Shown here: in pieces, positions 1-64,000 of the stretch | How positions within the stretch are numbered: the first letter of the stretch is position 1 | Layout of the letters: each line of letters opens with the position of its first letter | Assembly (NCBI GenBank): GCA_942492865.1 | Contig: OW818650.1 | Location: 1,960,564-2,024,563 of the forward strand | Reading direction: 5' to 3' | From: an uncultured Bacteroidales bacterium | GTDB taxonomy: Bacteria > Bacteroidota > Bacteroidia > Bacteroidales > VadinHA17 | DNA: 64,000 nucleotides | Position numbers and translations under genes: made by a program | Notes under the pieces: model-generated | Told to the model about the DNA's origin: nothing | What the model saw: the letters and a program-made list of their open reading frames with translations, nothing else | Database searches by the model: none

Positions 1-2
1 TC

Positions 3-1010
3 AAATGGGAAAGAAAGATCGAGCCTTTAAGGTATGATGCCTCAAAGAAAGCATTTCTTGAGAGCATCGAACAGGTCCACCAGCAGGCAGTGAATTATTT
101 CTTCTCGCTGGCTACAGCTCAAATCAACAGGGAGATAGCAGCAATGAACTATTCCAATGCAGATACTCTGTGGGGAATGGCACAGGGACGCTTCAAACTG
201 GGAACCATAGCTGAGGACGAACTTCTTCAGATGCAGCTTTCGTGGCTGAATGCAGAGACTGACCGGAAAGCAGCCGAGATGAATTACCGTGACAGGGAGA
301 TCAGGCTTCGTTCGTTTTTAGGGTTTAATGAGAATGTGCGTATCAAACTGATATTGCCTTCAAGTATACCTGATCTGCAGGTTGATGTAAAAGAAGTTCT
401 TGACCTGGCATATTCGAATAATCCAACGATGATCAACCAGCAGATAACTTTATTATCGGCTCAGAGCAGTGTGGCCCAGGCAAAAGCCGAAAAAGGCATT
501 AATGCAAATCTTATAGCATCATTCGGCTTGCGTGACCAGGATACCGATTTCGATCTTGCATATCAGAATTCAAACCAGCAGCAAAGTGTCAGGGTGGGAA
601 TTACCATCCCTATTCTCGACTGGGGTCTTGGACGTGGTCGCTACAAAATGGCACAGTCATCGCTTGAGCTTGCCCAGGTTCAGACCAACCAGGCAAGAGC
701 TGATTTTGAGCAGAACCTTATGCTCGATGTTGAACAGTTCAACCTTCAGGCCGAGCAGGTCGCAATAGCTGCCAAATCAGATACCGTGGCGATGAAGATG
801 TTTGAAGTTACAAAACAAAGGTTCTATATAGGAAGGATCTCAGTTCTTGAGCTCAATAACGCTGATACACGCAAAGACCAGAACAGGAGGGCGTACGTTC
901 AGAGTTTGCAGAACTACTGGAGTTATTTTTATAATATGCGCAGACTTGCACTGTTTGATTTTGTCAGCAGAAAACCTCTCGGAACAGATTATGAAAAACT
1001 GCTGCAATAG
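3..1010 (+). CDS. TolC-family outer-membrane efflux protein, C-terminal part (5' end outside window)
   Basis: The frame is open from nt 3 to the TAG at 1008-1010, so the listed ORF 90..1010 is only the first internal Met. Helix-rich sequence with the typical TolC/OprM second-half pattern (LDLAYSNNP, IPILDWG, QNYWSYFY). Confidence 0.75.
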   Translation, partial: KWERKIEPLRYDASKKAFLESIEQVHQQAVNYFFSLATAQINREIAAMNYSNADTLWGMAQGRFKLGTIAEDELLQMQLSWLNAETDRKAAEMNYRDREIRLRSFLGFNENVRIKLILPSSIPDLQVDVKEVLDLAYSNNPTMINQQITLLSAQSSVAQAKAEKGINANLIASFGLRDQDTDFDLAYQNSNQQQSVRVGITIPILDWGLGRGRYKMAQSSLELAQVQTNQARADFEQNLMLDVEQFNLQAEQVAIAAKSDTVAMKMFEVTKQRFYIGRISVLELNNADTRKDQNRRAYVQSLQNYWSYFYNMRRLALFDFVSRKPLGTDYEKLLQ

Positions 1011-1037
1011 GTAAAGCATTATAAATAATTCATTATT

Positions 1038-1069
1038 AAGGGCGGGATTTGTATTTCAGCCCTTTTTTT
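1038..1069 (+). terminator. Possible intrinsic terminator after the TolC-family gene
   Basis: AAGGGC (1038-1043) pairs with GCCCTT (1059-1064) and is followed by a T-run to 1069. The stem is short and the loop long, so this is weak. Confidence 0.35.
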
Positions 1070-1081
1070 GTAAATTTTTTT

Positions 1082-1089
1082 TATCTTTG
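1082..1089 (+). promoter_or_regulatory. Candidate Bacteroidota -7 promoter box (TAnnTTTG) upstream of secDF
   Basis: TATCTTTG matches the TAnnTTTG consensus of Bacteroidota sigma-A promoters and lies 44 nt upstream of the secDF ATG. Confidence 0.35.
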
Positions 1090-1132
1090 CGCCTCGTTAA
1101 TTACGAAAATACCGATTAATTAAAGAAATAAA

Positions 1133-4093
1133 ATGCAGAACAAAGCAGCTATCCTCATTCTGGCAATTGCATTAGGGTTGGTGTCTGTTTACCAGCTTTC
1201 ATTTACTTTTGCATCATATAAAGTTAAAAAAGACGCCAGGGAATATGCCAAGGGAGACCTTGTTAAAGAAAATGTTTACCTCGATTCAATAAGAATACTC
1301 CCTAAGGACCAATGGAGCTTTCTTGGCAATACATTCAAGGAAGTCCAGAAGAAGGAGCTGAATCTCGGGCTCGACCTTAAAGGTGGAATGAATGTTATTC
1401 TCGAGGTCTCCGTTGAAGATATACTCAGGGCTTTATCTAACTACAATACAGATAAGACTTTTGAAGCTGCGATTATAAGAGCCAGGGAGCTTCAGAAGGG
1501 AAGTCAGGCTGATTTTCTTACCCTTTTCGGACGTGCGTTCCAGGAAACAGATCCCAATGCCAAGCTTGCGGCTATCTTCGGAACAGTCGATCTGAAGGAA
1601 AAGATCAACTTCAATTCGTCGAATGAAGATGTGATGCAGGTTCTTGATGAAGAAGTTTCGGCTGCCATTACCAACGCTTTCAATATCCTGAGGACCAGGA
1701 TCGACAGATTCGGGGTAGTACAGCCCAATATAACACAGCTTGCAACCAAGGGACGCATCCTTATCGAGCTTCCGGGTATTAATGATACAAAGAGGGTGCG
1801 CGAGTTGCTCCAGGGAACTGCCAGCCTGGAGTTCTGGGAAACTTATGAAAATGGTGAGATTTTACCATTTCTGTCACAGGCTAATAATCTCCTGAGGGAA
1901 ATGCAGGCAAATACCGTTGCCCCTGTAACTCCTGCACAAGCCGGCCAGACAGTAGCAGCGGATACAACTGAAAAATCGCTTCTTGATATTATAGATAACG
2001 ATACGACACAGGCCGCAGGCACAGAGTCACTGGCTGAGTTTACTCGTCAGAATCCCTTATTCGGGTTACTTAACCCGAGGGTTAGTCCCCAGGGAGAACC
2101 GCTTCCATCGAGCATGGTAGGTCTGGCGAGCTCCAGGGATACAGCAAAAGTAAATGACTATCTGGGAATGAACCAGATAAGGTCTCTTCTTCCACGTGAC
2201 CTCAGGCTGATGTGGAGCCAGAATCCATACCAGTACGATCCGACCAATTCGCTTTATGAACTTCATGCCATAAAAATTACCACCCGCGACGGACGCGCAC
2301 CTCTCGACGGAGATGTTGTGACATCAGCCAGGCCGACATCGGGAGTTACCGGATCAGAGGTTAAGGTTGACATGACAATGAATGCTGAAGGAGCAAAAGT
2401 ATGGGCACGGATGACCAGGGAAAATATCAACCGTTGCGTTGCTGTAGTTCTCGATGGCTATGTTCGTTCCTACCCCAGGGTGCAGAGTGAGATCACCGGC
2501 GGGAACACTGAGATAACAGGGGATTTCACAATTGAGGAAGCAGATGACCTTGCCAATATTCTTAAATCGGGCAAGCTGCCTGCACCTGCAAAGATAATAT
2601 CCGATACAGTTATTGGTCCGACCCTTGGGCAGGAATCCATAGATGCCGGTATGATTTCGTTTATAATTGCATTCATTATCGTCTTGCTTTACATGATATT
2701 CTATTACAGCCGTAGTGCAGGAACAATTGCTGACATTGCGCTATTTGCGAACGTCTTTCTGATTATGGGGGTTTCCGCATCACTCGGCGCAGTGCTTACA
2801 CTTCCGGGTATTGCCGGTATTGTTCTTACAATGGGTATGTCGGTTGATGCCAACGTTCTGATATATGAGCGGATCAGGGAAGAGCTGAGGGCCGGAAAAG
2901 GAATTAAACTTGCAATTGCCGATGGTTATAAAGGGGCTTTGTCGGCTATCCTCGATTCAAACATTACCACCCTCCTTACAGGTGTTGTGCTGTATGTGTT
3001 CGGAACAGGTCCTATCAAAGGATTCGCCACAATGCTTGTTATCGGAATCTTCACCTCATTATTCAGTGCGATTTACATTACACGTCTTATCTATGAGTAT
3101 CTGCTTAAGAAAAATGTAAAACTTTCCTTCTCTATAAAGATCACTGCTAATATTCTCAAAAACACCCATATAGATTTTATTGGCAAACGAAGAATATTCT
3201 ATGGAATTTCAATATTGATCACAATTATCGGCATAGGCTCACTGGTGCTTCGCGGACTTAACCCGGGTATCGATTTCACCGGGGGACGTACTTATGTTGT
3301 TCAGTTCGAACAACCTGTTAATACACAGGACGTTGCTGATGCCCTGGCCGATGACTTTGACGAGCCGCCACAGGTTGTGACCTATGGAAATGCCAGCCAG
3401 GTGCGTATTACCACAAAATATAAAATTGACCAGGCAGGTGTTGATGAAGAAGTGGAGACTGCTTTATACACCGGCCTTAAAGATATGGTTGGTCCGGATG
3501 TTTCAAGAGAACAATTCCTTTCGGAGTACAGGAGAAGCTCTGAAACAGTTGGTCCGACAATTGCAAGCGATATAAAAACCAAGGCTGTGTGGGCAGTGTT
3601 CCTGGCACTTGTACTGATGTTCCTTTATATCTATATGCGATTCAGGAACTGGCAGTACGGACTTGGAGCCATGGTTGCCGTTGCTCACGATACAATGATA
3701 GTAATTGGAATTTATTCATTACTGTGGGGCATTCTGCCGTTCACTATGGAAATAGACCAGGCATTTATCGCTGCTATTCTGACAGTTATAGGTTATTCAA
3801 TAAATGATACGGTGGTTGTATTCGACAGGTTGAGGGAATTTTTACCACTTCACAGGAAACGGCCTGTAAAGGATGTCATCAATCTGGCAATGAACGATAC
3901 ATTGAGCCGTACACTTAATACGGGGGTAACATCCATCCTGGTGCTTATAGCAATGTTCTTTTTGGGCGGTGCCACGATCAGGGGTTTCCTTTTTGCAATG
4001 ATAATAGGTATCGTAGTAGGTACTTATTCGTCAATATTTGTGGCGTCATCGATCGTATACGACACCACCAGGAAAAGAGGAATTAAGTTTTAA
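1133..4093 (+). CDS. secDF: Protein translocase subunit SecDF (fused SecD-SecF)
   Basis: 986 aa with an N-terminal TM helix, a large periplasmic domain and two 6-TM RND-like bundles. SecD motif LGLDLKGG and SecF motif GIDFTGG are present. The fused form is typical of Bacteroidota. Confidence 0.95.
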   Translation: MQNKAAILILAIALGLVSVYQLSFTFASYKVKKDAREYAKGDLVKENVYLDSIRILPKDQWSFLGNTFKEVQKKELNLGLDLKGGMNVILEVSVEDILRALSNYNTDKTFEAAIIRARELQKGSQADFLTLFGRAFQETDPNAKLAAIFGTVDLKEKINFNSSNEDVMQVLDEEVSAAITNAFNILRTRIDRFGVVQPNITQLATKGRILIELPGINDTKRVRELLQGTASLEFWETYENGEILPFLSQANNLLREMQANTVAPVTPAQAGQTVAADTTEKSLLDIIDNDTTQAAGTESLAEFTRQNPLFGLLNPRVSPQGEPLPSSMVGLASSRDTAKVNDYLGMNQIRSLLPRDLRLMWSQNPYQYDPTNSLYELHAIKITTRDGRAPLDGDVVTSARPTSGVTGSEVKVDMTMNAEGAKVWARMTRENINRCVAVVLDGYVRSYPRVQSEITGGNTEITGDFTIEEADDLANILKSGKLPAPAKIISDTVIGPTLGQESIDAGMISFIIAFIIVLLYMIFYYSRSAGTIADIALFANVFLIMGVSASLGAVLTLPGIAGIVLTMGMSVDANVLIYERIREELRAGKGIKLAIADGYKGALSAILDSNITTLLTGVVLYVFGTGPIKGFATMLVIGIFTSLFSAIYITRLIYEYLLKKNVKLSFSIKITANILKNTHIDFIGKRRIFYGISILITIIGIGSLVLRGLNPGIDFTGGRTYVVQFEQPVNTQDVADALADDFDEPPQVVTYGNASQVRITTKYKIDQAGVDEEVETALYTGLKDMVGPDVSREQFLSEYRRSSETVGPTIASDIKTKAVWAVFLALVLMFLYIYMRFRNWQYGLGAMVAVAHDTMIVIGIYSLLWGILPFTMEIDQAFIAAILTVIGYSINDTVVVFDRLREFLPLHRKRPVKDVINLAMNDTLSRTLNTGVTSILVLIAMFFLGGATIRGFLFAMIIGIVVGTYSSIFVASSIVYDTTRKRGIKF

Positions 4094-4119
4094 AATAGCA
4101 TATTTACATGATATTGAGG

Positions 4120-4146
4120 CTGCCCGGAAGGGCAGTCTTTGTTTTA
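4120..4146 (+). terminator. Intrinsic terminator after secDF
   Basis: CTGCCC-GGAA-GGGCAG hairpin (4120-4135) followed by TCTTTGTTTT. Confidence 0.55.
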
Positions 4147-4735
4147 GGGAGATCCTGTTTAACCTCTTCCATTGAGATCCCTTGCTGCGATTACAAATTT
4201 CAACCTCTTTAACATTCATGATGAAGGCGACAGTGAGATCCCTTGTACGACTTTTCCTGACTTCTGACGCTTTCTATATTTAGTGAGGTTGAAATTTTCA
4301 ATTATTTTTACCTCATGTAAGGGAGGAATTCCCCTCCTTGGAGGGGTTAGGGGTGGGTTAAAAGTTATAATAAAAAATCCCATAAAGGATAAACAGAGAT
4401 AATACATATTGCTTGTTAAAAGAAAAAAAAGCCCAGAAAATACTCAGTTAAAAGCACTGGCAAAAAACTCAGAAAAGACATTACTATCAAATAAACACGA
4501 CTCTTGGAAAAATTAAAGAAAGAATACCTAAGAACCCACCCTGGCCCCTCCGAGGAGGGGAATCATAACTATCAAATCTCTGCCCTAATACCTATTAATT
4601 GCAACCTCTTTAAAATTCATGGTAAACATGATTGTGGGATCCCTTGCTGCGATTACAAGTTACAATCTCTTTAAAGTTCATGGGGGACACGATGATGAGA
4701 TCCCTTGCTTCGCTGCGGGATGAAGTCAGGATTTT
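4140..4735. repeat. Intergenic repeat cluster: 61-bp GAGATCCCTTGC units plus CCCCTCC/GGAGGGG hairpin motifs
   Basis: Holds about 3.5 copies of the unit also arrayed at 20.7-21.8 kb (for example 4168-4250 and 4592-4725). Hairpin motifs are CCCCTCCTTGGAGGGGTTAGGGGTGGG at 4331-4357 and its inverted form at 4536-4570. The block at 4262-4360 recurs at 20420-20515. Confidence 0.85.
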
Positions 4736-4792
4736 TAGATTTTTGTGTATTTGAATCTTTAAATATTATTAATGATTATCCTGAAACTTTTC

Positions 4793-4800
4793 TAACTTTG
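4793..4800 (+). promoter_or_regulatory. Candidate -7 promoter box (TAnnTTTG) upstream of tatA
   Basis: TAACTTTG, 43 nt upstream of the tatA ATG. Confidence 0.35.
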
Positions 4801-4842
4801 CCGTTAATCAAGCTACAGATCATTCGTTACTTATAGTACAAT

Positions 4843-5334
4843 ATGAGCGGACAGGAAATTTTTGTTATTGTTATTGTTGTTCTTCTTCTATTCGGTGCAG
4901 ATAAATTACCTGAAATGGCCAAAACATTCGGTAAGAGTATGAGGGATTTCAGGAAAGCAACAGATGAGATAAAAAGGGAAATTGAAACAAGCACAGTTGA
5001 CTTAAAGAAGGATTTGACTGAAGTTCAGGATTCTCTGAAAAAAGATGTCGCCGAACTGTCGGATAATATTCAGAATGATGTTAATGAGATGACTGATGAC
5101 ATCAAAAGGGATGTCGAGGAAATGACCGGAGAGATCAAGAAGGATGTCGATCAGATGTCAGAGGAAATTAAGAGTGAGGTCGATCAGATGTCCGAAGAAA
5201 TCAAAAAGGATGTTGACCAGATAGCTGAAAACGTCCAGAACGATCAACCTGATCCTGAAAAGAAAGAACCTTCCGATTCCGCCAAGAAAGATTTATACGA
5301 CCGTGATGAATACCGGTACGAATACACTGATTAG
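4843..5334 (+). CDS. tatA: Twin-arginine translocase TatA/E-family protein with a long acidic repeat tail
   Basis: The N-terminus IFVIVIVVLLLFGADKLPEMAKTFGKSMRDFRKA is the TatA TM helix, FG hinge and amphipathic helix. The remaining ~110 aa are D/E/K-rich with 11-aa repeats (KKDVDQMSEEI). Confidence 0.85.
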   Translation: MSGQEIFVIVIVVLLLFGADKLPEMAKTFGKSMRDFRKATDEIKREIETSTVDLKKDLTEVQDSLKKDVAELSDNIQNDVNEMTDDIKRDVEEMTGEIKKDVDQMSEEIKSEVDQMSEEIKKDVDQIAENVQNDQPDPEKKEPSDSAKKDLYDRDEYRYEYTD

Positions 5335-5364
5335 AGTTTGTCGTTCCAGGTTTTAACTTTCTTT

Positions 5365-6018
5365 ATGATAAGAACACAGGGGATAACCAAGTCTTACGGC
5401 GAATTAAAAGTACTGAAAGGGATTGACATAGAGATTAAAGAGAAAGAAGTCGTGTCAATAGTTGGTGCAAGCGGAGCCGGAAAAACCACTCTTCTTCAAA
5501 TAATAGGAACCCTGGATAAACCAGATACAGGTTCTGTTCTGTATAACGGTTCGGACATAAGCAGGATGAAAGGGAAATCAATTGCTGCATTTCGTAACAG
5601 GAATATCGGGTTTGTTTTTCAGTTTCATCAGCTGCTGCCTGAGTTCACTGCCCTTGAAAATGTATGCATACCCGCATTTATAGCTGGTAAAAGCAAAGCA
5701 GAAGCTGAGGCAAGGGCAGAAGAATTACTTGGGTTCCTTAATCTTAGTAACAGGCTTGATCATAAACCTTCTGAACTAAGCGGAGGTGAACAGCAAAGGG
5801 TAGCTGTGGCGAGGGCGCTTGTCAATAATCCCACGGTTATTCTTGCCGATGAACCGTCAGGTAACCTTGATACTGAAAACAAGAATGAACTTCATAAACT
5901 TTTCTTCAAACTGCGGGATTCATTCGGACAGACAATAATTATAGTAACACACGACCGTCAACTGGCTGATATGTCGGACCGTATACTGCAGATCAGGGAT
6001 GGGCAGATTGTAGATTAA
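5365..6018 (+). CDS. lolD: ABC transporter ATP-binding protein, LolD/FtsE-like
   Basis: Walker [10 protein letters not shown], signature [10 protein letters not shown] and Walker [12 protein letters not shown] are present. The listed 5338 start is TTG, and ATG 5365 ([12 protein letters not shown]) gives the canonical N-terminus. Confidence 0.85.
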
Positions 6019-6039
6019 TCAGAGCTTCAGACTATGGTT

Positions 6040-7398
6040 TCATCTTTCAGTCAGATCGTATGACAGGCCAAGCAGCATAGATACATTGCTGCCGAGATAA
6101 GGATTCCCGAGTTCCCAGCCTTTTGTCTTTCCTGTCAATTGTAATATTCCCGAGAAATTATCAGAGATAAGATACTTTGTTTTAATTCCCATTGAACCAC
6201 CTGAAATCTTTTTACTGCTGTAAAAAGATTCCGGTTGATTCCAGAAATTACAATTGATATCAAAACTGGTGTTGCGGAATGCTTTCATAGAATAAATTCC
6301 AAGTCCTGCTCCAAATCCGGTTTCATCTTTGCTGCTATATCTGTGAGCATTGATAACAAACCCGCGATTTCTGTACCGGACCGGAACATGCACAGCAATA
6401 TCATTACCAAAATAAACCGGGGCATACCGGGTGAAAAAATTAAAATCTAAATTTTCCGAGATTTTGATCCTGTCGATAAAAAATATTGCAGGATTCAGGA
6501 AATTAAGCAGCGAAAGTTTTTTCTGGGCTATCAGGAAATCACGTCCTTCAACCGAAAGATCTGAGAACCCTATTCTCCGGTTTACCCCTTCACCTCCCGG
6601 GAACGGATCCCTTGAAGTAAAAGGAAGATCAGGGTTGAACATATCGTACACCCATGCAGTAAGATCCGATCCTGTATAATCCCTTTCCACAGGGTTTGTG
6701 CTCTCATCAGGCGGTGCCAGGATCTTTACTGAATCGCTTGCTGCACTTGTCGAAAATCTGAAATAATCAAAAACATAATAAGCATTATAAAGAAGAAGTG
6801 CAGATCGTGTCATGCTCTTTTTCTTATAAAAATCATTAATGCTGATGTTTTCATTCAGGAGAATTTCATAATGAACACCGGCAACATAAGAATTTAGTAA
6901 CTGATCAATATCCGTATATTTAAGATCATCAAGTATCAGGTCTGAAATCCCGTAAACAGTTCCATCCCACCTGCTGAACATCCAGTTACCGTTTTTTGAA
7001 GAAATCTTTTTAACACCAATTGCAGAGCGATGGAATTCTTCATGTCCCCAAACACCCAGAGGAATCGGAAGCTCACTGCCATACTTCGAAAATCCCAGGC
7101 TTAAAGCATATTTGAAAAGGTTGTTTGCTGACTTTCTGATTTTGGTATTTTGTTTATCACCGGTTGCAAAAAGCAAATCACCAAGCTCGTCTATGCCCCA
7201 GAATCCTAACTCATACATTCCATAAGACAAGTTGAGAGCCTGGCTCATTGATGGATAATTGTACGGCAAAGTGCCGTTTTGGGGGAAGTCTGCCAAAGGA
7301 ATATTAAGGTTGAACTTATAGATTGTATTGTCCTGGGCAGAAAGGGATTGTAGCTGGAAAAGAATTAATAAAATTCCTGAGTAAAATTTAATTTTCAT
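6040..7398 (-). CDS. Secreted hypothetical protein with HExxH motif
   Basis: Signal peptide MKIKFYSGILLILFQLQSLSAQ and a single HEEFH motif (WGHEEFHRS). The C-terminal third alternates residues in a beta-strand-like way. No family recognised. Confidence 0.5.
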   Translation of the reverse strand: MKIKFYSGILLILFQLQSLSAQDNTIYKFNLNIPLADFPQNGTLPYNYPSMSQALNLSYGMYELGFWGIDELGDLLFATGDKQNTKIRKSANNLFKYALSLGFSKYGSELPIPLGVWGHEEFHRSAIGVKKISSKNGNWMFSRWDGTVYGISDLILDDLKYTDIDQLLNSYVAGVHYEILLNENISINDFYKKKSMTRSALLLYNAYYVFDYFRFSTSAASDSVKILAPPDESTNPVERDYTGSDLTAWVYDMFNPDLPFTSRDPFPGGEGVNRRIGFSDLSVEGRDFLIAQKKLSLLNFLNPAIFFIDRIKISENLDFNFFTRYAPVYFGNDIAVHVPVRYRNRGFVINAHRYSSKDETGFGAGLGIYSMKAFRNTSFDINCNFWNQPESFYSSKKISGGSMGIKTKYLISDNFSGILQLTGKTKGWELGNPYLGSNVSMLLGLSYDLTER

Positions 7399-7632
7399 GT
7401 CAGATATCAGATTTTAAATAATCAGATAATAACATTGATTTATAAATATTTGTTTAATAAAGATGTAAAATTTATAGAGAAAAGCCTTCAAAAACATCTC
7501 ATCAGAGCAAAGTAAAATCGATCTGAACTGTCCATTCTGGTAAACATCAAGAGGGCAGGAGAGAATGGCTTGATTAAGGTATCATGATTATTAATCGTAT
7601 TTCCTTATTTTTATGACGTCGAAATTAAGGGA

Positions 7633-8403
7633 ATGAAATTAAAAAAACATGAGCTGAAGGAGTTTCTTGATGAAAAGGCGGATCTCTATAACCGGCCTTC
7701 TTTTATTGATCCTGATCCGATAAGCATTCCACATCGTTATACTGAAAGGAGAGACATTGAAATAGCAGGATTTCTTGCTGCAACTATAGCCTGGGGTAAC
7801 CGCAAAATGATCCTCAGGAACGCTGACCGGCTTATGAATCTGATGGATGATTCTCCCTTTGATTTTATCATGAACCACAATGCTTCAGACCTTGAAAGAA
7901 TCGATAAGTTCGTTCACCGGACCTTCAATTCGGTAGATCTGATATATTTTATGAAGTCTCTGCAGAATATATACAGGAACAAAGGAGGAATTGAAGTCAT
8001 TTTCAATGCCCATCAGGCTGTCAGTTCACTGCAGCCTTCAATTCACGAGTTTCACAGGATATTCTTTGAGCTCCCTCACGAAAGAAGGACAGAGAAGCAC
8101 GTTTGTGATCCATTCAAAGGCTCGGCAGCAAAGAGGATCAACATGTTCCTGAGGTGGATGGTAAGAAAAGATGACAGGGGTGTGGATTTCGGAATATGGA
8201 AGGCTATCTCACCTTCCATTCTTTCATGTCCGCTTGATGTTCATTCAGGTAATATAGCCAGACGCCTGGGTATTCTCAAACGGAAGCAAAATGACTCTAA
8301 AGCCGTTGCCGAACTGGATGAAATTCTCAGATCATTTGATAAAAACGATCCCGTCAGATACGATTTTGCACTGTTTGGACTGGGTGTTTCTGAGAAATTC
8401 TAG
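7633..8403 (+). CDS. TIGR02757/DUF2400-like uncharacterised protein
   Basis: 256 aa. The pattern DPISIPHRY...EIAGFLAATIAWGNRKMI...PLDVHSGNIARRLGIL recalls the TIGR02757 family as I remember it. Not verified by search. Confidence 0.55.
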   Translation: MKLKKHELKEFLDEKADLYNRPSFIDPDPISIPHRYTERRDIEIAGFLAATIAWGNRKMILRNADRLMNLMDDSPFDFIMNHNASDLERIDKFVHRTFNSVDLIYFMKSLQNIYRNKGGIEVIFNAHQAVSSLQPSIHEFHRIFFELPHERRTEKHVCDPFKGSAAKRINMFLRWMVRKDDRGVDFGIWKAISPSILSCPLDVHSGNIARRLGILKRKQNDSKAVAELDEILRSFDKNDPVRYDFALFGLGVSEKF

Positions 8404-8448
8404 TAATCATAAACTAACCCGAACGGGGAAACCGGCTCAAAGCTGCAG

Positions 8449-9519
8449 TCAGGTCCATGCTAATTTTCGTTTAAAATAAAGTGCAACATTTACAAGCCCT
8501 ATCATTACCGGAACTTCTACCAATGGCCCGATAACAGCTGAGAATGCTTCACCTGAATTTATTCCGAACACAGCAATTGCAACTGCAATTGCCAGTTCAA
8601 AGTTATTACTCGCTGCAGTAAAGGAAAGTGTGGTTGTTTGCGCATACGTTGCACCCGCTCTTCTACTCATGAAAAATGAAAATAGAAACATTATAATAAA
8701 ATATATTATAAGAGGAATTGCTATTAATATTACATCCAGCGGTAATTTAACAATGTATTCCCCCTTGAGTGAAAACATTACCACAATAGTGAACAATAGA
8801 GCGATAAGCGTAATCGGGCTTATTTTGGGAATAAATTTAGTGTTATACCAATCCTTACTTTTTATTCTTATTAAAATATACCTGGTAAGAAAACCAGCAA
8901 TAAAAGGTATTCCAAGGTATATAAAAACACTCCTTGCAATTTGTCCTATAGTAATATTTTCAACAATAGAATTAGTGGGCACACCAAACCATCCCGGTAA
9001 TATGGCAATAAATATCCAGGCATAAACTGAGAACAGCAATACCTGGAATATTGAATTAAAGGCTACCAGCCCTGCACAATACTCTGTGTCTCCCTTAGCC
9101 AGATCGTTCCAAACAATTACCATAGCAATACAACGGGCAAGTCCGATCATAATTATTCCATACATGTAGGGCAGGTTTGCATTGTCTTTACCTGGAAAAA
9201 GCTTAAAGAATAATATAGCCAATGCAAACATTAGTACAGGGCCGATGATCCAGTTCTGCACAAGGGACAGCCCCAGTATTTTAAAATTTCTGAATACACC
9301 ACCCAATTCATCATATTTGACTTTTGCCAATGGAGGATACATCATTAAAATAAGTCCAATCGCAATGGGAATATTGGTTGTACTTTCAGGAGAAGATTTT
9401 AATGATTCCCAAAATGTTGCTATTGCAGGGAAGAAATATCCTGAAAAGACACCAACAAACATGGCAAGAAAGATCCAAAGTGTCAGGTACCTGTCGAGAA
9501 ATTTCAATCTGGGTTTCAT
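8449..9519 (-). CDS. acr3: ACR3-family arsenite efflux transporter
   Basis: About 10-TM protein starting [24 protein letters not shown], typical of Acr3/ArsB(ACR3). It is divergent from an arsR gene. I chose the internal Met at 9519 over the listed 9543. Confidence 0.85.
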
Positions 9520-9679
9520 ATCAATTATATTTAAATAGTACAAAGATTTATCTTCTTAAAGAGTGATTTTATGAGCCTTTGCTTTATCAGGAACGGTCAA
9601 ATCGGGCCCGGAACCGCAATAGGATTTTAATTGTAACTCAAAAGAAAACTTATAACATACCAAATATAAAAACATTTCG

Positions 9680-9687
9680 TATATTTG
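9680..9687 (+). promoter_or_regulatory. Candidate -7 promoter box (TAnnTTTG) for the arsR operon
   Basis: TATATTTG, 31 nt upstream of ATG 9718, in the acr3/arsR divergent region. Confidence 0.35.
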
Positions 9688-9717
9688 CGAAATAACAAAG
9701 TAAAAATAATATTAATC

Positions 9718-10071
9718 ATGTCAGGTAAATTGGAATTTTCTCATGAAGTGCAGCAGGTCGCCCGATTTTCAAAAGCGCTTAGTCACCCGGTGAGAGTATA
9801 TATTCTTCATAAACTGTCGAAGATGGACTCTTGTTGCTACAGCGGAGATCTGGTGGAAGAACTACCGGTTGGCAGATCTACTCTTTCGCAACATCTGAAG
9901 GAGTTGAAATATGCAGGTCTGATACAGGGAGAAATCAATCCACCGTATATTAAATATTGTATCAACAGGGAGAACTGGGATAATGCGAAGAAATTATTTG
10001 AAGATTTCCTGAGTGATAATAAATCAGCTGATTTTTCCTGTGACAATGTAAAAACTGTTGTTCATACTTAA
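9718..10071 (+). CDS. arsR: ArsR/SmtB-family metalloregulator
   Basis: Winged-helix core ALSHPVRVYILHKL...CCYSGDLVEELPVGRSTLSQHLKELKYAGLI with a CC pair at the metal(loid) site. The listed 9685 start is TTG, so ATG 9718 is preferred. Confidence 0.85.
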   Translation: MSGKLEFSHEVQQVARFSKALSHPVRVYILHKLSKMDSCCYSGDLVEELPVGRSTLSQHLKELKYAGLIQGEINPPYIKYCINRENWDNAKKLFEDFLSDNKSADFSCDNVKTVVHT

Positions 10072-10112
10072 TTATTCATCAATTAATTACGTTTAAACTA
10101 TAATTAAAGTCA

Positions 10113-10352
10113 ATGGAAATAAAAATTTTAGGTCCTGGATGTCCGAAATGCAAAACACTTGAGAAAGTGACACGAGATGCTGTTGCAGAATCCGGTATTA
10201 CTGCAACAATCGACAAAGTTGAAGACATTGTCAAAATAATGGAGTACAGGATAATGCATACACCGGGACTGGTTATTAACGGAAAGGTCGTTATCAGCGG
10301 CCAGGTACCAACTGTGAATCAGGTGAAAGAAATTCTCATTAAAAACCAATAA
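10113..10352 (+). CDS. Small thioredoxin-fold protein (redox-active disulfide protein 2 type)
   Basis: 79 aa with MEIKILGPGCPKCKTL carrying a CPKC redox motif at the N-terminus. No signal peptide. Confidence 0.8.
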   Translation: MEIKILGPGCPKCKTLEKVTRDAVAESGITATIDKVEDIVKIMEYRIMHTPGLVINGKVVISGQVPTVNQVKEILIKNQ

Positions 10353-10361
10353 GCAGAAATT

Positions 10362-10790
10362 ATGAAAACTTTCAGGTTATTTATTGCAGTGTTATTATTT
10401 GCCCCCGTTTATGCATGTACAGCACAGCCATCAGCAAAGGAAGTTAAATCTGATACCGGCAATTCTGATAAAATTGAAGCGTACTACTTTCACTTCACGG
10501 CCCGATGTGTTACCTGCAAGGCTATCGAGGCGAAAGCAAAGGAGAATCTCGAAGTTCTCTATCCGCAGCACTTTAAAAACGGTTTGATTACGTTTCAATC
10601 AGTCAACCTCGATGAGGCAGTTAACAAACCTTTAGCACAGAAACTTGGTATAGGCGGTCAGACTTTATTGCTGGTAAAGGGAAGCGAAAAGATAAATATA
10701 ACCAACGAAGGCTTCATGTATGCCATGGTTAAACCGGAAAAGTTCAAAGAAGTGATTAATGAGAAAGTTAGTTATCTTCTCAGCAGATAA
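10362..10790 (+). CDS. Secreted thioredoxin-like protein with CxxC
   Basis: Signal peptide MKTFRLFIAVLLFAPVYACTA and a CVTCK motif within a Trx-like length (142 aa). Confidence 0.55.
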   Translation: MKTFRLFIAVLLFAPVYACTAQPSAKEVKSDTGNSDKIEAYYFHFTARCVTCKAIEAKAKENLEVLYPQHFKNGLITFQSVNLDEAVNKPLAQKLGIGGQTLLLVKGSEKINITNEGFMYAMVKPEKFKEVINEKVSYLLSR

Positions 10791-10793
10791 CTG

Positions 10794-11492
10794 ATGGAAT
10801 TTCTGACAAATTTGCTGGATAACAGTACAATGCCCTGGTTGACGGCATTGCTGCTGGGTTTAATGACTGCTATAAGTCCATGTCCGCTGGCCACAAATAT
10901 TACAGCGATAGGGTTTATCAGCAAGGATATTGAAGACCGTAACAGGGTCTTTCTCAACGGCCTCTTTTATACACTTGGAAGGGCGATTACATATACAGGT
11001 CTTGCTCTGATAATATTCCTGGGGGTTGACCAGTTGAAATTTTCAGGATTCTTTCAGCGGTACGGTGAAAAATTTATAGGCCCACTGTTGTTGATCATCG
11101 GCTTACTGATGTTCGATGTTATAAAAATAAAATTCCCCGGATTCAGCAGACTGGCCTCGGGTATGCAAAATAAAGAACGCTGGAGCTATTTTGATGCTGT
11201 TCTTCTGGGCATTGTATTTGCACTGGCATTCTGCCCATACAGCGGGGTGTTATACTTTGGAATGCTTGTTCCGATGACAGTCACCAGCGCATCAGGATTA
11301 TACCTTCCTCTGGTCTTTGCAATTGCAACAGGAGTTCCTGTTATAATAATTGCCTGGCTGCTTGCATACACTGTCTCAGGTGTTGGCATTGTTTATAAAA
11401 AGATAAAAACATTTGAGCTCTGGTTCAGGCGTATCATAGCTGTTCTGTTTATTGCAATCGGGATTTATTATATTATAAGAGCTTATATGTAA
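10794..11492 (+). CDS. CcdA/DsbD-family thiol-disulfide transfer membrane protein
   Basis: Six predicted TM helices with conserved membrane cysteines in AISPCPLA (TM1) and LAFCPYSG (TM4), the CcdA/DsbD-beta hallmark. Confidence 0.65.
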   Translation: MEFLTNLLDNSTMPWLTALLLGLMTAISPCPLATNITAIGFISKDIEDRNRVFLNGLFYTLGRAITYTGLALIIFLGVDQLKFSGFFQRYGEKFIGPLLLIIGLLMFDVIKIKFPGFSRLASGMQNKERWSYFDAVLLGIVFALAFCPYSGVLYFGMLVPMTVTSASGLYLPLVFAIATGVPVIIIAWLLAYTVSGVGIVYKKIKTFELWFRRIIAVLFIAIGIYYIIRAYM

Positions 11493-11524
11493 TTTAAAAA
11501 ACAGGAATCCAATAAATAGATTAA

Positions 11525-11664
11525 GATTCCTCGCATCGCTCGGAATGACATGGTTGTGGGGGTCATATGGATCGGAGGAAAAACACCTGAGCGTTTTTCC
11601 TCCGATCCATATCCCAAAAAAATAAAACTGTCATTCCGAATGAAGCATAGCGAAATGAGGAATC
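11525..11664 (+). repeat. Nested double-hairpin element inside the ars operon
   Basis: Outer inverted repeat GATTCCTCGCATCGCTCGGAATGACA (11525-11550) pairs with TGTCATTCCGAA..GCGAAATGAGGAATC (11629-11664). Inner perfect 17-bp inverted repeat TGGATCGGAGGAAAAAC / GTTTTTCCTCCGATCCA spans 11569-11609. Confidence 0.85.
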
Positions 11665-11696
11665 TGTTAATTAAACCACCAAATTTTCAACTTAAC

Positions 11697-13040
11697 ATGG
11701 AACTCAAAAAAGAATTAAAAATACTGTTCTGGATTGCAGCCATTTTTGCTTTTGCATTTTTCTTACCAATAGAAAGTGCAAGATTCAATACTGCCATTGC
11801 TGCTACACTTGATCTTGTAAAATGGTATGCACAGGAACATGTTATTCTCTGTCTGCTTCCTGCGTTTTTTATTGCAGGGGTGATATCGGTATTTGTGAGC
11901 CAGGCATCAGTAATTAAGTATTTTGGCGCACAGGCAAAAAAATGGGTGGCATATACCGTTGCGGCCGTTTCAGGAACTATTCTGGCTGTCTGCTCATGCA
12001 CGATCCTTCCTTTGTTTTCAAGTATTCACAAAAGAGGCGCTGGTCTGGGACCCGCAATTGCATTTTTATACTCAGGACCTGCAATAAATATTTTGGCAAT
12101 AATACTTACTGCCAGAATCCTTGGCTTCGAAATGGGTGTTGCCAGGACAATCGGAGCCGTTTCCTTCAGTGTAGTAATTGGATTGATTATGGCATTTATT
12201 TACAGGAAGGAAGAAAAAGTAAAGAAGGAAGAACAAATGAATATAACTCCCCTACCCGAAAAAAGACCGATGTGGCAGACTTCATTGCATTTCTTTACTC
12301 TCGTTCTGATCCTTGTCTTTGCCAACTGGGGAAAACCCGGTGAAGACGATACCACAAGTGCATGGTTCTATTTATGGCATTATAAATGGTGGATAACCGG
12401 CTTCTTTAGTCTTATCCTGGGCTATTCGCTTATTAAGGTCCTTAAGATCAAATGGCAGTGGGTGCTCGGTGCCTTCCTCGTTACAGTAGCATCAGTGATA
12501 CTTTCAGATAATCTTATAGATAGCGACAAGCTCAGACCTCTGGTACCAATGCTTGTCGGAATAATTGCATTAAGTGTCATCACTATTCTTGACAAAGTGG
12601 ATGAAGAAAATAAAGCATGGACTCTTGCAACATGGGATTTTGCCAAACAGATCCTCCCTCTGCTTGCCATCGGTGTGGTCACCGCAGGTTTTCTTCTGGG
12701 GTCAACGCACGACGGTAAGACTATTGCAGGGGTGATCCCTAACGAATGGATATCGGCTCTGGTTGGTGGAAATTCGGTCTTTTCAAACTTTTTTGCATCA
12801 GTTGTGGGAGCGTTCATGTACTTCGCCACACTCACTGAGGTGCCAATTCTTCAGGGACTTATAGCCTCAGGAATGGGTAAGGGTCCCGCCCTTGCACTTC
12901 TGCTCGCCGGTCCGTCACTCTCACTGCCTAATATGCTGGTAATAAGAGGTATTCTGGGCAATCAGAAGACAATTGTTTATGTCAGCCTGGTGATTTTAAT
13001 GGCTACGATCAGCGGATTGATATACGGTTCTATTTTTTAA
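11697..13040 (+). CDS. DUF318/ArsP-like permease
   Basis: Polytopic membrane protein with the AVCSCTILPLF cysteine motif typical of the YraQ/ArsP permease family. The listed start 11550 would translate the hairpin element, so ATG 11697 (MELKKELKILFW) is preferred. Confidence 0.7.
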   Translation: MELKKELKILFWIAAIFAFAFFLPIESARFNTAIAATLDLVKWYAQEHVILCLLPAFFIAGVISVFVSQASVIKYFGAQAKKWVAYTVAAVSGTILAVCSCTILPLFSSIHKRGAGLGPAIAFLYSGPAINILAIILTARILGFEMGVARTIGAVSFSVVIGLIMAFIYRKEEKVKKEEQMNITPLPEKRPMWQTSLHFFTLVLILVFANWGKPGEDDTTSAWFYLWHYKWWITGFFSLILGYSLIKVLKIKWQWVLGAFLVTVASVILSDNLIDSDKLRPLVPMLVGIIALSVITILDKVDEENKAWTLATWDFAKQILPLLAIGVVTAGFLLGSTHDGKTIAGVIPNEWISALVGGNSVFSNFFASVVGAFMYFATLTEVPILQGLIASGMGKGPALALLLAGPSLSLPNMLVIRGILGNQKTIVYVSLVILMATISGLIYGSIF

Positions 13041-15459
13041 CAGGTAATAATTTTAGTTGTTCCGATTTTCCGGCTTTCAGATTTATTTCCTGTTCAGTCC
13101 CATTAAATGAAACCTTGCATTTCCCTCCTTTCTCCGAACTTATAATGGCATTTGTGATCTTTCCCTCCTTCCATGCCATCTCTATTCCAAATCCTCCTCT
13201 GGCACGAAGGCCCCTAACCTTTCCTTCCTTCCATGCAGCCGGAATGGCAGGGAGCAGACTTATTGTCCCGTTATGCGACTGAACAAGCATTTCAGCTATC
13301 CCCGCGGTACCACCAAAATTGCCATCGATCTGGAATGGCGGATGTGTATCAAAAAGATTGGGAAGGGTTGATTTTGCAAGAAGTGCATTAAGGTTCTCAT
13401 AAGCTTTTTCACCGTCAGTCAGCCGTGCAAAAAGACTTACGATCCATGCACGGCTCCATCCCGTGTGTCCGCCTCCGAATGAAAGTCTCCTTTCAATTGT
13501 AGCACGCGCGGCGTCATACAACTCAGGGGTTCTGGGGGTGAAGAGGCTGAGAGGATACAGGCCAAGCAGGTGCGACATGTGCCGGTGACCCGGTTCAGGC
13601 TCATCAAAATCCCTGATCCATTCCTGAATGACCCCTTTTGAATTGATAAGTATTGGCGGAAGCCTTTTTTTTGCTACCATGATCCTTTCTGCAAACTCCT
13701 GATCGGTTCCAAGAACAGAGGCTGCCTCTGTGCAGTAGTCAAACAGGGCTGTTATCAGCTGGATATCAAATGTAGCAGCATAAGTTATAGCCGATATTTC
13801 TCCTGTTAAAGGATCTCTGAAGTCGTTTTCAGGAGAGTGGGAAGGATTAGTGACAAGGTATCCTTCAGGAGATTCCACAAGAAAATCAAGTACGAATTCT
13901 GCAGCGCCTTTTAACATCGGATATGCTGTATTCCTGAGGAATGTTGTATCCATAGTGAAAAGATAATGCTCATATACAGGGAATGTCATCCATGGCCCAT
14001 CCATCGGGGTAATGCCCCACACTCCGTCAGCAACACCGGTCCGGCCGAACGGGTCGGTAAGGTGATGAAGTGTCCATCCTTTTGTTCCATACATTTCCCT
14101 GGCAGTAATGGCTCCCGGCACCATCAGCTTTTGCATGAAGGTGGAAAGTATTTCAGATGTTTCCGGCAGATTGCAGACTTCAGCTGGCCAGTAATTCATC
14201 TGTAAGTTAATATTAGTATGGAAGTCGGAGTTCCAGGGAGCCTCATCCTGATCGTTCCAGATACCCTGAAGGTTAGCAGGAAGAACTCCCGGTTTTCGTG
14301 ATGATCCCATAAGCAGATATCGCCCATACTGAAAATATAGCGCTATGAGGCCATCATCTTTGCCTCCATTTTTCATGTTTTTGAGCCTCTCATCCGTTGG
14401 GATGTCTGCATCCCCGTCATCACTTAGTGATAAGCTGACTCTTTCAAACAATCTTCGGTGATCATCCTCATGTATCTTTTTAAGCTTGCCAGAACTGTAG
14501 TCCGATGCCCTGGTGAGGATCTCGCTGCAGATAGAATACGGATCTTTGCCCTGATCGATGTCAAGATCTGCGATATTGTAATTTGTGGCTCCGGTGATGA
14601 TGATGACAGCCTTCCTTACGGAATTTAATCTGAAGCCTGCCGAGGTATCCGTTACTACCGGGTCTGATGATTCTGATCCCCCGAGAAGTTTCATTGCAGC
14701 TGCATACTTCATGTGTCTTCCACCAGGACCTGTAAGAGGATTATCAAGGTCAATTATCTGTCCTGTAAAAGATGCAATGCCATTTTCAGACCTGTAATCA
14801 TTCTCATCGATGCTGAAAACCGGCCTTATCCTTCCACTCTTGTCGCGTGGCATTTTTGAGGTATCCCTTTCCCGTGACAGGAGAATATCGGTACTGAACG
14901 GCTTGCTCCCTTTAAGAATTACAACCATTATATCATGCGGGGCCGATACAAAAACCTCCTGGACGAGCTCATTTCCATCGATGCTGAACTCAGTTTTTGC
15001 AATGCCTGAATTTAGTGAAAGCGACCTTCTGTACATGTTTGGTTCCCCGTCTGTTTTAAAACGAATAACCAGGTCGCCAAGAGGCTGATACGATCGTATT
15101 CTGGGAGGCTTTCCAAGAAGATATCTGTTCGATAGATCAATCGCCTTTTTGTATTCGTTCCTGAATATTGCTTCGCGAATCTCATTCAGATGATCAGTCG
15201 CATCCGGATTGTTATTGTTGATCTTTGAACCTGCCCAGAGACTTTCCTCGTTAAGCTGGATGCGCTCAGACATATAATCTCCAAAGACCATTCCTCCTAA
15301 CCTGCCATTCCCTACAGGCAGTGCTTCGGACCATGACTTTGCCGGTTGTTTGTACCAGAGCTCTGCCGGTTCTGATATTTTACCTGTCTTCCCGCTGCAT
15401 GACAATAATGCTGTTATAAATAATAACAGAATACCTGTATGGGCAATTTTCTTTAACAT
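13030..15459 (-). CDS. Glycoside hydrolase family 95 (alpha-L-fucosidase type)
   Basis: N-terminal GH95 signature LWYKQPAKSWSEALPVGNGRLGGMVFG...ERIQLNEESLWAG, about 800 aa, with a lipoprotein-like signal MLKKIAHTGILLLFITALLSCSG from ATG 15459. Confidence 0.85.
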   Translation of the reverse strand: MLKKIAHTGILLLFITALLSCSGKTGKISEPAELWYKQPAKSWSEALPVGNGRLGGMVFGDYMSERIQLNEESLWAGSKINNNNPDATDHLNEIREAIFRNEYKKAIDLSNRYLLGKPPRIRSYQPLGDLVIRFKTDGEPNMYRRSLSLNSGIAKTEFSIDGNELVQEVFVSAPHDIMVVILKGSKPFSTDILLSRERDTSKMPRDKSGRIRPVFSIDENDYRSENGIASFTGQIIDLDNPLTGPGGRHMKYAAAMKLLGGSESSDPVVTDTSAGFRLNSVRKAVIIITGATNYNIADLDIDQGKDPYSICSEILTRASDYSSGKLKKIHEDDHRRLFERVSLSLSDDGDADIPTDERLKNMKNGGKDDGLIALYFQYGRYLLMGSSRKPGVLPANLQGIWNDQDEAPWNSDFHTNINLQMNYWPAEVCNLPETSEILSTFMQKLMVPGAITAREMYGTKGWTLHHLTDPFGRTGVADGVWGITPMDGPWMTFPVYEHYLFTMDTTFLRNTAYPMLKGAAEFVLDFLVESPEGYLVTNPSHSPENDFRDPLTGEISAITYAATFDIQLITALFDYCTEAASVLGTDQEFAERIMVAKKRLPPILINSKGVIQEWIRDFDEPEPGHRHMSHLLGLYPLSLFTPRTPELYDAARATIERRLSFGGGHTGWSRAWIVSLFARLTDGEKAYENLNALLAKSTLPNLFDTHPPFQIDGNFGGTAGIAEMLVQSHNGTISLLPAIPAAWKEGKVRGLRARGGFGIEMAWKEGKITNAIISSEKGGKCKVSFNGTEQEINLKAGKSEQLKLLPVKK

Positions 15460-15527
15460 GGGAATTGTTTTTTCAAAGTTAAGATTCACGGCAGGACCTG
15501 CAAACAATAATTATTAAGTTTGTACTT

Positions 15528-16235
15528 ATGAGTAATGATTATTTTCGTTTTAAGGAGTTTCTGATACAACAGGATAGGTGTGCTTTCAAGGTGGGCACCG
15601 ATGGAGTAATGTTAGGTGCTTATGCCACGGTTACAGGTTCAAAGAACATCCTTGATATAGGAACCGGCACCGGCCTTATCTCCCTGATGCTTGCACAGAG
15701 GAGCATAGCAGAGATAAAAGCTATAGAGCCTGATAAAAATTCATATAGTCAGGCAAAGGAAAATTTTCAGAAAAGCAAATGGAGCAACCGGATCAGAATT
15801 GAAAATACCTCATTGCAGGAATTCATTGTTGACTCACAGTTTGACCTTATTGTTACCAATCCGCCTTATTTTGTTAATTCGCTTAAGAACCCTGATGAAA
15901 GGAAAGCGTCAGCTCGTCATGATATTAATCTTACTACTGACGAGATTCTAAGTGGTGTTTTCAGATTGCTTTCGGAAGATGGCAGGTTTCAGATAATACT
16001 ACCCTGGGTGGAAGGAAATCTTTTTATCGCTGAGGCGGCAGGATATGGATTGTTTTGTAACAGCATTTTAAAAATACGGCCTCTGCCTTCAGGTGAGATA
16101 AGGAGAATGATCCTCGGATTTAGCCGAAAAAGGACAACCGTAACAGAAAAATTTCTGACTATTGAAAAAGGGAAGCGGCACGAATTTACAGAAGAGTATA
16201 TAAATCTCACGAAGGATTTCTATCTGAAGTTCTGA
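15528..16235 (+). CDS. trmN6: tRNA1(Val) (adenine37-N6)-methyltransferase-like SAM methyltransferase
   Basis: FRFKEFLIQQDRCAFKVGTDGVMLGAYA, SAM motif ILDIGTGTGLISLMLAQR and catalytic NPPY (TNPPYF). Confidence 0.75.
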   Translation: MSNDYFRFKEFLIQQDRCAFKVGTDGVMLGAYATVTGSKNILDIGTGTGLISLMLAQRSIAEIKAIEPDKNSYSQAKENFQKSKWSNRIRIENTSLQEFIVDSQFDLIVTNPPYFVNSLKNPDERKASARHDINLTTDEILSGVFRLLSEDGRFQIILPWVEGNLFIAEAAGYGLFCNSILKIRPLPSGEIRRMILGFSRKRTTVTEKFLTIEKGKRHEFTEEYINLTKDFYLKF

Positions 16236-16256
16236 TGATAACCGCGAAAAGGTATG

Positions 16257-16264
16257 TATATTTG
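16257..16264 (+). promoter_or_regulatory. Candidate -7 promoter box (TAnnTTTG) upstream of mutS
   Basis: TATATTTG, 41 nt upstream of ATG 16305. Confidence 0.35.
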
Positions 16265-16304
16265 TTAGGTAACAGTAAAAAGTAAGTCCCGCTATCCTGC
16301 AAAT

Positions 16305-18914
16305 ATGTCAATTACCCGTGAGTATGCCGAAACACCGCTGATGAAGCAGTATAATCACATCAAGACAAAACATCCTGATGCCATACTGCTTTTCCGGGTT
16401 GGGGATTTTTATGAAACTTTCGGCGAGGATGCCATCAGGGCATCCGAAATACTGGGTATCACTCTTACCCGAAGGGCTAATGGTTCGGCACAGTTTGTTG
16501 AGCTTGCCGGCTTTCCTTATCATGCTCTTGACACATACCTTCCCAGGCTTGTAAGGGCAGGGCAGAGAGTTGCGATATGTGAGCAGCTTGAAGACCCGAA
16601 ACTGACCAAGAAGATTGTTAAGAGAGGTATTACCGAGCTGGTTACTCCGGGTGTTTCCATGAATGAGAACGTCCTCAACCATAAAGAGAATAATTTTCTT
16701 GCAGCTGTTCACATAGAAAAAAAGATTGCAGGAGTTGCATTTCTCGATATCTCAACCGGGGAATTTCTTGCCTCTGAAGGTACAGTGGAGTATATTGACC
16801 AGCTGTTAAGCAACTTTCAGCCCAAGGAAGTACTTTTCGAAAAGCGACATAAAGATCTTTTTCAGGAATATTTCGGGAGCAAATACTATACATACAAGCT
16901 TGATGATTGGATCTTTACTCAATACTCAGCTAACGACAGGCTTCTGAAGCATTTCGAAACAACATCACTAAAAGGCTTTGGCGTTCAGAATCTTACCTTT
17001 GGAATAATTGCAGCCGGAGCCATACTTTATTATCTCGATATAACCCAGCATGACCAGCTCGGCCACATAACCAGCCTGTCAAGAATTGATGAAGCCAGGT
17101 ACGTGTGGCTCGATAAATTCACAATAAGGAACCTTGAGCTGTTCAGCTCACCTTATCCCGGAGCAAGCACTCTTACGGATGTTATAGACCGGACAATTTC
17201 TCCGATGGGTGGCAGGCTTCTTAAAAGATGGATATCTCTTCCCCTGAAGGATATGCAGCCCGTCAATGACAGGCTGGATGTTGTTCAATACCTTTATGAG
17301 AACAGCAGTTTCAGGGATGATATCTCGGAACTGATCAGGCAGGTAGGGGATCTTGAACGGCTTATTTCAAAAGTGGCAGTGAACCGGATAAACCCAAGGG
17401 AAGTTGTTCAGCTTAAACGTGCGCTGAAAGCAGTAGCTCCTTTAAGGGAGATCTGCGGTTCAGGCAGTTGTCCTCCTCTTGTAAAAATTGCCGAGCAGCT
17501 GAATCCGTGTATCTCAATTGTTGAGAGGATCGAAAGTCAGATGAAAAATGATCCGCCTGTCCTTATCAACAGAGGTAATATTATTGCCGAAGGAGTATCA
17601 GAGGAGCTTGATGACCTGAGGAAGATATTGTATCACGGGAAAGAATACCTTGAGGACCTTCAGGACCGTGAATCGGCCCGGACCGGCATCAGCTCGCTTA
17701 AAGTAAGCTTCAATAATGTTTTTGGTTATTATATTGAGGTCAGGAATACTCACAAAGATAAAGTTCCTCCCGAATGGATAAGGAAACAAACCCTGGTAAG
17801 TGCAGAAAGATACATTACCCAGGAGCTGAAGGAGTATGAAGTTAAAATATTGGGAGCTGAAGAGAAGATAACAGAGCTGGAGACGAGGTTATTTAACGAC
17901 CTTGTTCGCGGTATTATTGAATTTATTACCCCTATCCAGCTTAATGCCTCCCTTATTGCAAGGATCGATTGCCTGCTTTCTTTTGCGCTGGTGTCTGTTG
18001 AAAACGGATATGTAAGGCCTGTGCTCGATGATACAAGAATACTTGAAATTTCTGACGGACGGCATCCGGTAATAGAAAAGCAGCTTCCCGCTGGTGAATC
18101 TTATGTTCCCAATGACCTGACACTGGATACTGAAGATCAGCAGATCATTATTCTTACAGGTCCTAACATGTCAGGAAAGTCGGCCCTTCTCAGACAGACG
18201 GCTTTGATTGTTCTGATGGCCCAGACCGGATGTTTTGTGCCGGCAAAGGCAGCCAGTATCGGGATGGTCGATAAGATCTTTACCAGGGTCGGTGCATCGG
18301 ATAATATAAGCCTTGGTGAATCGACATTCATGGTCGAAATGAATGAGACCGCCAGCATTCTTAATAACCTTTCTGACAGAAGTCTTGTTCTGCTTGATGA
18401 AATAGGTAGGGGTACAAGCACTTATGATGGCATTTCAATTGCCTGGGCAATGGTCGAATATCTGCATGAGAATAAGCTTAGGGCCAAGACATTATTTGCA
18501 ACGCATTACCATGAGCTTAATGAGATGGAAAACTCTTTTCCGAGGGTAAAAAATTATAATGTTGCTATCAGGGAGCAGAACAATAAAGTGATTTTTTTGA
18601 GGAAGCTTATTAGAGGAGGCAGCGAACACAGCTTTGGGATACATGTGGCAAAGATGGCAGGCATGCCAAGGAGCATTGTCAGCCGTGCAGGAGATATACT
18701 TAAGGAACTTGAACAGGGCCATAGCAGGCAGGATTTAAAAAAACCTGTTGGTGAACTCGCTGGTCACAGGGAAGGAATACAACTGAGTATTTTCCAGCTT
18801 GATGATCCTGTTCTGAAACAGATAAGGGACGAAATTCTTGAGATTGATATCAATAACCTTACACCGGTTGAGGCTTTGAACAAGCTGTATAATATCAGGA
18901 AGCTCCTTAAATAG
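16305..18914 (+). CDS. mutS: DNA mismatch repair protein MutS
   Basis: 869 aa with TPLMKQY...FYETFGEDA at the N-terminus, Walker A GPNMSGKS, and STFMVEM and [12 protein letters not shown] motifs. Confidence 0.97.
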
Positions 18915-18989
18915 GTATTTTGAGATTTTTTTCGTAAATTGTTACCAGAACACTGCGATTCTGATAATGAAAATTCTAATGCGAATATT

Positions 18990-20363
18990 ATGGTAACAGT
19001 CATTATTCCTGCACTGAACGAAGAGAAAACAATCAGGAGTGTTATTGAGCTTGTCTCGAAATCGCCGCTTGTAAGTGAAATACTGGTATTGGATGATAAA
19101 TCGCTTGATGATACGATTGAACAGGCACAAATGCCGCTTACAAAGGTTTACACCAGCACCAGTCTTGGGAAAGGAGCGTCAATGAGAGAAGGCATGATGC
19201 TTGCAACCAATGAAATAGTTGCTTATCTCGATGCTGATATTCCGACTTATCCTGAAAATATTATCGAGATGCTTACCCGGCCTATTATAGATGAAGAAGT
19301 TGATTTTGTTAAATCATGTTTCGACAGGCAGGCCGGAAGGGTGACGGAGCTGGTAGCCAAGCCTCTTATAAGCATACTGTTCCCGGCATTGACCAGATTT
19401 TCCCAGCCGCTCAGCGGGATGATTGCAGGGAAGAAGAGCTTTCTCAAAAAAATAGTATTTGAGAATGACTATGGAGTAGATATCGGCATACTGATCGACA
19501 TGCACATTCTTGGAGCCAGGATACGGGAGGTAGATATTGGATATATTGAAAACAAGATGCAGACATGGGAGCAACTTAGCAAAATGTCGAGGGAAGTATC
19601 AGGAGCAATCCTGAAAAGAGCAAATAAAATGGAAGTATCAAGCCTTGAAACACTTGAGGACATAAGTGTTGTGCGGACGCAGATGGAGTATGCAATAAGA
19701 GAGAGCCTCAAGGGAATGAAGAAGATGATAATCTTCGATATGGATAACACAATCCTGAGAGGAAGTTTTATAACAGCTGCAGCGGAAGAATTTGATTTCA
19801 AAAAACAACTGGTAAAAATTGTAACTGAAAATGACAATCCTTACCTGAGGACAAAATCTATTGCAAAGTTAATGAACGGATTATCTCTTGATCAGATATT
19901 GAAAGTTGCTGATAAGATCGACATAATTGAAGATGCAAAGGAAGTTATTGATGAGCTTAGAAAAAGAGGTTATATAACAGGAATCATCAGCGACAGCTAT
20001 GATGTTGTAACAAATCATATCAAAAACAAGCTGAGAATGAACTTTTCGATAGCAAATGAACTGGAATTTTCAAGGAGCATAGCCACTGGCGAAGTCAAGG
20101 TTCCCTCGTACTTCTTCAGGACGTCTTCAAGCAAGTGCCATCATGATATCTGCAAATCAAACGTGCTTTTTCAGCTAGCTGAGAAATATACTGTAGAAGT
20201 TTCCAACATAATTTCAATCGGGGACAGTGAAAATGATATTTGTTTATTAAGGGAAAGCGGAATAGGAGTTTCTTTCTGCTCCGATAATAAGATGCTAAAT
20301 ATTGTTGCCGATAAGGTAATCACCGAAAAGAGCTTCAGGCCAATCCTTGAGCTTGCTCATTAG
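18990..20363 (+). CDS. Bifunctional-looking protein: GpgS-like GT-A glycosyltransferase fused to a HAD-IB phosphatase
   Basis: The N-terminal half has VIIPALNEEKTI, LDADIP and GRVTELVAKPLISILFPALTRFSQPLSGMIAGKK..YGVDIGILIDM, which closely matches the glucosyl-3-phosphoglycerate synthase pattern. The C-terminal half has HAD motifs FDMDNT, ISDSYD and GDSENDICLL. The listed 18939 start is TTG, so ATG 18990 is used. Confidence 0.7.
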   Translation: MVTVIIPALNEEKTIRSVIELVSKSPLVSEILVLDDKSLDDTIEQAQMPLTKVYTSTSLGKGASMREGMMLATNEIVAYLDADIPTYPENIIEMLTRPIIDEEVDFVKSCFDRQAGRVTELVAKPLISILFPALTRFSQPLSGMIAGKKSFLKKIVFENDYGVDIGILIDMHILGARIREVDIGYIENKMQTWEQLSKMSREVSGAILKRANKMEVSSLETLEDISVVRTQMEYAIRESLKGMKKMIIFDMDNTILRGSFITAAAEEFDFKKQLVKIVTENDNPYLRTKSIAKLMNGLSLDQILKVADKIDIIEDAKEVIDELRKRGYITGIISDSYDVVTNHIKNKLRMNFSIANELEFSRSIATGEVKVPSYFFRTSSSKCHHDICKSNVLFQLAEKYTVEVSNIISIGDSENDICLLRESGIGVSFCSDNKMLNIVADKVITEKSFRPILELAH

Positions 20364-20715
20364 ATGATATAATAAAGCGATTCTTTACCAGATTAAGAAA
20401 TTCCGGTCTGCCTCCTGACTTCCGACGAAATCAAAATTTAGTATGGTTGAAATTTTCAATTATTACCTCATGTAGGGGAGAAATTCCCCTCCTTGGAGGG
20501 GTTAGGGGTGTAGCCGTCAACCTAAGGGTTTGGGGATGTATTTATATTATTGATATTGTGAATTATATGCGATATAGTCTCCCCTCCTTTGCCAAAAGGA
20601 GGGGTGGCCGGGCTACAATTTCACTTTTGTGTAAAAAGGTCTTTCCCGGCCGGGGTGGTTAGATAAAATTAAATTGTAACTTCTCTCTATGAAAGGCACC
20701 AACCTTCATACATAT

Positions 20716-21075
20716 TAATTACAACCTCTTTTACATTCATGGTGGACACGATGGTGAGATGTCATGCGGTGCATATCAATTACAACCTCTTTTAAGTTCA
20801 TGGTAAACATGATTGTGGGATCCCTTGCTGCGATTACAAATTGCAATCTCTTTAAAGTTCCTGGTGAACGCGATAATGAGATCCCTTGCTTCGTATATTA
20901 ATTGCAACCTCCTTTAACATTCATGGTGAATGCGATTATGAGATCCCTTGCTATGCATATTAATTACAACCTCTTTTAAATTCATGGTAAACATGATTGT
21001 GGGATCCCTTGCTGCGATTACAAATTGCAATCTCTTTAAAGTTCCTGGTGAACGCGATAATGAGATCCCTTGCTG
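20716..21075 (+). repeat. Tandem array of six ~61-bp units (consensus about GAGATCCCTTGCTGCGATTACAAnTTGCAACCTCTTTAAAGTTCATGGTGAACGCGATAAT)
   Basis: The CATGGT/CCTGGT landmark recurs at 20738, 20799, 20860, 20922, 20983 and 21044 (period 61-62). Units 2-3 are repeated as units 5-6. Confidence 0.9.
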
Positions 21076-21300
21076 CGCTGCGGGATGACATGCGCTTTTT
21101 GGGGTTATGGGGTGAAAAAGTGGCGATCCGCTACATAGTTCTTTATTGAATGATCGTTCCGGATCGCCACTTTTTCACCCTCTCAACCACCTGTGCAGCT
21201 GTCATTTCGAAGCGATAGCGAGAAATCTCACTATAACAGGCAGGACTTTTTAAGTGAACCTCTTCAACATTCATGGTGAACACGACAGTGAGATCCCTTG
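20857..21300 (+). repeat. Copy 1 of a ~444-bp near-identical direct repeat
   Basis: The same string recurs at 21391-21835 with only about three differences that I can see (ataatgag/ataataag, cctcctttaac/cctcttttaac, caccctctc/cacccctctc). Confidence 0.9.
21062..21229 (+). repeat. Nested double-hairpin element (copy A)
   Basis: Outer imperfect inverted repeat GAGATCCCTTGCTGCGCTGCGGGATGACA (21062-21090) pairs with TGTCATTTCGAAGCGATAGCGAGAAATCTC (21200-21229). Inner perfect 20-bp inverted repeat GGTGAAAAAGTGGCGATCCG (21111-21130) pairs with CGGATCGCCACTTTTTCACC (21160-21179). Confidence 0.9.
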
Positions 21301-21390
21301 CTTCGCATATTAATTGCATCCTCCTTTAACATTCATTGTTAAGGCGACAGTGAGATTCCAATCCTGGTTTCATATTACGACCTCCTTAAA

Positions 21391-21835
21391 GTTCCTGGTG
21401 AACGCGATAATAAGATCCCTTGCTTCGTATATTAATTGCAACCTCTTTTAACATTCATGGTGAATGCGATTATGAGATCCCTTGCTATGCATATTAATTA
21501 CAACCTCTTTTAAATTCATGGTAAACATGATTGTGGGATCCCTTGCTGCGATTACAAATTGCAATCTCTTTAAAGTTCCTGGTGAACGCGATAATGAGAT
21601 CCCTTGCTGCGCTGCGGGATGACATGCGCTTTTTGGGGTTATGGGGTGAAAAAGTGGCGATCCGCTACATAGTTCTTTATTGAATGATCGTTCCGGATCG
21701 CCACTTTTTCACCCCTCTCAACCACCTGTGCAGCTGTCATTTCGAAGCGATAGCGAGAAATCTCACTATAACAGGCAGGACTTTTTAAGTGAACCTCTTC
21801 AACATTCATGGTGAACACGACAGTGAGATCCCTTG
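21391..21835 (+). repeat. Copy 2 of the ~444-bp near-identical direct repeat
   Basis: See copy 1. The offset is 534-535 bp. Confidence 0.9.
21596..21765 (+). repeat. Nested double-hairpin element (copy B, inside duplicate 2)
   Basis: Same sequence as copy A apart from one extra C after the inner stem. Confidence 0.9.
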
Positions 21836-22145
21836 TACGACTTTTCTCTTCGTTGGCGCCAATTTGAAATTGGTGCCCTGCATTTCAAATAATTTTTTGC
21901 TCCTTATTCTATCCCCGGAGACTGAATGTAACTGTGCAAATAGGAACTGCAATACGTTAAAAATAAAAGGCATCAATTGCAAATTGGCGCCAGAAGTGTA
22001 TTAGATCCCTTGCTGCTCTGTGGGTTGACATCAATTTTTGGGTAGCTTTAATGGTTTTTAATCTGCATTTAATTTATATTTAATCATCTTTTAATAAAGA
22101 AATTTTATCATTGTATTTTGAAAAACCTCCTTTAAACAAAATGTT

Positions 22146-22994
22146 ATGAAAGACCATGCAATTACTTATGTCGGGGTCGGCATCATTTCACTACTTCTCT
22201 TTACAACGATTTTTGGATTCGTTTCAAATTCCAAAAATAAGCGTAACCTGATGGAGGAAATGAAAAAGACCGAAAACCTTCAGACTGAAAACCGGATGGT
22301 ACAGGAAGAGCTGGATAAGCTCAGAACTGTTTACGCTGCTCTTCAGATAAGAGATGACTCAGCACATAAGCGAATAGCTGAGAATGCATTAACCATTTCA
22401 GAAAGAGACCGGCGTATTGCTGCTCTGTCAAGGTCAAATGCCAGCCTGAATGAAACCACTGAAGAACTGAAACAGCTTCAGGCCGATAACTCGGAACTTC
22501 AGAGTAACCTGTCGGCCCTTAAACAGGAACATGAAACATTACTTGCCCGGAACGAGGAATTGCAGAAAACAATTCAGGATATAGAGACACAAAGAAAAGA
22601 AATTATCACCCGGTTTGCCCAATCGGAAACTTATGCATCTGATAACTTTTCAGTATATGCCACCCGAGGCAAAAATGACAGGCTGGTTGCTAAAGCCCGG
22701 TGTGCACAAAAGCTGAATGTTAATTTTGAGGTGCCTCAGAATCTGAACGATTCAGTCAGCTTTCAGATAATCTCTCCAACAGGAGAATTGATCAATCCGG
22801 CAAATAAGGGCCTGTCCTGGACTTTCTCCGATCCACTGAATCTCACAGCTGGTTTGCAGGGTGGCCCGGCTCAGTCGGGCAGGAAGGTTGATCTGGAATA
22901 CAAACCTGAAGAAAAACTTGTTAAAGGTGAATATCAGATAAGGATAACAAGCAACAATATGAATATTGGTAATTGCCGGTTACTGTTAAAATGA
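22146..22994 (+). CDS. Membrane-anchored coiled-coil protein, function unknown
   Basis: An N-terminal TM helix (VGVGIISLLLFTTIFGFV), about 130 aa of heptad-rich coiled coil (LQTENRMVQEELDKL...LQADNSELQSNLSALKQEHETLLARNEELQKTIQDIE), then a beta-rich C-terminal domain. Confidence 0.6.
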   Translation: MKDHAITYVGVGIISLLLFTTIFGFVSNSKNKRNLMEEMKKTENLQTENRMVQEELDKLRTVYAALQIRDDSAHKRIAENALTISERDRRIAALSRSNASLNETTEELKQLQADNSELQSNLSALKQEHETLLARNEELQKTIQDIETQRKEIITRFAQSETYASDNFSVYATRGKNDRLVAKARCAQKLNVNFEVPQNLNDSVSFQIISPTGELINPANKGLSWTFSDPLNLTAGLQGGPAQSGRKVDLEYKPEEKLVKGEYQIRITSNNMNIGNCRLLLK

Positions 22995-23076
22995 TATGAT
23001 ATCCTTTTTTTGAATTTCCCGGTACCGGACTCTGTTTGCCTTTTACATTAAACAAAACAAACCGATACCTTAAGAT

Positions 23077-24003
23077 TTAAAATTTCTGATTATCTATTTG
23101 ATTGCCCCGGGCTGCATTTTCAACCCGGGCATCTTTATTTTCAACCTCCTTGTTAATATGATAGATAACTCTCTGCGGAAAAGGAATTTCAATCCCTTCC
23201 CTGTCGAATGCCACCTTGATCCGCCGGCGCAATTCGCCTGATACTTCCCATTGTTTGAGCGGCTTTGTATCTCCGACAACCTTCAAAATAATGGCAGAAT
23301 CGCCGAATTCATTTACCCGCAAAAATCTTGGTTGTGTTATAAGATAATCTTTAAAAACGGGATCTTGTGCCAGTTCTTCACCGGTTTTATTTATTACGCT
23401 TATCACATGATCGAGATCCGAGTCGTAGGCTACACTTATGTCGAGGTTGACCCGTGCAAAGTTTTTTGAGAGATTCGAAACCATCTTTATCTCACCATGC
23501 GGGATAAAATGAACTGTGCCATCCATATCCCTCAGTGTTGTGATTCTAAGTGTTATGTCTTCAACAAGACCTCCAGTGCCATTGAGTTGCACAACATCTC
23601 CAATCCGGTACTGATTTTCAAGAATAAGAAAGAGTCCGGTAATAATGTCCCTAATGAGATATTGCCCTCCAAAGCCCAGAGCAAGTCCAGCTATTCCTGC
23701 GCCTGCCAGAAGAGGAGCGATATCGAGGTCAGCTTCTTTTAATACCATCAGCAGCGCCATTATTGTAATCGCAATGGAAATGGAAACAGTGAGAATGCGT
23801 ATGAGGGTATTCTCCCGCATTTTTTCGGCTTCCACAGTCATGGTGCTGTCACGCACCACTGCCACCCTTACAGCCCTGGTTATTAATCTGATCTGGATTA
23901 TGTTCAGGATATAAGCTGCAACAATTATAAAAACAATCCGTATCCCGTGTTTTAAAAGCCAGGGAACAACAGGCATTACCAAATCGGTTAGTTTGTCTTC
24001 CAT
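23077..24003 (-). CDS. mscS: Small-conductance mechanosensitive channel (MscS family)
   Basis: Three TM helices followed by the MscS beta-domain pattern YRIGDVVQLNGTGGLVEDITLRITTLRDMDGTVHFIPHGEI. Confidence 0.85.
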   Translation of the reverse strand: MEDKLTDLVMPVVPWLLKHGIRIVFIIVAAYILNIIQIRLITRAVRVAVVRDSTMTVEAEKMRENTLIRILTVSISIAITIMALLMVLKEADLDIAPLLAGAGIAGLALGFGGQYLIRDIITGLFLILENQYRIGDVVQLNGTGGLVEDITLRITTLRDMDGTVHFIPHGEIKMVSNLSKNFARVNLDISVAYDSDLDHVISVINKTGEELAQDPVFKDYLITQPRFLRVNEFGDSAIILKVVGDTKPLKQWEVSGELRRRIKVAFDREGIEIPFPQRVIYHINKEVENKDARVENAARGNQIDNQKF

Positions 24004-24036
24004 TTGTCATTTAAATTATAAGGCTCACCTCGCTGA

Positions 24037-25218
24037 TTAAAGTGATCCATAACACATTTTTCCGCGGCCCATTACCGCTTTTATGAAAAAGTCATTATCC
24101 AGAAAGACAAGATCAGCATCTTTACCTGGTGCAATTGAGCCTTTACGGTCGAACACATTCATCATTCTTGCAATATTTGCCGATGCCATATTTACAGCAT
24201 CAAGCCTGGAGATCCCGGTAAAATTGATAAGGTTCCTTACCATCTGGTCAACCGGGGTTATTGATGATGCGAATGCCGACCTGTCGGGAACCATTGCCAC
24301 GCCGTCGACAATAATTGCCTCCTGCCCGCAGGTGTAAATTGTTCCGCCTTCGGGCCGGCCGGCACCGCGATTTGCATCGGAGCATACCATAATCATTTTT
24401 TTGCCTTTGCATTTTACGGCAAGCTGCATAAGTTCGTCGGGAAGGTGCTTCCTGTCAGCAATAATCTCGGTGTAAAGCGTATCGATATTTAATGAAGCTT
24501 CAAGCATACCCGATATGCGATAAGGTCCTTCCCTGTGAATGGTCGACATTGCACTGAAAAGGTGTGTTGTCATATTCATTCCGAGTGAATGAGCTTCGCG
24601 AACCTGCTCATAAGTAGCATCTGAATGTCCGCCTGAAATAACTATCCCCATTTCGGCCAGTCTCCTGATTTTTGACATGTTGGAGCCTATCTCCGGGGCG
24701 ATGGTTATTCTTTTTATAATATCACTGTACCTCTCCACAATTCCGAAATTCTCTTCGGTCATCTCGAGGATGTACTGTTCAGCCTGGCATCCCTTAAACT
24801 TTGGATTTATAAAAGGACCCTCCATGTGGAGACCCATTATCTCTAGTCCCTCACCGTTGTCTTCTTCCATTACCTGCTTTACGCACTCAAATGCTTTTTC
24901 AATTTTTGCCAGAGGGTCTGCTGATGTCGATGGATATAAAGAGGTGACTCCGCGTGTAACATAAAAATCTGCCATTCCCCTTACCGCTTCAACGGTTCCA
25001 TCGTTGCAATCGAAACCGTTACCTCCGTGGCAGTGGGAATCCATATAGCCCGGGGCCGTTATTGCACCTTTTGCATCGATAACATTGTATTCCTTTTCGT
25101 TTATAAGGGGAAGATCCTTCCCGAAAGATTCAATTTTTTTGTTATTTGTAATAATATAGCCCGATTGGATTACAGACGATTCCAGGTAGATATCGGTGTT
25201 TTTTATCAGTGTCTTCAT
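24037..25218 (-). CDS. nagA: N-acetylglucosamine-6-phosphate deacetylase
   Basis: Amidohydrolase with PGYMDSHCHGG, the NagA-typical ISGGHSDATYEQ, and FNAMS-like LFSAMS motifs. 393 aa. Confidence 0.85.
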   Translation of the reverse strand: MKTLIKNTDIYLESSVIQSGYIITNNKKIESFGKDLPLINEKEYNVIDAKGAITAPGYMDSHCHGGNGFDCNDGTVEAVRGMADFYVTRGVTSLYPSTSADPLAKIEKAFECVKQVMEEDNGEGLEIMGLHMEGPFINPKFKGCQAEQYILEMTEENFGIVERYSDIIKRITIAPEIGSNMSKIRRLAEMGIVISGGHSDATYEQVREAHSLGMNMTTHLFSAMSTIHREGPYRISGMLEASLNIDTLYTEIIADRKHLPDELMQLAVKCKGKKMIMVCSDANRGAGRPEGGTIYTCGQEAIIVDGVAMVPDRSAFASSITPVDQMVRNLINFTGISRLDAVNMASANIARMMNVFDRKGSIAPGKDADLVFLDNDFFIKAVMGRGKMCYGSL

Positions 25219-25298
25219 AAGTTTTATTTTAATTCATAAGCGTTCTAAAAATACGAACTTTTTACGAATATGCCAATGACCTGGACCATTGGCTGAGT

Positions 25299-25453
25299 CA
25301 ATCCGTTTATAATCAGCGTTCTCCGCGAGTCATTTGTTCAAACCTGAACAAAATTTTTACCACGGATTCCACAGATGCCACAGACAGAATCATGGGTTTC
25401 ATTATTTGAAAAAATCCGTGCTCTACCCGTGTTCTCCGCGCAATCCGTGGTAA
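25299..25453. repeat. AATCCGTGG-type hairpin/direct-repeat element in the adhesin 5' region
   Basis: A 12-bp perfect inverted repeat: TTACCACGGATT (25357-25368) and AATCCGTGGTAA (25442-25453). GTTCTCCGCG occurs twice (25318, 25431) and AATCCGT four times. Confidence 0.7.
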
Positions 25454-25811
25454 AAAAAATAATTATCATCAGAGATCCGGAATTCTGTAACTTCACAGTT
25501 CAAAGTTGTGAATCCCGGGTTAGAATCGTTAGAATACTTTATACAAGTTTTTTAACAGGCCGGGGGAGCATATTTCATGAAAAAACTGATTTGTAAAAAA
25601 ACTCCGGTTTTCAAAAAATATTGTTTACGGATGAATTAACTTAATTCGTCAAAAAATTTCTTATATTTTCCACAAAACAATTACTTTCGGATTTGCTCAG
25701 TAAGTGTGACTGAGGGGGCGAAAGCATGCCATGTCCCGATCATCAATTCGATCTATTAAAGAGATAACTCGTTGAATTTCATAGTATCGTAAAAAGCCAT
25801 TCAGCAAATTC

Positions 25812-28800
25812 ATGAAAAGGTCATTATTTCAGAAGTACATTCTTCTGTGTTTGCTTAACGTCTTTTCTTTACTTCTTTCGGCTCAGATACCGACCCCATT
25901 TACAGTTACAGGTAGTGGCTCATATTGCGTGGGGTCTGGTGGATTAGCTGTCGGTCTTGATAATTCTCAAGCAGATGTCCTCTATACCCTTTACCGGGAC
26001 GGAACAGCTCAACCGGATCCTGTTCCCGGTAGTGGTTCATCTATCTCCTTCGGAAACCAACTTTTCGGGACCTATACCGTGATCGGAGTAAATGGGGATG
26101 GAACTTCCGGAATGAATGGCAGTGCTGTTATAATTGAAAATCCTATTCCTCCCGCTCCCTCAGGCAGCGCAATACAGACCTTCTGCTCGGGCGCTTTGCC
26201 GACGGTGACCAATCTCACCGTAACCGGAACTGGCATCAGATGGTATGATGCCTTAACCGGTGGAAACCTTCTTACTTCTTCAGCAGCGCTGGTCAACGGA
26301 TCACATTATTTTGCAAGTCAGACTGTGGATGGATGCGAAAGTAATCTCAGGCTCGATGTAACCGCAGTTGTAAATACAACGCCTCCTGCTCCGACTGGGG
26401 TCTCATCACAAACTTTCTGCTCGGGCGCTTTGCCGACGGTGACCAATCTCGCCGTAACCGGAACTGGCATCAGATGGTATGATGCCTTAACCGGGGGAAA
26501 CCTTCTTGCTTCCTCAACAGCGCTGGTCAACGGATCTCATTATTTTGCAAGTCAGACTGTGGATGGATGCGAAAGTAATCTCAGGCTCGATATAACTGCA
26601 ATTGTAAACACAACTCCTTCCGCTCCCGCTGGCAGCGCAATACAGACCTTCTGCTCGGGCGCTTTGCCGACGGTGACCAATCTCGCCGCAACAGGAACTG
26701 GTATCAGATGGTATGATGCCTTAACCGGTGGAAACCTTCTTGCTTCTTCTACAGCGCTGGTCAACGGATCTCATTATTTTGCAAGTCAGACTGTGGATGG
26801 ATGCGAAAGTAATCTCAGGCTCGATATAACTGCAATTGTAAACACAACTCCTTCCGCTCCCGCTGGCAGCGCAATACAGACCTTCTGCTCGGGCGCTTTG
26901 CCGACGGTGACCAATCTCGCCGCAACAGGAACTGGTATCAGATGGTATGATGCCTTAACCGGTGGAAACCTTCTTGCTTCTTCTACAGCGCTGGTCAACG
27001 GAACTCATTATTTTGCAAGCCAGACTGTGGATGGATGCGAAAGTAATCTCAGGCTCGATGTAACTGCAATTGTAAACACAACTCCTTCCGCTCCCGCAGG
27101 CAGCGCAACACAAACCTTCTGCTCGGGCGCTTTGCCGACGGTGACCAATCTCACCGTAACCGGAACTGGCATCAGATGGTATGATGCCTTAACCGGTGGA
27201 AACCTTCTTACTTCTTCAGCAGCGCTGGTCAACGGATCTCATTATTTTGCAAGCCAGACTGTGGATGGATGCGAAAGTAATCTCAGGCTCGATGTAACCG
27301 CAGTTGTAAATACAACGCCTCCCGCCCCCACTGGAATCTCAACACAGACCTTCTGCTCGGGCGCTTTGCCGACAGTGACCAATCTCGCCGCAACAGGAAC
27401 TGGCATCAGATGGTATGATGCCTTAACCGGGGGAAACCTTCTTGCTTCTTCTACAGCGCTGGTCAACGGAAGTCACTATTTTGCAAGCCAGACTGTGGAT
27501 GGATGCGAAAGTAATCTCAGGCTCGATGTAACTGCAATTGTAAACACAACTCCTTCCGCTCCCGCTGGCAGCGCAATACAGACCTTCTGCTCGGGCGCTT
27601 TGCCGACGGTGACCAATATCGCCGCAACAGGAACTGGTATCAGATGGTATGATGCCTTAACCGGTGGAAACCTTCTTACTTCTTCTACAGCGCTGGTCAA
27701 CGGATCACATTATTTTGCAAGTCAGACTGTGGATGGATGCGAAAGTAATCTCAGGCTCGATATAACTGCAATTGTAAACACAACTCCTTCCGCTCCCGCA
27801 GGCAGCGCAACACAAACCTTCTGCTCGGGCGCTTTGCCGACGGTGACCAATCTCACCGTAACCGGAACTGGCATCAGATGGTATGATGCCTTAACCGGTG
27901 GAAACCTTCTTACTTCTTCAGCAGCGCTGGTCAACGGATCTCATTATTTTGCAAGCCAGACTGTGGATGGATGCGAAAGTAATCTCAGGCTCGATGTAAC
28001 CGCAGTTGTAAATACAACGCCTCCCGCCCCCACTGGAATCTCAACACAGACCTTCTGCTCGGGCGCTTTGCCGACAGTGACCAATCTCGCCGCAACAGGA
28101 ACTAGTATCAGATGGTATGATGCCTTAACCGGGGGAAACCTTCTTGCTTCTTCTACAGCGCTGGTCAACGGATCACATTATTTTGCAAGTCAGACTGTGG
28201 ATGGATGCGAAAGTAATCTCAGGCTCGATGTAACCGCAGTTGTAAATACAACGCCTCCTGCTCCGACTGGGGTCTCATCACAAACTTTCTGCTCGGGCGC
28301 TTTGCCGACGGTGACCAATCTCACCGTAACCGGAACTGGCATCAGATGGTATGATGCCTTAACCGGTGGAAACCTTCTTACTTCTTCAGCAGCGCTGGTC
28401 AACGGAAGTCACTATTTTGCAGGCCAGACTGTGGATGGATGCGAAAGTAATCTCAGGCTCGATGTAACCGCAGTTGTAAATACAACGCCTCCCGCCCCCA
28501 CTGGAATCTCAACACAGACCTTCTGCTCGGGCGCTTTGCCGACAGTGACCAATCTCGCCGCAACAGGAACTAGTATCAGATGGTATGATGCCTTAACCGG
28601 GGGAAACCTTCTTGCTTCTTCTACAGCGCTGGTCAACGGATCACATTATTTTGCAAGTCAGACTGTGAATGGATGCGAAAGTTCATCAAGGCTCAATATA
28701 ACTGCAGTTGTTAACATCACCCCGGTTATTCCCAATCAGACAACAGCAATTTTAACAGGAACAACATTTACCATAACACCTGAAGGAGCCGGTGTCCCGG

Positions 28801-31514
28801 CAGGAACTACTTATACATGGACTGCACCTGTTTATATTGGCGGAGTGACAGGTGGTTCGGCCCAAACTGTACCCCAGCCGAATATTACAGGGACCCTGAG
28901 TATCCCCTCAGGAGCAGGGACCGCATCCTATACCGTAACACCTTCAAACGGATCATGTCCCGGAGCATCATTTACTGTCATAGTTATCGTCACTTCAACT
29001 TGTGTGAGTGCTACAATTTCCTCCCAGCCGGCAGACAGGAATATGTGTATGATCTCAGGAACATCATCATTTACGATTGGCGTAAACGGAACAACTCCTG
29101 TTGTATATCAATGGCAATACAATGACAGCGGCACATGGAGAAATGTTAGTAATGGCACTCCTTCCGGAGCTTCCTACACCGGATCAACGGGCGCCACTCT
29201 TGGTGTTTCAGGTATTACCCAGGCCGGAAGTCGGCAGTACCGCTGCCTGGTTTCCAATTGCGGCATCGCGACAAGTATTGCTTCAAATCCGGCAACGCTG
29301 ACAGTGGATCCGTTACCATCCGCACCTACCATAGGATCGGTTTTGCATCCTACATGTATAAATCCTACAGGTACGATCAATATCTCGGCTCCGACCGGAA
29401 CAGGATTTACTTATAGCATCAATGGGACCAACTATACAAATACAACCGGAGTATTTTCCAATGTCAGTGCAGGGAATTACACTGTCACTGCAAGAAGCGC
29501 ATCCGGATGTATTTCTCCCACAACCGCAGTGACAGTGAATGCTCAGCCGGCAACACCTCCGGCCCCAACAGTTACCCTCGTACAACCAACCTGTAATACT
29601 CCGACAGGTTCAGTAACCGTTACAGCTCCTACTGGTATCGGAATGACCTACAGTATCAACAATACTACTTATACAAACACTACCGGGGTATTCACCGCAG
29701 TAACAAGCGGTACATATACTGTTACCGCAAGAAACACTGCAGGATGTACATCAGCAGGAACAATCGTTAATATCCAGGCACAACCTTTAATACCGACAGT
29801 GACAGTAACCAATCCTGCAGCGGTCTGTTCTCCATCAACAGTCAATATAACTGCTCCTGCTGTTACGACCGGTTCAACCTCGAATCTGACTTACACCTAC
29901 TGGACTAATGCTGCGGCTACAGCAACGTATTCCACTCCAACGACAGCAAGTTCAGGCACTTATTATATTAAGGGAACTACAAGCGCAGGATGTTACGATG
30001 TTGCACCGGTGATTGTAACAGTCCTGCAAACGCCGACAGCCAATGCAGGGACCGGAGGGAATGAATGTGATCTCAACTTTCAGCTTAACGCAATATCAAG
30101 TGCAGGTACAGGCACCTGGACAATGACATCAGGTCCCGGCGCAGCATCGTTCAGTCCGAATGAAAACACACCAAATGCAATAGTTACTGTTTCGGTTTAC
30201 GGCACTTATACTTTCAGATGGACCGAAGTGAATGGTATCTGTTCAGGAAGTAACAGCATTACTGTTAACTTTTACCAGCAACCTGTTGCAAATGCAGGAA
30301 CAGGAGGCAATAATTGCGGACTTCAGTTCAATCTCAACGGGTCGATGAACGTGGGTACAGGAGTATGGACCAGAGTAAGCGGTACAGGCACTGTTTTATT
30401 CTCACCATCGGATACTTCTCCAAACGCTATAGTAACAGTACCTGGTTTTGGTGCATACAGGTTCAGGTGGACTGTTACCAATGGAACATGTTCAAACAGT
30501 TCGGATGTTAATGTTACTTTTGTCCAGCAGCCTGCAGCAAATGCAGGCTCAGGAGGTGAAGAATGCGACCTTGATCATATATTAAATGCTACACCAGGAA
30601 TTACAGGGGGGAAATGGAGTAAGATCAGCGGTCCGGGCGATGCAATTTTCAGCAATATTTCAAGCTATAATGCGACTGTAAGCGTTAGCAAAACAGGTAC
30701 TTATGAATTTGCCTGGACAATTGAAAACAGTTCGTGCAGCTCAATTGATTTCATAACAGTAGTATTCCATGAACTCCCTCAAATTTCAGCGGGCCCGGAT
30801 ACTGTAATTTGCGAAGATGGATCAGCCCAGCTTCACGCATCCGGCAATGGCAGCTTCATTTGGGAGCCTTCAGCCTCGCTCAGCAATCCTGCTCTGGTCA
30901 ATCCCGTTGCAACTCCTGTGACCACAACAGTATATTCCGTTACCCTTACCGATCAGAACGGATGTAAGAACAAAGACGATGTTAAAGTTGAGGTTTTGAC
31001 AAAGCCTGTTGCTGATGCAGGCTCTGACATAATACTGGAGTACCTTTTCAAAACATCCCTGGATGCAACAGCTTCTGATAACGGTTCCGGTACATGGTCA
31101 TTGATAACGGGCTCGGGGATTTTTAAAGATGCAACTGAAGAAAATACAGAAATAACAGGACTTTCACCCGGAATTAATGAATTCCGGTGGACTGTCACAA
31201 ACGGAGTATGCCCTGTTGTAAGCGATGACGTAACGGTAACTGTAAAGAACCTGGAAATTCCGACATTAATAACCCCTGATCACGGGGATGATTACAATGA
31301 ATATTTTATAATCAGGGGAATTGAAACTCTAGGAAAAACCTCTTTAATAATTTTTGACAGGAGAGGTGTTAAGGTTTATGAGAACAACAACTACAACAAT
31401 GATTGGAATGGGGTGGATTATAATAATAAGGACCTTCCGGAGGATACCTATTTTTATAATATCAAATCAGAGAATGTAAAACCGGTCAGTGGCTTTATTG
31501 TAATAAAAAGATGA
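25812..31514 (+). CDS. Giant T9SS-secreted cell-surface repeat protein (type-B / CHU_C C-terminal sorting domain)
   Basis: Signal peptide, then 11 x 78-aa Cys-bracketed repeats, an Ig-like segment (VYQWQYNDSGTWRNV), two CxxPTG repeats (HPTCINPTGTINISAPTG) and five ANAG.GG.EC modules. The C-terminus IPTLITPDHGDDYNEYFIIRGIE...DRRGVKVYE...WNGVD...LPEDTYFY matches the gliding-motility-associated C-terminal domain. Confidence 0.9.
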   Translation: MKRSLFQKYILLCLLNVFSLLLSAQIPTPFTVTGSGSYCVGSGGLAVGLDNSQADVLYTLYRDGTAQPDPVPGSGSSISFGNQLFGTYTVIGVNGDGTSGMNGSAVIIENPIPPAPSGSAIQTFCSGALPTVTNLTVTGTGIRWYDALTGGNLLTSSAALVNGSHYFASQTVDGCESNLRLDVTAVVNTTPPAPTGVSSQTFCSGALPTVTNLAVTGTGIRWYDALTGGNLLASSTALVNGSHYFASQTVDGCESNLRLDITAIVNTTPSAPAGSAIQTFCSGALPTVTNLAATGTGIRWYDALTGGNLLASSTALVNGSHYFASQTVDGCESNLRLDITAIVNTTPSAPAGSAIQTFCSGALPTVTNLAATGTGIRWYDALTGGNLLASSTALVNGTHYFASQTVDGCESNLRLDVTAIVNTTPSAPAGSATQTFCSGALPTVTNLTVTGTGIRWYDALTGGNLLTSSAALVNGSHYFASQTVDGCESNLRLDVTAVVNTTPPAPTGISTQTFCSGALPTVTNLAATGTGIRWYDALTGGNLLASSTALVNGSHYFASQTVDGCESNLRLDVTAIVNTTPSAPAGSAIQTFCSGALPTVTNIAATGTGIRWYDALTGGNLLTSSTALVNGSHYFASQTVDGCESNLRLDITAIVNTTPSAPAGSATQTFCSGALPTVTNLTVTGTGIRWYDALTGGNLLTSSAALVNGSHYFASQTVDGCESNLRLDVTAVVNTTPPAPTGISTQTFCSGALPTVTNLAATGTSIRWYDALTGGNLLASSTALVNGSHYFASQTVDGCESNLRLDVTAVVNTTPPAPTGVSSQTFCSGALPTVTNLTVTGTGIRWYDALTGGNLLTSSAALVNGSHYFAGQTVDGCESNLRLDVTAVVNTTPPAPTGISTQTFCSGALPTVTNLAATGTSIRWYDALTGGNLLASSTALVNGSHYFASQTVNGCESSSRLNITAVVNITPVIPNQTTAILTGTTFTITPEGAGVPAGTTYTWTAPVYIGGVTGGSAQTVPQPNITGTLSIPSGAGTASYTVTPSNGSCPGASFTVIVIVTSTCVSATISSQPADRNMCMISGTSSFTIGVNGTTPVVYQWQYNDSGTWRNVSNGTPSGASYTGSTGATLGVSGITQAGSRQYRCLVSNCGIATSIASNPATLTVDPLPSAPTIGSVLHPTCINPTGTINISAPTGTGFTYSINGTNYTNTTGVFSNVSAGNYTVTARSASGCISPTTAVTVNAQPATPPAPTVTLVQPTCNTPTGSVTVTAPTGIGMTYSINNTTYTNTTGVFTAVTSGTYTVTARNTAGCTSAGTIVNIQAQPLIPTVTVTNPAAVCSPSTVNITAPAVTTGSTSNLTYTYWTNAAATATYSTPTTASSGTYYIKGTTSAGCYDVAPVIVTVLQTPTANAGTGGNECDLNFQLNAISSAGTGTWTMTSGPGAASFSPNENTPNAIVTVSVYGTYTFRWTEVNGICSGSNSITVNFYQQPVANAGTGGNNCGLQFNLNGSMNVGTGVWTRVSGTGTVLFSPSDTSPNAIVTVPGFGAYRFRWTVTNGTCSNSSDVNVTFVQQPAANAGSGGEECDLDHILNATPGITGGKWSKISGPGDAIFSNISSYNATVSVSKTGTYEFAWTIENSSCSSIDFITVVFHELPQISAGPDTVICEDGSAQLHASGNGSFIWEPSASLSNPALVNPVATPVTTTVYSVTLTDQNGCKNKDDVKVEVLTKPVADAGSDIILEYLFKTSLDATASDNGSGTWSLITGSGIFKDATEENTEITGLSPGINEFRWTVTNGVCPVVSDDVTVTVKNLEIPTLITPDHGDDYNEYFIIRGIETLGKTSLIIFDRRGVKVYENNNYNNDWNGVDYNNKDLPEDTYFYNIKSENVKPVSGFIVIKR
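26148..28721 (+). repeat. Eleven tandem 234-bp (78-codon) repeats inside the adhesin gene
   Basis: The period is exactly 234 bp: antisense ORF ends fall at 26296, 26530 ... 28636, spaced by 234. Repeats 3 and 4 are essentially identical. The pair 5-6 recurs as 8-9, and repeat 6 recurs again as repeat 11. Confidence 0.95.
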
Positions 31515-32443
31515 GACTGAACTTAGATATTCTGTTTCTTAAGGTTTTACCCTTGCTGCTGATCCCTTTCAGCCTTTCAGGACAATTAACCCCTGTTTCA
31601 AATCAATATATTCTTAATCCCATTGTGATCAATCCTGCCCACGCAGGCAGCAACGGAGTATTGAACATTGCAGCATTTTACCGGAAACAATGGATTGGAG
31701 TTGCAGGATCTCCTGAAACAATGACACTGGCTATTGACGGACCATTACTTGATTCAAAGCTTGGCCTGGGTTTGCTGATTTCGTCGGATAAAACCGGGGT
31801 TACTAAAGAATCACGCTTAAATACGATTTATGCATACAGAATTAAACGAGGGGAAGGAATGCTTTCCTTTGGACTTGGAGCAGGTTTAATAGCTACCAAT
31901 ACAGCCTGGTCTGACCTGGTTATCGTAGATAAGGAAGACAGTCATTATCTTTCTGATTCACGTGTTTTCATAGTGCCTGACTTCAATTTTGGAGTTAATT
32001 ACAGATATCATAATTATTTTGCCGCATTTTCTATACCTAAGTTATTAGGGTATAGTTTTGATTTTAATAAAAATAAATATGCCATTCAGGTAAATCCTGA
32101 ACAGTACAATATCTTATTCAATACGGGTTATCGTTTCCCGCTTTCTTCAAATACCAGGTTCCTTCCTTCCGTACTTGTTTCATTTTCTCCGGGAAATAAG
32201 ATTGTGTATGATATCAATGCTCATTTCAATTTTTCTGACAGGTTCTGGACCGGGTTTTCTTACCGGAACAACCGATCTATAGCCGGTTTGATGCAATTTT
32301 CCGTAAATAATAAGTTAAAGTTGGCATACATTTACGATTTTGATTTCGAGGATCTGTCCAGGTATAGCAATGGATCGCATGAGATAATGTTCAGGTATGA
32401 ATTCAGGTATAAATTGGATGCGGTGAATCCATTGAATTTTTAG
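31511..32443 (+). CDS. PorP/SprF-family type IX secretion system membrane protein
   Basis: Signature NQYILNPIVINPAHAGSNGVLNIAAFYRKQWIG and a beta-barrel-like remainder. The start overlaps the adhesin stop (ATGA). Confidence 0.9.
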   Translation: MRLNLDILFLKVLPLLLIPFSLSGQLTPVSNQYILNPIVINPAHAGSNGVLNIAAFYRKQWIGVAGSPETMTLAIDGPLLDSKLGLGLLISSDKTGVTKESRLNTIYAYRIKRGEGMLSFGLGAGLIATNTAWSDLVIVDKEDSHYLSDSRVFIVPDFNFGVNYRYHNYFAAFSIPKLLGYSFDFNKNKYAIQVNPEQYNILFNTGYRFPLSSNTRFLPSVLVSFSPGNKIVYDINAHFNFSDRFWTGFSYRNNRSIAGLMQFSVNNKLKLAYIYDFDFEDLSRYSNGSHEIMFRYEFRYKLDAVNPLNF

Positions 32444-32460
32444 ATATCAGGAACGCCGTT

Positions 32461-34605
32461 ATGAACTGTAGAAAATATTTTTACCTGTTTATATCATTGA
32501 TACTGCCAGGGCTGTCTTTCTCACAGTCTGATGCCTATACAATTAAAAAGGTTTCTTTCAGCTCAGATCGTTATGACGAATTCTCACCTGTATTTTATAA
32601 CAACGGCATAGTATTTTGCACTAACAGTCCTCAGAGTATATATAATTATACAGATGGTTCGGGTAATGGTCTGTTTAAAATGAAGTATATTGATACTACC
32701 AGAACTTATAAGCGTCAGGAGGTAGTTTTATTTTCCAGGGATCTGACATCCATCCTTAACGACGGACCGGCCACATTCAGCAGTAGTGGAGATACTATCT
32801 ACTACTCCAGAAATCTTAATGTGGATCGCAGAACCAGCCAGCTAATGGGATTAAGGAACAAGCTTGGCATTTTCAGCGCTGTTCGTGCAGGTGAAAATTG
32901 GGTTAATATACGTGAATTCAGATTTAACAGTGAATGGTATAATGTCACTACCCCCTGTCTTGCCCATGACGGGCAAAGATTATATTTTTCATCAGACAAA
33001 CCTGGCGGATACGGTGGTTTCGATATTTATTACAGCCAATGGAAAAAAGGAAACTGGGATGATCCGGTAAATCTGGGGCCAAATGTAAATACAAAAGGCA
33101 ACGAGTCCTATCCCTTTATAAATACAGCCGGAGAACTATTCTTTTCATCAGATGGCCATAAAGGGCTTGGAGGTAAAGATATTTTTGTAACAAAACAGTA
33201 TTTATCCGGATGGTATCCGCCTGTGAGGCTCGATGCCCCCGTTAATTCCGAGTATGATGATTTTGGCCTTGTAACCGATCTCCTGGCAAACCAGGGCTAT
33301 TTTTCTTCCGGAATGGGAAAAACCATTGATATTTACCAGTTTAAATCAAACAGATTCCAGTTCTGGTTCAGCGGGCTTCAGAAAGCTAACATGTATTGTT
33401 TTTCGGTATCAGACACCGGGTCAATCAGGGTTGACACAAACAGGCTCGAGTATGTATGGGATCTCGGGGATGGATCAAAAACGGTCGGAAACAAAGCGAA
33501 GCATTGTTTTAATGGACCGGGACATTATAATATAAGCCTTGATATTGTTGATAAGACAACAGGGTTACTGTTTTTCCGTAAGCTCACATATGATCTTGAG
33601 GTAGTAGATATAGACCAGCCGTTTATCAATTCTGTGGATATTGCAGTCAAAGGTGAGTCGATTGCATTTGATGGTCTGAAGTCAAAATGCCCTGGTTATA
33701 CCATAACAGGTTTTTATTGGGATTTCGGAGAAGGGTCGTACGGGACCGGGGAAAATGTAAATCACAAATTTGCAAATGCGGGGGAATATGAGGTCAGCAT
33801 GGGTCTTGTTCTTAAATCTGATGCAAATGGTCATTTTGAAAAAAGAGTCGTTTCCAGGAAAATAAGAGTTTTAAATGATATTCAGGAAAAAGCTTCATAC
33901 ACAACGGAGATTTCAGAAAACCAGAACCCTGCTGATATCTATGATAATAAAAATATCAAGATCAAAGGATATTATTCTGCAGGGGCAGAACTCCTTAAAG
34001 AATCAGTATTCCAGGTGGTAATCTTTTCTTCGCAGGCCAGGATATCTTCCACCAGTTCATTTACCGGGAAAATACCGGAGAATTATAAAGTGAAGGAGAT
34101 CTTTGATCTTGATCAGGGGCTGTATAGTTATGTTGTTGATCAGCAAATGAACCTCATGTTTGCTTATCCTGCTTACAATGACATGATTGCAGCGGGCTTT
34201 AATGATACCAGAATAAGGCTTTATACACTCAGGGATCCTGCAGAAAAGGAATTATATAATCTGATTAATAAATACGGTAACCTGTGCGATTCTTATTTTG
34301 ATTCAGGAAATAAGCTTTTAACAAATGGAATCTTAATGCTTAATCAGATAGCGATTTTAATGGTTAAATATCCCGGAATAACCATAGAAATCGGAGTCCA
34401 CTCAGATATGCAGGGAGATCCGGCAAGAAACAAATGGATCTCCAGATCAAGGGCCCAGATGATGGTAAATTACCTGGTAGGAACAGGTATGGACGTTAAA
34501 CGCCTTAAAGTAACAGGTTATGGCGGAACCAGGCCGGTCGTTGTGAATACTAAGGAAGATGACATGAACTTCAACGAAAGAGTTGATTTTTCAATATCGA
34601 ATTAA
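32461..34605 (+). CDS. OmpA-family protein with TolB-like/WD40-like repeats and a PKD-like domain
   Basis: Repeated ..S.DG..LYFSSD.PGG.GG.DIY motifs, PKD-like WDLGDGS and WDFGEGS, and a C-terminal OmpA_C pattern (IEIGVHSD..GDPARNKWISRSRAQMMVNYLV..G). Confidence 0.8.
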   Translation: MNCRKYFYLFISLILPGLSFSQSDAYTIKKVSFSSDRYDEFSPVFYNNGIVFCTNSPQSIYNYTDGSGNGLFKMKYIDTTRTYKRQEVVLFSRDLTSILNDGPATFSSSGDTIYYSRNLNVDRRTSQLMGLRNKLGIFSAVRAGENWVNIREFRFNSEWYNVTTPCLAHDGQRLYFSSDKPGGYGGFDIYYSQWKKGNWDDPVNLGPNVNTKGNESYPFINTAGELFFSSDGHKGLGGKDIFVTKQYLSGWYPPVRLDAPVNSEYDDFGLVTDLLANQGYFSSGMGKTIDIYQFKSNRFQFWFSGLQKANMYCFSVSDTGSIRVDTNRLEYVWDLGDGSKTVGNKAKHCFNGPGHYNISLDIVDKTTGLLFFRKLTYDLEVVDIDQPFINSVDIAVKGESIAFDGLKSKCPGYTITGFYWDFGEGSYGTGENVNHKFANAGEYEVSMGLVLKSDANGHFEKRVVSRKIRVLNDIQEKASYTTEISENQNPADIYDNKNIKIKGYYSAGAELLKESVFQVVIFSSQARISSTSSFTGKIPENYKVKEIFDLDQGLYSYVVDQQMNLMFAYPAYNDMIAAGFNDTRIRLYTLRDPAEKELYNLINKYGNLCDSYFDSGNKLLTNGILMLNQIAILMVKYPGITIEIGVHSDMQGDPARNKWISRSRAQMMVNYLVGTGMDVKRLKVTGYGGTRPVVVNTKEDDMNFNERVDFSISN

Positions 34606-34832
34606 AATGGCAATTTGTCAGGTTTCTGATTGCATTCATCAAAAAAGCTCATGCCAACTCCATTCTTTAATTATATTTAACCCTGTAAAGTTTAATCGAT
34701 CCTGTTGAATCCAGTCTTCTCAATTACAAATAACACATAGTCATTAGTGCCTGAAAACGGCTGTAATCAGATTATTATTATTATGTTAGAGGAAGATTCC
34801 AATGGGACTGACCATGCGAAAGCATTATAAAT

Positions 34833-34980
34833 GGCTCAGGGCACAGAGCACAGTGCAAAAGGATTCTTCACTAACCACTCACCACTCACGTCTCACTTCT
34901 TAATTCTTCCTCCCTGCACCCTGAGCTCTGAGCTTAACTCTGAAACCCTGAACCACTGAAACCACTGAAACACTGAAACA
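34833..34980 (+). repeat. Heptamer-tract composite element upstream of wza
   Basis: ATGGCTCAGG GCACAGA GCACAGT at the left. Then CACTAAC CACTCAC CACTCAC GTCTCAC, then CCCTGAGCTCTGAGC, then CTGAAAC-type units. It ends 17 nt before the wza ATG. Confidence 0.8.
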
Positions 34981-34996
34981 TTTAAAATAGAATCCA

Positions 34997-35815
34997 ATGA
35001 AATCATATCGAATTAATATATTCCTCCTGTTAGCAATATTTCTATCGGTAAGTTCCTGCGTAAGCAAAAAAAAACTTACATATCTTCAGTATAGCCAGAT
35101 GGAAGCTCCTGATTTACCTCTGAAGGATTTAAGGATATCAATCACTCCTTCTGCATATAAGCTGATGCCTTACGATGTGCTTTTTATAAGGGTAATAACT
35201 CCCGATCCACAATGGTCAGAAATTTTTAATGTTATGGCAACCGGACAGGGAGGCGCAATGACGACTGAAAGCGCATCTTTACTGGGCTATCCAGTGAATG
35301 ATGATGGTAATATTGAAATTCCTTATGTGGGCAAGGTAGAGGTAGGTGGGAAAACGCTGGCTGAAGTGAAGGTCCATTTGGATACGATTTTTAAGGGTTA
35401 TCTTAATAATGCCTCCATTACAGTTCGTCTGGTCAATAATTACATAAGTGTTATAGGGGAAGTTACAACACCCGGGAGGTATCCCATGACAAAAGACCGC
35501 CTTAATGTGTTTGAAGCAATTTCCCTCGCGGGTGACCTTAGTTTATTCAGCAACCGGCAGAAAGTGCAGTTAATAAGACAGACTCCCTATGGACCTGTTG
35601 TGAAGCAATTCTCCCTGAGCGACAGGAGTATCCTGACATCTGAATATTACTATGTTATGCCAAATGATATTATCTATGCTGAACCTATGAGGCGAAGGTC
35701 ATTCGATATGAATTCATCTTTTACACAGATCTTACTTGGCTCCTTCACAACCATTCTTACGGCTATTACGACAATATTCGTTATATTGAATTATAATAGT
35801 GACAATGCGCAGTAG
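34997..35815 (+). CDS. wza: Polysaccharide export outer-membrane protein (Wza family)
   Basis: Lipoprotein signal (LSVSSCVS), Poly_export motif YKLMPYDVLFIRV, and SLBB-like PGRYPMTKDRLNVFEAISLAGD. Confidence 0.85.
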   Translation: MKSYRINIFLLLAIFLSVSSCVSKKKLTYLQYSQMEAPDLPLKDLRISITPSAYKLMPYDVLFIRVITPDPQWSEIFNVMATGQGGAMTTESASLLGYPVNDDGNIEIPYVGKVEVGGKTLAEVKVHLDTIFKGYLNNASITVRLVNNYISVIGEVTTPGRYPMTKDRLNVFEAISLAGDLSLFSNRQKVQLIRQTPYGPVVKQFSLSDRSILTSEYYYVMPNDIIYAEPMRRRSFDMNSSFTQILLGSFTTILTAITTIFVILNYNSDNAQ

Positions 35816-35850
35816 TTTGCTTCGAAACCCATATTCTTTTTTACAGACAA

Positions 35851-38187
35851 ATGAAAAATTCTGAAAATCAACAAAAGGAGCAACATGCAAAACAGATAGG
35901 GATAGATCCGCATGTGGTTATGTCGCTTATTCTGAAAAACTGGTATTATCTTGTTATTGGTGTTATTGTGGCTTTGCTCGGCGCCAGATTTTATATAGGT
36001 CATACGTTACCTTCCTATCTGTCAACTACAACTATCCTGATAAATGAAACGGAGGAAAGAACTCTTGCAGGAAATGAAGAACTTCTGCAGGGATTAGGCC
36101 TGCCTGGCGGGATGAGGAACATTGATAATCAGATTATGATCCTCACTTCAAGAGCATTGACGGAAAAAGCGCTGAAAGAACTACCATTCGAAATTGAGTT
36201 TTACCATAAGACGTTCCGTAATGAACTTCCTATTTACCCTGAATTACCGGTGAAGATTCTGTTTCATACTGAAAATCCGCTTCCCAGGGATGTTGAATTT
36301 TCAATCTTATATTCAGGCAATAATAAATTTATTTTACAATCTGAATCGGAATATTTTGAACTAACTAAAACTTCCTCTTTTGGGGAAACTATAGAGGCTC
36401 CTGGTGGAAGTTTTACAATAGAATGTCGCGACGAACCATGGATGAATGCCAACAGGGAGGAAAAACTTTATTTTGTTATTTACAGCCCGTCCAGATTAGC
36501 ATCTTACTATAACAGCAGGCTCAATGTGGAACATTTATCACGGACAGGTTCAATTTTGAGTGTCAGTTTGCAGGGAACGAACAGGAATAAAGATGTTGAT
36601 TTTCTCAATAAGCTTGCAGAGGTCTTTCAGGCATCATCACTTGATAAGAAAAATATAGAAGCAATCAGAAGGATCCAGTTTATTGATGAGCAGCTTATCG
36701 GGATTTCAGATTCACTCTCAATTACGGAGAGCAAGTTACAGCAGTTTCGTTCATCAAATAAGGTGATGGACCTCTCGGCACAGGGACAGGCCATTATACA
36801 ACAGGTAACCATACTTGAGAATGAAAAGGCACGATTAAGTCTTGAATCGAATTATTATGATTACCTGGCCGATTACCTCGCTAAAGATGTAACCGGGGAA
36901 CTGCCAATTATTCCGATAACCATGGGCATCACTGATCCCGGACTGACCAGGCTGGTTACAGAACTTGCTGATTTACAAAGCCAGCTCTCTGCAAGGGGAT
37001 CAATAGAGATGAATCCGGTTCAGAATCTGATTGTTCAAAAGGTGAATAGTACCAAGAGCGCTCTCCTTGAAACGCTCAATGGATTAAGAAGGGCAAACAA
37101 CCTTGCCAGGAATGAAAACCAGAATCAGATCAACAGGATAAATGCCCAGGCATCCAGACTACCTGTAACAGAAAGACAACTTTTGGGCATTGAACGGAAA
37201 TTCAGGTTAAATGATGAGATGTACACCTTTCTTCTTGAGACCAGGGCTGAACAGCAAATGCAAAAAGCATCAAATATGGCTGACTGTGAGATAATTGATC
37301 CTGCAAATATTGAGTATAGTTACATTGTCTCACCAAATCGTAACCTGGTAAATTTTGCAGCAATATTTCTTGGCTCAGGAATTCCTTTTGTAATTATCTT
37401 TCTTGCATTCGTTTTTAATAAAAAGCTTAAAAGAGACGATATCGCAAATATTACAGATACGCCTGTAATTGGAAATATTCCGCACAATGCCGGAAAAATA
37501 AATGCAGTTATCTTTGAAAACCCGGGTTCATCTATTGCTGAAGCCTACAGGTTGTTGAGGACCAGAATGCAGTTTTTTACCAAAGAGGCTGTATCCCCGG
37601 TGATTCTTGTTACCTCATCAATGCCAGGGGAAGGTAAAACATTTACTGCAATCAACCTGGCCTCTGTGTACAGCATAATGGATAAAAAGACGGTGCTTGT
37701 GGGTTTTGACCTGAGAAAACCAAAAATATTCAGGGATTTTAACCTTAATAATGATAAGGGAGTTTCGACATTCCTGATTGGTAAAGATAATCTGCAGGAT
37801 ATTATACAAAAGACTGCTTACCCGAATTTATATGTTATACCTGCGGGACCTGTTCCTCCAAACCCGTCAGAATTGACTGAGCTTGAGAAAACAGAAGAAT
37901 TGCTAAAATTGCTAAAAGAAAAATTTGATTATATTATTATTGACTCATCACCGATAGGACTGGTATCAGACCCATTCCGCATAGCAGCACTTGCTGATAC
38001 ATGCCTTATTGTGGTTAGGCCCGGATTGACACAGCGTGATATGTTCGAAAACACAATGATTGAAATAAGTAGTAACAACACCCCTGGAGTTGGTCTGATA
38101 ATTAACGATATCCAGGCAGGTGATAAGCATTACAATTACAGCGAAAAGTACGGCTACACCAGTGAAAAAAGAAAAACAGAAAAATAA
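35851..38187 (+). CDS. wzc: Polysaccharide co-polymerase / tyrosine autokinase (Wzc/GumC-type)
   Basis: Wzz-like N-terminal TM, periplasmic coiled coil and a second TM. The C-terminal P-loop kinase has SSMPGEGKTFTAINLA and IIIDSSPIG, with a Tyr-containing tail (HYNYSEKYGY). Confidence 0.9.
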   Translation: MKNSENQQKEQHAKQIGIDPHVVMSLILKNWYYLVIGVIVALLGARFYIGHTLPSYLSTTTILINETEERTLAGNEELLQGLGLPGGMRNIDNQIMILTSRALTEKALKELPFEIEFYHKTFRNELPIYPELPVKILFHTENPLPRDVEFSILYSGNNKFILQSESEYFELTKTSSFGETIEAPGGSFTIECRDEPWMNANREEKLYFVIYSPSRLASYYNSRLNVEHLSRTGSILSVSLQGTNRNKDVDFLNKLAEVFQASSLDKKNIEAIRRIQFIDEQLIGISDSLSITESKLQQFRSSNKVMDLSAQGQAIIQQVTILENEKARLSLESNYYDYLADYLAKDVTGELPIIPITMGITDPGLTRLVTELADLQSQLSARGSIEMNPVQNLIVQKVNSTKSALLETLNGLRRANNLARNENQNQINRINAQASRLPVTERQLLGIERKFRLNDEMYTFLLETRAEQQMQKASNMADCEIIDPANIEYSYIVSPNRNLVNFAAIFLGSGIPFVIIFLAFVFNKKLKRDDIANITDTPVIGNIPHNAGKINAVIFENPGSSIAEAYRLLRTRMQFFTKEAVSPVILVTSSMPGEGKTFTAINLASVYSIMDKKTVLVGFDLRKPKIFRDFNLNNDKGVSTFLIGKDNLQDIIQKTAYPNLYVIPAGPVPPNPSELTELEKTEELLKLLKEKFDYIIIDSSPIGLVSDPFRIAALADTCLIVVRPGLTQRDMFENTMIEISSNNTPGVGLIINDIQAGDKHYNYSEKYGYTSEKRKTEK

Positions 38188-38263
38188 TAGTGATTTGAAC
38201 CTATGCATATTTTCTTTCTGATTATTTAAAAATTAACTGTAATTATAATAGTCACAAAATAAA

Positions 38264-38662
38264 ATGACTCCAACACTTATCGATCTTCCCAAATTTTTAG
38301 ATGCCCGCGGAAATCTTTCTTTTATTGAGGAAGATAGTCAGCTGCCATTTAAGATAAAACGTGTTTACTGGATCTATGATGTTCCTGGTGGCGAGGTCAG
38401 GGGAGGTCATGCATTCAGAGATACTGAAGAGGTGATCGTTGCATTGTCGGGAAGCTTTGACATGATCCTGAACGATGGGAACAGGGAATACAGGTTTCAC
38501 CTTAACAGATCTTATTTCGGAATATATATTCCAAAAATGCTGTGGCGAACCCTTGAGAATTTTTCAACAAATTCTCTCGCTCTCATAATTGCATCTACTG
38601 ATTATTCTGGAGATGATTATATCAGGGACTTTGATAAATTCAAACAATTGAGAAATCAATGA
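38264..38662 (+). CDS. FdtA/QdtA-like (WxcM-type cupin) sugar 3,4-ketoisomerase, copy 1
   Basis: LPKFLDARGNLSFIE...FKIKRVYWIYDVPGGEVRGGHAFRDTEE...DDYIRDFDKF is the classic WxcM-like cupin pattern. Confidence 0.8.
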   Translation: MTPTLIDLPKFLDARGNLSFIEEDSQLPFKIKRVYWIYDVPGGEVRGGHAFRDTEEVIVALSGSFDMILNDGNREYRFHLNRSYFGIYIPKMLWRTLENFSTNSLALIIASTDYSGDDYIRDFDKFKQLRNQ

Positions 38663-39093
38663 ATAATATTGTTTCGGATGTTCATGCCTGTAATGTAGTT
38701 GAACTGACTAAAATACATAACCGGGCAGGAAATATAACGATCATTCAGAATGGTGATCATCAGCCATTTGGAATTAAGAGGGTATATTACCTTTACGATG
38801 TCCCCGGTGGTTCAGATCGAGGAGGTCATGCGCATAAGGCTCTTTACCAGCTAATTGTTGCTGCCAGCGGTTCCTTTGATGTAATTCTCGATGATGGCAC
38901 CAACAAGAAGATCATTCAATTGAACAGGCCATATTTCGGTCTGTTTGTGGTGCCTGGTATATGGAGGGAGATAGTTAACTTTTCATCCGGTGCAATTTGC
39001 CTCGTGATGGCTTCGGAAAAATATTCTGCAGATGATTATATCCGCGACTATTCTGATTTTCAAAAACTGAAACTTAATACTAATGTTGACTGA
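38659..39093 (+). CDS. FdtA/QdtA-like sugar 3,4-ketoisomerase, copy 2
   Basis: Paralogue of copy 1 (FGIKRVYYLYDVPGGSDRGGHAHKALYQ...DDYIRDYSDF). The start overlaps the copy 1 stop (ATGA). Confidence 0.8.
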   Translation: MNNIVSDVHACNVVELTKIHNRAGNITIIQNGDHQPFGIKRVYYLYDVPGGSDRGGHAHKALYQLIVAASGSFDVILDDGTNKKIIQLNRPYFGLFVVPGIWREIVNFSSGAICLVMASEKYSADDYIRDYSDFQKLKLNTNVD

Positions 39094-40012
39094 CTTCGAT
39101 ATAAGTACTTACAATTCATATTTCCCTGTAAATCCGCATCCATTTATATCCGCTCCATTTATTGAGCTTAATAGAAATAAGGCAGATGTCATTATTAGAC
39201 TGGCAGAGAGTACGCAGAAACCTGTAATAGGGTTGGTGGCAGGTATTAAAGAAGGTGTGTTATATTCTCCTTTTTCGGCGCCTTTCGGAGGCTTCCACTT
39301 TCTGAAGCAGAATATTTATGTAAGCGAAATTGACAATTTTCTGAAGTCACTTCAATCGCATATTGTTTCGAAAGGATATAGCGGAATTGAATTGATAATG
39401 CCACCCGATATTTACCACCCGACATTCAATGCCAAAACTATCAATTGCCTGGTACGTAATGGTTTTGAACCGGCTATACCGGAGGTGACCAACTGGGTTG
39501 AGCTAAATAATTTTAACGGGGTTTTTTCACAAAGGAACAGCCGTGAATACTATAATCAGGCTGTCAGGTTCGGCCTCACTTTTAGTCTGGCCCGGGATGA
39601 GACAGATAAAGAAAACATTTATAGTCTCATCTCCAGCAACAGGGCAAAATTCGGCAGGCCCATTTTTATGACACTTAAAGATATTAACGATACTGCCGGC
39701 TTATGGCCGGTGGATTTCTTTAAGGTAAACTCAACTGACGGTACACTGGTAGCATCGGCCATCTTTTATCAAAGCCATCCTGACATCTGCTATGCTGCCT
39801 TCTGGGGTGATAATGAAACAGGCAGGCCCCTTCGGGCCATGGATTTTCTTGCATTTAATCTGTGGGCATTTTATAAAAACAAAGGTTATAAATACATTGA
39901 CCTTGGTATCTCTACTGAAAACGGGCACCCGAATGAAGGACTTCTGCGTTTCAAGGAATCTCACGAAGGATCATCATCCCTGCGATATAAATTCACCTGG
40001 AAGGTAAAGTAA
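39083..40012 (+). CDS. FemAB-like / Acetyltransf_6-type (GNAT-fold) acyl- or aminoacyl-transferase
   Basis: 309 aa. The C-terminal YIDLGIS...NEGLLRFKESHEGS resembles the G(L/V)xRFKxxFG motif of FemABX-type transferases. Assignment is by motif only. Confidence 0.4.
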   Translation: MLTDFDISTYNSYFPVNPHPFISAPFIELNRNKADVIIRLAESTQKPVIGLVAGIKEGVLYSPFSAPFGGFHFLKQNIYVSEIDNFLKSLQSHIVSKGYSGIELIMPPDIYHPTFNAKTINCLVRNGFEPAIPEVTNWVELNNFNGVFSQRNSREYYNQAVRFGLTFSLARDETDKENIYSLISSNRAKFGRPIFMTLKDINDTAGLWPVDFFKVNSTDGTLVASAIFYQSHPDICYAAFWGDNETGRPLRAMDFLAFNLWAFYKNKGYKYIDLGISTENGHPNEGLLRFKESHEGSSSLRYKFTWKVK

Positions 40013-40015
40013 ACT

Positions 40016-40927
40016 ATGTTCGTATTAAATCCCGACCCATATAGCCTCCCTTGTTACCGTATCGGACCTTTTCGTACATCAGATCTCTCATTAAACCATA
40101 ATCTGCCGGTTAGTTACCTGGCAGATGAATATTTTAATGAAAGGTTTGCAGCAAAAGATCTGATCTATACCTTTAATGGAAGAAAGGCAATAAACATTGC
40201 CCTGGAGTATTATAACCTCGATAAAGATGACATCGTCACTATCTTTACCACAAGCGGGAATTTCTATATTAGCGGCTGTGTGACGAAGGAAATTGAGAGA
40301 TTCTGCAAATGGTCACGTAAGATTGAGCCTGAAACAAAGATAATTTTTGTGAACCATGAATTTGGGTATCCTTTTCCTGACCTGCATACCCTAAGAAAAT
40401 ATGGCCTTCCGATAATTGAAGATTGTGCAGGCTCCTTCTTTTCCCACGACAAGTATGACAACATTGGTAACATAGGTGAATTCGTTATTTACAGCTTTCC
40501 CAAGATGTTCCCACTGCAGGTTGGTGGATTGCTTGTGTCAAATCTTGACAGGGAGATCAGCAGGGAAGGACAGGCTGATGAAATGACTGCCAGACATATA
40601 AGAAATGTTTTGTCGCATTATATAGGTTCAAGGGATGAAATAATAAAAAAAAGGATAGGAAACTTTAATTATCTGAAAGAAAAATTCGGATCACTAGGAT
40701 TAAAGGTCCGGTTTAAGGATGAGGATGGTGTGGTTCCCGGAGTCTTTATGTTTGAAACGGGTAGCCTTGGAATCGATTTTCCTGAATTGAAAAAGTATTA
40801 CTATGCCCATGGTGTCCAATGCAGTGTCTTTTACGGAGAGGAGGCTTTTTTTATTCCGGTTCATCAGGCATTAAATGAGCATGATATGGACTATTTTTTT
40901 GAAGTTTGCAGATCATTCCTCAAATAA
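40016..40927 (+). CDS. Short DegT/DnrJ/EryC1-like PLP-dependent enzyme (divergent)
   Basis: FNGRKAINIALEYY...IIEDCAGSFFS...FVIYSFPKMFPLQVGG parallels the Asp and Schiff-base Lys regions of DegT-type aminotransferases, but the protein is only 303 aa. Confidence 0.4.
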   Translation: MFVLNPDPYSLPCYRIGPFRTSDLSLNHNLPVSYLADEYFNERFAAKDLIYTFNGRKAINIALEYYNLDKDDIVTIFTTSGNFYISGCVTKEIERFCKWSRKIEPETKIIFVNHEFGYPFPDLHTLRKYGLPIIEDCAGSFFSHDKYDNIGNIGEFVIYSFPKMFPLQVGGLLVSNLDREISREGQADEMTARHIRNVLSHYIGSRDEIIKKRIGNFNYLKEKFGSLGLKVRFKDEDGVVPGVFMFETGSLGIDFPELKKYYYAHGVQCSVFYGEEAFFIPVHQALNEHDMDYFFEVCRSFLK

Positions 40928-40936
40928 ATCCTTTAT

Positions 40937-42199
40937 ATGAAATTTGCCAATATCAGTCTGGGCAGGGATGTTGAAATAGATCCTTCCACCTCAATTAATA
41001 ATGTTGTAATAGGCGATAAGGTCAGAATTGCCAAGCGATGCAGCATATATGGCAGCCCGGAGAACCCGCTGGAGTTGGGACCCAATTCTTATGTTGGTAT
41101 GAACAGCGTGCTTAATGGTTTTTCAGCCAAACTTACCATTGGGAAGAATGTCAGTATATCCCAGTTTGTCAATATAATGGTCGATTCGGGTCCAAATGCC
41201 TCTCCCGGTATGATGAGAATTTTTCCGATAGTCAAAGGGCCGGTAACGATCGGAAATGACAGCTGGATAGGATCCGGTGCAACGATAATGCCGAACGTGA
41301 CTTTAGGTGAGTACTGCGTAGTTGCGGCACACAGCTACGTAAATAAAAGTTTTCCTGCATTTTCGGTTATTGGAGGTTGCCCGGCAAAACTGATCAGGAC
41401 ATTCACAGATGAGGAGAAGGCCACAATGCTTGATGTTGAAAATAAAAGTCTCCCATGTAATTCCAGCAGTTATGAAGACAATTATCTTGATCTGCCATTT
41501 GAAGACGCACTCCGGAAATTCCGTTTCAGAAATCTTTTGACCAAGCTCAGGGAATACCCCCATAAACGAATTATTGAAATAGGCCCCGGGTCCAATCCGC
41601 TGTTCAGTTATTTCAGCGGATTCGAAAGAATGACAATAATTGAGCCTGGTAAAAATTTTGCAAAAATTGTGCGTACACAGATTGGTACAAGATCTGATAT
41701 AACGCTTATCAATGATACAATTGAAAACATATCAGGACAACTCGGGAATGACTCTTATGATTTGGTAATAATCGGAGGTTTTCTGCACGAAATAGACAAT
41801 CCGGATGCAGTCTTAAGTGCAGTGCGGGTTCTCTGTTCTGACGATACAGTTGTTTACACTTATGTGCCTAACGCTCAATCATTCCACCGGATACTTGCTT
41901 TCAAAATGGGACTGATAGAAAATGTTTTTCAGAAATCGGGGCACGATGAGTTATTTAAAAGGCAGAGTGTTTTTGATATTGAGTCTTTCAAAGCATTAAT
42001 GAGAAATCAGGGCTTTAAAGTAATTGATTCCGGGTCATATTTTATTAAACCATTCACCCATGACCAGATGAAAGCAATTATTGATAACCACATTATTGAT
42101 AATTCCTGTCTCGAAGGTCTGGATAAAATGGTTGAGTATCTGCCAGGTATGGGTTCAGAATTATGGTTTAGCTGTAAAAAAGATGATAAAATTTCTTGA
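40937..42199 (+). CDS. Fusion: left-handed beta-helix (hexapeptide) acyltransferase + class I SAM-dependent methyltransferase
   Basis: Residues 1-160 are hexapeptide repeats (IGDKVRIAKRCSIYG.., IGNDSWIGSGATIMPNVTLGEYCVVAAHSYV). Residues 200-420 carry the SAM motif IIEIGPGSNP and the acidic motif LVIIGGFLHEI. Confidence 0.75.
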   Translation: MKFANISLGRDVEIDPSTSINNVVIGDKVRIAKRCSIYGSPENPLELGPNSYVGMNSVLNGFSAKLTIGKNVSISQFVNIMVDSGPNASPGMMRIFPIVKGPVTIGNDSWIGSGATIMPNVTLGEYCVVAAHSYVNKSFPAFSVIGGCPAKLIRTFTDEEKATMLDVENKSLPCNSSSYEDNYLDLPFEDALRKFRFRNLLTKLREYPHKRIIEIGPGSNPLFSYFSGFERMTIIEPGKNFAKIVRTQIGTRSDITLINDTIENISGQLGNDSYDLVIIGGFLHEIDNPDAVLSAVRVLCSDDTVVYTYVPNAQSFHRILAFKMGLIENVFQKSGHDELFKRQSVFDIESFKALMRNQGFKVIDSGSYFIKPFTHDQMKAIIDNHIIDNSCLEGLDKMVEYLPGMGSELWFSCKKDDKIS

Positions 42200-43406
42200 T
42201 CTCAAAGCTGTTAATGATTCTTTCGGAGATGAGCTTTCGGAAGCAGTTAACCGTGTCCTTAAGTCAGGATGGTATCTGCTTGGAAATGAAGTAGGCGATT
42301 TCGAAAAAAGCTATGGGTCTTATATAGGATCAAAGCATTGCATTGGTGTGGCAAATGGTCTGGATGCACTCAGGCTCATTTTCAGAGCCTATATGGAATT
42401 GGAAATGATGAAGGAAGGAGATGAAATCATTGTTCCGGCGAATACTTATATAGCATCCATTCTTGCAATAACTGAAAACCGGTTAAAACCCGTCCTGGTT
42501 GAGCCGCAAATAAATAACTATAATATAGACGTTTCATTAATTGAAAAGAGCATTACTGCCCGCACACGTGCAATTATGGTCGTTCATCTTTACGGCAGGA
42601 CCTGCTGGTCTGAAAACCTGGAGGATATTGCTGCCAGATACAATCTGAAGATAATAGAGGATAATGCACAAGCGGCAGGAGCGATGACGATGGCTCAGAG
42701 CTCAGAGCGCAGAGCGCAGGAGAAGAAGGCACAGGGCACAGGGCACAGAGCTCAGGAGGAAATGGCTCAGAGCTCAGAGCTCAGGGCTCAGGGCAAGAAA
42801 GAGATGACCCTGAAACGAACTGGTTCATTGGGAGATGCAGCCGGTCACAGTTTTTATCCGGGGAAAAATTTAGGTGCCATAGGAGATGGAGGCGGAGTCA
42901 CTACTGATGATGATGAACTTGCTGCGGTTGTAAGATCGCTGGCGAACTATGGTTCTTCAAAGAAGTATGTATTCGAATATCAGGGATTGAATTCAAGGCT
43001 TGACGAGATACAGGCAGCAGCATTAAATGTAAAGTTGCGCAGGCTTGACCATGATAACCAGCGCCGCCGTGAAATCGCTAAATGTTATATTGAAAATATA
43101 AGGAATCAGGGAATAATTTTACCTGAAAATCCAACCTTTGACCTTTCTCATGTATGGCATCTTTTTGTTGTCCGCTCACTGTTCAGAGAACGTTTGCAGA
43201 ATTATCTTATTGAGAACGGGATACAAACGCTGATCCACTACCCTGTACCGCCTCATCAACAACAGGCATATAAGGAGTGGAATGATTTAATATTCCCATT
43301 AACTGAAAAAATTCACCGGGAAGTATTGAGTATGCCGATAAGCCAGGTAATGAATGATAATGAAATGGAGCAGGTTATTAATATTATCAATAAATTCTCC
43401 GTTTAG
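42183..43406 (+). CDS. DegT/DnrJ/EryC1/StrS aminotransferase (FdtB/QdtB-like) carrying a ~39-codon repeat-derived insertion
   Basis: MIKFLDLKAVNDSF.., IIEDNAQAAGA, GSLGDAAGHSFYPGKNLGAIGDGG and ANYGSSKKY..GLNSRLDEIQAA. The listed start 42081 lies inside the previous gene, so ATG 42183 is used. Confidence 0.85.
   Translation: MIKFLDLKAVNDSFGDELSEAVNRVLKSGWYLLGNEVGDFEKSYGSYIGSKHCIGVANGLDALRLIFRAYMELEMMKEGDEIIVPANTYIASILAITENRLKPVLVEPQINNYNIDVSLIEKSITARTRAIMVVHLYGRTCWSENLEDIAARYNLKIIEDNAQAAGAMTMAQSSERRAQEKKAQGTGHRAQEEMAQSSELRAQGKKEMTLKRTGSLGDAAGHSFYPGKNLGAIGDGGGVTTDDDELAAVVRSLANYGSSKKYVFEYQGLNSRLDEIQAAALNVKLRRLDHDNQRRREIAKCYIENIRNQGIILPENPTFDLSHVWHLFVVRSLFRERLQNYLIENGIQTLIHYPVPPHQQQAYKEWNDLIFPLTEKIHREVLSMPISQVMNDNEMEQVINIINKFSV
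42690..42806 (+). repeat. Heptamer-tract element embedded in-frame in the aminotransferase CDS
   Basis: ATGGCTCAGA GCTCAGA GCGCAGA GCGCAGG ... GGCACAG GGCACAG GGCACAG AGCTCAG ... ATGGCTCAGA GCTCAGA GCTCAGG GCTCAGG. It translates as MAQSSERRAQEKKAQGTGHRAQEEMAQSSELRAQGKKE. Confidence 0.85.
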
Positions 43407-43424
43407 GAGTACCATAAGCTGATC

Positions 43425-44906
43425 TTGACACAGCAAACATCCTCTTACAGGCAGATCTTCAAAGCGACCTCAATCTTCGGAGGGGTGCAGGTTTTTACTA
43501 TACTGATAAGTGTTGTCAGGGTCAAATTCGTTGCTGTTCTGCTTGGAACGGCAGGTGTAGGCATAATCGGACTTCTGCATGCCCCTCTTCAGTTTATAAT
43601 AGCTCTTACCGGTCTGGGTATATCCTATAGTGCAGTCCGGGATATATCAGAAGCTAATGCCTCTGGCCAGCAAACAAGGATTGCAACAACAATTACAATT
43701 CTTCGGCGCTGGTCATGGTTTACAGGGTTGCTGGGAACTGTAATCACAGCATCGCTTGCACCCCTGCTAAGCGAATGGACATTCGGAAACCGCGAATATA
43801 CATGGGCATTCGTCTGGTTGTCGCTCACCTTGTTCCTGCAGGCTGTTAACAAAGGGCAAAGCGCTATTCTTCAGGGTACAAGGAGATTGAAAGAGATGGC
43901 TAAAGCCAGTGTAATTGGCTCTGCCTTAGGCTTATCCACCTCAATTCCATTATATTATTGGTTTGGCATAAAAGGAATTGTACCGGCGATGCTGGTCACT
44001 GCTGTTACAGCCCTCTGGCTTTCATGGCATTTCTCCCGTAAGATAGCGATTGAAAAGGTAGAGCTTACTGTAAAAGAGACATATAATTCAGGAATGGGGA
44101 TGGTTAAGCTTGGTATTTATATGACAATTGCAGGATTGGTAGCCTCTTTTTCCGCTTACATTCTTAACGCTTTTATCAGCAACCGTAGCGGTGTTGAGCA
44201 GGTTGGCCTCTATAGTGCCGGATGGGCTGTAATAGGCCAGTATACAAGTATTATATTCACTGCAATGGGGACAGATTATTTTCCCCGTCTGTCAGCCATT
44301 CAAACCGACAATGTAAAAATTAAGGAATTAGTGCGGCAACAGATCGAGATAGCACTTCTTATCCTGACACCTCTTCTGTCTCTATTGATCATAATAATGC
44401 CGCTCATTGTAAGGATATTGTACACTCCGGCATTCATGCCAATAGTAATGTTTGCCAACCTGACAGTGCTTGGAATTCAGTTTAAGGCCATTTCATGGGC
44501 CTTGGGTTATGTTTTCCTTGCTAAGGGTAACGGCCGTCTGTTCCTGACTCTTGAGATTGTTTCCGGTACCATCATCCTTCTTCTTAATATATTGTTCTAT
44601 CACCTGTATGGATTGAACGGACTAGGTATTTCTTTTATTTTATCATATATTGCAGGCATGACCATGTCATACCTGGTACTCAGGCGAAAATACAGTTTTG
44701 ATCTCCCGGGTGAATTTTATATAAAATTGCTGCTTACCTACAGCCTGGTCATGATATCTTTCCTCACAGTATTTTTGCAAGGTCCTTTGATCAGGTATAT
44801 TGCAGGCATCTCTGTGCTGGTTTATTCAGTTATATATTCATTCATGAAAATGAATGAAATGATGGATATCAAGTCAATTATACTCGAAAAGTTTAAAAAG
44901 CATTGA
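43425..44906 (+). CDS. wzx: Oligosaccharide flippase (Wzx/MOP superfamily)
   Basis: 493 aa and about 12-14 TM, with an N-terminus YRQIFKATSIFGGVQVFTILISVVRVKFVAVLLG typical of polysaccharide flippases. TTG start as listed (no nearby ATG). Confidence 0.8.
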   Translation: MTQQTSSYRQIFKATSIFGGVQVFTILISVVRVKFVAVLLGTAGVGIIGLLHAPLQFIIALTGLGISYSAVRDISEANASGQQTRIATTITILRRWSWFTGLLGTVITASLAPLLSEWTFGNREYTWAFVWLSLTLFLQAVNKGQSAILQGTRRLKEMAKASVIGSALGLSTSIPLYYWFGIKGIVPAMLVTAVTALWLSWHFSRKIAIEKVELTVKETYNSGMGMVKLGIYMTIAGLVASFSAYILNAFISNRSGVEQVGLYSAGWAVIGQYTSIIFTAMGTDYFPRLSAIQTDNVKIKELVRQQIEIALLILTPLLSLLIIIMPLIVRILYTPAFMPIVMFANLTVLGIQFKAISWALGYVFLAKGNGRLFLTLEIVSGTIILLLNILFYHLYGLNGLGISFILSYIAGMTMSYLVLRRKYSFDLPGEFYIKLLLTYSLVMISFLTVFLQGPLIRYIAGISVLVYSVIYSFMKMNEMMDIKSIILEKFKKH

Positions 44907-44914
44907 CAGCATCA

Positions 44915-45886
44915 ATGAATCCATTGGTTTCAGTAATAGTCGTAAGTTTCAATTCATCACCCTTTATAATTGAAACACTTGAGAGTATTTTAAAACAAAC
45001 CTGGAATGATCTGGAGTTGATCATTACTGACGATTGTTCGCGTGATAACACAATTGAAATTGCCAGAAGATGGCTGGATGCCAATTCTCACAGATTCAGG
45101 CGAAGTGAGGTAATCACGAGTTCTGTTAACACAGGGGTAACTGCAAATGCCAACAGGGGCCTTTATGCTTCTACGGGGGAATGGATAAAATTCCTTGGGG
45201 CTGATGATACCCTGAAACCGAAGTGCATTGAAGAAAATATGGTTTGGATAGCAGGGCATACCGATGCCAGAGGTTTGTTCTCTTATGTGGAATTATATGC
45301 AGGAACTTTCGAATCAGAGAACCTTATAAGGACAATTCCCGGCGATCCATTCTCAGAACAGAGCATTATGTCACCAGAGAGAGATGCCGGTTCTCAGTAC
45401 AGGATGCTCCTGGTAAGCGACAGGATACATTATTCTCCTTCAGTTTTTCTTCACAGATCAACAATCCTGTCACTGGGAGGATTTGATGAAAGATTTAAAA
45501 TGCAGGAAGATTACCCGTTGTGGCTCAAAATGACAAAGAACGGGTATCGGCTTCATTTTATGGAAAAAGTTACGGTAAATTACAGGCAGCATGTCAACGC
45601 CATTAATAATACGGGTATTTCTTACCTGATCAATCCAAATTATTTCAACTCTGAAAAATTCAGAAGAATATACACTTATCCTTTCATGCCTCTCCATTTG
45701 AGGCTGGATCAGCGTTTTCAATATTATACCTCGCTGCCTTTTAAAAATTCTTTACTTAATAAAAACAAAACTCATTACCGCTTCCTCCTGAATATTTTAT
45801 CAGTGTATCTCAATCCATTCAGATATTTTATATGGGTCAGGAAAAAGTTGAATAAAAATCTGATTGACAATGAATTTTATGCATAA
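44915..45886 (+). CDS. Family 2 glycosyltransferase
   Basis: VSVIVVSFNSSPFIIETLESILKQTWNDLELIITDDCSRDNT and a GADD (DxD-like) motif. ATG 44915 is preferred to TTG 44903. Confidence 0.85.
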   Translation: MNPLVSVIVVSFNSSPFIIETLESILKQTWNDLELIITDDCSRDNTIEIARRWLDANSHRFRRSEVITSSVNTGVTANANRGLYASTGEWIKFLGADDTLKPKCIEENMVWIAGHTDARGLFSYVELYAGTFESENLIRTIPGDPFSEQSIMSPERDAGSQYRMLLVSDRIHYSPSVFLHRSTILSLGGFDERFKMQEDYPLWLKMTKNGYRLHFMEKVTVNYRQHVNAINNTGISYLINPNYFNSEKFRRIYTYPFMPLHLRLDQRFQYYTSLPFKNSLLNKNKTHYRFLLNILSVYLNPFRYFIWVRKKLNKNLIDNEFYA

Positions 45887-45944
45887 CTCCTTTTCACTGT
45901 GATCCGATGATCTTTCCATTAATTTCCGGCACCTTGCCTTAAAC

Positions 45945-46952
45945 ATGAAACTTCTTTCCATAATAATTCCCATATTTAATGTTGAACCTTATCTCGAGAG
46001 ATGCCTGAGGGGTCTTGAAAATCAGGATGTTCAGAGAAATGATTATGAGATAATATGCATTAATGACGGTTCGCCTGACAATAGCCGGGAAATAGTAAAA
46101 AAACTTCAGACTGAATTTGATAATATTATACTTATTGATCAGGAAAATCAAGGTGTCTCGAGGGCAAGGAATAACGGGATGGAAAAGGCCTGTGGCAGGT
46201 ATCTTTTATTCATTGATCCTGATGATTTTGTGCATCAGGATACATTTGCAGGAATACTTAATAATATTACAGTTCAGAATGCCCAGGTTTCTTTCCTTGG
46301 GTTCACTCTTATGGATGGAATGGGTAATCCGCAGAATTCTGTCTTGCATGAAGAACACCGTGATAATCTTTATTCAGGGATTGACGCGTATCATCTATCA
46401 AGGGGAGATGGAAGAACTGATCCTGACAGAACCTGGGCTGTGCTATTCGAGAGGGAATTTCTGAACGACAATAATCTACGATATCTTCCTGATGTCCCGT
46501 ATCTTGAGGATGGAGAACTTATAGCACGGATATTATGCCTGGCTGATCGTTGTATCTTTGATTCCCGATATTTTTACCTAAGGACTGCACGTAAGGGCTC
46601 TGCCACCAGATCCATGCTTATTTATTCAGATAAAGCTGTAAATGGGTTTATACTTGCAGCATGTAATCTCAAAAAATTCAGAGAGCAAGGAGAATTAAAC
46701 GATTCTCAAAAAAAATTCATGAATCAGCCAATATGCAAATTTACCCTTCTTCCACTGATGAGCACCGTGAAGGATAAAGAGAAATTCAAGACAGTAAGTG
46801 AACGACTCAAATCAAATGGGTTAAGAAAATGCGTGCTGAAAGGATGTAATAATTTTTACAGGATCGAAGGTTTCTTATATAATTTGAATCCATGCTTGTA
46901 TCTTATACATAGAAAACTGGGAACGCCGCTTCTGAAATTAGTTAAACCATGA
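45945..46952 (+). CDS. Family 2 glycosyltransferase
   Basis: LSIIIPIFNVEPYLERCLRGLENQ...EIICINDGSPDNS and FIDPDD. Confidence 0.85.
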   Translation: MKLLSIIIPIFNVEPYLERCLRGLENQDVQRNDYEIICINDGSPDNSREIVKKLQTEFDNIILIDQENQGVSRARNNGMEKACGRYLLFIDPDDFVHQDTFAGILNNITVQNAQVSFLGFTLMDGMGNPQNSVLHEEHRDNLYSGIDAYHLSRGDGRTDPDRTWAVLFEREFLNDNNLRYLPDVPYLEDGELIARILCLADRCIFDSRYFYLRTARKGSATRSMLIYSDKAVNGFILAACNLKKFREQGELNDSQKKFMNQPICKFTLLPLMSTVKDKEKFKTVSERLKSNGLRKCVLKGCNNFYRIEGFLYNLNPCLYLIHRKLGTPLLKLVKP

Positions 46953-46989
46953 CCAGATAGCCGGATATCTTGTTAAACTTAACTGAAAG

Positions 46990-47511
46990 ATGGGACTGAA
47001 AAGATACGGTTATAAAAACTGGAAGAAAAATGAACCGGGGAACATTATTGAATATATATTGTCTCCATGCCCTAACGGACTGCGTATCATCAATTTTATT
47101 TTCCAGAAGATTTTCAGAATTAATGCAGAGGTGCCTTTCATGGTCCATTATACATCAACTGTAAGAAAAACAGTTTATCTCGGAAAAAATGTTGCATTGT
47201 ATTTTGCAAATTCTGGCAACTGCTATTTTTCAGGAATAAATAAAATTTATATTGGTGATAATACCATGTTTGCCTCAGGTGTTAAAGTAATTTCAGCCAA
47301 TCATGACAAGGAGGATTATAGCAAGCATGTTAAAGATGGAGATCCGATAATTATTGGAAAAAATTGTTGGTTAGGAGCGAATTGCGTTATACTCCCTGGT
47401 GTAAAACTTGGTGACAATGTCATTGTAGGTGCTGGCAGCGTTGTAACAAAGTCGTTCCAGAGTAATGTTATTCTTGGTGGAGTACCAGCCAGGATTATAA
47501 AGGGAAATTGA
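46990..47511 (+). CDS. Hexapeptide-repeat O-acetyltransferase (WcaF/maltose-acetyltransferase-like)
   Basis: IGDNTMFASGVKVISANHD...IIIGKNCWLGANCVILPGVKLGDNVIVGAGSVV. Confidence 0.8.
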   Translation: MGLKRYGYKNWKKNEPGNIIEYILSPCPNGLRIINFIFQKIFRINAEVPFMVHYTSTVRKTVYLGKNVALYFANSGNCYFSGINKIYIGDNTMFASGVKVISANHDKEDYSKHVKDGDPIIIGKNCWLGANCVILPGVKLGDNVIVGAGSVVTKSFQSNVILGGVPARIIKGN

Positions 47512-47544
47512 GTTAACAATTTAGCTGCGTTTTGTCATAAAACT

Positions 47545-48666
47545 ATGAACAGAAAGAAAAAAATACTCATTATTTCCAACGGATTTTATCCTGAAATTTC
47601 ACCAAGAAGTTTCAGGGCAACAGAGCTTGCTAAAGAATTTTGCAGACAGGGTCATACGGTATCAGTGATCACAAAATTCCGCGATCATGATTATTCCGGT
47701 TTTCTGAAAGATTTTCATTTTACGATCAAAATGTGGAATATAACATTTCCGGTTGTACCCGATTTAAAGGTTAAGCCATTTTCTGTAGTAACTAAGGCTT
47801 TATCCAGAATAATGATGGTCTTATTTGAATATCCGGCTATTGAAGATATGTTCCGAGTAAAGAAGTTACTCAAAAATGAAACGGGCTATGACATGATGAT
47901 TTCACTTGCAGTTCCGTTCCCGGTTCATTGGGGTGTCGCCTGGGCCAGATCAGCAAAGAACAATATTGCCGGCACCTGGATCGCTGATTGCGGTGACCCA
48001 TATATGTTTGCGCGTTTGGATAGATTCAGGAAGCCATTCTATTTCAAATATTTTGAAAAATTTTTCTGCCGTAAATGTAACTTCATTACAATTCCTTTCA
48101 GGGAAATGCAATCTCAGTTTTACCCAGAGTTTCTTTCAAAAATCAAGGTGATACCGCAGGGATTTAATTTTGACGAAATCAGGTTATATAACGGTCCATG
48201 GGATAGTCAGAAACCTGTTTTTGTTTTTGCAGGTTCTGTAATTCCGGGGAAAAGGGACTTGTCATTATTTCTTGAATTTTTATCAGGTTGTACAATGGAC
48301 TTCCATTTTATTGTTTATACAAATAAAATGGACTGGTTCAGCAAATTTAAGACTTTGCTGGGAGATAAGCTGGAAGTAAGGGGATATATTGAAAGATTAG
48401 CTTTATTGTACGAAATGAGCAAAGCAGATTTCCTGGTAAATGTTGATACCGTTTTCGATTCACTTTCCAATACTGAGGCGGTGCCGAGCAAACTTATTGA
48501 TTATGCCCTAACAGGACGGCCTATCCTTAATATAAGTTCTGCATACCTTAATGAAGAACTTGTAATTGAGTTTCTTAACAGGAATTATCAGGGGAGAAGA
48601 GTGATTGAAAAATCGAGATATGATATCAGGCAGGTCTCTGCTGAATTTCTTGAATTCATAAAATGA
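47545..48666 (+). CDS. GT-B fold glycosyltransferase (divergent)
   Basis: N-terminal KKILIISNGFYPEISPRSFRATELAKEFCRQGHTVSVIT is typical of GT4-like N-domains. The C-terminal half is divergent. Confidence 0.5.
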   Translation: MNRKKKILIISNGFYPEISPRSFRATELAKEFCRQGHTVSVITKFRDHDYSGFLKDFHFTIKMWNITFPVVPDLKVKPFSVVTKALSRIMMVLFEYPAIEDMFRVKKLLKNETGYDMMISLAVPFPVHWGVAWARSAKNNIAGTWIADCGDPYMFARLDRFRKPFYFKYFEKFFCRKCNFITIPFREMQSQFYPEFLSKIKVIPQGFNFDEIRLYNGPWDSQKPVFVFAGSVIPGKRDLSLFLEFLSGCTMDFHFIVYTNKMDWFSKFKTLLGDKLEVRGYIERLALLYEMSKADFLVNVDTVFDSLSNTEAVPSKLIDYALTGRPILNISSAYLNEELVIEFLNRNYQGRRVIEKSRYDIRQVSAEFLEFIK

Positions 48667-48700
48667 ATTGTTCGTACCCGGAAATAGGTTCAAAGAGCAG

Positions 48701-49963
48701 ATGAATAACACTCCGGCATATTTACTACCTGTCCCAAAGCTGAATAGCGGGAACTATCTTATTTTATTCATTTTATGGCCATTTCTGAGTTTCATGCTGG
48801 CAGTTATCAATTTCAGCCAGAAAGAAGCAAGAAAGGTAATCTATATATTTTTCATTTATTATGGACTTACATTTGTAATAAGTGAACTGGGAGGATATGG
48901 ACCTGATGCCGAACGTCAGGCTTTACGGCTTATTACTGCTGCCAGGCAGCCATTTTCAGAATTTTTTAAAATAGTCGGTGACCTTTATGTAGCCGAAGAT
49001 TCGGTTGACCTCATACAGCCACTCTTGATTTTCTTTGTATCACGGTTTACTAATGATTACGGTTTTCTGTTTGCTATTTATGCAGCTTTCTTCGGATTCT
49101 TCTACCTTAAAAGCATTAAGCTGGTCTACAGGCACTTTTATGAAAATCCGGGGTATAACTCACTTATTCATTTGATCTTCTTTGTGCTGATTATTCCAAT
49201 TACATTCATTAATGGTTTCAGGATGTGGACAGCAGCATGGATTTTCTTCTTTGGGGCATATAATGTTGTATTAAATCGTGATCCGCGGTATCTCCTTATT
49301 GCTTTATGTTCTTCATTTGTTCATTTTAGTTTTTTTAGTGCCAGTGCAGTGCTCGCTATCTATTACTTTGCCGGTAACCGGAACATAATTTATTTCCCGC
49401 TGGCGGCAGTCTCCTTTGTCCTTCCGCAATTGCTGGCTCCATTATTTCAATCTCTGTCACTCAGATTGGGCGGAGGAATTCAAAACAGGTATGAAGGATA
49501 TGCCGGCGAGAATTATATTTTGCACAGGCAGGATGAACTGGCTCAGGGTGCCTGGTTCCTCAGGATGAGCAATGATCTTGTCTTGTATTACCTGCTCTTT
49601 GCAATTTTTATAATCCAGCTTAATTCAAAAACCCGCGAAAAAACCCAGGAAGAAAAAAATCTGTACAGCTTTACCCTTCTTTTTCTTTCATTTGTGAATT
49701 TTGGTTCAATAATCCCATCCTTCGGAGGAAGGTTTATGCTGGTGTTCTTTTTGTTTGCCACATTGTATATTATTTACTATTTCATGAAAATTTCCGGAAC
49801 CCGGATTAACTGGCTAACAATTATTGGATTATTCCCTATGCTTCTTTACATTATTGTAAATTTAAGGATAGGATTTCCATCTGTTAATGCCTGGATCTTT
49901 GTTCCCGGATTGGGATTGCCATTATTTATGCCCGACCTCTCCTTATTTGAAGTTTTATTTTGA
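48701..49963 (+). CDS. EpsG/Wzy-like polysaccharide polymerase membrane protein
   Basis: About 11 TM helices, aromatic-rich with no soluble domains, in the expected polymerase position beside the GTs. ATG 48701 is preferred to TTG 48668. Confidence 0.55.
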   Translation: MNNTPAYLLPVPKLNSGNYLILFILWPFLSFMLAVINFSQKEARKVIYIFFIYYGLTFVISELGGYGPDAERQALRLITAARQPFSEFFKIVGDLYVAEDSVDLIQPLLIFFVSRFTNDYGFLFAIYAAFFGFFYLKSIKLVYRHFYENPGYNSLIHLIFFVLIIPITFINGFRMWTAAWIFFFGAYNVVLNRDPRYLLIALCSSFVHFSFFSASAVLAIYYFAGNRNIIYFPLAAVSFVLPQLLAPLFQSLSLRLGGGIQNRYEGYAGENYILHRQDELAQGAWFLRMSNDLVLYYLLFAIFIIQLNSKTREKTQEEKNLYSFTLLFLSFVNFGSIIPSFGGRFMLVFFLFATLYIIYYFMKISGTRINWLTIIGLFPMLLYIIVNLRIGFPSVNAWIFVPGLGLPLFMPDLSLFEVLF

Positions 49964-51099
49964 TGAAGAACAAACCAGGTTATGCTCATCTGCGGGCACT
50001 TGTCTCACAGAATCTGATTAATATTAGAGGATGGAGAACTCCTGACAAGTTCATTGTTATCGAAAGTGACGACTGGGGAAGTATCAGGATGCCATCAAAT
50101 GAGGTTTATTCAAAATTCCTGAAAAAAGGACTGGAACTTACAGGAAGCGACTATAACAGACTTGATTCCCTCGAAAGCAATGATGATCTGATAAACCTGT
50201 ATGAAGTCCTTCACTCGTTCAGGGATTCGCACGGCAATCCCCCTGTGGTTACCGCAAATATGGTTGTAGGTAATCCTGATTTTAAAAAGATAAGGGAGTC
50301 AGATTTCAATGACTATTATTATGAACCGGTTACAGAAACGCTCAGAAGATATGATGGCCGTGAAAAGGTTGAATCTCTCTGGTTGCAGGGAAAGACTGAA
50401 AAGGTCTTCCATCCACAATTTCATGGCCGTGAACACGTCAATGTTGTCAGGTGGATGAGTGCTCTCAGGAAGAAAACACCGGGGATAATGTTCGCATTTG
50501 AAAATGAGACAACATTCTCGGGTGAGGGGGATTATAATTTCATGGAGGTTCTTGATTATAATAGCAGGGCTGACCTTGTAAAAATGAAGGAAAGTCTTGT
50601 TGAAGGACTGAACAATTTTGAAAAAATATTTGGTTTCAGGTCGCAGTCATTCATTCCGCCATGCTATACCTGGGATAGCAATATTGAGGAAACACTTTAT
50701 ATAAACGGGGTAAATTATATCCAGGGACTGGTAATTCAATCAGTACCCACCGGTTCATTCGGGAAGTACACAAAGAAAATTCATTATATGGGAAAGCGGA
50801 ACTCCTGCGGACAGTATTATCTCATCAGGAACTGCTTTTTCGAACCCTCTCTTTCCAAAAAAACTGATCCGGTTGGAGACTGCCTTAACCGTATAAATGT
50901 CGCTTTCAGATGGCATAAACCGGCAATAATTGGCAGTCATCGTATAAACTTTATAGGATCACTAGATGAAAGTAACAGGGATAACAATTTAAGATTACTG
51001 AAAGAGCTTCTTTCCCGGATATTGAAAGAATGGCCCGAAGTCATCTTCATTACTTCAGATCAGCTTGGTGAAATGATGGCGGGGGAGCGGAGAGCGTAA
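49963..51099 (+). CDS. Uncharacterised protein, paralogue of 62693..63802 (possible divergent NodB-like deacetylase)
   Basis: Shares IESDDWGSIRMPS, NPDFKKIR, FHGREH, RNCFFEP and AFRWHKPAIIGSHRINF with the second copy. The stop codon TAA (51097-51099) lies inside the first GCGTAAA heptamer of the downstream element. Confidence 0.6.
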   Translation: MKNKPGYAHLRALVSQNLINIRGWRTPDKFIVIESDDWGSIRMPSNEVYSKFLKKGLELTGSDYNRLDSLESNDDLINLYEVLHSFRDSHGNPPVVTANMVVGNPDFKKIRESDFNDYYYEPVTETLRRYDGREKVESLWLQGKTEKVFHPQFHGREHVNVVRWMSALRKKTPGIMFAFENETTFSGEGDYNFMEVLDYNSRADLVKMKESLVEGLNNFEKIFGFRSQSFIPPCYTWDSNIEETLYINGVNYIQGLVIQSVPTGSFGKYTKKIHYMGKRNSCGQYYLIRNCFFEPSLSKKTDPVGDCLNRINVAFRWHKPAIIGSHRINFIGSLDESNRDNNLRLLKELLSRILKEWPEVIFITSDQLGEMMAGERRA

Positions 51100-51628
51100 A
51101 GCGGAGAGCGTAAAGCGTAAAGCGTAAAGCGTAAAGAGGAAAGAGGAAAGAGAGTACCCATTATTATAAAGGACAGTGAGTAAGATTGAGAGTCATAAAG
51201 ATTTAATTGTTTATCAAAAGGCGTACAAGCTGGCAATGGAGATTTTTGAAATATCCAAAAGTTTTCCGAAAGAGGAAAAATATTCACTGACAGACCAAAT
51301 TAGAAGATCATCGAGATCTGTGACTTCATGCCTGGCTGAATCATGGGCAAAGAGAAGGTATGAAAAAGCATTTGCTAACAAACTTACAGACTCACTGGGT
51401 GAAGAAAATGAAACAGAAGTCTGGCTTGATTATTCAAAAGACTGCAAATATATTACTGATGCGGAACATGTCAACTTTATGAATGAATATTTAGAGGTCC
51501 GTAAAATACTTATATCTATGATCAATAACCTGGATAAGTGGTGCAATAATTAATTTCTCCATTCTCTCCTCTTTTTTCTTTCTTTACGCTATACGCTAAA
51601 CGCTCTACGCTCACCTCTCATCGCTTCA
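51087..51628 (+). mobile_element. IVS-like cassette: four-helix-bundle gene bracketed by heptamer-built imperfect inverted repeats
   Basis: Left arm 51087-51154: GCGGAGA GCGTAAA GCGGAGA (GCGTAAA)x4 (GAGGAAA)x2 GAGAG. Right arm 51556-51628: CTCTCCTCTTTTTTCTTTCTTTACGCTATACGCTAAACGCTCTACGCTC followed by ACCTCTCATCGCT. The arms are about 75-80 percent reverse-complementary over ~45 nt. Confidence 0.4.
51176..51553 (+). CDS. Four-helix-bundle protein (23S rRNA intervening-sequence protein family, PF05635-like)
   Basis: HKDLIVYQKAYKLAMEIFEISKSFPKEEKYSLTDQIRRSSRSVTSCLAESWAKRRY...EVWLDYSKDCKYI is the family hallmark. GTG start as listed. Confidence 0.85.
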   Translation: MSKIESHKDLIVYQKAYKLAMEIFEISKSFPKEEKYSLTDQIRRSSRSVTSCLAESWAKRRYEKAFANKLTDSLGEENETEVWLDYSKDCKYITDAEHVNFMNEYLEVRKILISMINNLDKWCNN

Positions 51629-51631
51629 TAA

Positions 51632-52783
51632 ATGCAATCTGAAAAAATAAACACAGATCCCATAAAGATCCTCCTAACCGGAGACTTCTGTCCCCACAAC
51701 CGGATTGAGAAACTGGCTCTTAAAGAAGACTTCGGAGCAATCTTCAATGATTTCATTGATGTGTTTCAGGGGAATGATCTGAATATTACTGACCTGGAGT
51801 GCCCTTTGACAACATCGGAAACAGCAAGACCAAAAACGGGTCCCCATCAGAAGGCTCATCCCGATTGTATTAATATCCTGAAATATGCAGGGATTAACCT
51901 TGCTGCGATGGCAAATAATCATATCATGGATTATGATAACAATGGTATTCAGGATACAATTGATCTTTGCAAAAGAGCAGAAATTAATACGGTTGGTGTG
52001 GGGCAATCTCTGGAAGCTGCTTCAAAACCTTTTTCAGCAAATATAAAGGGGAAAAGATTTGCAATACTGAATTATGCTGATAACGAGTTCCTGTCAACTC
52101 CGGACGGATCATTTACATGTAATCCATTGGATCAGGTCCGCTTGTTTTATGATATCAAAAATGCCAGGCAAACCAATGATTTTCTGATAATAATCGTTCA
52201 TGCCGGGAATGAGTTTTTTGAATTGCCATCACCCCGGACAAAGAGGTTATACAGGTATATTGCTGATCTCGGTGCTGATGTGGTAATTGCCCATCACACA
52301 CATGCCTGGTCGGGATATGAAATATATGATTCAAAACCAATCTTCTACGGATTGGGAAACTTTATCTATGACTGGCCCGGAAAATTGAATTCAAGGTGGA
52401 ACCAGGGTTATGTTGTGAGGCTTAAAGTATCTGATAGAACTGACTTCGAAATTATCCCAATTAAACAATGCAATGAGATTCCGGGAGTTTTTCATCTCAA
52501 TTCAGAGGAGATTGGGGGCTTTTTAAATGAGATGGATCGTCTCAATAAAATAATTGCCGATGACGATCATCTGGAAACTGAATTTCAGAAATACTGTAAG
52601 TCAGTCCAGCCAATGTATGAAGCATTCATTGAACCAAATTTTGGCAAAAAAATTGCATCACTAAGAAAAAGAGGATTATTTCCTAAACTAATGTCCAAAA
52701 GAAAACGCCTTCTTCTGTTAAATATCACACGCTGTGAATCTCATCGTGATGTTCTTCAAAGAATGCTTAAACAATATGAATAA
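51632..52783 (+). CDS. CapA-family (PGA_cap) metallophosphatase-fold protein
   Basis: ILLTGDFCP...ECPLT...NLAAMANNHIMDYDNNGIQDTIDLC...GVG and VHAGNEF...VIAHHTHAWSGYE match the CapA/PGA_cap pattern. Confidence 0.75.
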   Translation: MQSEKINTDPIKILLTGDFCPHNRIEKLALKEDFGAIFNDFIDVFQGNDLNITDLECPLTTSETARPKTGPHQKAHPDCINILKYAGINLAAMANNHIMDYDNNGIQDTIDLCKRAEINTVGVGQSLEAASKPFSANIKGKRFAILNYADNEFLSTPDGSFTCNPLDQVRLFYDIKNARQTNDFLIIIVHAGNEFFELPSPRTKRLYRYIADLGADVVIAHHTHAWSGYEIYDSKPIFYGLGNFIYDWPGKLNSRWNQGYVVRLKVSDRTDFEIIPIKQCNEIPGVFHLNSEEIGGFLNEMDRLNKIIADDDHLETEFQKYCKSVQPMYEAFIEPNFGKKIASLRKRGLFPKLMSKRKRLLLLNITRCESHRDVLQRMLKQYE

Positions 52784-52784
52784 A

Positions 52785-52927
52785 GCGTAGAGCGTAAAGC
52801 GTAAAGCGTAAAGCGTAAAACGTAAAGCGTAAAGCGTAATGGAAAGAGAATAGAGAAGGTGTATTTGTCTCTACGCTCTACGCTCTACGCTCATCACTCA
52901 CCTCTCATCACTCATCGCTACCCTCTC
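52785..52927 (+). repeat. Cargo-less heptamer hairpin element between capA-like and asnB
   Basis: The left arm runs in strict register from 52785: GCGTAGA (GCGTAAA)x4 ACGTAAA GCGTAAA GCGTAAT GGAAAGA GAATAGA. After a spacer come (CTCTACG)x3 (52869-52889), then TCATCAC TCACCTC TCATCAC TCATCGC up to the asnB ATG. Confidence 0.9.
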
Positions 52928-52929
52928 AT

Positions 52930-54864
52930 ATGTGTGGAATAACCGGATATCTTAATTTAAATCAGCAACCTGTTGATAATTCAGGGCCCATCCTGAAGAT
53001 GCTGAATGTTCAGAAGCACCGGGGACCGGATGATTCAGGGATCAGGGCTTTTAGTCTTACTAAAGGTCAGTCAATTGAAGTTGAGACAGGCGGTCTCCGG
53101 AAAATAGATGGATATTTTGAAGGTATTCTGGGTTTTAACAGGCTCAGCATACTGGACCTCTCGGCTAACGGGCACCAGCCTATGGAGAGTCCCGATAAAA
53201 GAGTACTACTGGTCCTGAATGGTGAAATATACAATGCATTCGATTTTAAAAATGAGCTTAAAGAATGGGGATATTCCTTTAAAAGCACTTCCGATACGGA
53301 GATCGTACTTGCACTTTATCTCAGATATGGGTTTGACGGATTGCTTGAGCGTCTTAACGGAATGTTTGCAATTGTAATAGCAGATCTCGGCCGGAATGAG
53401 CTCTTTATTACGCGCGACAGATTTGGCATTAAACCCATGTACTATATCTCAACAGGGACAAGGCTGGCATTCTCCTCTGAAATTAAAAGCTTTAAGTATC
53501 TTGAAAATTTTACTTTCCGTCTCGATGAAGACCAGCTCGATGAATTTCTTCTCTTCCGGAATAACCTTTCAGATACATTGTACCGCGATGTTCTCTCTCT
53601 TACCCCCGGGTATTATTTAAATTACAGTCCTAAGAACGGCCTGTTGAAGAAAAGGTACTTTAATATTAACGATTACATGCGGTCAGGTGAAGCCACAGGC
53701 GACATTGAATCCTTCACGGTCACGCTTGAAAAAACGCTGGCTCAAAGTGTTAAAAGTCAGCTAATGAGCGATGTAAAGCTGGGATGCCAGCTTTCAGGTG
53801 GAATAGACTCGTCTTTGGTTACATGGCTCGCTAACCGTAATAATGGTGGAAATAACTTTGAGGCCGTTTCTATAATTTTCAATGATAAACGATTCAGTGA
53901 AGAGAGATATATCGATATTGTTACTGACAAACTTGAAATTCCTTCACATAAGTTTCTGCTGGATCCGGGTTATTATTTTGAAAATTTTGAACGTGCTACC
54001 TGGCATTTTGAGGCGCCTCTTAATCATCCTAATACAATTGCCATATATAAATTGTCGCAGCGGGCAAAGGAATATGTGACTGTACTTCTGAGCGGGGAAG
54101 GCGCTGATGAGGTATTTGGTGGCTATGAAAGATTTTATCAGTTAGCCTATCCATTCAGGATGAGGAAGTTGCTCAGTGTAGTCAAAAAATATGCCATACA
54201 CCCTGATGGATTTACTGATTACTTTGACCAGACTTCAAGGGCAATAATGGCCACATCGTTCATGATCCCTTCCCTGGCAGCGAAGCTTAGGGATGGATTC
54301 AGCAAAGAAAGAGCGACATCAGGCCGCAGAACTTTGTACATGTCACTGAGTGGTTCCCTTTTTGATAAGCAGGTAAAATATGAGATAAACTCCTATCTGC
54401 CCGACCTGCTTCTCAGACAGGATAAGATGTCGATGGCACATTCAATAGAGAACCGTGTTCCTTTTCTTGATAATACAGTCGTTGAAACTGCATTCACCAT
54501 TCCTGAAAACCTTCTGCTTCTCAGAAAAAGCGCCGAGGGGTCCAATACAGAAAAGTATCTTCTTAAGAAAATGACTTCAAAGATCTTTGGAAATGACTTC
54601 GCTTTCAGAAATAAAATGGGGTTCGGAATTCCGGTTCGTGAGTTCCTTATGGATAGAAGATTTTCGGTATTTCTTAATGATAAAGTGATCCCTGGGATAA
54701 AAAGACGAGGGATATTTAATTACAAACTGGCCTCGGAATGGTTCTCAAAAATAGGAACCCTGAAGTATTTCGAACTAGATGCATTATGGGTGATGGTTTC
54801 ATTTGAAGTATGGGCTTCATTATACCTTGACAATAATTATGAAAATAGCAATTCACAATACTAA
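52930..54864 (+). CDS. asnB: Asparagine synthase (glutamine-hydrolysing) family amidotransferase
   Basis: N-terminal MCGITGY (Ntn Cys2) and the synthetase-domain PP-loop LSGGIDSS. 644 aa. Confidence 0.9.
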   Translation: MCGITGYLNLNQQPVDNSGPILKMLNVQKHRGPDDSGIRAFSLTKGQSIEVETGGLRKIDGYFEGILGFNRLSILDLSANGHQPMESPDKRVLLVLNGEIYNAFDFKNELKEWGYSFKSTSDTEIVLALYLRYGFDGLLERLNGMFAIVIADLGRNELFITRDRFGIKPMYYISTGTRLAFSSEIKSFKYLENFTFRLDEDQLDEFLLFRNNLSDTLYRDVLSLTPGYYLNYSPKNGLLKKRYFNINDYMRSGEATGDIESFTVTLEKTLAQSVKSQLMSDVKLGCQLSGGIDSSLVTWLANRNNGGNNFEAVSIIFNDKRFSEERYIDIVTDKLEIPSHKFLLDPGYYFENFERATWHFEAPLNHPNTIAIYKLSQRAKEYVTVLLSGEGADEVFGGYERFYQLAYPFRMRKLLSVVKKYAIHPDGFTDYFDQTSRAIMATSFMIPSLAAKLRDGFSKERATSGRRTLYMSLSGSLFDKQVKYEINSYLPDLLLRQDKMSMAHSIENRVPFLDNTVVETAFTIPENLLLLRKSAEGSNTEKYLLKKMTSKIFGNDFAFRNKMGFGIPVREFLMDRRFSVFLNDKVIPGIKRRGIFNYKLASEWFSKIGTLKYFELDALWVMVSFEVWASLYLDNNYENSNSQY

Positions 54865-55861
54865 GGGTTTCTTCTGCGATCGCTGGATCCCATATTGTCA
54901 GGAAAATAATGTTGATTACAGAATTGTGGATTGCTACAGTTCGGATATAATGCAGCAAATATCTGACTGTGATATTCTTATGTGGCATTTCAACCATAAA
55001 AGCCCAAAGGCAAGCAAGTTTGCCAAACAGCTGCTTTACTCAGTAGAAGCTTGCGGTAAAAAGGTATTTCCTGATTTTAATACTGTCTGGCATTTTGATG
55101 ATAAAGTGGGACAAAAGTATCTGCTCGAATCGTTAGGAGCCCCGCTGGCACCTTCTTATGTATTCTACGACAAAAAGGAAGCACTTGAATGGGCTGGAAA
55201 TACATCCTTCCCAAAAGTTTTCAAGTTACGCAATGGGGCCGGGTCTGATAATGTGAAACTGGTCAGATCAAAAAAAGAAACAGTAAGGATTATCAATAAG
55301 GCCTTCGGACGAGGATTCAGACAATATGAGGGATGGATTAATCTGAAGGAGAGATACAGGAAGTACAGGCTTGGAAAAACCACCTCATGGAATGTGATGA
55401 AGGGAGTTTTGAGGCTTTTCCATAAAACAGAATATGCAAGGGTTACAGGCAAAGAAATCGGATATGCCTATTTTCAGGACTTTATTCCGGACAACGATCA
55501 TGATATCCGGGTTATAGTAATCGGCAACAAGGCATTTGCAATAAAAAGAATGGTACGTGATAATGATTTCAGGGCTTCAGGAAGCGGAATGATACTTTAC
55601 GATAAGGAGCTTTTTGATGACGATACTATCCGTTTATCATTTGAGATCTCTGAAAAGCTTGGATCTCAGAGCATGGCGTATGATTTTGTTTTTCTGAACG
55701 GCAAACCCCTGATCGTTGAGATAAGCTATGGATTTGCAATGCATGGTTATGATCCATGCCCCGGTTACTGGGACCGTAATCTGGTGTGGCATGCCGGTAA
55801 ATTCAATCCTTATGGATGGATGGTTGAGGACATTTTAAGAAGCGTTGAGAAGAAAGCGTAA
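54839..55861 (+). CDS. ATP-grasp domain protein
   Basis: FPKVFKLRNGAGSDNVKLVRSKKE and YFQDFIPDNDHDIRVIVIGNKAFAIKRMVRDNDFRASGSG fit an ATP-grasp fold. ATG 54839 (MKIAIHN) is preferred to 54803. The stop TAA (55859-55861) lies inside the first GCGTAAA heptamer. Confidence 0.6.
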   Translation: MKIAIHNTKGFFCDRWIPYCQENNVDYRIVDCYSSDIMQQISDCDILMWHFNHKSPKASKFAKQLLYSVEACGKKVFPDFNTVWHFDDKVGQKYLLESLGAPLAPSYVFYDKKEALEWAGNTSFPKVFKLRNGAGSDNVKLVRSKKETVRIINKAFGRGFRQYEGWINLKERYRKYRLGKTTSWNVMKGVLRLFHKTEYARVTGKEIGYAYFQDFIPDNDHDIRVIVIGNKAFAIKRMVRDNDFRASGSGMILYDKELFDDDTIRLSFEISEKLGSQSMAYDFVFLNGKPLIVEISYGFAMHGYDPCPGYWDRNLVWHAGKFNPYGWMVEDILRSVEKKA

Positions 55862-55977
55862 AGCGTAGAGCGTAGAGCGGAAAGAATAAGCGTAGAGCGT
55901 AGAGCGTAAAGCGTAGAGAGTAGAGAGTAATTTTTCTGAGCCCTGAGCTCTGAGCCCTGAGCCCTGAGCCCTGAGCC
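55856..55977 (+). repeat. Heptamer-tract composite element (GCGTARA tract followed by CTGAGCY tract)
   Basis: GCGTAAA GCGTAGA GCGTAGA GCGGAAA GAATAA GCGTAGA GCGTAGA GCGTAAA GCGTAGA GAGTAGA GAGTAAT, a TTTT spacer, then CTGAGCC CTGAGCT (CTGAGCC)x4. Confidence 0.9.
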
Positions 55978-55997
55978 AAAGTGAATATATAAACAAG

Positions 55998-57083
55998 ATG
56001 CAGAAGGTAAAAGTATGTCTGGTAATTCCGTCACTACAGGCAGGAGGGATGGAAAGGGTAATGTCAGAGCTTGCATGGCACTTTTCTTCAAAGCAGAAAA
56101 TTGAAATACATCTTGTCCTTTATGGAATATCACGGGAGATCTTTTACCCCGTCCCTGAAACTGTAATAATTCATAAACCTGCATTCACCTTCAATAATGA
56201 CAGGCGATTTTACAGTACTGTACGAACTCTCTTTTATCTGCGAGGGATCATAAAAAAACTAAAGCCCTACAGTATTCTTAGTTTCGGTGAATACTGGAAC
56301 AGCTACCTTCTTCTTGCATTGCTGGGATTGAATTCACGGGTATTTGTATCAGACAGGTGTCAGCCGGATAAAAGCCTGGGCAAATTTCATGACCTGCTTC
56401 GGAAAATATTGTATCGTAAATCAGCCGGGATAATAGTACAGACATCCGCGGCAAAGGAGATCTACCAGGCAATGATCTCTAATGAGAACATACAAGTCAT
56501 TGGCAATCCCATCAGAAGTATTTTAACCGGAGGCAGTAATGCTGGACGGGAAAATATCGTGCTGACTGTGGGAAGACTTATAATGTCAAAGCATCATGAT
56601 AAGCTTATCGAACTGTTTTTGAAGATCTCAAAACCAGGTTGGAAGCTGGTCATTGTCGGGTATGATCATCTTAAACAGGAGGTGTCACTTAAACTGAAGA
56701 AAATAATCGAAGAGAATAATGCCGGCGACACGGTAATTCTTGCCGGAAAACAGAAAAATACCGATGAATACTACCTTAAAAGCAGGATATTTGCTTTTAC
56801 CTCAAGCTCAGAAGGTTTCCCCAATGTCATCGGCGAGGCTATGTCGGCCGGCTTACCTGTCGTTTCCTTTGATTGCATCGCCGGCCCTTCAGAGATGATA
56901 GCAGATAATATAAATGGATTTTTGATACCGTTATTCGATTTTGATCTTTTTCAAAAAAAACTGGAATACCTGATGGATAATGATGAGATTAGATTTAAAA
57001 TGGGGGACAAAGCAAAAGATGATATCAAAAAATTCTCAATTGAGCGAATCGGAGAGCAGTATCTTAAAGTTCTCCTTAGTTAA
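55998..57083 (+). CDS. Family 4 glycosyltransferase
   Basis: VCLVIPSLQAGGMERV at the N-terminus and the EX7E region SSSEGFPNVIGEAMSAGLPVVSFDC. Confidence 0.85.
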   Translation: MQKVKVCLVIPSLQAGGMERVMSELAWHFSSKQKIEIHLVLYGISREIFYPVPETVIIHKPAFTFNNDRRFYSTVRTLFYLRGIIKKLKPYSILSFGEYWNSYLLLALLGLNSRVFVSDRCQPDKSLGKFHDLLRKILYRKSAGIIVQTSAAKEIYQAMISNENIQVIGNPIRSILTGGSNAGRENIVLTVGRLIMSKHHDKLIELFLKISKPGWKLVIVGYDHLKQEVSLKLKKIIEENNAGDTVILAGKQKNTDEYYLKSRIFAFTSSSEGFPNVIGEAMSAGLPVVSFDCIAGPSEMIADNINGFLIPLFDFDLFQKKLEYLMDNDEIRFKMGDKAKDDIKKFSIERIGEQYLKVLLS

Positions 57084-57112
57084 GATTAAAAATTTTACTA
57101 AAAAAAAGTTAT

Positions 57113-58033
57113 ATGAAAGTAATAGTTACAGGTGGCGCAGGATTTATCGGGTCAGCAGTTGTACCTGTTCTGCAGAAGGAAGGTTATGATGTATTTGTAC
57201 TGGATAACCTGTCATCAGGAAACCGGAAGTTCATTGATGTCAGGGATGATCACTTCTTCCTTACTGACATCAGGAATGCTGCAGATGTAAAGTCAGTTTT
57301 TTTATCAGTTAAACCGGAAATAATTGTTCATCTGGCAGCGATACATTTTATACCTTATTGTAACCAGCATCCGTTTGAAGCGGCCGATATCAACATTCGC
57401 GGAACAATCAACATTCTTGATGCAGCCAAAGGTACCAAGACCATTAACAAGTTGTTTTTTGCATCCACCGCGGCAGTATATCCGATATGCAATGATGCGG
57501 TTGATGAAAAACATGAACTTCTCCCTCTGGATATTTACGGATTAAGCAAACTTACAGGAGAAAGATTGTGCAAAGAATTTTTTCTTGAAACTAAAACGGA
57601 CACAATAGTCTGCAGGTTTTTTAATGCATTCGGACCAAATGAAACCAATCCCCACCTGATACCTGAAATTGAAAAGCAGCTGAAAGCTGGAGCCAGGACA
57701 ATTAAATTAGGGAATCTTACCCCAAAGCGAGATTTCATTCATACTCATGACATGGCATCTGCCGTAAAGCAATTGTTAAAGCTTAAGGATACAGGGTATG
57801 ATACCTTCAATCTGGGTCAGGGTGCCGAGTATTCAGTGGTGGAAATTGTTGAAGCCTTTGAACGGCAGTTAAATGAAAAGATAAAAATTGAAGTGGATCC
57901 CGACAGGGTGAGGAAAGTTGAACGTGAGCATCTCCTTGCCAATGTTACAAAGCTCAAGACAGTTGCCGGTTGGAAGCCTGTCTGGGGAATTAATGAAGGA
58001 ATAAAGAACCTGGTTGATAGCTGGAAAAATTAA
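57113..58033 (+). CDS. NAD-dependent epimerase/dehydratase (extended SDR)
   Basis: Rossmann motif VTGGAGFIGS, the catalytic YGLSK (YxxxK), and about 306 aa. Confidence 0.85.
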   Translation: MKVIVTGGAGFIGSAVVPVLQKEGYDVFVLDNLSSGNRKFIDVRDDHFFLTDIRNAADVKSVFLSVKPEIIVHLAAIHFIPYCNQHPFEAADINIRGTINILDAAKGTKTINKLFFASTAAVYPICNDAVDEKHELLPLDIYGLSKLTGERLCKEFFLETKTDTIVCRFFNAFGPNETNPHLIPEIEKQLKAGARTIKLGNLTPKRDFIHTHDMASAVKQLLKLKDTGYDTFNLGQGAEYSVVEIVEAFERQLNEKIKIEVDPDRVRKVEREHLLANVTKLKTVAGWKPVWGINEGIKNLVDSWKN

Positions 58034-58040
58034 ACGACCA

Positions 58041-59186
58041 ATGTACATGACTAAGAAAAGGTTAAAACTTGGAATGATATTTAATTTCAATCCAACCTGG
58101 ATGGGAGGAATTATTTATCTTATTAATCTGGTAAAAACACTCAACCGACTGGATGACAATGACAAACCTGAAATATTTCTTTTTTACAATCCTTCACTCG
58201 AAAAATTTCTGGAAGAGTTCAAATATCCTTACCTGCATGCAATTGAATGGATATCGCCTTCAATTATCAGCGGACATCTGAAATCATGGCTGAAAGGGAA
58301 AAATGTGTTTTATGATGATCTTATAAAAAAATATGAGATTGATACAATTTACCCGGTCAATAAATTCCCTGTAAAGAATAAGACCGGAGCCAAATTTATT
58401 GCATGGTTCGCTGATCTCCAGCATAAGCATTATCCTGAGTTTTTCAGCAGATCGAGACTGATACACAGGGCTATAAGATTACAGCTCATGCTAAGGAATG
58501 CCAGCGATATAATTGTGTCGAGCAACTCTGTAAAGAATGATTTTTCCAGGTTCTTTAAGCTACGGGATGATCTGAGATTTCATATTTATCATTTTACCTC
58601 TGTAAATGATGATTACCCTGACATAAACATTGAGGTACTCAGGAAAAAATATAATTTACCTGTGGACTATTACATGGTATCCAATCAATTTCATAAGCAT
58701 AAGAATCACAGAGTGTTGCTTCAGGCCCTTGCAATTATGAAGAAGAAAGGAATAATAAAGTATATGGCAATGACCGGTAAGCTTCCTTCAGCCGAAAATT
58801 CTCCGTATATGAATGAAATCCACCAGATCATCAATGAAAACAACATGAAGGACCAGATCTGTATGCTGGGGGTAATACCAAGAGGTGATCAGCTTAAAAT
58901 TATGTCGCACTCACAGGCTGTACTTCAGCCCAGTTTGTTCGAAGGATGGAGCACCGTCATCGAAGACGCAATTTCGCTCCAGGTCCCGGTAATAGCATCT
59001 AATCTGGATGTCAATATTGAGCAGCTCGGAGATAAAGGAACATATTTTCATCCTGACAATCCGGAAGAACTTGCTTCAATTCTTTCAGATCTCCCTGAAA
59101 GGAACATGGATGCTGTTATATATGGTGATTATTCGTTAAGAATAAGGGAAGCTGCTGAATCTATTATGAAGGTCTTAGGTAAATAA
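58041..59186 (+). CDS. Family 4-like glycosyltransferase
   Basis: C-terminal LQPSLFEGWSTVIEDAISLQVPVIASN (EX7E). ATG 58041 is preferred to TTG 58014. Confidence 0.7.
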   Translation: MYMTKKRLKLGMIFNFNPTWMGGIIYLINLVKTLNRLDDNDKPEIFLFYNPSLEKFLEEFKYPYLHAIEWISPSIISGHLKSWLKGKNVFYDDLIKKYEIDTIYPVNKFPVKNKTGAKFIAWFADLQHKHYPEFFSRSRLIHRAIRLQLMLRNASDIIVSSNSVKNDFSRFFKLRDDLRFHIYHFTSVNDDYPDINIEVLRKKYNLPVDYYMVSNQFHKHKNHRVLLQALAIMKKKGIIKYMAMTGKLPSAENSPYMNEIHQIINENNMKDQICMLGVIPRGDQLKIMSHSQAVLQPSLFEGWSTVIEDAISLQVPVIASNLDVNIEQLGDKGTYFHPDNPEELASILSDLPERNMDAVIYGDYSLRIREAAESIMKVLGK

Positions 59187-59227
59187 TTTGGCACCTTAAT
59201 TGAAAAACATCCCTTACTTACTCCCGG

Positions 59228-60430
59228 TTGAAAATACTCTTCGCAACAATTGCCTGGCCTGCCAAAGGTGAAAGGAACCTTTACTCGGACCTGATGGATG
59301 AATTTGTCAGGGATGGCCACATTGTATATGTATTGTGCGCGGATGAAAAAATTCAGGTCACAACTTCCGGAATAGAAAATGGAATAAACATCCTCAGAGT
59401 AAATACAACCAGGATCCGCAAAACAGGTAAACTGAAAAAAGCCCTCGCTTTTTTCAACCTTGGATCAAGATTGAAAAAAGAGGTTCGCAGGTCATGGCCG
59501 GATCTGGAAATTGACTTGATAATTAGTAATTCGCCCCCGGTTATCCTGTCGGGTTTGATGAGATTTCTCAAGAGAATGTATAATGCACCACTGTATTATA
59601 TGCTCAAGGACATTTGGCCCGACGGACCGGCAGATCTTAAAATTATAAGGAAGTACGGACTTGTTTATTACTATTTCAGGATCCATGAAATCAGAATGTA
59701 TAAAGCTGCTGATTATATTGGTTGCATGTCACAATATAATGTTAGTTATTTACTTAAACACAATAATTTTTTGTCTGAAAGCAAAGTTGAGATATGTCCC
59801 AATACAATCACTCCCCGTACAATAACATTAAGAAATTCAAGGGATCTTATAAGAAAAAAATTTAATATCCCGGAACAGGCTGTGGTGTTCATTTTCAGCG
59901 GAAATATCGGACGTGCGCATGGATTGGATTTTTATCTTGATGCAATAGAAATGCTCAGAGATTTTGATAAAGCATATTTTTTAATTGGTGGTAACGGTAT
60001 GCAATTCAATAGAGTTACCCGGGAAATTAAAAGGAGGAATTTAAAAAATACAGGCACCTACAGCAGACTTCCGGCAGATGATTTTGATGAGTTGCTATTG
60101 TCGAGCGATGTCGGAGTAATACTCCTTGATTCAAAATATAATGTCCCGCAGTTCCCATCACGTCTCCTTTCTTATCTTGAAGCAGGAAAGCCGGTTTTGT
60201 GCTCAGTGAACAATGCGACCGATATTGGAAAAACAATTGTTGATGCCGGATGCGGAGTCTCAACACTGCATGGAGATTTTGAGGAATTTAAATCAGCGGT
60301 GAAGTTTTTCTGTGACCCTGGTAATTCAGAAACAGTTGAGAAAATGCAATCAGATTCCCTTAAATTGCTAAATCAGAATTTTACATCATCAGTCTCTTAC
60401 AATACTATCATAAGGCATTTTGTTGGATGA
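59228..60430 (+). CDS. Family 4 glycosyltransferase (WbuB-like)
   Basis: KILFATIAWPAKGERNLYSDLMDEFVRDGHIVYVL, a GT-B C-domain and PSRLLSYLEAGKPVL. TTG start as listed. Confidence 0.65.
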   Translation: MKILFATIAWPAKGERNLYSDLMDEFVRDGHIVYVLCADEKIQVTTSGIENGINILRVNTTRIRKTGKLKKALAFFNLGSRLKKEVRRSWPDLEIDLIISNSPPVILSGLMRFLKRMYNAPLYYMLKDIWPDGPADLKIIRKYGLVYYYFRIHEIRMYKAADYIGCMSQYNVSYLLKHNNFLSESKVEICPNTITPRTITLRNSRDLIRKKFNIPEQAVVFIFSGNIGRAHGLDFYLDAIEMLRDFDKAYFLIGGNGMQFNRVTREIKRRNLKNTGTYSRLPADDFDELLLSSDVGVILLDSKYNVPQFPSRLLSYLEAGKPVLCSVNNATDIGKTIVDAGCGVSTLHGDFEEFKSAVKFFCDPGNSETVEKMQSDSLKLLNQNFTSSVSYNTIIRHFVG

Positions 60431-60450
60431 AACTGATCTTAGTAAGGCAC

Positions 60451-60544
60451 GATTTCGGATTTCGGATTTCGGATTGATTCACCATTAGCATTCCAATCCG
60501 CAATCCACCTTCCGCAATCCGCAATTACAGGATTTCGGATTTTT
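60451..60544 (+). repeat. Heptamer hairpin element (GATTTCG / CAATCCG tracts)
   Basis: (GATTTCG)x3 GATTGAT at 60451-60478. CAATCCG CAATCCA CCTTCCG CAATCCG CAATTAC at 60494-60528. GATTTCG GATTTTT at 60531-60544. The tracts are near-complementary with one mismatch per heptad. Confidence 0.9.
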
Positions 60545-60561
60545 TGAGCAGTAAAAAATTC

Positions 60562-61731
60562 ATGAAAATGAAAAAACAGATTCTATTATTGGACGGGGGA
60601 GGGACACAGACGCTTCCTATAGCGAAGTCGCTATATAAAAAGGGACATTCGGTTCATGTTTTTTATGTTCATAAGCTTTCTTATGGATATGCAACACGCT
60701 ACGCTTCCCACAGAGTCCAGTCTCCCTCTATAACTAATGAAGCAGAGTTTGATGAGTTTCTAAGGCACTATGTTATTAAAAATGGTATTGATGTAGTGAT
60801 CCCGATGAGTGATCCCAGTGCAATGTTTCTAAGCAGGAACAGGGATTCATTATTACAGATTTGTAAGTTTATTGCACCTGATTATGAAGTTTTTATGAAA
60901 GGCTACGATAAAAACAAGCTGATGACAGTGTGCAGGGATTACGGTTTCCCGCATCCGAAAACCTTCGATATGTCTGTAACTGATATTGCTTCTATAGAGG
61001 ATACTTTTTTCCCTGCCATACTCAAACCTAATCTGACAACCGGAGGCAGGGGTATGAAGATACTGGCTGGCAGGAAAGAACTCGAGGAAGTTTATGATTC
61101 AAATGTGAAGCAGTTCGGACCTTGTCATCTGCAGGAGTTTATACAGGAGGGAGGAAGACAGTTTAAAGTGGAATTGTTTCTTGATGAAAACCACAGACTA
61201 ATCAATTCTTCTGTGATACACAAGCAAAGATTTTATCCTGTTTCCGGCGGAAGTAGTTGCTTTAACACAACGATAAATGACGATTCACAGGTTGGTACAT
61301 GCTATGAGGTACTGAAAAAAATCGGGTGGACAGGATTTGCCGACTTTGACCTTATTGAGGATCCAAAGGATGGAGTGAAAAAGATTATGGAGATAAACCC
61401 GCGGATCCCGGCTTGTGTCAAATCAGCAGTCGACTCAGGTGTCGATTATGCAAGTCTTATCGTTGATGCCTCCCTTGGCAGGGAACCTGAAAAGTATGAA
61501 TATATTCCGGGAAAGCAATTGCGTCATATTGGATTTGACCTTTTATGGTTTGTTCACAGCAAAAACAGGTTTAGGGCCAGTCCAGGCTGGTTCAACTTCT
61601 TCAATAAGGAACAATCGCTTCAGGACTTCAGTTTTGCCGATCCTATGCCTTTCATATACGGTACCGTCGGTAACATAAAGAAAATGTCAAACGCTGATTT
61701 CAGGAAAGCCAAGAACAGCACTAAAATCTGA
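60562..61731 (+). CDS. ATP-grasp domain protein (carboxylate-amine ligase type)
   Basis: FPAILKPNLTTGGRGMKIL, HLQEFIQEGGRQFKVELF and FADFDLIEDPKDGVKKIMEINPR. ATG 60562 is preferred to TTG 60544. Confidence 0.8.
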   Translation: MKMKKQILLLDGGGTQTLPIAKSLYKKGHSVHVFYVHKLSYGYATRYASHRVQSPSITNEAEFDEFLRHYVIKNGIDVVIPMSDPSAMFLSRNRDSLLQICKFIAPDYEVFMKGYDKNKLMTVCRDYGFPHPKTFDMSVTDIASIEDTFFPAILKPNLTTGGRGMKILAGRKELEEVYDSNVKQFGPCHLQEFIQEGGRQFKVELFLDENHRLINSSVIHKQRFYPVSGGSSCFNTTINDDSQVGTCYEVLKKIGWTGFADFDLIEDPKDGVKKIMEINPRIPACVKSAVDSGVDYASLIVDASLGREPEKYEYIPGKQLRHIGFDLLWFVHSKNRFRASPGWFNFFNKEQSLQDFSFADPMPFIYGTVGNIKKMSNADFRKAKNSTKI

Positions 61732-61769
61732 ATAAAGATTTTAATTTACCAGTAGATTATAAATAGAGA

Positions 61770-62666
61770 ATGACTAATGCCTTTACAGTTGATGTTGAGG
61801 ACGGCATCAATATTGCGATGTTTGACTATTTCAATATAAGGATGGCTCCAACCGAACGGGTTCAGATCAATACGGGCAAAATACTTGATCTGCTTGATAA
61901 ACATAGAGTGAAGGCGACTTTTTTCATATTGGGTGATGTTGCAAAACACTTTCCCACTTTAATAAAAGAGATTTCTCAAAAGGGACACGAGGTCGGCGTA
62001 CATGGTTATTCTCATAAACGTTATTTTATGCTGACTCCTGATGAGGTGAAAGAGGAGATTTCATATACAAAAGCATTACTCGAAGACCTTACAGGAACAA
62101 AGGTCTTCGGACATAGAGCTCCTGCATTTTCAGTTATACCTTCAACAGCCTGGGCGCTCCCTGTTATAGAAGAAGCGGGTTTTACATACGACAGCAGCAT
62201 CATGCCTGCCAGGACAGGCAGGTATGGATGGACAGGTTTTTCAAATGACATACATAGGCTGAAATTGCCTGGTGAGAAAACACTGATCGAAGTGCCGCTG
62301 TCGGTGGTAAGCGTCTTAGGCAGAATGATACCGGCTTGTGGAGGAGGTTATCTGAGACATTTTCCATATTACTTAACACGTAAGGCTTTTATTTCTGTTC
62401 AGCAAAAGCGGCCCGTGATTGTTTATTCACATCCATACGAACTTGATACTAAAAGGTATCCTGATTTTTTTTATGAAGCAATGTCTTCATCAGATATCAG
62501 GAAAAAATTGTCATTATCGTTATTCAGATTGAACAAGGGTACTGTAGAGAAAAAAATGTCCCGCCTTCTTGCAAGTTTCTCCTTTAAGCCCTTGATTGAA
62601 ATAATCAAAGACCTCGACCCTGCAAAATTGACTCTGAAAAGGATTGATATTATAGCAAAACAGTAA
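61770..62666 (+). CDS. Polysaccharide deacetylase (CE4 NodB fold with DUF3473-type C-terminus)
   Basis: FTVDVEDGINI, ATFFILGDVAKHFPTLIKEISQKGHEVGVHGYSHK, GHRAPAFS and VYSHPYELD. Confidence 0.85.
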   Translation: MTNAFTVDVEDGINIAMFDYFNIRMAPTERVQINTGKILDLLDKHRVKATFFILGDVAKHFPTLIKEISQKGHEVGVHGYSHKRYFMLTPDEVKEEISYTKALLEDLTGTKVFGHRAPAFSVIPSTAWALPVIEEAGFTYDSSIMPARTGRYGWTGFSNDIHRLKLPGEKTLIEVPLSVVSVLGRMIPACGGGYLRHFPYYLTRKAFISVQQKRPVIVYSHPYELDTKRYPDFFYEAMSSSDIRKKLSLSLFRLNKGTVEKKMSRLLASFSFKPLIEIIKDLDPAKLTLKRIDIIAKQ

Positions 62667-62692
62667 GGGCCAATTCTGAATTTTATCAAAAC

Positions 62693-63802
62693 ATGAGCAT
62701 TAAAGAGATCATCAGGACAAATCTTAAGAATATCCCTGGCAGATACATTAAAAACAAGTGTGTCGCTATTGAATGTGATGATTGGGGTAGCATCAGAATG
62801 CCATCAAAAGAAGTTCATACAGAGTTATTGAAATCGGGACTGAGGATTCCAAATGACAGGTTTATCAACGACACAATTGAGACCTCGGAAGATCTCGAGA
62901 TGCTTTTTAACGTACTATATAGTGTCATAGACAGTTCGGGTCATCATCCTGTGGTGACAGCAGTGTCTAATATGGCTAATCCTGATTTTGAAAAGATCAG
63001 GCAATCAGGGTTTTCCGGGTACCATTATGAAAAATTCACTGACACTTATATCAGATATGGAAGAGGGGAAAATATATTCGGGCTCTGGAAGCAAGGTATT
63101 GCAGAAGGTCTATTCATTCCTGAGCTGCATGGAAGGGAACACTTGTCAGTTCAGATCTGGCTCCGGATGTTAAAAGAAGGGAACAGGGACCTTTTAGTCG
63201 CATTTGATAAAGAATTCGTTTCTCCCGAAATACCGGGTATCGATCCGTTGGCGAATGGTTTCAGGGCAGAATTTTATCATAATTCTCAATCAGAGATACC
63301 TTTTCTGAAGCGTTCAATCACTGATTCAGTGGAGTTATTCAGAGATATATTTGGATTTAGTCCAAAAATATTTGTTCCCGGCAATGCTGTATTTCATCCG
63401 GTTTTTGAAGAAGATGTTACTCGTTCGGGTATAAAATTTCTATATGTAAACAGAAATATGTTTTATCGGGATACTGGCGGTAATATGATTAGGAAAAATT
63501 ACCTTTCAGGTCAGAAAAACACTTCCGGACTTATCTTCTATCTGCGTAATTGCGTTTTTGAACCATGCAGTGAGAATTACAGCGGGATTGATTATACGCT
63601 TATGCAGATTGATGCGGCATTCCGGTGGGGTAAACCTGCAATAATCAGTACACATCGTGTAAATTTTGCAGGGGGTATTGATGTTGCCAACAGGGAAAAG
63701 GGCCTGAGGGAACTGAAGGATCTTCTTAATACAATTGTAAAAAGATGGCCTGATGTTGAATTCATGAGCTCATTAAAGGTTTTGGAAAAATATTGTAATT
63801 AA
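62693..63802 (+). CDS. Uncharacterised protein, paralogue of 49963..51099
   Basis: IECDDWGSIRMPS, NPDFEKIR, LHGREH, RNCVFEP and AFRWGKPAIISTHRVNF are colinear with the first copy along the full length. Confidence 0.6.
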   Translation: MSIKEIIRTNLKNIPGRYIKNKCVAIECDDWGSIRMPSKEVHTELLKSGLRIPNDRFINDTIETSEDLEMLFNVLYSVIDSSGHHPVVTAVSNMANPDFEKIRQSGFSGYHYEKFTDTYIRYGRGENIFGLWKQGIAEGLFIPELHGREHLSVQIWLRMLKEGNRDLLVAFDKEFVSPEIPGIDPLANGFRAEFYHNSQSEIPFLKRSITDSVELFRDIFGFSPKIFVPGNAVFHPVFEEDVTRSGIKFLYVNRNMFYRDTGGNMIRKNYLSGQKNTSGLIFYLRNCVFEPCSENYSGIDYTLMQIDAAFRWGKPAIISTHRVNFAGGIDVANREKGLRELKDLLNTIVKRWPDVEFMSSLKVLEKYCN

Positions 63803-63808
63803 ATTTTT

Positions 63809-64000
63809 ATGCAGAACATCAGGCGGTTCATATATCTTCTCTATTATCTTAAAGAATCGGATTACAGCACTCTTTCATCATTTTTGAGGTATGCATCATC
63901 CGGTTCAGGAAAATCGCGAATGAGGATCATGAGTGATGCTGTTGTTTCAGTTTTCAAATACAATGTTTCATTGAAAGATTATTTCAGTTTCAGGTTCTTT
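63809..64000 (+). CDS. 5' fragment of an open reading frame running off the window (possibly a sugar-transfer-associated ATP-grasp)
   Basis: ATG 63809 opens 64 stop-free codons to the window edge (MQNIRRFIYLLYYLKESDYS...VSLKDYFSFRFF). The N-terminal pattern ending in (D/E)YFxFxF(F/Y) resembles that family from memory only. Confidence 0.35.
   Translation, partial: MQNIRRFIYLLYYLKESDYSTLSSFLRYASSGSGKSRMRIMSDAVVSVFKYNVSLKDYFSFRFF

Follow-up and report, generated by a model that had tools for sequence, protein, structure and literature searches.

The stretch of DNA analyzed here (64 kb; hereafter the window) carries an ars operon in which a long palindromic element lies between a DsbD_2/CcdA-like gene and an ArsP_1 permease gene. 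Two related elements lie at about 21 kb. The original prediction described them as a structured element family and proposed that the operon copy might act as an attenuator or mRNA stabilizer. The question is whether the element is a part of the operon's control or a dispersed repeat. The results described below indicate that it is probably a non-autonomous, multi-copy palindromic REP-type DNA repeat of Bacteroidota, organized as a tail-to-tail dimer of TGTC-tagged REPs.

Anatomy of the elements in the window

The elements were located at positions 11523-11666 (e11k), 21062-21229 (e21a) and 21596-21764 (e21b). All three predicted copies are present. However, e21a and e21b are copies within one tandem duplication, and a single C is the sole difference between them as elements. 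Thus, the 64-kb window contains two independent elements. The ends of e11k and the 21-kb copies are homologous (GAGATYCCTYGC..CGGRATGACATG / CTGTCATTYCGAA..GAGRAATCTC), whereas their interiors cannot be aligned.

Each element possesses three hairpins: two inverted arms of about 30 nt and one in the spacer between them. The arms, TGTC-ATTCC...GGAAT-CTC with the tags inward, surround a spacer of 80-110 nt in which a T-rich tract, a G-run, a perfect hairpin of 20-22 bp, a C-run and an A-rich tract follow one another. The unit can adopt either three individual hairpins or a single long hairpin with interruptions.

e11k: The left arm (11523-11550, minus strand) is a REP-type hairpin of the short form, with the minus strand reading TGTC-ATTCCGAGC-GAT-GCGAGGAAT-CTT (covariance model, 45.7 bits, E = 3e-7). 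Spacer 1 (11551-11564; TGGTTGTGGGGGTC) ends in the G-run. The central perfect hairpin (11565-11612) consists of arms 11565-11584 and 11593-11612 (20 bp) and an 8-nt loop (11585-11592). The A-rich spacer 2 (11613-11628; CCCAAAAAAATAAAAC) leads to the right arm (11629-11666, plus strand), a REP-type hairpin of the long-loop form, TGTC-ATTCC-GAATGAAGCATAGCGAAATGA-GGAAT-CTG (33.6 bits).

e21a and e21b: The left arm of e21a (21062-21090, minus strand) has the stem ATCCC/GGGAT and its right arm (21200-21229, plus strand) the stem ATTTC/GAAAT, each perfectly self-complementary. The central hairpin (21110-21180) has arms at 21110-21130 and 21160-21180 (21 bp) and a 29-nt AT-rich loop. In the duplicate e21b, the left arm is at 21596-21624 (minus strand), the central hairpin at 21643-21715 (arms 21643-21664 and 21694-21715, 22 bp, 100% complementary; 29-nt loop) and the right arm at 21735-21764 (plus strand).

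As predicted, the inner stems are perfect though their sequences differ. However, the A5/T5 run and the GGATCG motif that they have in common are not colinear. Homology of the two inner stems through GGATCG and the A5 run was rejected, since both the order and the orientation of the segments differ.

The arms resemble REP hairpins

The arm stem is formed by ATTCC/GGAAT (five Watson-Crick pairs, A-T and then T-A first), a tandem G·A/A·G and two more covarying pairs, making nine stacked positions of which seven are Watson-Crick. Among the unique arms, ATTCC/GGAAT occurred 70 times, ATCCC/GGGAT 9 times, ATTCT/AGAAT 5 times and ATTTC/GAAAT twice, and the apical pairs alternate between GC/GC and AC/GT. 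The short form has an apical loop of 3 nt (GAA, GAT or GGA). In the long form, 11-20 nt separate ATTCC from GGAAT, sometimes as a mini-hairpin such as TCCGCC-N4-GGCGGA. The 3-nt tail reads CTC, CTT, CTA or CTG. In the tag-first orientation, TGTC heads all six window arms and every unique arm captured, a universality partly forced by the presence of the tag in the search patterns. When only the arms were aligned, 96.4% of the cells were paired and compensatory changes were found in five of the seven pairs, a result reached by none of 500 shuffles.

The dimers are tail-to-tail (tags inward) in all Bacteroidota copies found, as the genome-scan pattern required. Head-to-head dimers of the same arm were detected in IMG/VR contigs. 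Taking other phyla and viral contigs together, the arm occurs singly, as head-to-head dimers and as head-to-tail arrays. This distribution of TGTC-tagged arm variants is relevant to how such repeats spread, a long-standing question.

The Neisseria repeat dRS3 reads ATTCCC-N8-GGGAAT. It belongs, with RPE-4 and RPE-6 of Rickettsia, to the CGTC/TGTC REP superfamily (Di Nocera et al. 2013; PMC3733652). In these families, the tag is CGTC, or TGTC/CCTC, with TGTC being frequent; the stems of 8-9 bp start with A-T pairs, the loops have 4-5 nt, and the 3-nt tail is mostly CCA (PMC3733652). Many dispersed intergenic copies occur per genome with no associated transposase; the dimers are predominantly head-to-head, and the rare tail-to-tail dimers have variable spacers (PMC3733652).

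The elements described here have in common with these REPs the small stem-loop with a 4-nt tag at one end, the A-T-first stem, the 3-nt tail, the occurrence as singletons, dimers and clusters, the intergenic location mostly after genes, and, within the 670 kb searched, the lack of an associated transposase gene. The spacers of the tail-to-tail dimers in that superfamily (20-100 bp, variable, some structured) are also similar. In contrast, the dimers here are tail-to-tail, the loops, with 3 or 11-20 nt, differ from the 4-5 nt of that superfamily, the tail reads CTN where CCA predominates there, a tandem G·A interrupts the arm stem, the spacer always contains a perfect hairpin of variable sequence, and the hosts are uncultured Bacteroidales. 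Thus, on these sequence features, the arms resemble the CGTC/TGTC REP superfamily, whose formal definition they match in part. The superfamily would thereby be extended to uncultured Bacteroidales in a new arrangement.

Distribution in Bacteroidota genomes

In one scan of 185,579 species genomes, 41 stretches were obtained. Of these, 33 from Bacteroidota MAGs show the architecture described above, as does one contig binned as Methanosarcina. The element of that contig is typical, and the contig may have been misbinned. The order in these stretches is arm, spacer of 12-23 nt, central hairpin, spacer of 13-23 nt, arm. The central hairpin has 16-27 bp in all but three copies and is nearly always perfect: about 8 non-Watson-Crick pairs were counted over all central stems, and about 4 of some 660 pairs are G·U. 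Its sequence is almost completely different between subfamilies. Matches from Dehalococcoidia, Burkholderiales and a deltaproteobacterial MAG were left out of the element statistics because their "spacer" consists of more arm copies and has no central hairpin.

Several copies may occur per genome. As counted in 8-kb genome pieces, MAG CAWJBC01 has five and CAWGUN01 has three, with common cores and compensated stem changes. Tandem clusters were also found in MAGs other than CAWJBC01. The window itself provides only two independent copies, and the status as a family depends on these other genomes. With further copies found, several of them in the same genome, and with REP-like arms, the prediction of a REP/MITE-like structured element family was supported.

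By a crude gene call, 28 elements have convergent or co-directional neighboring genes and 1 has divergent ones; the sites are spacers after genes or between co-directional genes. Between close relatives, the elements are gained, lost or replaced, and they can grow into tandem clusters, of which the region at 21 kb is an example. BLAST of plasmids and phages with both elements gave no match, and the full-element pattern had 0 matches in IMG/VR. No account of this family was found among Bacteroidales REP/MITE papers, a separate literature search with sequence strings matched only unrelated primers, and the supplements of two REP papers contained no matching strings.

The dsbD2-arsP junction of the ars operon

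e11k occupies part of the 204 nt that separate the stop of the DsbD_2/CcdA-like gene, at 11492, from arsP. It had been described as absorbed into the listed ORF 11550..13040, and this proved correct. The ORF is too long at its start: the conserved start of arsP is ATG 11697, because the MELKKELKIL of the orthologues begins there. In the near-identical relative L001, a 1-nt indel disrupts the reading frame of the extension, and the gene caller placed the arsP start inside the element. Thus, the elements inflate annotated ORFs; in the window, the arsP start was moved 147 nt upstream.

Orthologous dsbD2-arsP junctions from the metagenome scan were compared. The element was present at 5 of 56 junctions, with three different, unrelated cores, and absent from 51, including those of relatives at 91-94% protein identity. 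Thus, a lineage-specific insertion or replacement is indicated. In the orthologous copies of L001, L046 and L107, GGATCGGAGGAAAAACGC is kept, while the loop and the stem base are changed. No hairpin was found at the junction in the element-free orthologues, nor was a clean empty site for e11k with exact boundaries. Insertion and replacement are indistinguishable, since even the closest orthologues without the element have flanks of only 80-90% identity.

In many relatives, the usual dsbD2-arsP spacer carries an ArsR-operator-like palindrome (ATTTCG-N8-CGAAAT), the second of its kind. The 11.5-kb copy would have taken the place of this spacer, and the control of arsP in the window's lineage may have changed with its loss. 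As judged from the orthologous junctions, the elements do not belong to the conserved regulatory components of the arsenic operon.

e11k may nevertheless affect the processing of the ars operon mRNA incidentally. If it is co-transcribed, its hairpin would have an energy of about -72 kcal/mol and a perfectly paired tip of 20 bp. Such a hairpin could be an RNase III target or a block to 3' exonucleases, as a by-product and not as a conserved function. Correia (NEMIS) and ERIC elements are palindromic intergenic repeats of 100-160 bp that are co-transcribed with their neighbors, and processing of their RNA hairpins by RNase III or RNase E alters mRNA stability. By analogy, they may be the best model for a possible role of e11k in the ars transcript. 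However, the sequences are unrelated, and the 26-bp inverted ends and the TA duplication of Correia elements are not seen here.

Strand and RNA-level signals

On either strand, the elements fold with much greater stability than shuffled sequences (z = -7.7 to -12.2). The RNA energies of the plus and minus strands were -95.9 and -88.7 kcal/mol for e21b, and -72.6 and -73.6 kcal/mol for e11k. Over 40 family members, the mean difference between the strands was -1.1 +/- 4.7 kcal/mol, showing no strand bias. G·U pairs on the plus strand of the outer stem had been taken as a hint of an RNA-level structure. However, the cross-arm pairing of e21 contains two G·T and two C·A on the same strand, and the hint disappears.

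No terminator-like hairpin followed by a T-run was called in 11523-11666. On both strands, a T-rich tract lies 5' and an A-rich tract 3' of the hairpin, which is the reverse of a terminator layout. A search of the 64-kb window against Rfam 15 at gathering scores gave 0 matches. Permissive Rfam scans of both regions returned only generic miRNA-precursor hairpin matches, at 12-36 bits against cut-offs of 45-142. With the element absent at most orthologous junctions, the three unrelated cores, and neither a terminator nor a strand asymmetry, the proposed intra-operonic attenuator or mRNA stabilizer was not sustained.

Changes in the central hairpin

An alignment of 31 full elements by MAFFT, analyzed with RNAalifold, was uninformative because the variable cores do not align; it recovered only the invariant helix imposed by the search pattern. 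Full-element alignment was replaced by the arms-only alignment and by loop-anchored counts for each subfamily. The compensatory stem changes counted in this way are real, as the original prediction held. However, those between near-identical strains look DNA-templated and not RNA-selected.

The window and L001 share 98.6% identity across 7 kb. Of the 12 differences in a 401-nt alignment of the two, 10 are located within the 144 nt of the element. A cluster of three substitutions changes cTTGTTGATC to cATATGGATC, the exact complement of GATCCATAT, and the 4-nt loop TCAG is replaced by its reverse complement CTGA. Similarly, the copies in L003 and L006 have the stem in common, while their 33-nt loops match at 27 of 33 positions as reverse complements and at 19 of 35 directly.

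Quasipalindrome template-switch mutagenesis is described by the Ripley model and is known from hotspots in E. coli thyA and lacZ. The comparisons above resemble it, in that clustered multi-base changes perfect an inverted repeat and the loop inverts. That process, however, is a mutational mechanism known from reporter genes, whereas the present case is a family of elements for which it is inferred from comparisons. When the DNA is synthesized, a mutation in one arm of the central hairpin could be transferred to the partner arm, either through gene conversion or through intrastrand template switching (quasipalindrome correction). This copying would keep the hairpin perfect, and the same process could flip the loop. 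The outcome would be RNA-like covariation without selection on RNA. In two or three sequence comparisons, then, the clustered substitutions and the flipped loop point to DNA-level template switching behind the apparent covariation. Alternatively, the stems could be kept perfect by strong selection for a stable hairpin at the DNA or RNA level.

Three unrelated cores lie between the same arms at one orthologous site. The elements might tentatively be regarded as a distinct composite class, in which two conserved REP hairpins bound a central hairpin of fast turnover, which takes the form of core swaps between copies and of continuous re-perfecting through template switching; we consider this possible, though doubtful. 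If true, it would represent a natural and recurrent case of quasipalindrome correction and a source of RNA-like covariation without RNA function, which matters for covariation-based searches for non-coding RNAs. The perfect covarying helices observed here most likely come from DNA-level processes in a palindromic repeat, and caution is advisable in covariation-based screens.

Relationship to mobile elements

The elements resemble REPINs and BIMEs in several respects. Two inverted REPs and a spacer can fold into one long hairpin, a short and a long arm are combined, as in the Y/Z heterodimers of E. coli, tandem clusters resembling BIME-2 occur, and copies within a genome evolve with compensated changes. 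In contrast to the REPIN/RAYT (TnpA-REP) system, the tag is TGTC instead of GTAG/GTGG, and no RAYT gene was found in the available sequence. REPINs also have nothing that corresponds to the central perfect hairpin. No transposase or mobilizing enzyme was detected when the six-frame ORFs from 670 kb of the window and loci were searched crudely for the HUH-Y1 motif.

When the basic unit was compared between L032 and L035/L041, which have different flanks, no target-site duplication was seen. In one subfamily (L005, L027, L028, L030, L036 and L038), the element is embedded in a unit of about 250 bp that has inverted repeats of its own, CTGATGTTACGCAA...TTGCGTAACATCAG, together with 7-bp AT-rich direct repeats that differ from copy to copy (TTAATAA, TTGATAA, TAATTAA). 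Since these duplications flank the outer inverted repeats and not the REP arms, the REP dimer is the cargo of a different MITE.

Alternative explanations

Could the element be a selected cis-acting RNA, whose hairpin attenuates read-through into arsP or stabilizes the upstream mRNA and whose covariation reflects RNA selection? The very stable folds and the compensatory stem changes are compatible with this, and RNase III is linked to the mRNA effects of REP and Correia repeats. Short co-directional gaps are common (window, L001, L005, L022, L028, L033), 24 upstream genes are on the same strand and 8 on the opposite one (with five tandem L025 copies as one event), and REPs as well as Correia elements have known effects on the stability and processing of mRNA (PMC3733652, PMC6006769). 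However, 51 of the 56 orthologous operons do without the element, and those that carry it have no conserved core. The co-directional bias is weak (13 versus 6), there is neither a hairpin with a U-tract nor a strand preference in fold energy, the element is near-identical when read on either strand, and about 4 G·U in about 660 pairs is unusual for RNA-selected helices. We regard selection as a cis-acting RNA as unlikely. A native terminator of the upstream gene, later flanked by REP insertions so that the core is host sequence, would fit the unique core sequences, the symmetric spacing of about 16-18 nt on each side and the location at 3' ends of genes; REPs have been reported to insert into or beside palindromes in some species (PMC3733652). 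Against it, the same core and spacers are found at different loci of one genome, and the e21 core occurs at a third place, in the relative L001. The T-run 5' and A-run 3' of the hairpin on both strands, the lack of a called terminator in the element and the hairpin-free junctions of the element-free orthologues also argue against it. On this sequence evidence, the identical cores at unrelated loci largely refute the native terminator, which we consider very improbable.

The elements could instead be classical MITEs of a DDE transposase, with the arms serving as terminal inverted repeats read as double-stranded DNA and the central hairpin as a passenger. Their length of 140-190 bp, their inverted-repeat ends and their dispersal between genes are suggestive, as is the subfamily inside the unit of about 250 bp with its own inverted repeats and 7-bp direct repeats. 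However, the duplications border the outer repeats of that unit instead of the REP arms, and the basic units (L032 versus L035/L041) lack a target-site duplication. Furthermore, the arms are self-complementary hairpins with internal covariation, typical of REPs recognized as single-stranded DNA, and the same arm occurs singly, head-to-head and head-to-tail in other phyla and viral contigs. A MITE origin of the dimer thus has little probability, and the tail-to-tail REP dimer is the reading that we prefer.

Repeat clusters and solo arms

The REP dimers at 21 kb are part of a repeat cluster (20712-21835, plus strand) that consists of two tandem units of 534/535 bp. The units are 97-98% identical, and each contains six 61-nt repeats and one element. 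Every 61-nt repeat starts with the outer half of the left arm (GAGATCCCTTGCT). Minus-strand ORFs of 14 amino acids in the 61-nt repeats (M[RH]SKGSH.R.HHEC) were rejected because several units have no start codon or have lost the stop, and 61 is not a multiple of 3.

The L001 contig appears to be rearranged at a repeat cluster, and the elements probably break metagenome assemblies. An e21-type copy of L001, at a site matching about 4.1 kb of the window, was not taken as an insertion polymorphism and may be a repeat-assembly artefact.

A weak degenerate solo arm (TAGATCCCTTGCTGCTCTGTGGGTTGACA; 22002-22030, minus strand; 12.5 bits) is followed by a T-rich/G-run spacer without a central hairpin. 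A second, smaller cluster of 61-nt units is located at 4174-4723 (plus strand; units at 4174-4247 and 4575-4710), and it is closed by another degenerate solo arm at 4697-4723 (27.9 bits, E = 0.0014).

Elements in the Window

The three palindromic elements described in the original prediction were all present in the window. e11k (11523-11666) lies in the spacer between dsbD2, a DsbD_2/CcdA-like gene, and arsP, an ArsP_1 permease gene. e21a and e21b are located at 21062-21229 and 21596-21764, respectively. Each element is bracketed by ~30-nt arms and possesses a perfect central hairpin. In e11k its stem is 20 bp long and its loop 8 nt; in the 21-kb copies the stem is 21 bp (e21a) or 22 bp (e21b) and the loop is 29 nt and AT-rich. 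In fold predictions for both RNA and DNA, each strand of the elements was far more stable than shuffled controls (z = -7.7 to -12.2).

The observation is real, and it has to be corrected on two points, the independence of the copies and the strand hint. Three copies sharing one architecture had been counted. The perfect inner hairpin exists in each; however, e21a and e21b are tandem duplicates, which differ by a single C. Tandem Repeats Finder and a repeat finder placed both inside a 534/535-bp tandem duplication (97-98% identity), and therefore they are not independent. Each duplicated unit contains one element and six 61-nt repeats. In the alignment, homology between e11k and the 21-kb copies was limited to the ~30-nt ends, GAGATYCCTYGC..CGGRATGACATG on the left and CTGTCATTYCGAA..GAGRAATCTC on the right, and the interiors were unalignable.

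The outer half of the left arm (GAGATCCCTTGCT) opens every 61-nt unit, and 16 plus-strand matches to it were found in the window against 1.6 expected. A second, small 61-nt repeat cluster is present at 4.17-4.72 kb (4174-4723). The arm covariance model, run over the whole window with no filters, detected the six arms plus two solo arms, one degenerate (4697-4723) and one weak (22002-22030); no further arms were detected.

Arms as REP-Type Hairpins

Each arm is self-complementary and reads, tag first, TGTC-ATTCC-GA-GC-GAA-GC-GA-GGAAT-CTC. Among the 116 unique arms in all fetched DNA, the 5-bp stem was ATTCC/GGAAT in 70, ATCCC/GGGAT in nine, ATTCT/AGAAT in five and ATTTC/GAAAT in two, and mixed combinations were rare. 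Two apical pairs also change jointly (GC/GC, AC/GT and GT/AC). When 20 distinct arms were aligned, 96.4% of cells were paired and both-sided changes occurred in 5/7 pairs; these values were approached by 0/500 shuffles and by no slid register. The compensatory changes in the arm hairpins are real. The arms are REP-type hairpins.

REPs of the CGTC superfamily carry a tag, often TGTC, and have 8-9-bp stems starting with A-T pairs and 3-nt tails (Di Nocera et al., PMC3733652). They occur as singletons, dimers and clusters, without an associated transposase, and the superfamily includes Neisseria dRS3. Their dimers are mainly head-to-head; in the tail-to-tail ones the spacer varies between 20 and 100 bp and is sometimes structured (PMC3733652). 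The arms studied here resemble these REPs in most respects but differ in loop length, tail sequence and dimer orientation. Subclasses of Bacteroidetes Y1 transposases are flanked by atypical structures (Quentin et al., PMC6006769), and no matching sequence strings were found in the supplements of that report. No published account of the Bacteroidales composite, with its perfect hairpin at the centre, was found. The Bacteroidales element is a variant of an already known kind of repeat, and the variant itself is new. It is of modest interest in itself, and of more as a probable Bacteroidota branch of a REP superfamily.

Strand Preference

G·U pairs in the 21-kb copies had been taken as a hint of an RNA structure read from the plus strand. 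When the left arm (stem ATCCC/GGGAT) and the right arm (stem ATTTC/GAAAT) of e21 are cross-paired, the plus strand contains two G·T pairs near the core, offset by two C·A pairs at the outer end; moreover, the arms are each self-complementary. The plus strand of e21b folds better by only 7 kcal/mol (-95.9 versus -88.7 kcal/mol), whereas the order is opposite in e11k (plus -72.6, minus -73.6 kcal/mol). The mean plus-minus difference over 40 family members was -1.1 +/- 4.7 kcal/mol. Thus, the fold energies contain no strand signal. The purine-rich 5' arm of the central hairpin and its T-rich and A-rich flanks are likewise uninformative on orientation, because a perfect palindrome is identical on both strands.

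Distribution of the Family

A species-representative genome collection was scanned with the inner ends of both arms, 51-111 nt apart, and 41 stretches were obtained. Of these, 33 were from Bacteroidota MAGs, mostly Bacteroidales, and one, with a typical element, was from a contig binned as Methanosarcina. In these 34 stretches the order was arm, first spacer (12-23 nt, T-rich and then a G-run), central hairpin, second spacer (13-23 nt, A-rich) and arm. This recurrence supports the general reading of a REP/MITE-like family, which is correct. The central hairpin is 16-27 bp except in three copies (9-12 bp; L016, L021 and L022), with a loop mostly of 3-5 nt, or of ~30 nt in the e21-like subfamily.

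The matches in Dehalococcoidia, Burkholderiales and a deltaproteobacterial MAG were arm arrays without a central hairpin. Dense arrays of arm variants, with the identical TGTC tag and closely similar stems, were observed in the complete Dehalococcoidia chromosome OZ253489.1 (L014, L015, L020, L024, L037) and in a Burkholderiales MAG (L018). In IMG/VR, the full element pattern was not detected, and exact pattern matches to the arm alone were found in 32 contigs (L123-L154) as head-to-head dimers with complementary spacer ends. BLAST of e11k and the e21 elements gave no match in plasmid and phage collections. The arm distribution spans phyla, and a phage vector is possible.

In a crude gene call, nine elements were in convergent, 19 in co-directional and one in divergent settings, with a weak orientation bias among the co-directional cases (13 versus 6). 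One subfamily (L005, L027, L028, L036 and L038 of the MAG CAWJBC01, plus L030) lies within a ~250-bp MITE with inverted ends CTGATGTTACGCAA...TTGCGTAACATCAG, in which the complete REP-dimer element is internal cargo. Since this MITE is equipped with inverted repeats of its own and with 7-bp AT-rich target duplications that are specific to each copy (TTAATAA, TTGATAA, TAATTAA), the subfamily probably spread as MITE cargo. No duplication was found around the basic units with differing flanks, and a crude motif test detected no HUH-Y1 motif ORF in the 670 kb examined.

Origin of the Hairpin Covariation

The central-hairpin sequence is almost wholly different between subfamilies, yet only ~8 non-Watson-Crick pairs were counted over all stems. 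Most stem changes within a subfamily are compensated. Ten stem positions vary in the CGATTCG group, to which e21 belongs, and all its cells are Watson-Crick except one (G·T, L026); the groups from the MAGs CAWJBC01 and CAWGUN01 behave likewise.

Over 7 kb, the near-identical relative L001 matches the window at 98.6% identity. Aligned over 401 nt around e11k, the two sequences show 12 differences, 10 of them within the 144-nt element. Where L001 has cTTGTTGATC, the window has cATATGGATC; these three substitutions in five bases fall on exactly the three positions that in L001 are non-complementary to the opposite arm GATCCATAT. The apical 4-nt loop is TCAG in L001 and its reverse complement, CTGA, in the window. 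L003 and L006 have a common 22-bp stem, and their 33-nt loops match at 27/33 as reverse complements versus 19/35 directly.

In quasipalindromes, intrastrand template switching classically yields both clusters of perfecting changes and an inverted loop (Ripley model). Selection on hairpin stability is a possible source of the stem covariation. However, because of the clustered perfecting changes, the loop inversion and the near absence of G·T in the central stems, a process at the DNA level is the simplest source. The element is of greater interest as a clear case of covarying hairpins whose changes most likely arose at the DNA level.

e11k in the ars Operon

The gene order here is ArsR-type regulator, thioredoxin-fold protein, ArsF-like protein, DsbD_2/CcdA-like membrane protein, e11k and ArsP_1 permease. 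A DsbD_2 protein scan of metagenomes gave 80 orthologous loci (76-94% identity), and in 56 of these arsP begins within 520 nt. The element was absent from 51/56 of these junctions, mostly with a 60-130-nt spacer, including relatives at 91-94% identity (L043, L047, L050, L052). It was present in five (L046, L086, L090, L094, L107; L086 and L090 have identical sequences), as well as in the window and, by a separate look-up, L001, both outside the 56.

The arms of these carriers are similar, and their cores are of three unrelated kinds: the e11k-type hairpin (window, L001, L046, L107), a different hairpin (AAGAGGCGGCGGC; L086, L090) and a 101-nt core without a hairpin (L094). The right arm of L046 has a mini-hairpin in place of the loop. 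As the compared junctions indicate, e11k is an insertion or replacement.

An attenuator or mRNA-stabilising role within the operon had been proposed. With 51/56 orthologous junctions lacking the element and no terminator-like site called within e11k, this specific regulatory reading is unsupported. RNase III processes the RNA hairpin of the Correia element, which would be the nearest functional model for a co-transcribed copy. As suspected, ORF 11550..13040 had absorbed the element: the ORF is artefactual, ATG 11697 is the conserved start, and the frame upstream of it is disrupted in L001 by a 1-nt indel.

The palindrome ATTTCG-N8-CGAAAT occurs in many element-free dsbD2-arsP spacers (19 by strict pattern; L043, L044, L050-L053, L057, L059, L063 and others) and in none of the element-bearing ones. 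Since the window also has this palindrome directly upstream of arsR (9675-9692), it is probably an ArsR operator. If so, a second regulated arsP promoter would be implied, lost in the window lineage.

In L071, L109, L066, L069 and L048, the same spacer was invaded by other, unrelated palindromic repeats, for example of the GCCACGAAGACACAAAGACACCAAGG…CCTTGGTGGC and CCCCTTTCCCG…CGGGAAAGG types. The dsbD2-arsP spacer is a hotspot for repeat insertion.

Other Repeats

Non-coding repeat clusters of ~0.5 to >2 kb were observed at 20712-21835 and 4174-4723 in the window, 5566-7735 in L025 and 6361-7746 in L012. Their building blocks are repeats of 61 nt in the window and 90-91 nt in L025, arranged head-to-tail. 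A REP arm, whole or half, opens each repeat, and complete elements recur among the repeats with periods of 432-535 bp. These clusters are similar to BIME-2 and Neisseria-type REP clusters.

Another palindromic family, AATTCCCCTCCTTGGAGGGGTTAGGGG, occurs in both orientations at 4328-4352, 4539-4563 and 20483-20507. As these repeats adjoin both 61-nt clusters and the flanks are likewise shared (…GGTTGAAATTTTCAATTATT…ACCTCATGTA…), these intergenic regions are mosaics of several repeat families. A 32-nt inverted repeat (TGGCGCCAATTTGAAATTGGTGCC…; 21854-21885/21961-21992, 84% complementary, 75 nt between arms) is situated past the end of the e21b cluster and before the solo arm at 22002.

ORF 25812-31514 encodes a 1900-aa protein with a terminal T9SS type B sorting domain. 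At 26148-28716 it contains 11 tandem repeats of 234 nt (78 aa) with 86-94% identity, and the ORF is followed by PorP/SprF and PorE-like OmpA genes. The T9SS genes (PorP/SprF protein, type B sorting domain) place the window in Bacteroidota. Tandem heptamers (GGCTCAG, AGCGTAA, TAAAGCG, CTGAGCC), often as inverted sets between adjacent spacers, were seen at the gene boundaries 34936-34980, 42692-42799, 51085-51150, 52781-52929 and 55853-55977; the boundary heptamers of relatives (L049, L058, L060, L062) are GCGGATT and TTTTCAA.

Follow-up and report, generated by a model that had tools for sequence, protein, structure and literature searches.

The window analysed here, 64,000 nucleotides from an uncultured Bacteroidales bacterium (GenBank assembly GCA_942492865.1, contig OW818650.1, positions 1,960,564 to 2,024,563), contains a gene in which eleven nearly identical 234-bp units follow one another in frame. 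What do these units contribute to the encoded protein, and are their number and order still changing? Recombining tandem repeats are a well-known bacterial means of changing the length of a surface fibre. We consider it likely that the array encodes the stalk of a surface fibre anchored in the outer membrane and that its units are reshuffled by recombination or gene conversion, with occasional gain or loss of units.

The fibre gene is followed by two genes on the same strand, and the parts of the locus are as follows.

25812-31514, + strand: ORF of the surface fibre protein (1900 aa), a predicted type-B T9SS substrate (ORF list, translation and Pfam)
25812-25883, + strand: predicted Sec signal peptide, aa 1-24 (read from the translation)
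25884-26147, + strand: N-terminal, distal Ig-like domain, aa 25-112 (AF2 and Foldseek)
26148-28721, + strand: array of 11 x 234 bp, predicted to form 11 Ig_7 stalk domains, aa 113-970 (TRF, unit table, Pfam and AF2)
28722-31253, + strand: conserved, non-homogenised C-terminal part with Ig-like/PKD-like domains, aa 971-1814 (homologue alignment)
31254-31511, + strand: type-B T9SS C-terminal sorting domain, aa 1815-1900 (PF13585 CHU_C, E 7.6e-19)
31511-32443, + strand: outer-membrane protein of the PorP/SprF family, presumably the cognate shuttle and anchor (PF11751, E 1e-68)
32461-34605, + strand: PorE-like protein with a PD40 beta-propeller, a PKD domain and an OmpA peptidoglycan-binding domain (Pfam PD40, PKD_4 and OmpA)

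Pfam matched the protein with eleven Ig_7 stretches, a K319L-like PKD domain and CHU_C, and the last 86 residues also matched TIGR04131 (48.9 bits; cut-off, 35); by these profile matches, the gene is one that encodes a T9SS type-B substrate. The signal peptide, MKRSLFQKYILLCLLNVFSLLLSA followed by Gln, has typical n, h and c regions by eye, and its cleavage before Gln is predicted from the pattern known in Bacteroidota. The domain behind it has no Pfam match. Its AF2 model (pLDDT 83) is an all-beta sandwich that retrieved generic Ig-like matches only in Foldseek, and the same module is found in homologues. A distinct adhesive head was thus rejected, the N-terminal domain being a generic Ig-like sandwich.

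The start of the PorP/SprF gene overlaps the stop of the fibre gene by 4 nt, and its product scored 241.6 bits against TIGR03519 (cut-off, 90.55). Surface anchorage of type-B substrates involves binding to PorP-like proteins (PMC9143113), and such substrates need cognate shuttles (PMC12618676). The product of the third gene matched the T9SS_PorE profile NF052230 partially, at profile positions 144-420, with 198 bits, under the 600-bit cut-off; because of this score, the partial match and the OmpA domain, we call it PorE-like and not an equivalog. The same order of fibre, PorP and PorE-like genes recurs at a homologous locus, L001. Upstream, an amidohydrolase gene and an MscS gene lie on the opposite strand. 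Scans for sigma-70 promoters and terminators in the upstream region stayed at chance level, with a promoter tool that does not cover Bacteroidota promoters, and Rfam yielded no family at the gathering score over the whole window.

The repeats form a single tandem array (TRF: 26148-28716, period 234, 11.0 copies, 91% matches, 0% indels, score 4142), which runs in frame for 2574 bp with no indel or frameshift, one unit being 78 codons (234 = 78 x 3). Pfam placed one Ig_7 domain in each unit (11 stretches, E 2e-97), so that a preliminary description of the locus as eleven units of an exact 234-bp period in a 1900-aa T9SS protein was borne out. The same holds for the pair of cysteines that it noted: Cys13 and Cys63 (TFCSG...GCES) are present in all 11 units, the only nuance being NGCES in unit 11 where the others have DGCES, and both are invariant in the 25 aligned homologue rows. 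Unit 11 carries extra changes toward its 3' end (D61N, N66S, L67S, D70N and T77I). The units vary at 48 of their 234 nucleotide positions, including 34 parsimony-informative ones, and the mean pairwise amino-acid identity is 0.90. Units 3 and 4, described as essentially identical, are indeed close and form a group with unit 7 (3-6 nt differences), but exact identity is found between units 5 and 8 (0 of 234 nt). The AF2 model of units 5-7 (pLDDT 93.9) shows the same all-beta pattern in each unit, i.e., confidently predicted beta-sandwich beads. Secondary structure and conservation suggest a rod-like arrangement of the beads and an intradomain disulfide between the two cysteines.

How the units came to resemble one another can be read from the distribution of their differences. 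Of 465 pairs of informative sites, 247 failed the four-gamete test, a PHI-like permutation test of the units gave p<1e-4, and the Hudson-Kaplan Rm was 6-8 within 234 bp. An offset scan located long exact tracts shared between units, all of which (341, 252 and 245 bp) cross unit boundaries.

27061-27401, + strand: exact 341-bp tract, copy 1, with its partner three units away
27763-28103, + strand: exact 341-bp tract, copy 2
27955-28199, + strand: exact 245-bp tract, with its partner at 28423-28667, two units away
26517-26768, + strand: exact 252-bp tract, with its partner at 26751-27002, one unit downstream

The recurrence of units 5-6 as units 8-9 that had been described is real as a repeat, but it consists of a single tract, the 341-bp one, which spans unit 5/8 completely, together with the end of unit 4/7 and 84 nt at the beginning of unit 6/9; compared as whole units, 6 and 9 have 11 nt differences. 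Likewise, unit 6 had been said to recur as unit 11, but these two are 21 nt apart, and the recurrence is that of unit 9 in unit 11 through the 245-bp tract. With the four-gamete, PHI-like and Rm results, the exact tracts and the lack of positional orthology described below, the alignment of the eleven units strongly indicates that the mosaic, statistically real, arose by intragenic recombination or gene conversion among units, as had been proposed.

The nearest neighbour of every unit is another unit of the same protein, and the amino-acid identity to homologue arrays is 64-67%. No positional orthology was found between the window array and that of the closest full-length homologue, P0005. Other repeated modules of the same protein, i.e., those of the C-terminal module, are only 40-58% identical among themselves. 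At the level of sequence identity, the stalk units are thus shown to evolve in concert, being ~90% alike within the array versus about 65% to orthologue units. GC-biased gene conversion was rejected because array and housekeeping genes have equal GC3 (0.444 and 0.44); the array has 51% GC versus 41% for the window, with the excess in GC2, i.e., in amino-acid composition. A higher-order, multi-unit periodicity was also rejected, as identity showed no preferred unit offset.

Exact tracts of up to 341 bp are beyond the resolution of short reads, and it may be asked whether assembly or polishing produced the fine structure of the array, with a true copy number that is different, or simpler units, and with a mosaic created by mis-mapped reads. 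Short-read assemblies of the same species do fail exactly at the array. Two conspecific MAG loci, L011 and L012, both from short reads, were found via the PorE-like cluster: L012 has a 100-N gap inside the array, and the L011 contig starts inside the last unit. The locus had been suspected to be a site of assembly collapse, and this was seen directly in these two MAGs. Such an artefact is, however, very unlikely to account for the array in the window. The 234-bp period is perfect, the ORF is intact over 2574 bp, and the variant sites fall in coherent haplotype blocks. In addition, the exact protein is carried by a single 4.57-Mb contig, which implies long reads, and the homologue array at L001 has the same period and copy number.

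The L012 locus also bears on the question of whether the array still changes. Its flanks are 99.1% and 97% identical to those of the window. Its first unit differs from unit 1 of the window at 27 of 169 sites (16%) and is closest to unit 6 (12 of 169), and its last unit differs from unit 11 at 27 of 234 sites; these L012 and L011 units are, however, short-read contig ends beside a gap and may be chimeric consensus. Further conspecifics were sought without success: genome contigs gave nothing better than 58% identity across a short segment; a scan of metagenome contigs reached at most 56% identity; and a sequence search with the N-terminal domain returned one unrelated fragment (55% identity).

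Among orthologues, at about 62% identity, unit counts could be compared directly. They share the N-terminal domain and a collinear C-terminal module of 930 aa that includes the sorting domain; this module aligns end to end with P0005, P0010, P0011, P0016, P0004 and P0007 at 62-66% identity, while the number of units is 2, 5, 5, 11 or 11. P0005 (62% identity, same operon) has exactly 11 units, which were homogenised independently, so copy-neutral conversion or selection for a fixed length fits better than free expansion and contraction. This coincidence in number is what one would expect if an old burst of duplication and conversion had left eleven copies whose number and order are now fixed by selection for fibre length, with the mosaic as a fossil. 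Length may matter in such appendages, as the uniform hooks built from GhpA (240 +/- 4 nm) suggest, and the synonymous divergence among units is not negligible (pS 0.14-0.16). However, the identity of units 5 and 8 and the exact tracts of 245-341 bp imply very recent events, orthologues exist with 2 and 5 units, and the conspecific MAG has other unit content beside flanks that are 97-99% identical. We therefore regard a fixed, fossil array as unlikely and favour a stalk whose units are still exchanged and occasionally gained or lost.

A further question is whether the variation among units is itself the selected trait. The preliminary description confined the differences to three short cassettes and linked them to antigenic variation. 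Confinement holds for the most part at the amino-acid level, where 12 of the 15 variable positions in units 1-10 lie within cassettes (the exceptions are positions 29, 52 and 57), but only partly for nucleotides: 25 of 37 variable sites fall in the 32% of the unit that consists of cassette codons, an enrichment whose p-value is optimistic because the codon set was chosen after the data had been seen. A fourth variable patch, mostly synonymous, lies at unit nt 154-171, and further synonymous sites are scattered. The V/I choices at positions 71 and 74, in the last strand, always co-occur with PPAPTG or PSAPAG in the next linker, across the unit boundary, and hence the junction cassette is one linked block.

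This concentration of variable sites, together with the fact that cassettes do reassort between units, would be expected if a programmed or selected reassortment altered the epitopes of the fibre against phage or host, with diversifying selection keeping the variants. A precedent exists in the T9SS adhesins SprB and RemA, which are thought to be phage receptors and in which repeat variation is suspected (PMC9804748). The pattern of substitution, however, argues for constraint. The pN/pS ratio is 0.33 overall, 0.59 in cassettes and 0.11 elsewhere, i.e., below 1 everywhere, and pS is also higher in cassettes (0.224 vs 0.094), which together point to older linked haplotypes under weak constraint. 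The changes among units are conservative (V/I, S/T/A and L/I), and the variable positions of the array coincide with the family-wide variable positions (p=0.02). Moreover, no recombinase, silent donor cassettes or convincing inverton was found near the fibre gene. These data point to relaxed, not positive, selection on the cassettes, at least as far as codon changes reveal it; cassettes are best explained as loop and linker positions under weak constraint, with no dedicated variation system. Antigenic variation is accordingly not supported, and a fibre that changes its epitopes by cassette reassortment seems very unlikely. An invertible promoter or switch upstream of the gene was likewise unsupported: a perfect 15-nt inverted repeat at 25354-25368 and 25442-25456 was the only pair there besides weak AT-rich ones.

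On the favoured reading of a recombining stalk, the following course of events may be envisaged. Judging from family membership, the fibre protein would be exported by Sec and recognised by the T9SS through its type-B C-terminal domain, and the PorP/SprF-like barrel and the PorE-like, peptidoglycan-binding protein would hold it on the cell; with the C-terminus anchored there, the N-terminus would point outward. Each 234-bp unit would provide one 78-aa Ig_7 beta-sandwich bead, and eleven beads may add roughly 35 nm of stalk, as scaled from GhpA (240 nm for 5898 aa). When direct repeats misalign, homologous recombination and template switching could copy segments from unit to unit; such gene conversion would yield the mosaic 'cassettes' and hold the units about 90% alike. 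Whole units may occasionally be gained or lost, always in frame because 234 = 78 x 3. As a net effect, the stalk would evolve in concert, and its length would come to differ between lineages. In this scheme, we infer the surface location, the rod shape and the continuing gain and loss of units in the population.

The locus shows, cleanly and in quantifiable form, how the stalk of a T9SS type-B fibre evolves in concert and varies in length. It also has a practical side: since conspecific short-read MAGs break or are gapped at the array, metagenome catalogues systematically lack genes of this kind or contain them in truncated form, and the copy number of such arrays can be trusted only from long reads.

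Among described systems, the array most resembles the stalks of periscope proteins, which are surface stalks of variable length made of highly identical tandem domains, such as SasG, Rib/alpha C and the SHIRT domains of Sgo_0707 (Whelan et al. 2021, PMC8201768). Periscope repeats exceed 50 aa in length and share 80% identity or more (PMC8201768), and the units here, of 78 aa and 90% identity, fall within this range. As in periscope proteins, folded repeat domains, here predicted, are flanked by an N-terminal, distal domain and a C-terminal anchor; the high DNA identity makes a substrate for recombination; and the number of repeats varies among homologues whose remaining parts are collinear. 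The described cases are mostly Gram-positive LPXTG proteins with few proteobacterial ones, and neither 'Bacteroid' nor 'Flavobacter' occurs in the main text of the paper (PMC8201768). In contrast, anchoring here would involve a T9SS type-B domain with PorP/PorE-like proteins, the repeat domain is Ig_7, and the length variation seen is that between orthologues. The locus is a periscope-like stalk array, real but ordinary, of a known type of system and with no new mechanism; it extends an idea derived mainly from Gram-positive pathogens to environmental Bacteroidota and ties it to the GhpABC architecture.

The latter is that of the grappling-hook cluster GhpA-GhpB-GhpC of Aureispira sp. CCB-QB1 (bioRxiv 10.1101/2024.01.29.577165; PDB 9flp, 9flu-9fly, 9g8b), with which the locus shares the gene order of an Ig-repeat T9SS substrate, a PorP homologue and a PorE homologue (PorE-like here). 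GhpA was the only PDB sequence match to the fibre protein (phmmer, E 1.3e-69), strongest between residues 1399-1900 of the query and 4833-5898 of GhpA, i.e., over the last ~500 aa, with the sorting domain. With the three-unit model, Foldseek returned GhpA fragments as the top six matches (E about 6e-8) and a seventh at rank 8, while one unit alone gave neither significance nor a usable alignment against GhpA. The summed weak matches and the modelled fold suggest that the stalk beads are homologous to the GhpA stem repeats. GhpA is, however, far larger (5898 vs 1900 aa) and bears a ~1400-aa N-terminal hook module, whereas the fibre here has only one ~88-aa Ig-like domain, which does not amount to such a hook. 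The 52 stem repeats of GhpA are 'slightly varying', in contrast to the homogenised array, and its stem is heptameric and hollow. It is rather improbable that the locus encodes a smaller version of the grappling hook, with several Ig-bead subunits anchored by the PorP- and PorE-like proteins and a reach that is tuned in evolutionary real time as units of the homogenised Ig_7 array recombine. If so, length variation of the periscope type would be general in T9SS type-B fibres of uncultured Bacteroidales, possibly driven by contact with phage or prey.

SprB of Flavobacterium johnsoniae is also a large, repetitive type-B surface protein whose gene is followed by one of the PorP/SprF family. It is about 6500 aa long and encoded in the context sprC-sprD-sprB-sprF. 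SprB is bound by SprF (PMC9143113). The fibre protein differs in being about 3.4 times shorter and in having no SprB-repeat Pfam domain; its gene has no sprC or sprD upstream and is accompanied by a PorE-like gene. Other homogenised arrays of this domain occur in Bacteroidota proteins such as P0078 (Pedobacter psychrodurus) and P0044, with 14-16 tandem Ig_7 units at a within-array identity of 94-95%, but with other flanking architectures and another repeat consensus. The median within-array identity in the Ig_7 family is only 56%. Such proteins show that homogenised Ig_7 arrays arose independently several times.

The fibre gene, which encodes a 1900-aa protein, is followed by two further genes, arranged as follows.

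25812–31514, + strand: fibre gene, 1900 aa, a single open reading frame (ORF) within which the repeat array lies in frame
31511–32443: PorP/SprF-family gene (TIGR03519, 241.6 bits; cut-off 90.55), overlapping the fibre stop codon (31511–31514) by 4 nt
32461–34605: PorE-like gene, starting 17 nt after the PorP/SprF gene, with PD40, PKD, and OmpA domains

The 4-nt overlap and the 17-nt spacing suggest that the three genes constitute a translationally coupled operon. Pfam assigned the 11 units of the array to Ig_7 (PF19081, "Ig-like domain CHU_C associated", E 2e-97) and, in the fibre protein, also detected a K319L-like PKD domain and, at the C-terminus, CHU_C. NCBIfam detected a T9SS type-B sorting domain (TIGR04131, 48.9 bits; cut-off 35). 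The third gene scored 198 bits as PorE, under the 600-bit equivalog cut-off, and its predicted product is PorE-like. PorP-like proteins hold type-B substrates at the cell surface, and PorE bridges to peptidoglycan (PMC9143113); type-B substrates require a cognate PorP/SprF shuttle that is genetically linked to them (PMC12618676). The 594 bp of non-coding sequence that precede the fibre gene contain a perfect 15-nt inverted repeat (TTTTTACCACGGATT / AATCCGTGGTAAAAA, at 25354–25368 and 25442–25456). Its two perfect copies are 73 nt apart, each being the outer portion of a 35-nt imperfect arm; the element may be a terminator, a small invertible segment, or REP-like.

A real repeat array, well above chance expectation, was delineated by Tandem Repeats Finder as a single array at 26148–28716 (period 234, 11.0 copies, 91% matches, 0 indels, score 4142), and 234-bp steps along it defined 11 units of 78 codons. 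The flanking sequence on both sides is unlike the units (approximately 170–185 of 234 positions differ), and Cys13 and Cys63 are present in all 11 units. Pairwise nucleotide comparison revealed no differences between units 5 and 8, 3–6 among units 3, 4, and 7, and a maximum of 39 between units 10 and 11. Nucleotides vary at 48 positions among the units (22 synonymous and 26 non-synonymous), 34 of which are parsimony-informative. Unit 11 carries additional 3′ changes; extra changes are common in the edge units of arrays. Just past the array, a 102-aa ORF (28817–29125, +) lies in another frame wholly within the fibre gene and is almost certainly spurious.

The preliminary description had confined the differences between units to three short cassettes. 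Of 15 amino-acid positions that vary in units 1–10, these hold 12, the exceptions being positions 29, 52, and 57, and cassette codons, which make up 32% of the unit, contain 25 of 37 variable nucleotide sites, the rest lying outside. A fourth variable patch, mostly synonymous, was found at unit nt 154–171. The V/I sites of the last strand and the next linker (PPAPTG or PSAPAG) are always co-inherited across the unit boundary. The recurrences described earlier are exact tracts, which disregard unit boundaries.

27061–27401 = 27763–28103: 341 bp, from the end of unit 4/7 through the whole of unit 5/8 to nt 84 of unit 6/9
26517–26768 = 26751–27002: 252 bp
27955–28199 = 28423–28667: 245 bp, from unit 8/10 into unit 9/11

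According to the 245-bp tract, the unit that recurs in unit 11 is unit 9, not unit 6 as had been described. When biallelic informative sites were paired, 247 of 465 combinations showed all four gametes, the incompatibility of neighbouring sites was 0.354 against an expected 0.531 ± 0.026 (p < 1e-4, 10,000 permutations of site order), and the Hudson–Kaplan minimum was 6–8 events in 234 bp. Taken together with the exact tracts of 245–341 bp, these results show repeated, recent copying of segments between units, in agreement with the recombination originally proposed. Biased gene conversion left no signature, because the GC3 of the array equals that of housekeeping genes rather than exceeding it.

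Selection on the units was evaluated by the Nei–Gojobori method over all unit pairs.

pS and pN among the units of the array
All codons: pS 0.156, pN 0.054, pN/pS 0.35 (units 1–10: 0.33)
Cassette codons: pS 0.224, pN 0.132, pN/pS 0.59
Remaining codons: pS 0.094, pN 0.010, pN/pS 0.11

The amino-acid substitutions between units are conservative, and the variable unit positions are the most variable ones family-wide (entropy 1.37 vs 0.85, p = 0.02). Together with the pN/pS of 0.59 in the cassettes, these features speak against diversifying selection, and the antigenic variation that had been suggested for this fibre is not supported. The pattern is one of purifying selection that is relaxed in loops and linkers, together with old, linked haplotypes.

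Units were extracted by profile HMM from eight related proteins. Mean identity was 90% inside the window array vs 64–67% to any other array, the nearest neighbour of all 11 window units was in their own protein, and no unit-by-unit correspondence was found with the array of P0005, the closest full-length homologue (approximately 62% identity). P0010 and P0011, homologues with five units, exhibit mutual positional orthology and low within-array identity (approximately 55%). The remaining repeated modules of the fibre protein are merely 40–58% identical. The 930-aa C-terminal module aligned end to end with those of P0005, P0010, P0011, P0016, P0004, and P0007 (62–66% identity), and the N-terminal domain at the protein start is common to the window protein, P0005, P0010, P0011, and P0016. 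The entire length difference in this latter group is due to Ig_7 copy number (11, 11, 5, 5, and 2, respectively). The P0005 locus has a three-gene operon as in the window, and its array has a 234-bp period and 10.8 copies (77% identity). When 118 homologues with three or more units were ranked by within-array identity (median 0.56), the window protein came third, behind P0078 (Pedobacter; 0.95) and P0044 (0.94); thus, homogenised Ig_7 arrays are recurrent but uncommon.

P0078 (Pedobacter psychrodurus, partial) and P0044 contain independent Ig_7 arrays of 16 and 14 units, respectively, with 94–95% amino-acid identity and some identical unit pairs, and are good candidates in a broader survey of periscope-like T9SS proteins. 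The larger homologues P0004, P0002, and P0007 have two Ig_7 arrays, between which the first 212–438 aa of the C-terminal module are duplicated, a higher-order duplication of the array plus the start of the base module.

The MutS encoded in the window is 100% identical to the MutS of an ENA bin, and the named relatives of this protein (83–85% identity) carry the label "Bacteroidales bacterium", which indicates an uncultured Bacteroidales lineage. Three conspecific contigs from ENA and Logan (L011, L012, and L013) are 96–98% identical to the window at the nucleotide level. L012 matches the window in synteny on either side of the array, which is itself interrupted by a 100-N scaffold gap; L011 starts inside the last unit, and L013 starts further downstream. 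The gap and the start of L011 confirm the assembly collapse that had been anticipated here. The N-terminal domain of L012 is 99.1% identical to that of the window, and the 600 nt past the array are 97% identical. At its gap-adjacent short-read ends, which may be chimeric, L012 has a first unit that is closest to window unit 6 (12 differences in 169 sites) and shows 27 differences in 169 from window unit 1, and a last unit with 27 differences in 234 sites from unit 11; between these two L012 units themselves there are just 11 in 169. Compared with the flanks, these differences suggest, with the caveat of possible chimerism at the gap edges, that the array diverges several-fold faster and is homogenised in each strain.

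Synteny with L011 and L012 (96–98%) ends sharply at window 34830, immediately past the PorE-like gene. Beyond this point (34997–38187 and on) is a polysaccharide export/biosynthesis locus (Poly_export, GNVR/AAA_31 tyrosine kinase, and others), where the relatives carry other genes, their sole downstream match being a DegT-like segment (42321–43099, 73% identical). The break and the gene replacement indicate a strain-variable surface-polysaccharide locus. Elsewhere in the window, a non-coding tandem repeat family of approximately 61 nt with the core GAGATCCCTTGCT occupies 20717–21612, 22002–22014, and 4174–4709. Its 14 copies, all on the + strand (vs 0.13 by chance), occur in 184-nt and approximately 534-bp higher-order duplications (20834–21133 is 97% identical to 21368–21667); they matched no Rfam family and are also found in L012.

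An AlphaFold2 model of units 5–7, for which 25 three-unit stretches of homologues were aligned as input, had a mean pLDDT of 93.9 and an identical all-beta pattern in each unit. In a Foldseek search of the PDB with this model, fragments of GhpA, the grappling-hook protein of Aureispira sp. CCB-QB1, were at ranks 1–6 and 8 (E approximately 6e-8 to 3e-6), and eukaryotic multi-Ig proteins came after them. GhpA was also the sole PDB sequence match of the fibre protein (E 1.3e-69): residues 1399–1900 align to GhpA 4833–5898, including the sorting domain, and the array aligns weakly and additively to GhpA 3021–3949, the similarity of an isolated single unit to GhpA being below significance. The only domain before the array (aa 25–112) was modelled as a generic Ig-like sandwich (pLDDT 83), for which no specific adhesin match was found.

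The direct repeats with their long exact tracts would be a substrate for RecA-dependent exchange between misaligned sister copies and for replication template switching, both of which are established in bacterial tandem-repeat instability. Non-reciprocal events between units would generate the mosaic and the homogenisation, and unequal events would change the unit number in frame. In the product, Ig_7 beads would make up a stalk that connects a small distal Ig-like domain to the conserved 930-aa C-terminal module. This module consists of basal Ig/PKD-like domains and the sorting domain and would dock via the type-B domain on the PorP-like/PorE-like anchor. If length scales as in GhpA (5898 aa spanning 240 nm; bioRxiv 10.1101/2024.01.29.577165), the 858 aa of the array would provide approximately 35 nm of stalk.

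GhpA is a heptameric T9SS substrate of Ig-like beads, whose gene neighbours ghpB (PorP homologue) and ghpC (PorE homologue) (bioRxiv 10.1101/2024.01.29.577165). In gene order and by homology, the window locus matches ghpABC; however, its fibre protein is about one-third as long as GhpA and has no counterpart of the approximately 1400-aa hook module, by which it departs from GhpABC-type grappling hooks. Nor is the fibre protein an SprB orthologue. Potential periscope proteins are operationally defined by repeats of >50 aa that are at least 80% identical (PMC8201768); the window array falls within this definition and behaves like such a protein at the between-species level. T9SS adhesin genes are very repetitive, and short reads may miss repeat-number variation (PMC9804748), and CHU_C-anchored fibrillar adhesins in Bacteroidetes have been catalogued (PMC8286594). 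Given these precedents and the kinship with ghpABC, the window locus is a solid, well-documented further case of an already-known type.

Follow-up and report, generated by a model that had tools for sequence, protein, structure and literature searches.

Heptad blocks in a Bacteroidales polysaccharide locus and their likeness to stem-loop cassettes carrying a four-helix-bundle gene

Heptad blocks and their host genes in the window

The window, by which we mean the whole 64-kb stretch of DNA analysed, contains type IX secretion genes, and the best homologues of its genes belong to named Bacteroidales. A first-pass annotation had described six blocks of tandem 7-nt units in the polysaccharide locus of the window (Table 1), and the sequence was scanned with Tandem Repeats Finder (TRF) and with a custom scan requiring at least 17 of 21 bases to be identical at a given lag. 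This revealed ten period-7 segments, all within 34868-60479, against a mean of 0.02 in Markov-shuffled sequence, so the blocks are genuine heptad runs; at the other periods from 4 to 12 the custom scan of the window returned one match only, at period 6. The left 34 kb holds no period-7 segment, as had been claimed, and the unit families read from a heptad print-out agree with those listed earlier. Each period-7 row from TRF comprises 3-14 copies, at or above the three head-to-tail copies expected of heptameric repeats, and with five of the six blocks housed in spacers and at least four unit families in the locus, the blocks follow the mostly intergenic, multi-family pattern of such repeats.

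The geometry first proposed for the blocks stood in part. Complementary arms were recovered in three blocks, the number given earlier, and these are blocks 3, 4 and 6; blocks 2 and 5 have none. Five blocks were said to fill essentially the whole gap between neighbouring genes, which is true of block 4 but not of block 1, which covers 148 of 391 nt, nor of block 2, which lies inside a gene. The arrangement of left tract, spacer and right tract also requires amendment at block 3, where the 400-nt "spacer" (51154-51556) is the gene for a four-helix-bundle (4HB) protein. The tracts begin at or before the stop codons of the upstream genes at 51099, 52783 and 55861; the purine-rich 5' arms have stops in all three frames and terminate these genes, the 5' arm of block 3 giving gene 49960-51099 its TAA. 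Start codons are nearly absent from the tracts, which end only a few bases from the start codons of genes. Rfam gave no match within 30-64 kb at E up to 1, and scans for sigma-70 promoters and intrinsic terminators, whose range excludes Bacteroidota promoters, found nothing at the blocks above shuffle expectation.

Table 1. Heptad blocks, their parts and the two associated genes (positions in the window)
Feature	Position	Strand	Description
Block 1, purine-rich tract	34833-34856	+	GGCTCAG GGCACAG AGCACAG (heptad print-out)
Block 1, C-rich, G-poor tract	34866-34900	+	CACTCAC/CACCACT units
Block 1, right tract	34915-34980	+	CTGAGCT heptads, then 8-9-nt CTGAAACC-type units; TRF period 8/17
DegT/DnrJ/EryC1-family aminotransferase gene	42183-43406	+	Host of block 2; PF01041, E 2.7e-94
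Block 2	42690-42806	+	GCTCAGA/GCGCAGA/GGCACAG units; 117 nt = 39 codons, in DegT loop
Block 3, 5' arm	51084-51154	+	Purine-rich; GCGGAGA/GCGTAAA heptads, then AAAGAGG units
Cargo gene	51176-51553	+	125-aa 4HB protein; 23S rRNA intervening-sequence protein/S23p family
Block 3, 3' arm	51556-51628	+	Pyrimidine-rich; complements 51084-51154
Block 4	52781-52929	+	Gene-less cassette; occupies entire gap
Block 4, 5' arm	52781-52839	+	(GCGTAAA)8, then 29-nt spacer
Block 4, 3' arm	52869-52929	+	(CTCTACG)3 plus CTCAYCA units
Block 5	55853-55980	+	Mosaic; two non-complementary tracts, no inverted repeat
Block 5, 5' arm	55853-55930	+	GCGTAGA/GCGTAAA heptads; contains stop of gene 54803-55861
Block 5, 3' tract	55936-55980	+	(CTGAGCC)6; not the complement of the 5' arm
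Block 6	60451-60544	+	(GATTTCG)3.6 arm, 17-nt spacer, (CAATCCG)-type arm, GGATTTCGGATTTTTT tail

Block 3 contains a 62-nt inverted repeat (51093-51154/51564-51625; 73% complementary), and its arms are paired in both the minimum-energy and the centroid fold (z -5.8). Without its gene and inner loop, block 3 can be aligned to block 4 along both arms, the order of the non-repeat segments included, and by this alignment block 4 corresponds to the block 3 cassette minus its gene; the arms of block 4 itself (52784-52813/52869-52892) are 88-91% complementary over 23-24 nt, with a fold z of -2.7. The arms of block 6 (60451-60476/60494-60519) are 77% complementary over 26 nt (z -2.6), and in block 1 the predicted fold pairs 34833-34856 with 34915-34934 (z -1.8). 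The CTCACYA unit family of the C-rich tract of block 1 forms the 3' arms of many metagenomic 4HB cassettes, and its CTGAAACC units recur in locus L142 and in the DegT-loop inserts of homologues. The two arms of block 5 come from different families, A and B. Blocks 1, 5 and 6 are best read as related, partly mosaic cassette copies. The gene-less hairpins are short, spanning 23-26 bp that include mismatches, and weak, with z from -1.8 to -2.7; this and the lack of arm complementarity in blocks 2 and 5 count against the interpretation favoured below.

Block 2 had been presented as intercistronic, which is false, as it sits within the DegT gene, whose product is the same as P0121, a 407-aa protein called by NCBI. 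The block is in frame with this gene and lacks stop codons in all frames; NCBIfam matches to the ORF break around it, at residues 202/245, and in the AlphaFold model the segment is a low-confidence appendage, where pLDDT drops to 52-61 from about 90 in the flanking parts. In 120 homologues this heptad-encoded loop proved hypervariable, its extra residues numbering roughly 8-70, and all 120 are in frame, though databases favour intact genes; the longest perfect heptad run in DegT is three units. Block 2 is best read as a stop-free version of the cassette tolerated in frame in a DegT surface loop. Homologues (locus L214) have a full hairpin within the DegT coding sequence, where efficient cutting by RNase III would destroy the DegT mRNA, a further point against the interpretation favoured below.

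A four-helix-bundle gene between heptad arms

The assignment of the cargo gene in block 3 to the S23p family is based on matches to PF05635 (E 4e-32, 111 bits; cut-off 33.8) and TIGR02436 (E 2.4e-29, 101.7 bits; cut-off 24), and the protein also matches PDB entry 2RLD (E 9e-12), which, like its other solved relative 2GSC, was crystallised with five chains per entry. The family is very large, with 9,521 clusters at 50% identity matching the cargo sequence. Its metagenomic homologues are intact in 74 of 80 cases and have a dN/dS of about 0.07, indicating strong purifying selection. The Pfam-scanned genes adjoining the cargo gene are glycan-synthesis enzymes. Matches to PF22296 (E 2.4e-07) and NF033474 (E 2.8e-06) mark the protein as a distant homologue of Avd. 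A diversity-generating retroelement was considered and rejected, as NF033474, at 27.6 bits, fell short of its 80-bit cut-off and the Pfam-scanned neighbours include no reverse transcriptase.

Eighty metagenomic loci were then compared that had been selected by the 4HB protein alone, in a scan using four close sequences. Of the 120-nt flanks of the 4HB genes, 68% of those upstream and 64% of those downstream contained a period-7 tract, compared with 5.5% of control windows; relaxing the cut-off gave 88% on either side versus 6.6%, and 7 was the only period enriched. The upstream arms are 65% A+G and 10% C, the downstream arms 60% C+T and 13% G, and scoring each upstream arm against the reverse complement of its downstream arm gave a median of 37, compared with 14-15 for controls. 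On the same contigs, a period-7 tract was found in 71% of the gaps adjoining a 4HB gene versus 29% of other gaps, and the unit families of the two arms co-vary (26 + 29 concordant, 3 discordant; Fisher 3e-13), although these statistics overstate independence because the compared sequences are phylogenetically related. The genes flanking the 4HB cassettes are co-directional and fall into 91 Pfam families, with glycan genes enriched. The cassette is co-inherited with its arm type and cargo gene, and the operons that host it are many and varied.

Selection by repeat gave the complementary view: among 119 loci chosen for their repeats, six contained a 4HB gene, and all six, including a Geobacter copy, were flanked by heptad arms. 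Most tracts therefore lack a 4HB gene, given this count and the 29% of other gaps with tracts, and this too weighs against the interpretation favoured below. Gene-less tract pairs run from purine to pyrimidine in 28 cases and the reverse in nine, and may be deletion derivatives or landing pads. About 73% of tracts in the fetched loci are intergenic although ORFs make up 83% of the sequence. The exact trimer (GCGTAAA)3, the one heptad array used in a genome scan, turned up across a wide range of taxa. On plasmids, the closest homologues of the cargo come almost exclusively from Nostocales and have STRR-type heptads on their flanks, and 12 of 14 cyanobacterial plasmid 4HB copies have purine-rich and pyrimidine-rich arms. 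Six true 23S rRNA intervening sequences (five distinct), verified by matches to Rfam RF02541 and representing two rRNA positions, likewise have the 4HB gene between heptad arms, and the layout is also present in cas operons. In all, it was found in hundreds of independent assemblies, comprising long-read metagenome-assembled genomes, complete plasmids and isolate genomes.

The proposal that the blocks organise the glycan locus finds no support in a relative, whose syntenic locus (L216) has the gene order of the window and ordinary AT-rich intergenic spacers devoid of heptads. Moreover, the neighbours in 43 repeat-selected Bacteroidota loci represent 127 Pfam families, housekeeping genes among them, and on the strength of these loci and the tract-free L216, glycan-locus specificity was rejected. 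The wza-wzc junction differs in occupancy: the two genes are adjacent in the window, while a cassette lies between them in L008, L138 and L191. Comparison of these occupied junctions with the empty one showed no target-site duplication, the cassette boundaries being blurred because the homologues are only about 50% identical, and neither a transposase nor a reverse transcriptase was found. We infer mobility of the cassette from its varied contexts only.

Interpretation and rival explanations

In the cassette plan that emerges from the sequences, a loop separates a 5' arm rich in purines from a pyrimidine-rich 3' arm that largely complements it, and the predicted anatomy of the complete copy at 51084-51628 equals that of 23S rRNA intervening sequences that bear S23p. 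With moderate confidence, we interpret the blocks as selfish or near-neutral heptad-armed stem-loop cassettes, probably substrates of RNase III, rather than as a built-in organiser of the polysaccharide locus. Such cassettes would ride along in the operon transcript as passengers; their paired arms would form long double-stranded RNA that RNase III could cut, by analogy with rRNA intervening sequences; replication slippage would alter tract length, and recombination or horizontal transfer would spread them. The earlier idea of structured inter-cistronic modules is retained insofar as the blocks are structured and lie in the transcribed spacers of a co-directional gene string, but it fails for the block inside a gene. 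The suggestion of an RNA processing module was a reasonable guess by analogy, since RNase III cleaves the RNA stems of the closest relatives, the S23p-type intervening sequences of 23S rRNA (PMC4990558).

Slippage by itself could account for tandem heptads, as simple-sequence repeats that are neutral in unconstrained spacers and have no structural role, with the 4HB gene merely co-located. Heptamers are the commonest long class of such repeats in many bacteria according to Mrazek 2007 as cited in PMC4679880, unit number varies among Coxiella strains, the tracts adjoin genes of every kind and are found in 29% of the other gaps on 4HB contigs, and blocks 2 and 5 are non-complementary. We nonetheless consider this unlikely, as arm complementarity is well over that of controls and unit types co-vary between arms, 4HB flanks are occupied in 71-88% of cases, block 4 reproduces block 3 arm for arm and in its non-repeat order, and the layout recurs in 23S rRNA, which is no unconstrained spacer; nor does slippage alone predict a fixed purine-to-pyrimidine polarity. 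Shared heptad arrays might instead be recombination joints, offering microhomology for gene-cassette swaps in a hypervariable polysaccharide locus. In line with this, tracts lie exactly at gene boundaries, block 5 fuses arms of two families, the wza-wzc junction is empty in the window and occupied in three other loci, relatives have the unit vocabulary in common, glycan genes are over-represented beside 4HB cassettes, and a role in gene rearrangement was suggested by MacGregor 2015 (PMC4679880). This explanation is nevertheless quite improbable in our judgement, because no gene cassette bounded by matching tracts was found to differ in presence among relatives, where the 4HB cassette alone varies, and because housekeeping genes are flanked in repeat-selected loci, rRNA and cas operons have the layout too, and L216 keeps its gene order without tracts.

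We give similarly little credence to a regulatory or contingency function, in which the tracts would be arrays of regulator binding sites upstream of start codons or 7-nt slippage on/off switches, notably in DegT. The proximity of tract ends to start codons and the translational role proposed for TAACTGA arrays (PMC4679880) speak for regulation, and a repeat unit indivisible by three within a gene for surface glycans is how phase variation is classically laid out, matched by the highly variable length of the DegT loop. However, at least four unrelated unit families in one locus would call for several regulators, a longest perfect run of three units in DegT is short for a contingency tract, the DegT homologues are without exception in frame (with the database bias noted above), and the complementary arms and the cargo gene are left unexplained. 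Repeats can also mis-assemble, and MacGregor 2015 (PMC4679880) noted contigs ending in such regions, but an assembly or sequencing artefact is scarcely conceivable with the layout in hundreds of independent assemblies and reading frames unbroken across the tracts.

Heptamer repeats, including STRR and those of Xanthomonas, Geobacter, Beggiatoaceae and some Bacteroidetes, have been on record for decades. Three findings now open them to experiment: a 4HB gene habitually bracketed by complementary heptad arms, one layout common to rRNA intervening sequences, cas operons and glycan operons, and heptad repeats able to colonise a tolerant enzyme loop in frame. For annotation, the tracts supply stop codons, extend proteins and inflate the apparent loop diversity of glycan enzymes. 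Extending the cassette interpretation, one could tentatively propose, though we rate it as doubtful, that a single cross-phylum selfish class of 4HB/S23p cassettes underlies STRR-type heptamers, S23p intervening sequences and in-frame enzyme-loop inserts, that the 4HB protein acts on its own arms by binding, protecting or propagating them, and that gene-less tracts are non-autonomous relics. If true, this would unite three phenomena that have so far been treated separately.

Comparison with known systems

Rickettsia palindromic elements, Correia/NEMIS, ERIC and REP/BIME are small hairpin repeats co-transcribed with their neighbours, and some Correia elements are cut by RNase III. Rickettsia palindromic elements also insert in frame into protein-coding genes, where they are tolerated in surface loops, and in this they resemble block 2 and the DegT-loop inserts. 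Palindromic repeat families have a conserved, unique consensus and MITEs have target-site duplications, whereas the cassettes have tandem-heptad arms of variable unit and number with no duplication seen at the wza-wzc junctions; unit vocabulary and arm order are shared among the copies, but the arms vary and blocks 1, 2 and 6 use other units. The full-length cassette carries a 4HB gene, not a transposase. The Avd protein of diversity-generating retroelements is a distant homologue of the cargo, which scores far under the family cut-offs. Integrons are set apart by the structure of their attC core sites: no integrase was found here, and the arms are tandem heptads instead of core sites. A CRISPR array was likewise rejected, the 7-nt units running head to tail without spacers.

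The STRR units of heterocystous cyanobacteria are CCCCAGT, TTGGTCA and CAACAGT. Like these and the heptamers of Xanthomonas, Geobacter and Beggiatoaceae, the tracts described here are tandem 7-nt repeats, mostly intergenic and with several families per genome. Xanthomonas heptamers often form convergent pairs (70-75; PMC4692102), comparable to the paired arms here; Geobacter heptamers are sometimes intragenic (PMC2700814), like block 2; and heptamer repeats are present or absent between close relatives (PMC4679880), as in the loci compared here. Taxon and unit sequences differ, so the blocks, with Bacteroidales homologues and units other than STRR1-3, are not STRR in the strict sense. The analogy drawn with STRR in the first-pass annotation was apt all the same, in view of the Nostocales plasmid homologues with STRR-type flanks, but where Bacteroidota are concerned its "no described equivalent" was wrong, as MacGregor 2015 (PMC4679880) reported intergenic heptamer arrays in five Bacteroidetes. 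G-quadruplex repeats, proposed for Xanthomonas and Nostoc (PMC4692102), were rejected, as the units here have no G runs. The papers on STRR and other heptamers made no link to a cargo gene, whereas the cyanobacterial 4HB genes found here are bracketed by STRR-type arms; we did not find a general link between 4HB genes and heptad arms described in the literature, the sole mention found being a note on a single species, Coxiella.

The closest likeness is to the S23p intervening sequences of Leptospira, Coxiella burnetii and Alphaproteobacteria, in which, as in block 3, a PF05635 gene is looped out by a stem of complementary termini, and which are regarded as selfish elements, a trait that the cassettes would share. 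In both, heptads immediately precede the gene: in Coxiella, two to three tandem GACAGAT heptads stand upstream of S23p within the intervening sequence, whose stem is cut by RNase III at the first of these repeats (PMC4990558), and the six rRNA cases have CAGARGN-type arms. At 51084-51628 the cargo gene is enclosed and the complementary termini are predicted to form a stem, but the element lies between two protein-coding genes instead of in helix 25 or 45 of 23S rRNA; its arms of about 70 nt, with GCGTAAA units, are longer than and different from those of the rRNA elements, and the window has gene-less and in-frame intragenic copies alongside. Finally, the number of GACAGAT units differs among Coxiella strains, and the S23p gene of Coxiella has been reported as decaying and unexpressed, whereas the cargo gene of the cassettes described here is under strong purifying selection.

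Heptad tracts in the window and the gene between two of them

Tandem Repeats Finder returned period-7 arrays at all six positions where the first-pass annotation had placed heptad blocks, and a print-out of the heptads reproduced the unit families named there (GCGTAAA/GCGTAGA/GCGGAGA, CTCTACG, GCTCAGR/GCACAGR, CTGAGCY, TCAYCAC/TCACCTC, GATTTCG and CAATCCG). A custom scan, with a minimum of 17 matches per 21 bases at each lag, revealed ten period-7 segments in the window, all within 34868-60479, versus a mean of 0.02 in first-order Markov shuffles, and a single hit at the other periods in the 4-12 range (period 6); by the same scan the left 34 kb lacks heptad blocks, as had been reported. The complementary arms described for three blocks were likewise recovered by an arm-complementarity test (table). 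Intergenic purine-rich arms contain one to four stop codons in every frame and terminate the reading frames of genes lying upstream, at 51099, 52783 and 55861, and ATG, GTG and TTG are nearly absent from the tracts.

The two tracts described for block 3 are real, but a gene in the roughly 400 nt between them had been missed. Its 125-aa product matches PF05635 (23S rRNA intervening-sequence protein; E 4e-32) and TIGR02436 (four helix bundle protein; hereafter 4HB), and its nearest solved structures, 2RLD and 2GSC, each have five chains per entry. Its start codon is GTG, that of homologues ATG, and the public annotation, P0012, is a 105-aa product from an internal ATG, a call that is probably too short. 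The enclosing tracts are predicted to pair in a stem of ~65 bp in both minimum-energy and centroid folds (z -5.8). Block 4 aligns with block 3 arm for arm, minus the gene and the inner loop, and the match extends to an inner AAAGAG segment and to the order (YTACGCT)n then CACCTCTCATC. Block 5 joins the 5' arm of blocks 3 and 4 to an unrelated (CTGAGCC)6 tract.

Other tandem repeats were also noted in the window (table). The product of the ORF holding the 234-nt repeat resembles a repeat-domain cargo of type IX secretion. The 61-nt arrays were ruled out as CRISPR-like, as whole units are similar.

Coordinates of heptad blocks, associated genes and other repeats in the window
Feature	Position	Description
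Block 1	34833-34980	
Block 2	42690-42806	in frame in DegT aminotransferase gene 42183-43406
Block 3 tracts	51084-51154 and 51556-51628	
4HB gene	51176-51553	between block 3 tracts
Block 3 complementary arms	51093-51154 with 51564-51625	62 nt, 73% complementary
Block 4	52781-52929	
Block 4 complementary arms	52784-52813 with 52869-52892	23-24 nt, 88-91%
Block 5	55853-55980	
Block 6	60451-60544	
Block 6 complementary arms	60451-60476 with 60494-60519	26 nt, 77%
33/66-nt tandem repeat	5072-5222	in ORF 4843-5334; gives repeated peptide
61-nt arrays	20712-21077 and 21250-21612	184-nt super-period, 72-91% matches; in 1.8 kb without long ORF, between gene end 20363 and gene start 22146
234-nt tandem repeat	26148-28716	eleven copies, 91% matches; in 1900-aa ORF 25812-31514
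Gene downstream of repeat ORF	31511-32443	PorP/SprF-like by eye
Next gene	32461-34605	PorE/OmpA-like

The 4HB gene and its arms in other loci

A genome scan with the exact 24-mer (GCGTAAA)3GCG found at least 119 places in many phyla. These include Bacteroidota, Chloroflexota, Patescibacteria, Gammaproteobacteria, Paenibacillus, Nitrospirota, Elusimicrobiota and others, GCGTAAA being the one heptad scanned. Six of the 119 loci listed, among them three Bacteroidales metagenome-assembled genomes, one Chryseosolibacter and one Geobacter, have a 4HB gene, in all six cases immediately flanked by a GCGTAAA-like tract on one side and the complement of that tract on the other.

Loci were also selected from metagenomes by the 4HB protein alone (80 loci, 69-87% identity). 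Period-7 tracts occur in 68% of upstream and 64% of downstream 120-nt flanks versus 5.5% of control windows in those loci (88%, 88% and 6.6% at a relaxed cut-off), and the flanks are enriched for none of the other periods between 3 and 12. Upstream arms are 65% A+G with 10% C, and downstream arms 60% C+T with 13% G. The median score of the upstream arm is 37 when set against the downstream arm of its own locus in reverse complement, 24 when the downstream arm comes from a different locus, and 14-15 for controls. Both arms belong to one unit family (GCGTARA-type or GTGAG/ATGAG-type) in 55 loci and to different families in three (Fisher 3e-13, with independence overstated because the loci are related). 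Arm type and gene are inherited jointly, host contexts are many, and the arms are complementary and predicted to pair. On these contigs, tracts occur in 71% of gaps adjoining the 4HB gene and in 29% of the remaining gaps that reach 40 nt; heptad tracts are common generally in these organisms, and their association with the 4HB gene is preferential, not exclusive. As 74 of 80 copies are intact and dN/dS is about 0.07, the 4HB protein is functional. Flanking genes are co-directional in 52/57 cases upstream and 46/57 downstream, and fall into 91 Pfam families, with glycan genes over-represented among many other kinds. One metagenomic copy (L191, about 800-925) is interrupted by a small MITE-like insertion, nested in the cassette and bordered by an inverted repeat, CCCTGTGAAATA ... 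TATTTCACAGGG.

A translated search yielded 41 plasmid records with 4HB matches, nearly all from Nostocales and other cyanobacteria, the classic hosts of STRR repeats. In 12 of 14 inspected copies the gene is preceded by a purine-rich arm and followed by the pyrimidine-rich complement of that arm, built mainly from 7-nt units (GGGAGCA, GGGTGTA, GGTGACA, GGGAAAA, GGCAGAA); of the remaining two, one is flanked on either side by direct heptad arrays, the other by none. Several heptad-armed plasmid genes lie inside cas operons. In four plasmid loci (L208, L209, L211, L213) they are co-directional in CRISPR-cas operons, as cas6-4HB-cas4, as cas10-4HB-cmr3 or after cas2.

Tracts within the DegT gene and at glycan loci

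Block 2, annotated at first as intercistronic, instead lies in frame in a DegT gene, where its 117 nt form 39 codons and are stop-free in all three frames. Family models match either side and skip the insert, and in the 120 closest homologues (59-71% identity) both sides are conserved (IEDNAQAAGA ... RTGSLGDAAGHSF) with roughly 8 to 70 extra residues between them. These loop peptides read as stop-free heptads in translation: AQSSELRAQ from GCTCAGA, PEPCALSPEP from CCTGAGC, ERRAESGERKA from GCGGAGA/GCGAAAA and TLKPWNSETLK from CTGAAACC. Heptad coding was confirmed in the DNA of three homologues, with a full purine-rich arm and complementary arm in frame in L214, a second unit family in L215 and a decayed tract in L216. 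As L214 has a second in-frame composite at another site of the gene (1001-1165; 165 nt, families GCTCAGA, CTCTACG, CTCACCG and CCCTGCG), DegT tolerates inserts at more than one place. The AlphaFold model, with pLDDT of 52-61 in the insert versus about 90 either side, fits a tolerated surface appendage.

The tracts had also been read as organising the glycan locus, which the comparison with relatives contradicts. Three loci (L216-L218) are syntenic with the window (wza, wzc, fdtA, fdtA, ..., DegT, flippase, GT2), and their spacers are ordinary AT-rich DNA without heptads. Neighbours of tracts in 43 repeat-selected Bacteroidota loci belong to 127 Pfam families, with methionyl-tRNA synthetase, transketolase and LpxB among them, and the sole recurrent neighbour is the 4HB gene. 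The wza-wzc junction, empty in the window, holds a cassette in L008, L138 and L191, and the junction upstream of a homologue of the PorP/SprF-like gene is occupied in L182 and empty in the window. Given these occupied and empty junctions, the heptad-free syntenic spacers and the mixed neighbours, the tracts are lineage-specific additions that do not belong to the locus design. Gene junctions are enriched in them, and the subfamily bearing the 4HB gene is biased toward glycan operons. In L008, a Bacteroidales metagenome-assembled genome, about 3.3 kb of concatenated heptad arrays (1300-4630, at least six unit types) with one intact and one truncated 4HB gene separate wza and wzc homologues, which are 35 nt apart in the window.

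Intervening sequences and known heptamer arrays

A 23S rRNA gene on an Azospirillum lipoferum plasmid (2540 bits to Rfam RF02541) hosts a 4HB gene, which lies between CAGAGGA/CGGATGA heptads and the complement of these (predicted fold z -8.2). Homologues of this 4HB protein led to five more Rfam-confirmed rRNA loci, representing four further distinct intervening sequences; the whole set falls at two 23S positions, with heptad arms of CAGARGN type throughout.

By anatomical homology with these intervening sequences, the arms would form double-stranded RNA in the operon transcript, and RNase III could cleave the duplex, cutting the upstream message from the downstream one and freeing that of the 4HB gene. 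Paired tracts without a gene run in purine-to-pyrimidine order in 28 cases versus 9 in reverse, an order that is intrinsic to the element and not an orientation effect, because it is unchanged by reverse complementation. Variants inside genes are stop-free; otherwise the 5' arm carries stop codons. That cleavage is obligatory is argued against by the predicted weakness of the short gene-less hairpins (z -1.8 to -2.7) and by blocks 2 and 5, whose arms do not pair, and also by the hairpins in DegT messages, which would be self-destructive if cut efficiently. Slippage may change unit number, and recombination or horizontal transfer may spread the cassettes.

Heptamer arrays have been described in Bacteroidetes spacers (MacGregor 2015; PMC4679880), in Anabaena and, as paired convergent arrays, in Xanthomonas (PMC4692102), and as intergenic and intragenic families in Geobacter (PMC2700814). 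In the literature searched we found no general account in which the 4HB gene is the usual occupant of complementary heptad arms in different phyla and host transcripts, nor any of heptads colonising a DegT loop in frame. With the gene linked to the arms, two long-standing unknowns become testable. The S23p intervening sequences are an established class, and that of Coxiella has two to three tandem GACAGAT repeats upstream of S23p, varying in number by strain, with RNase III cutting the stem at the first repeat (PMC4990558); this published record, from one species, shows the same arrangement as the rRNA copies described here.
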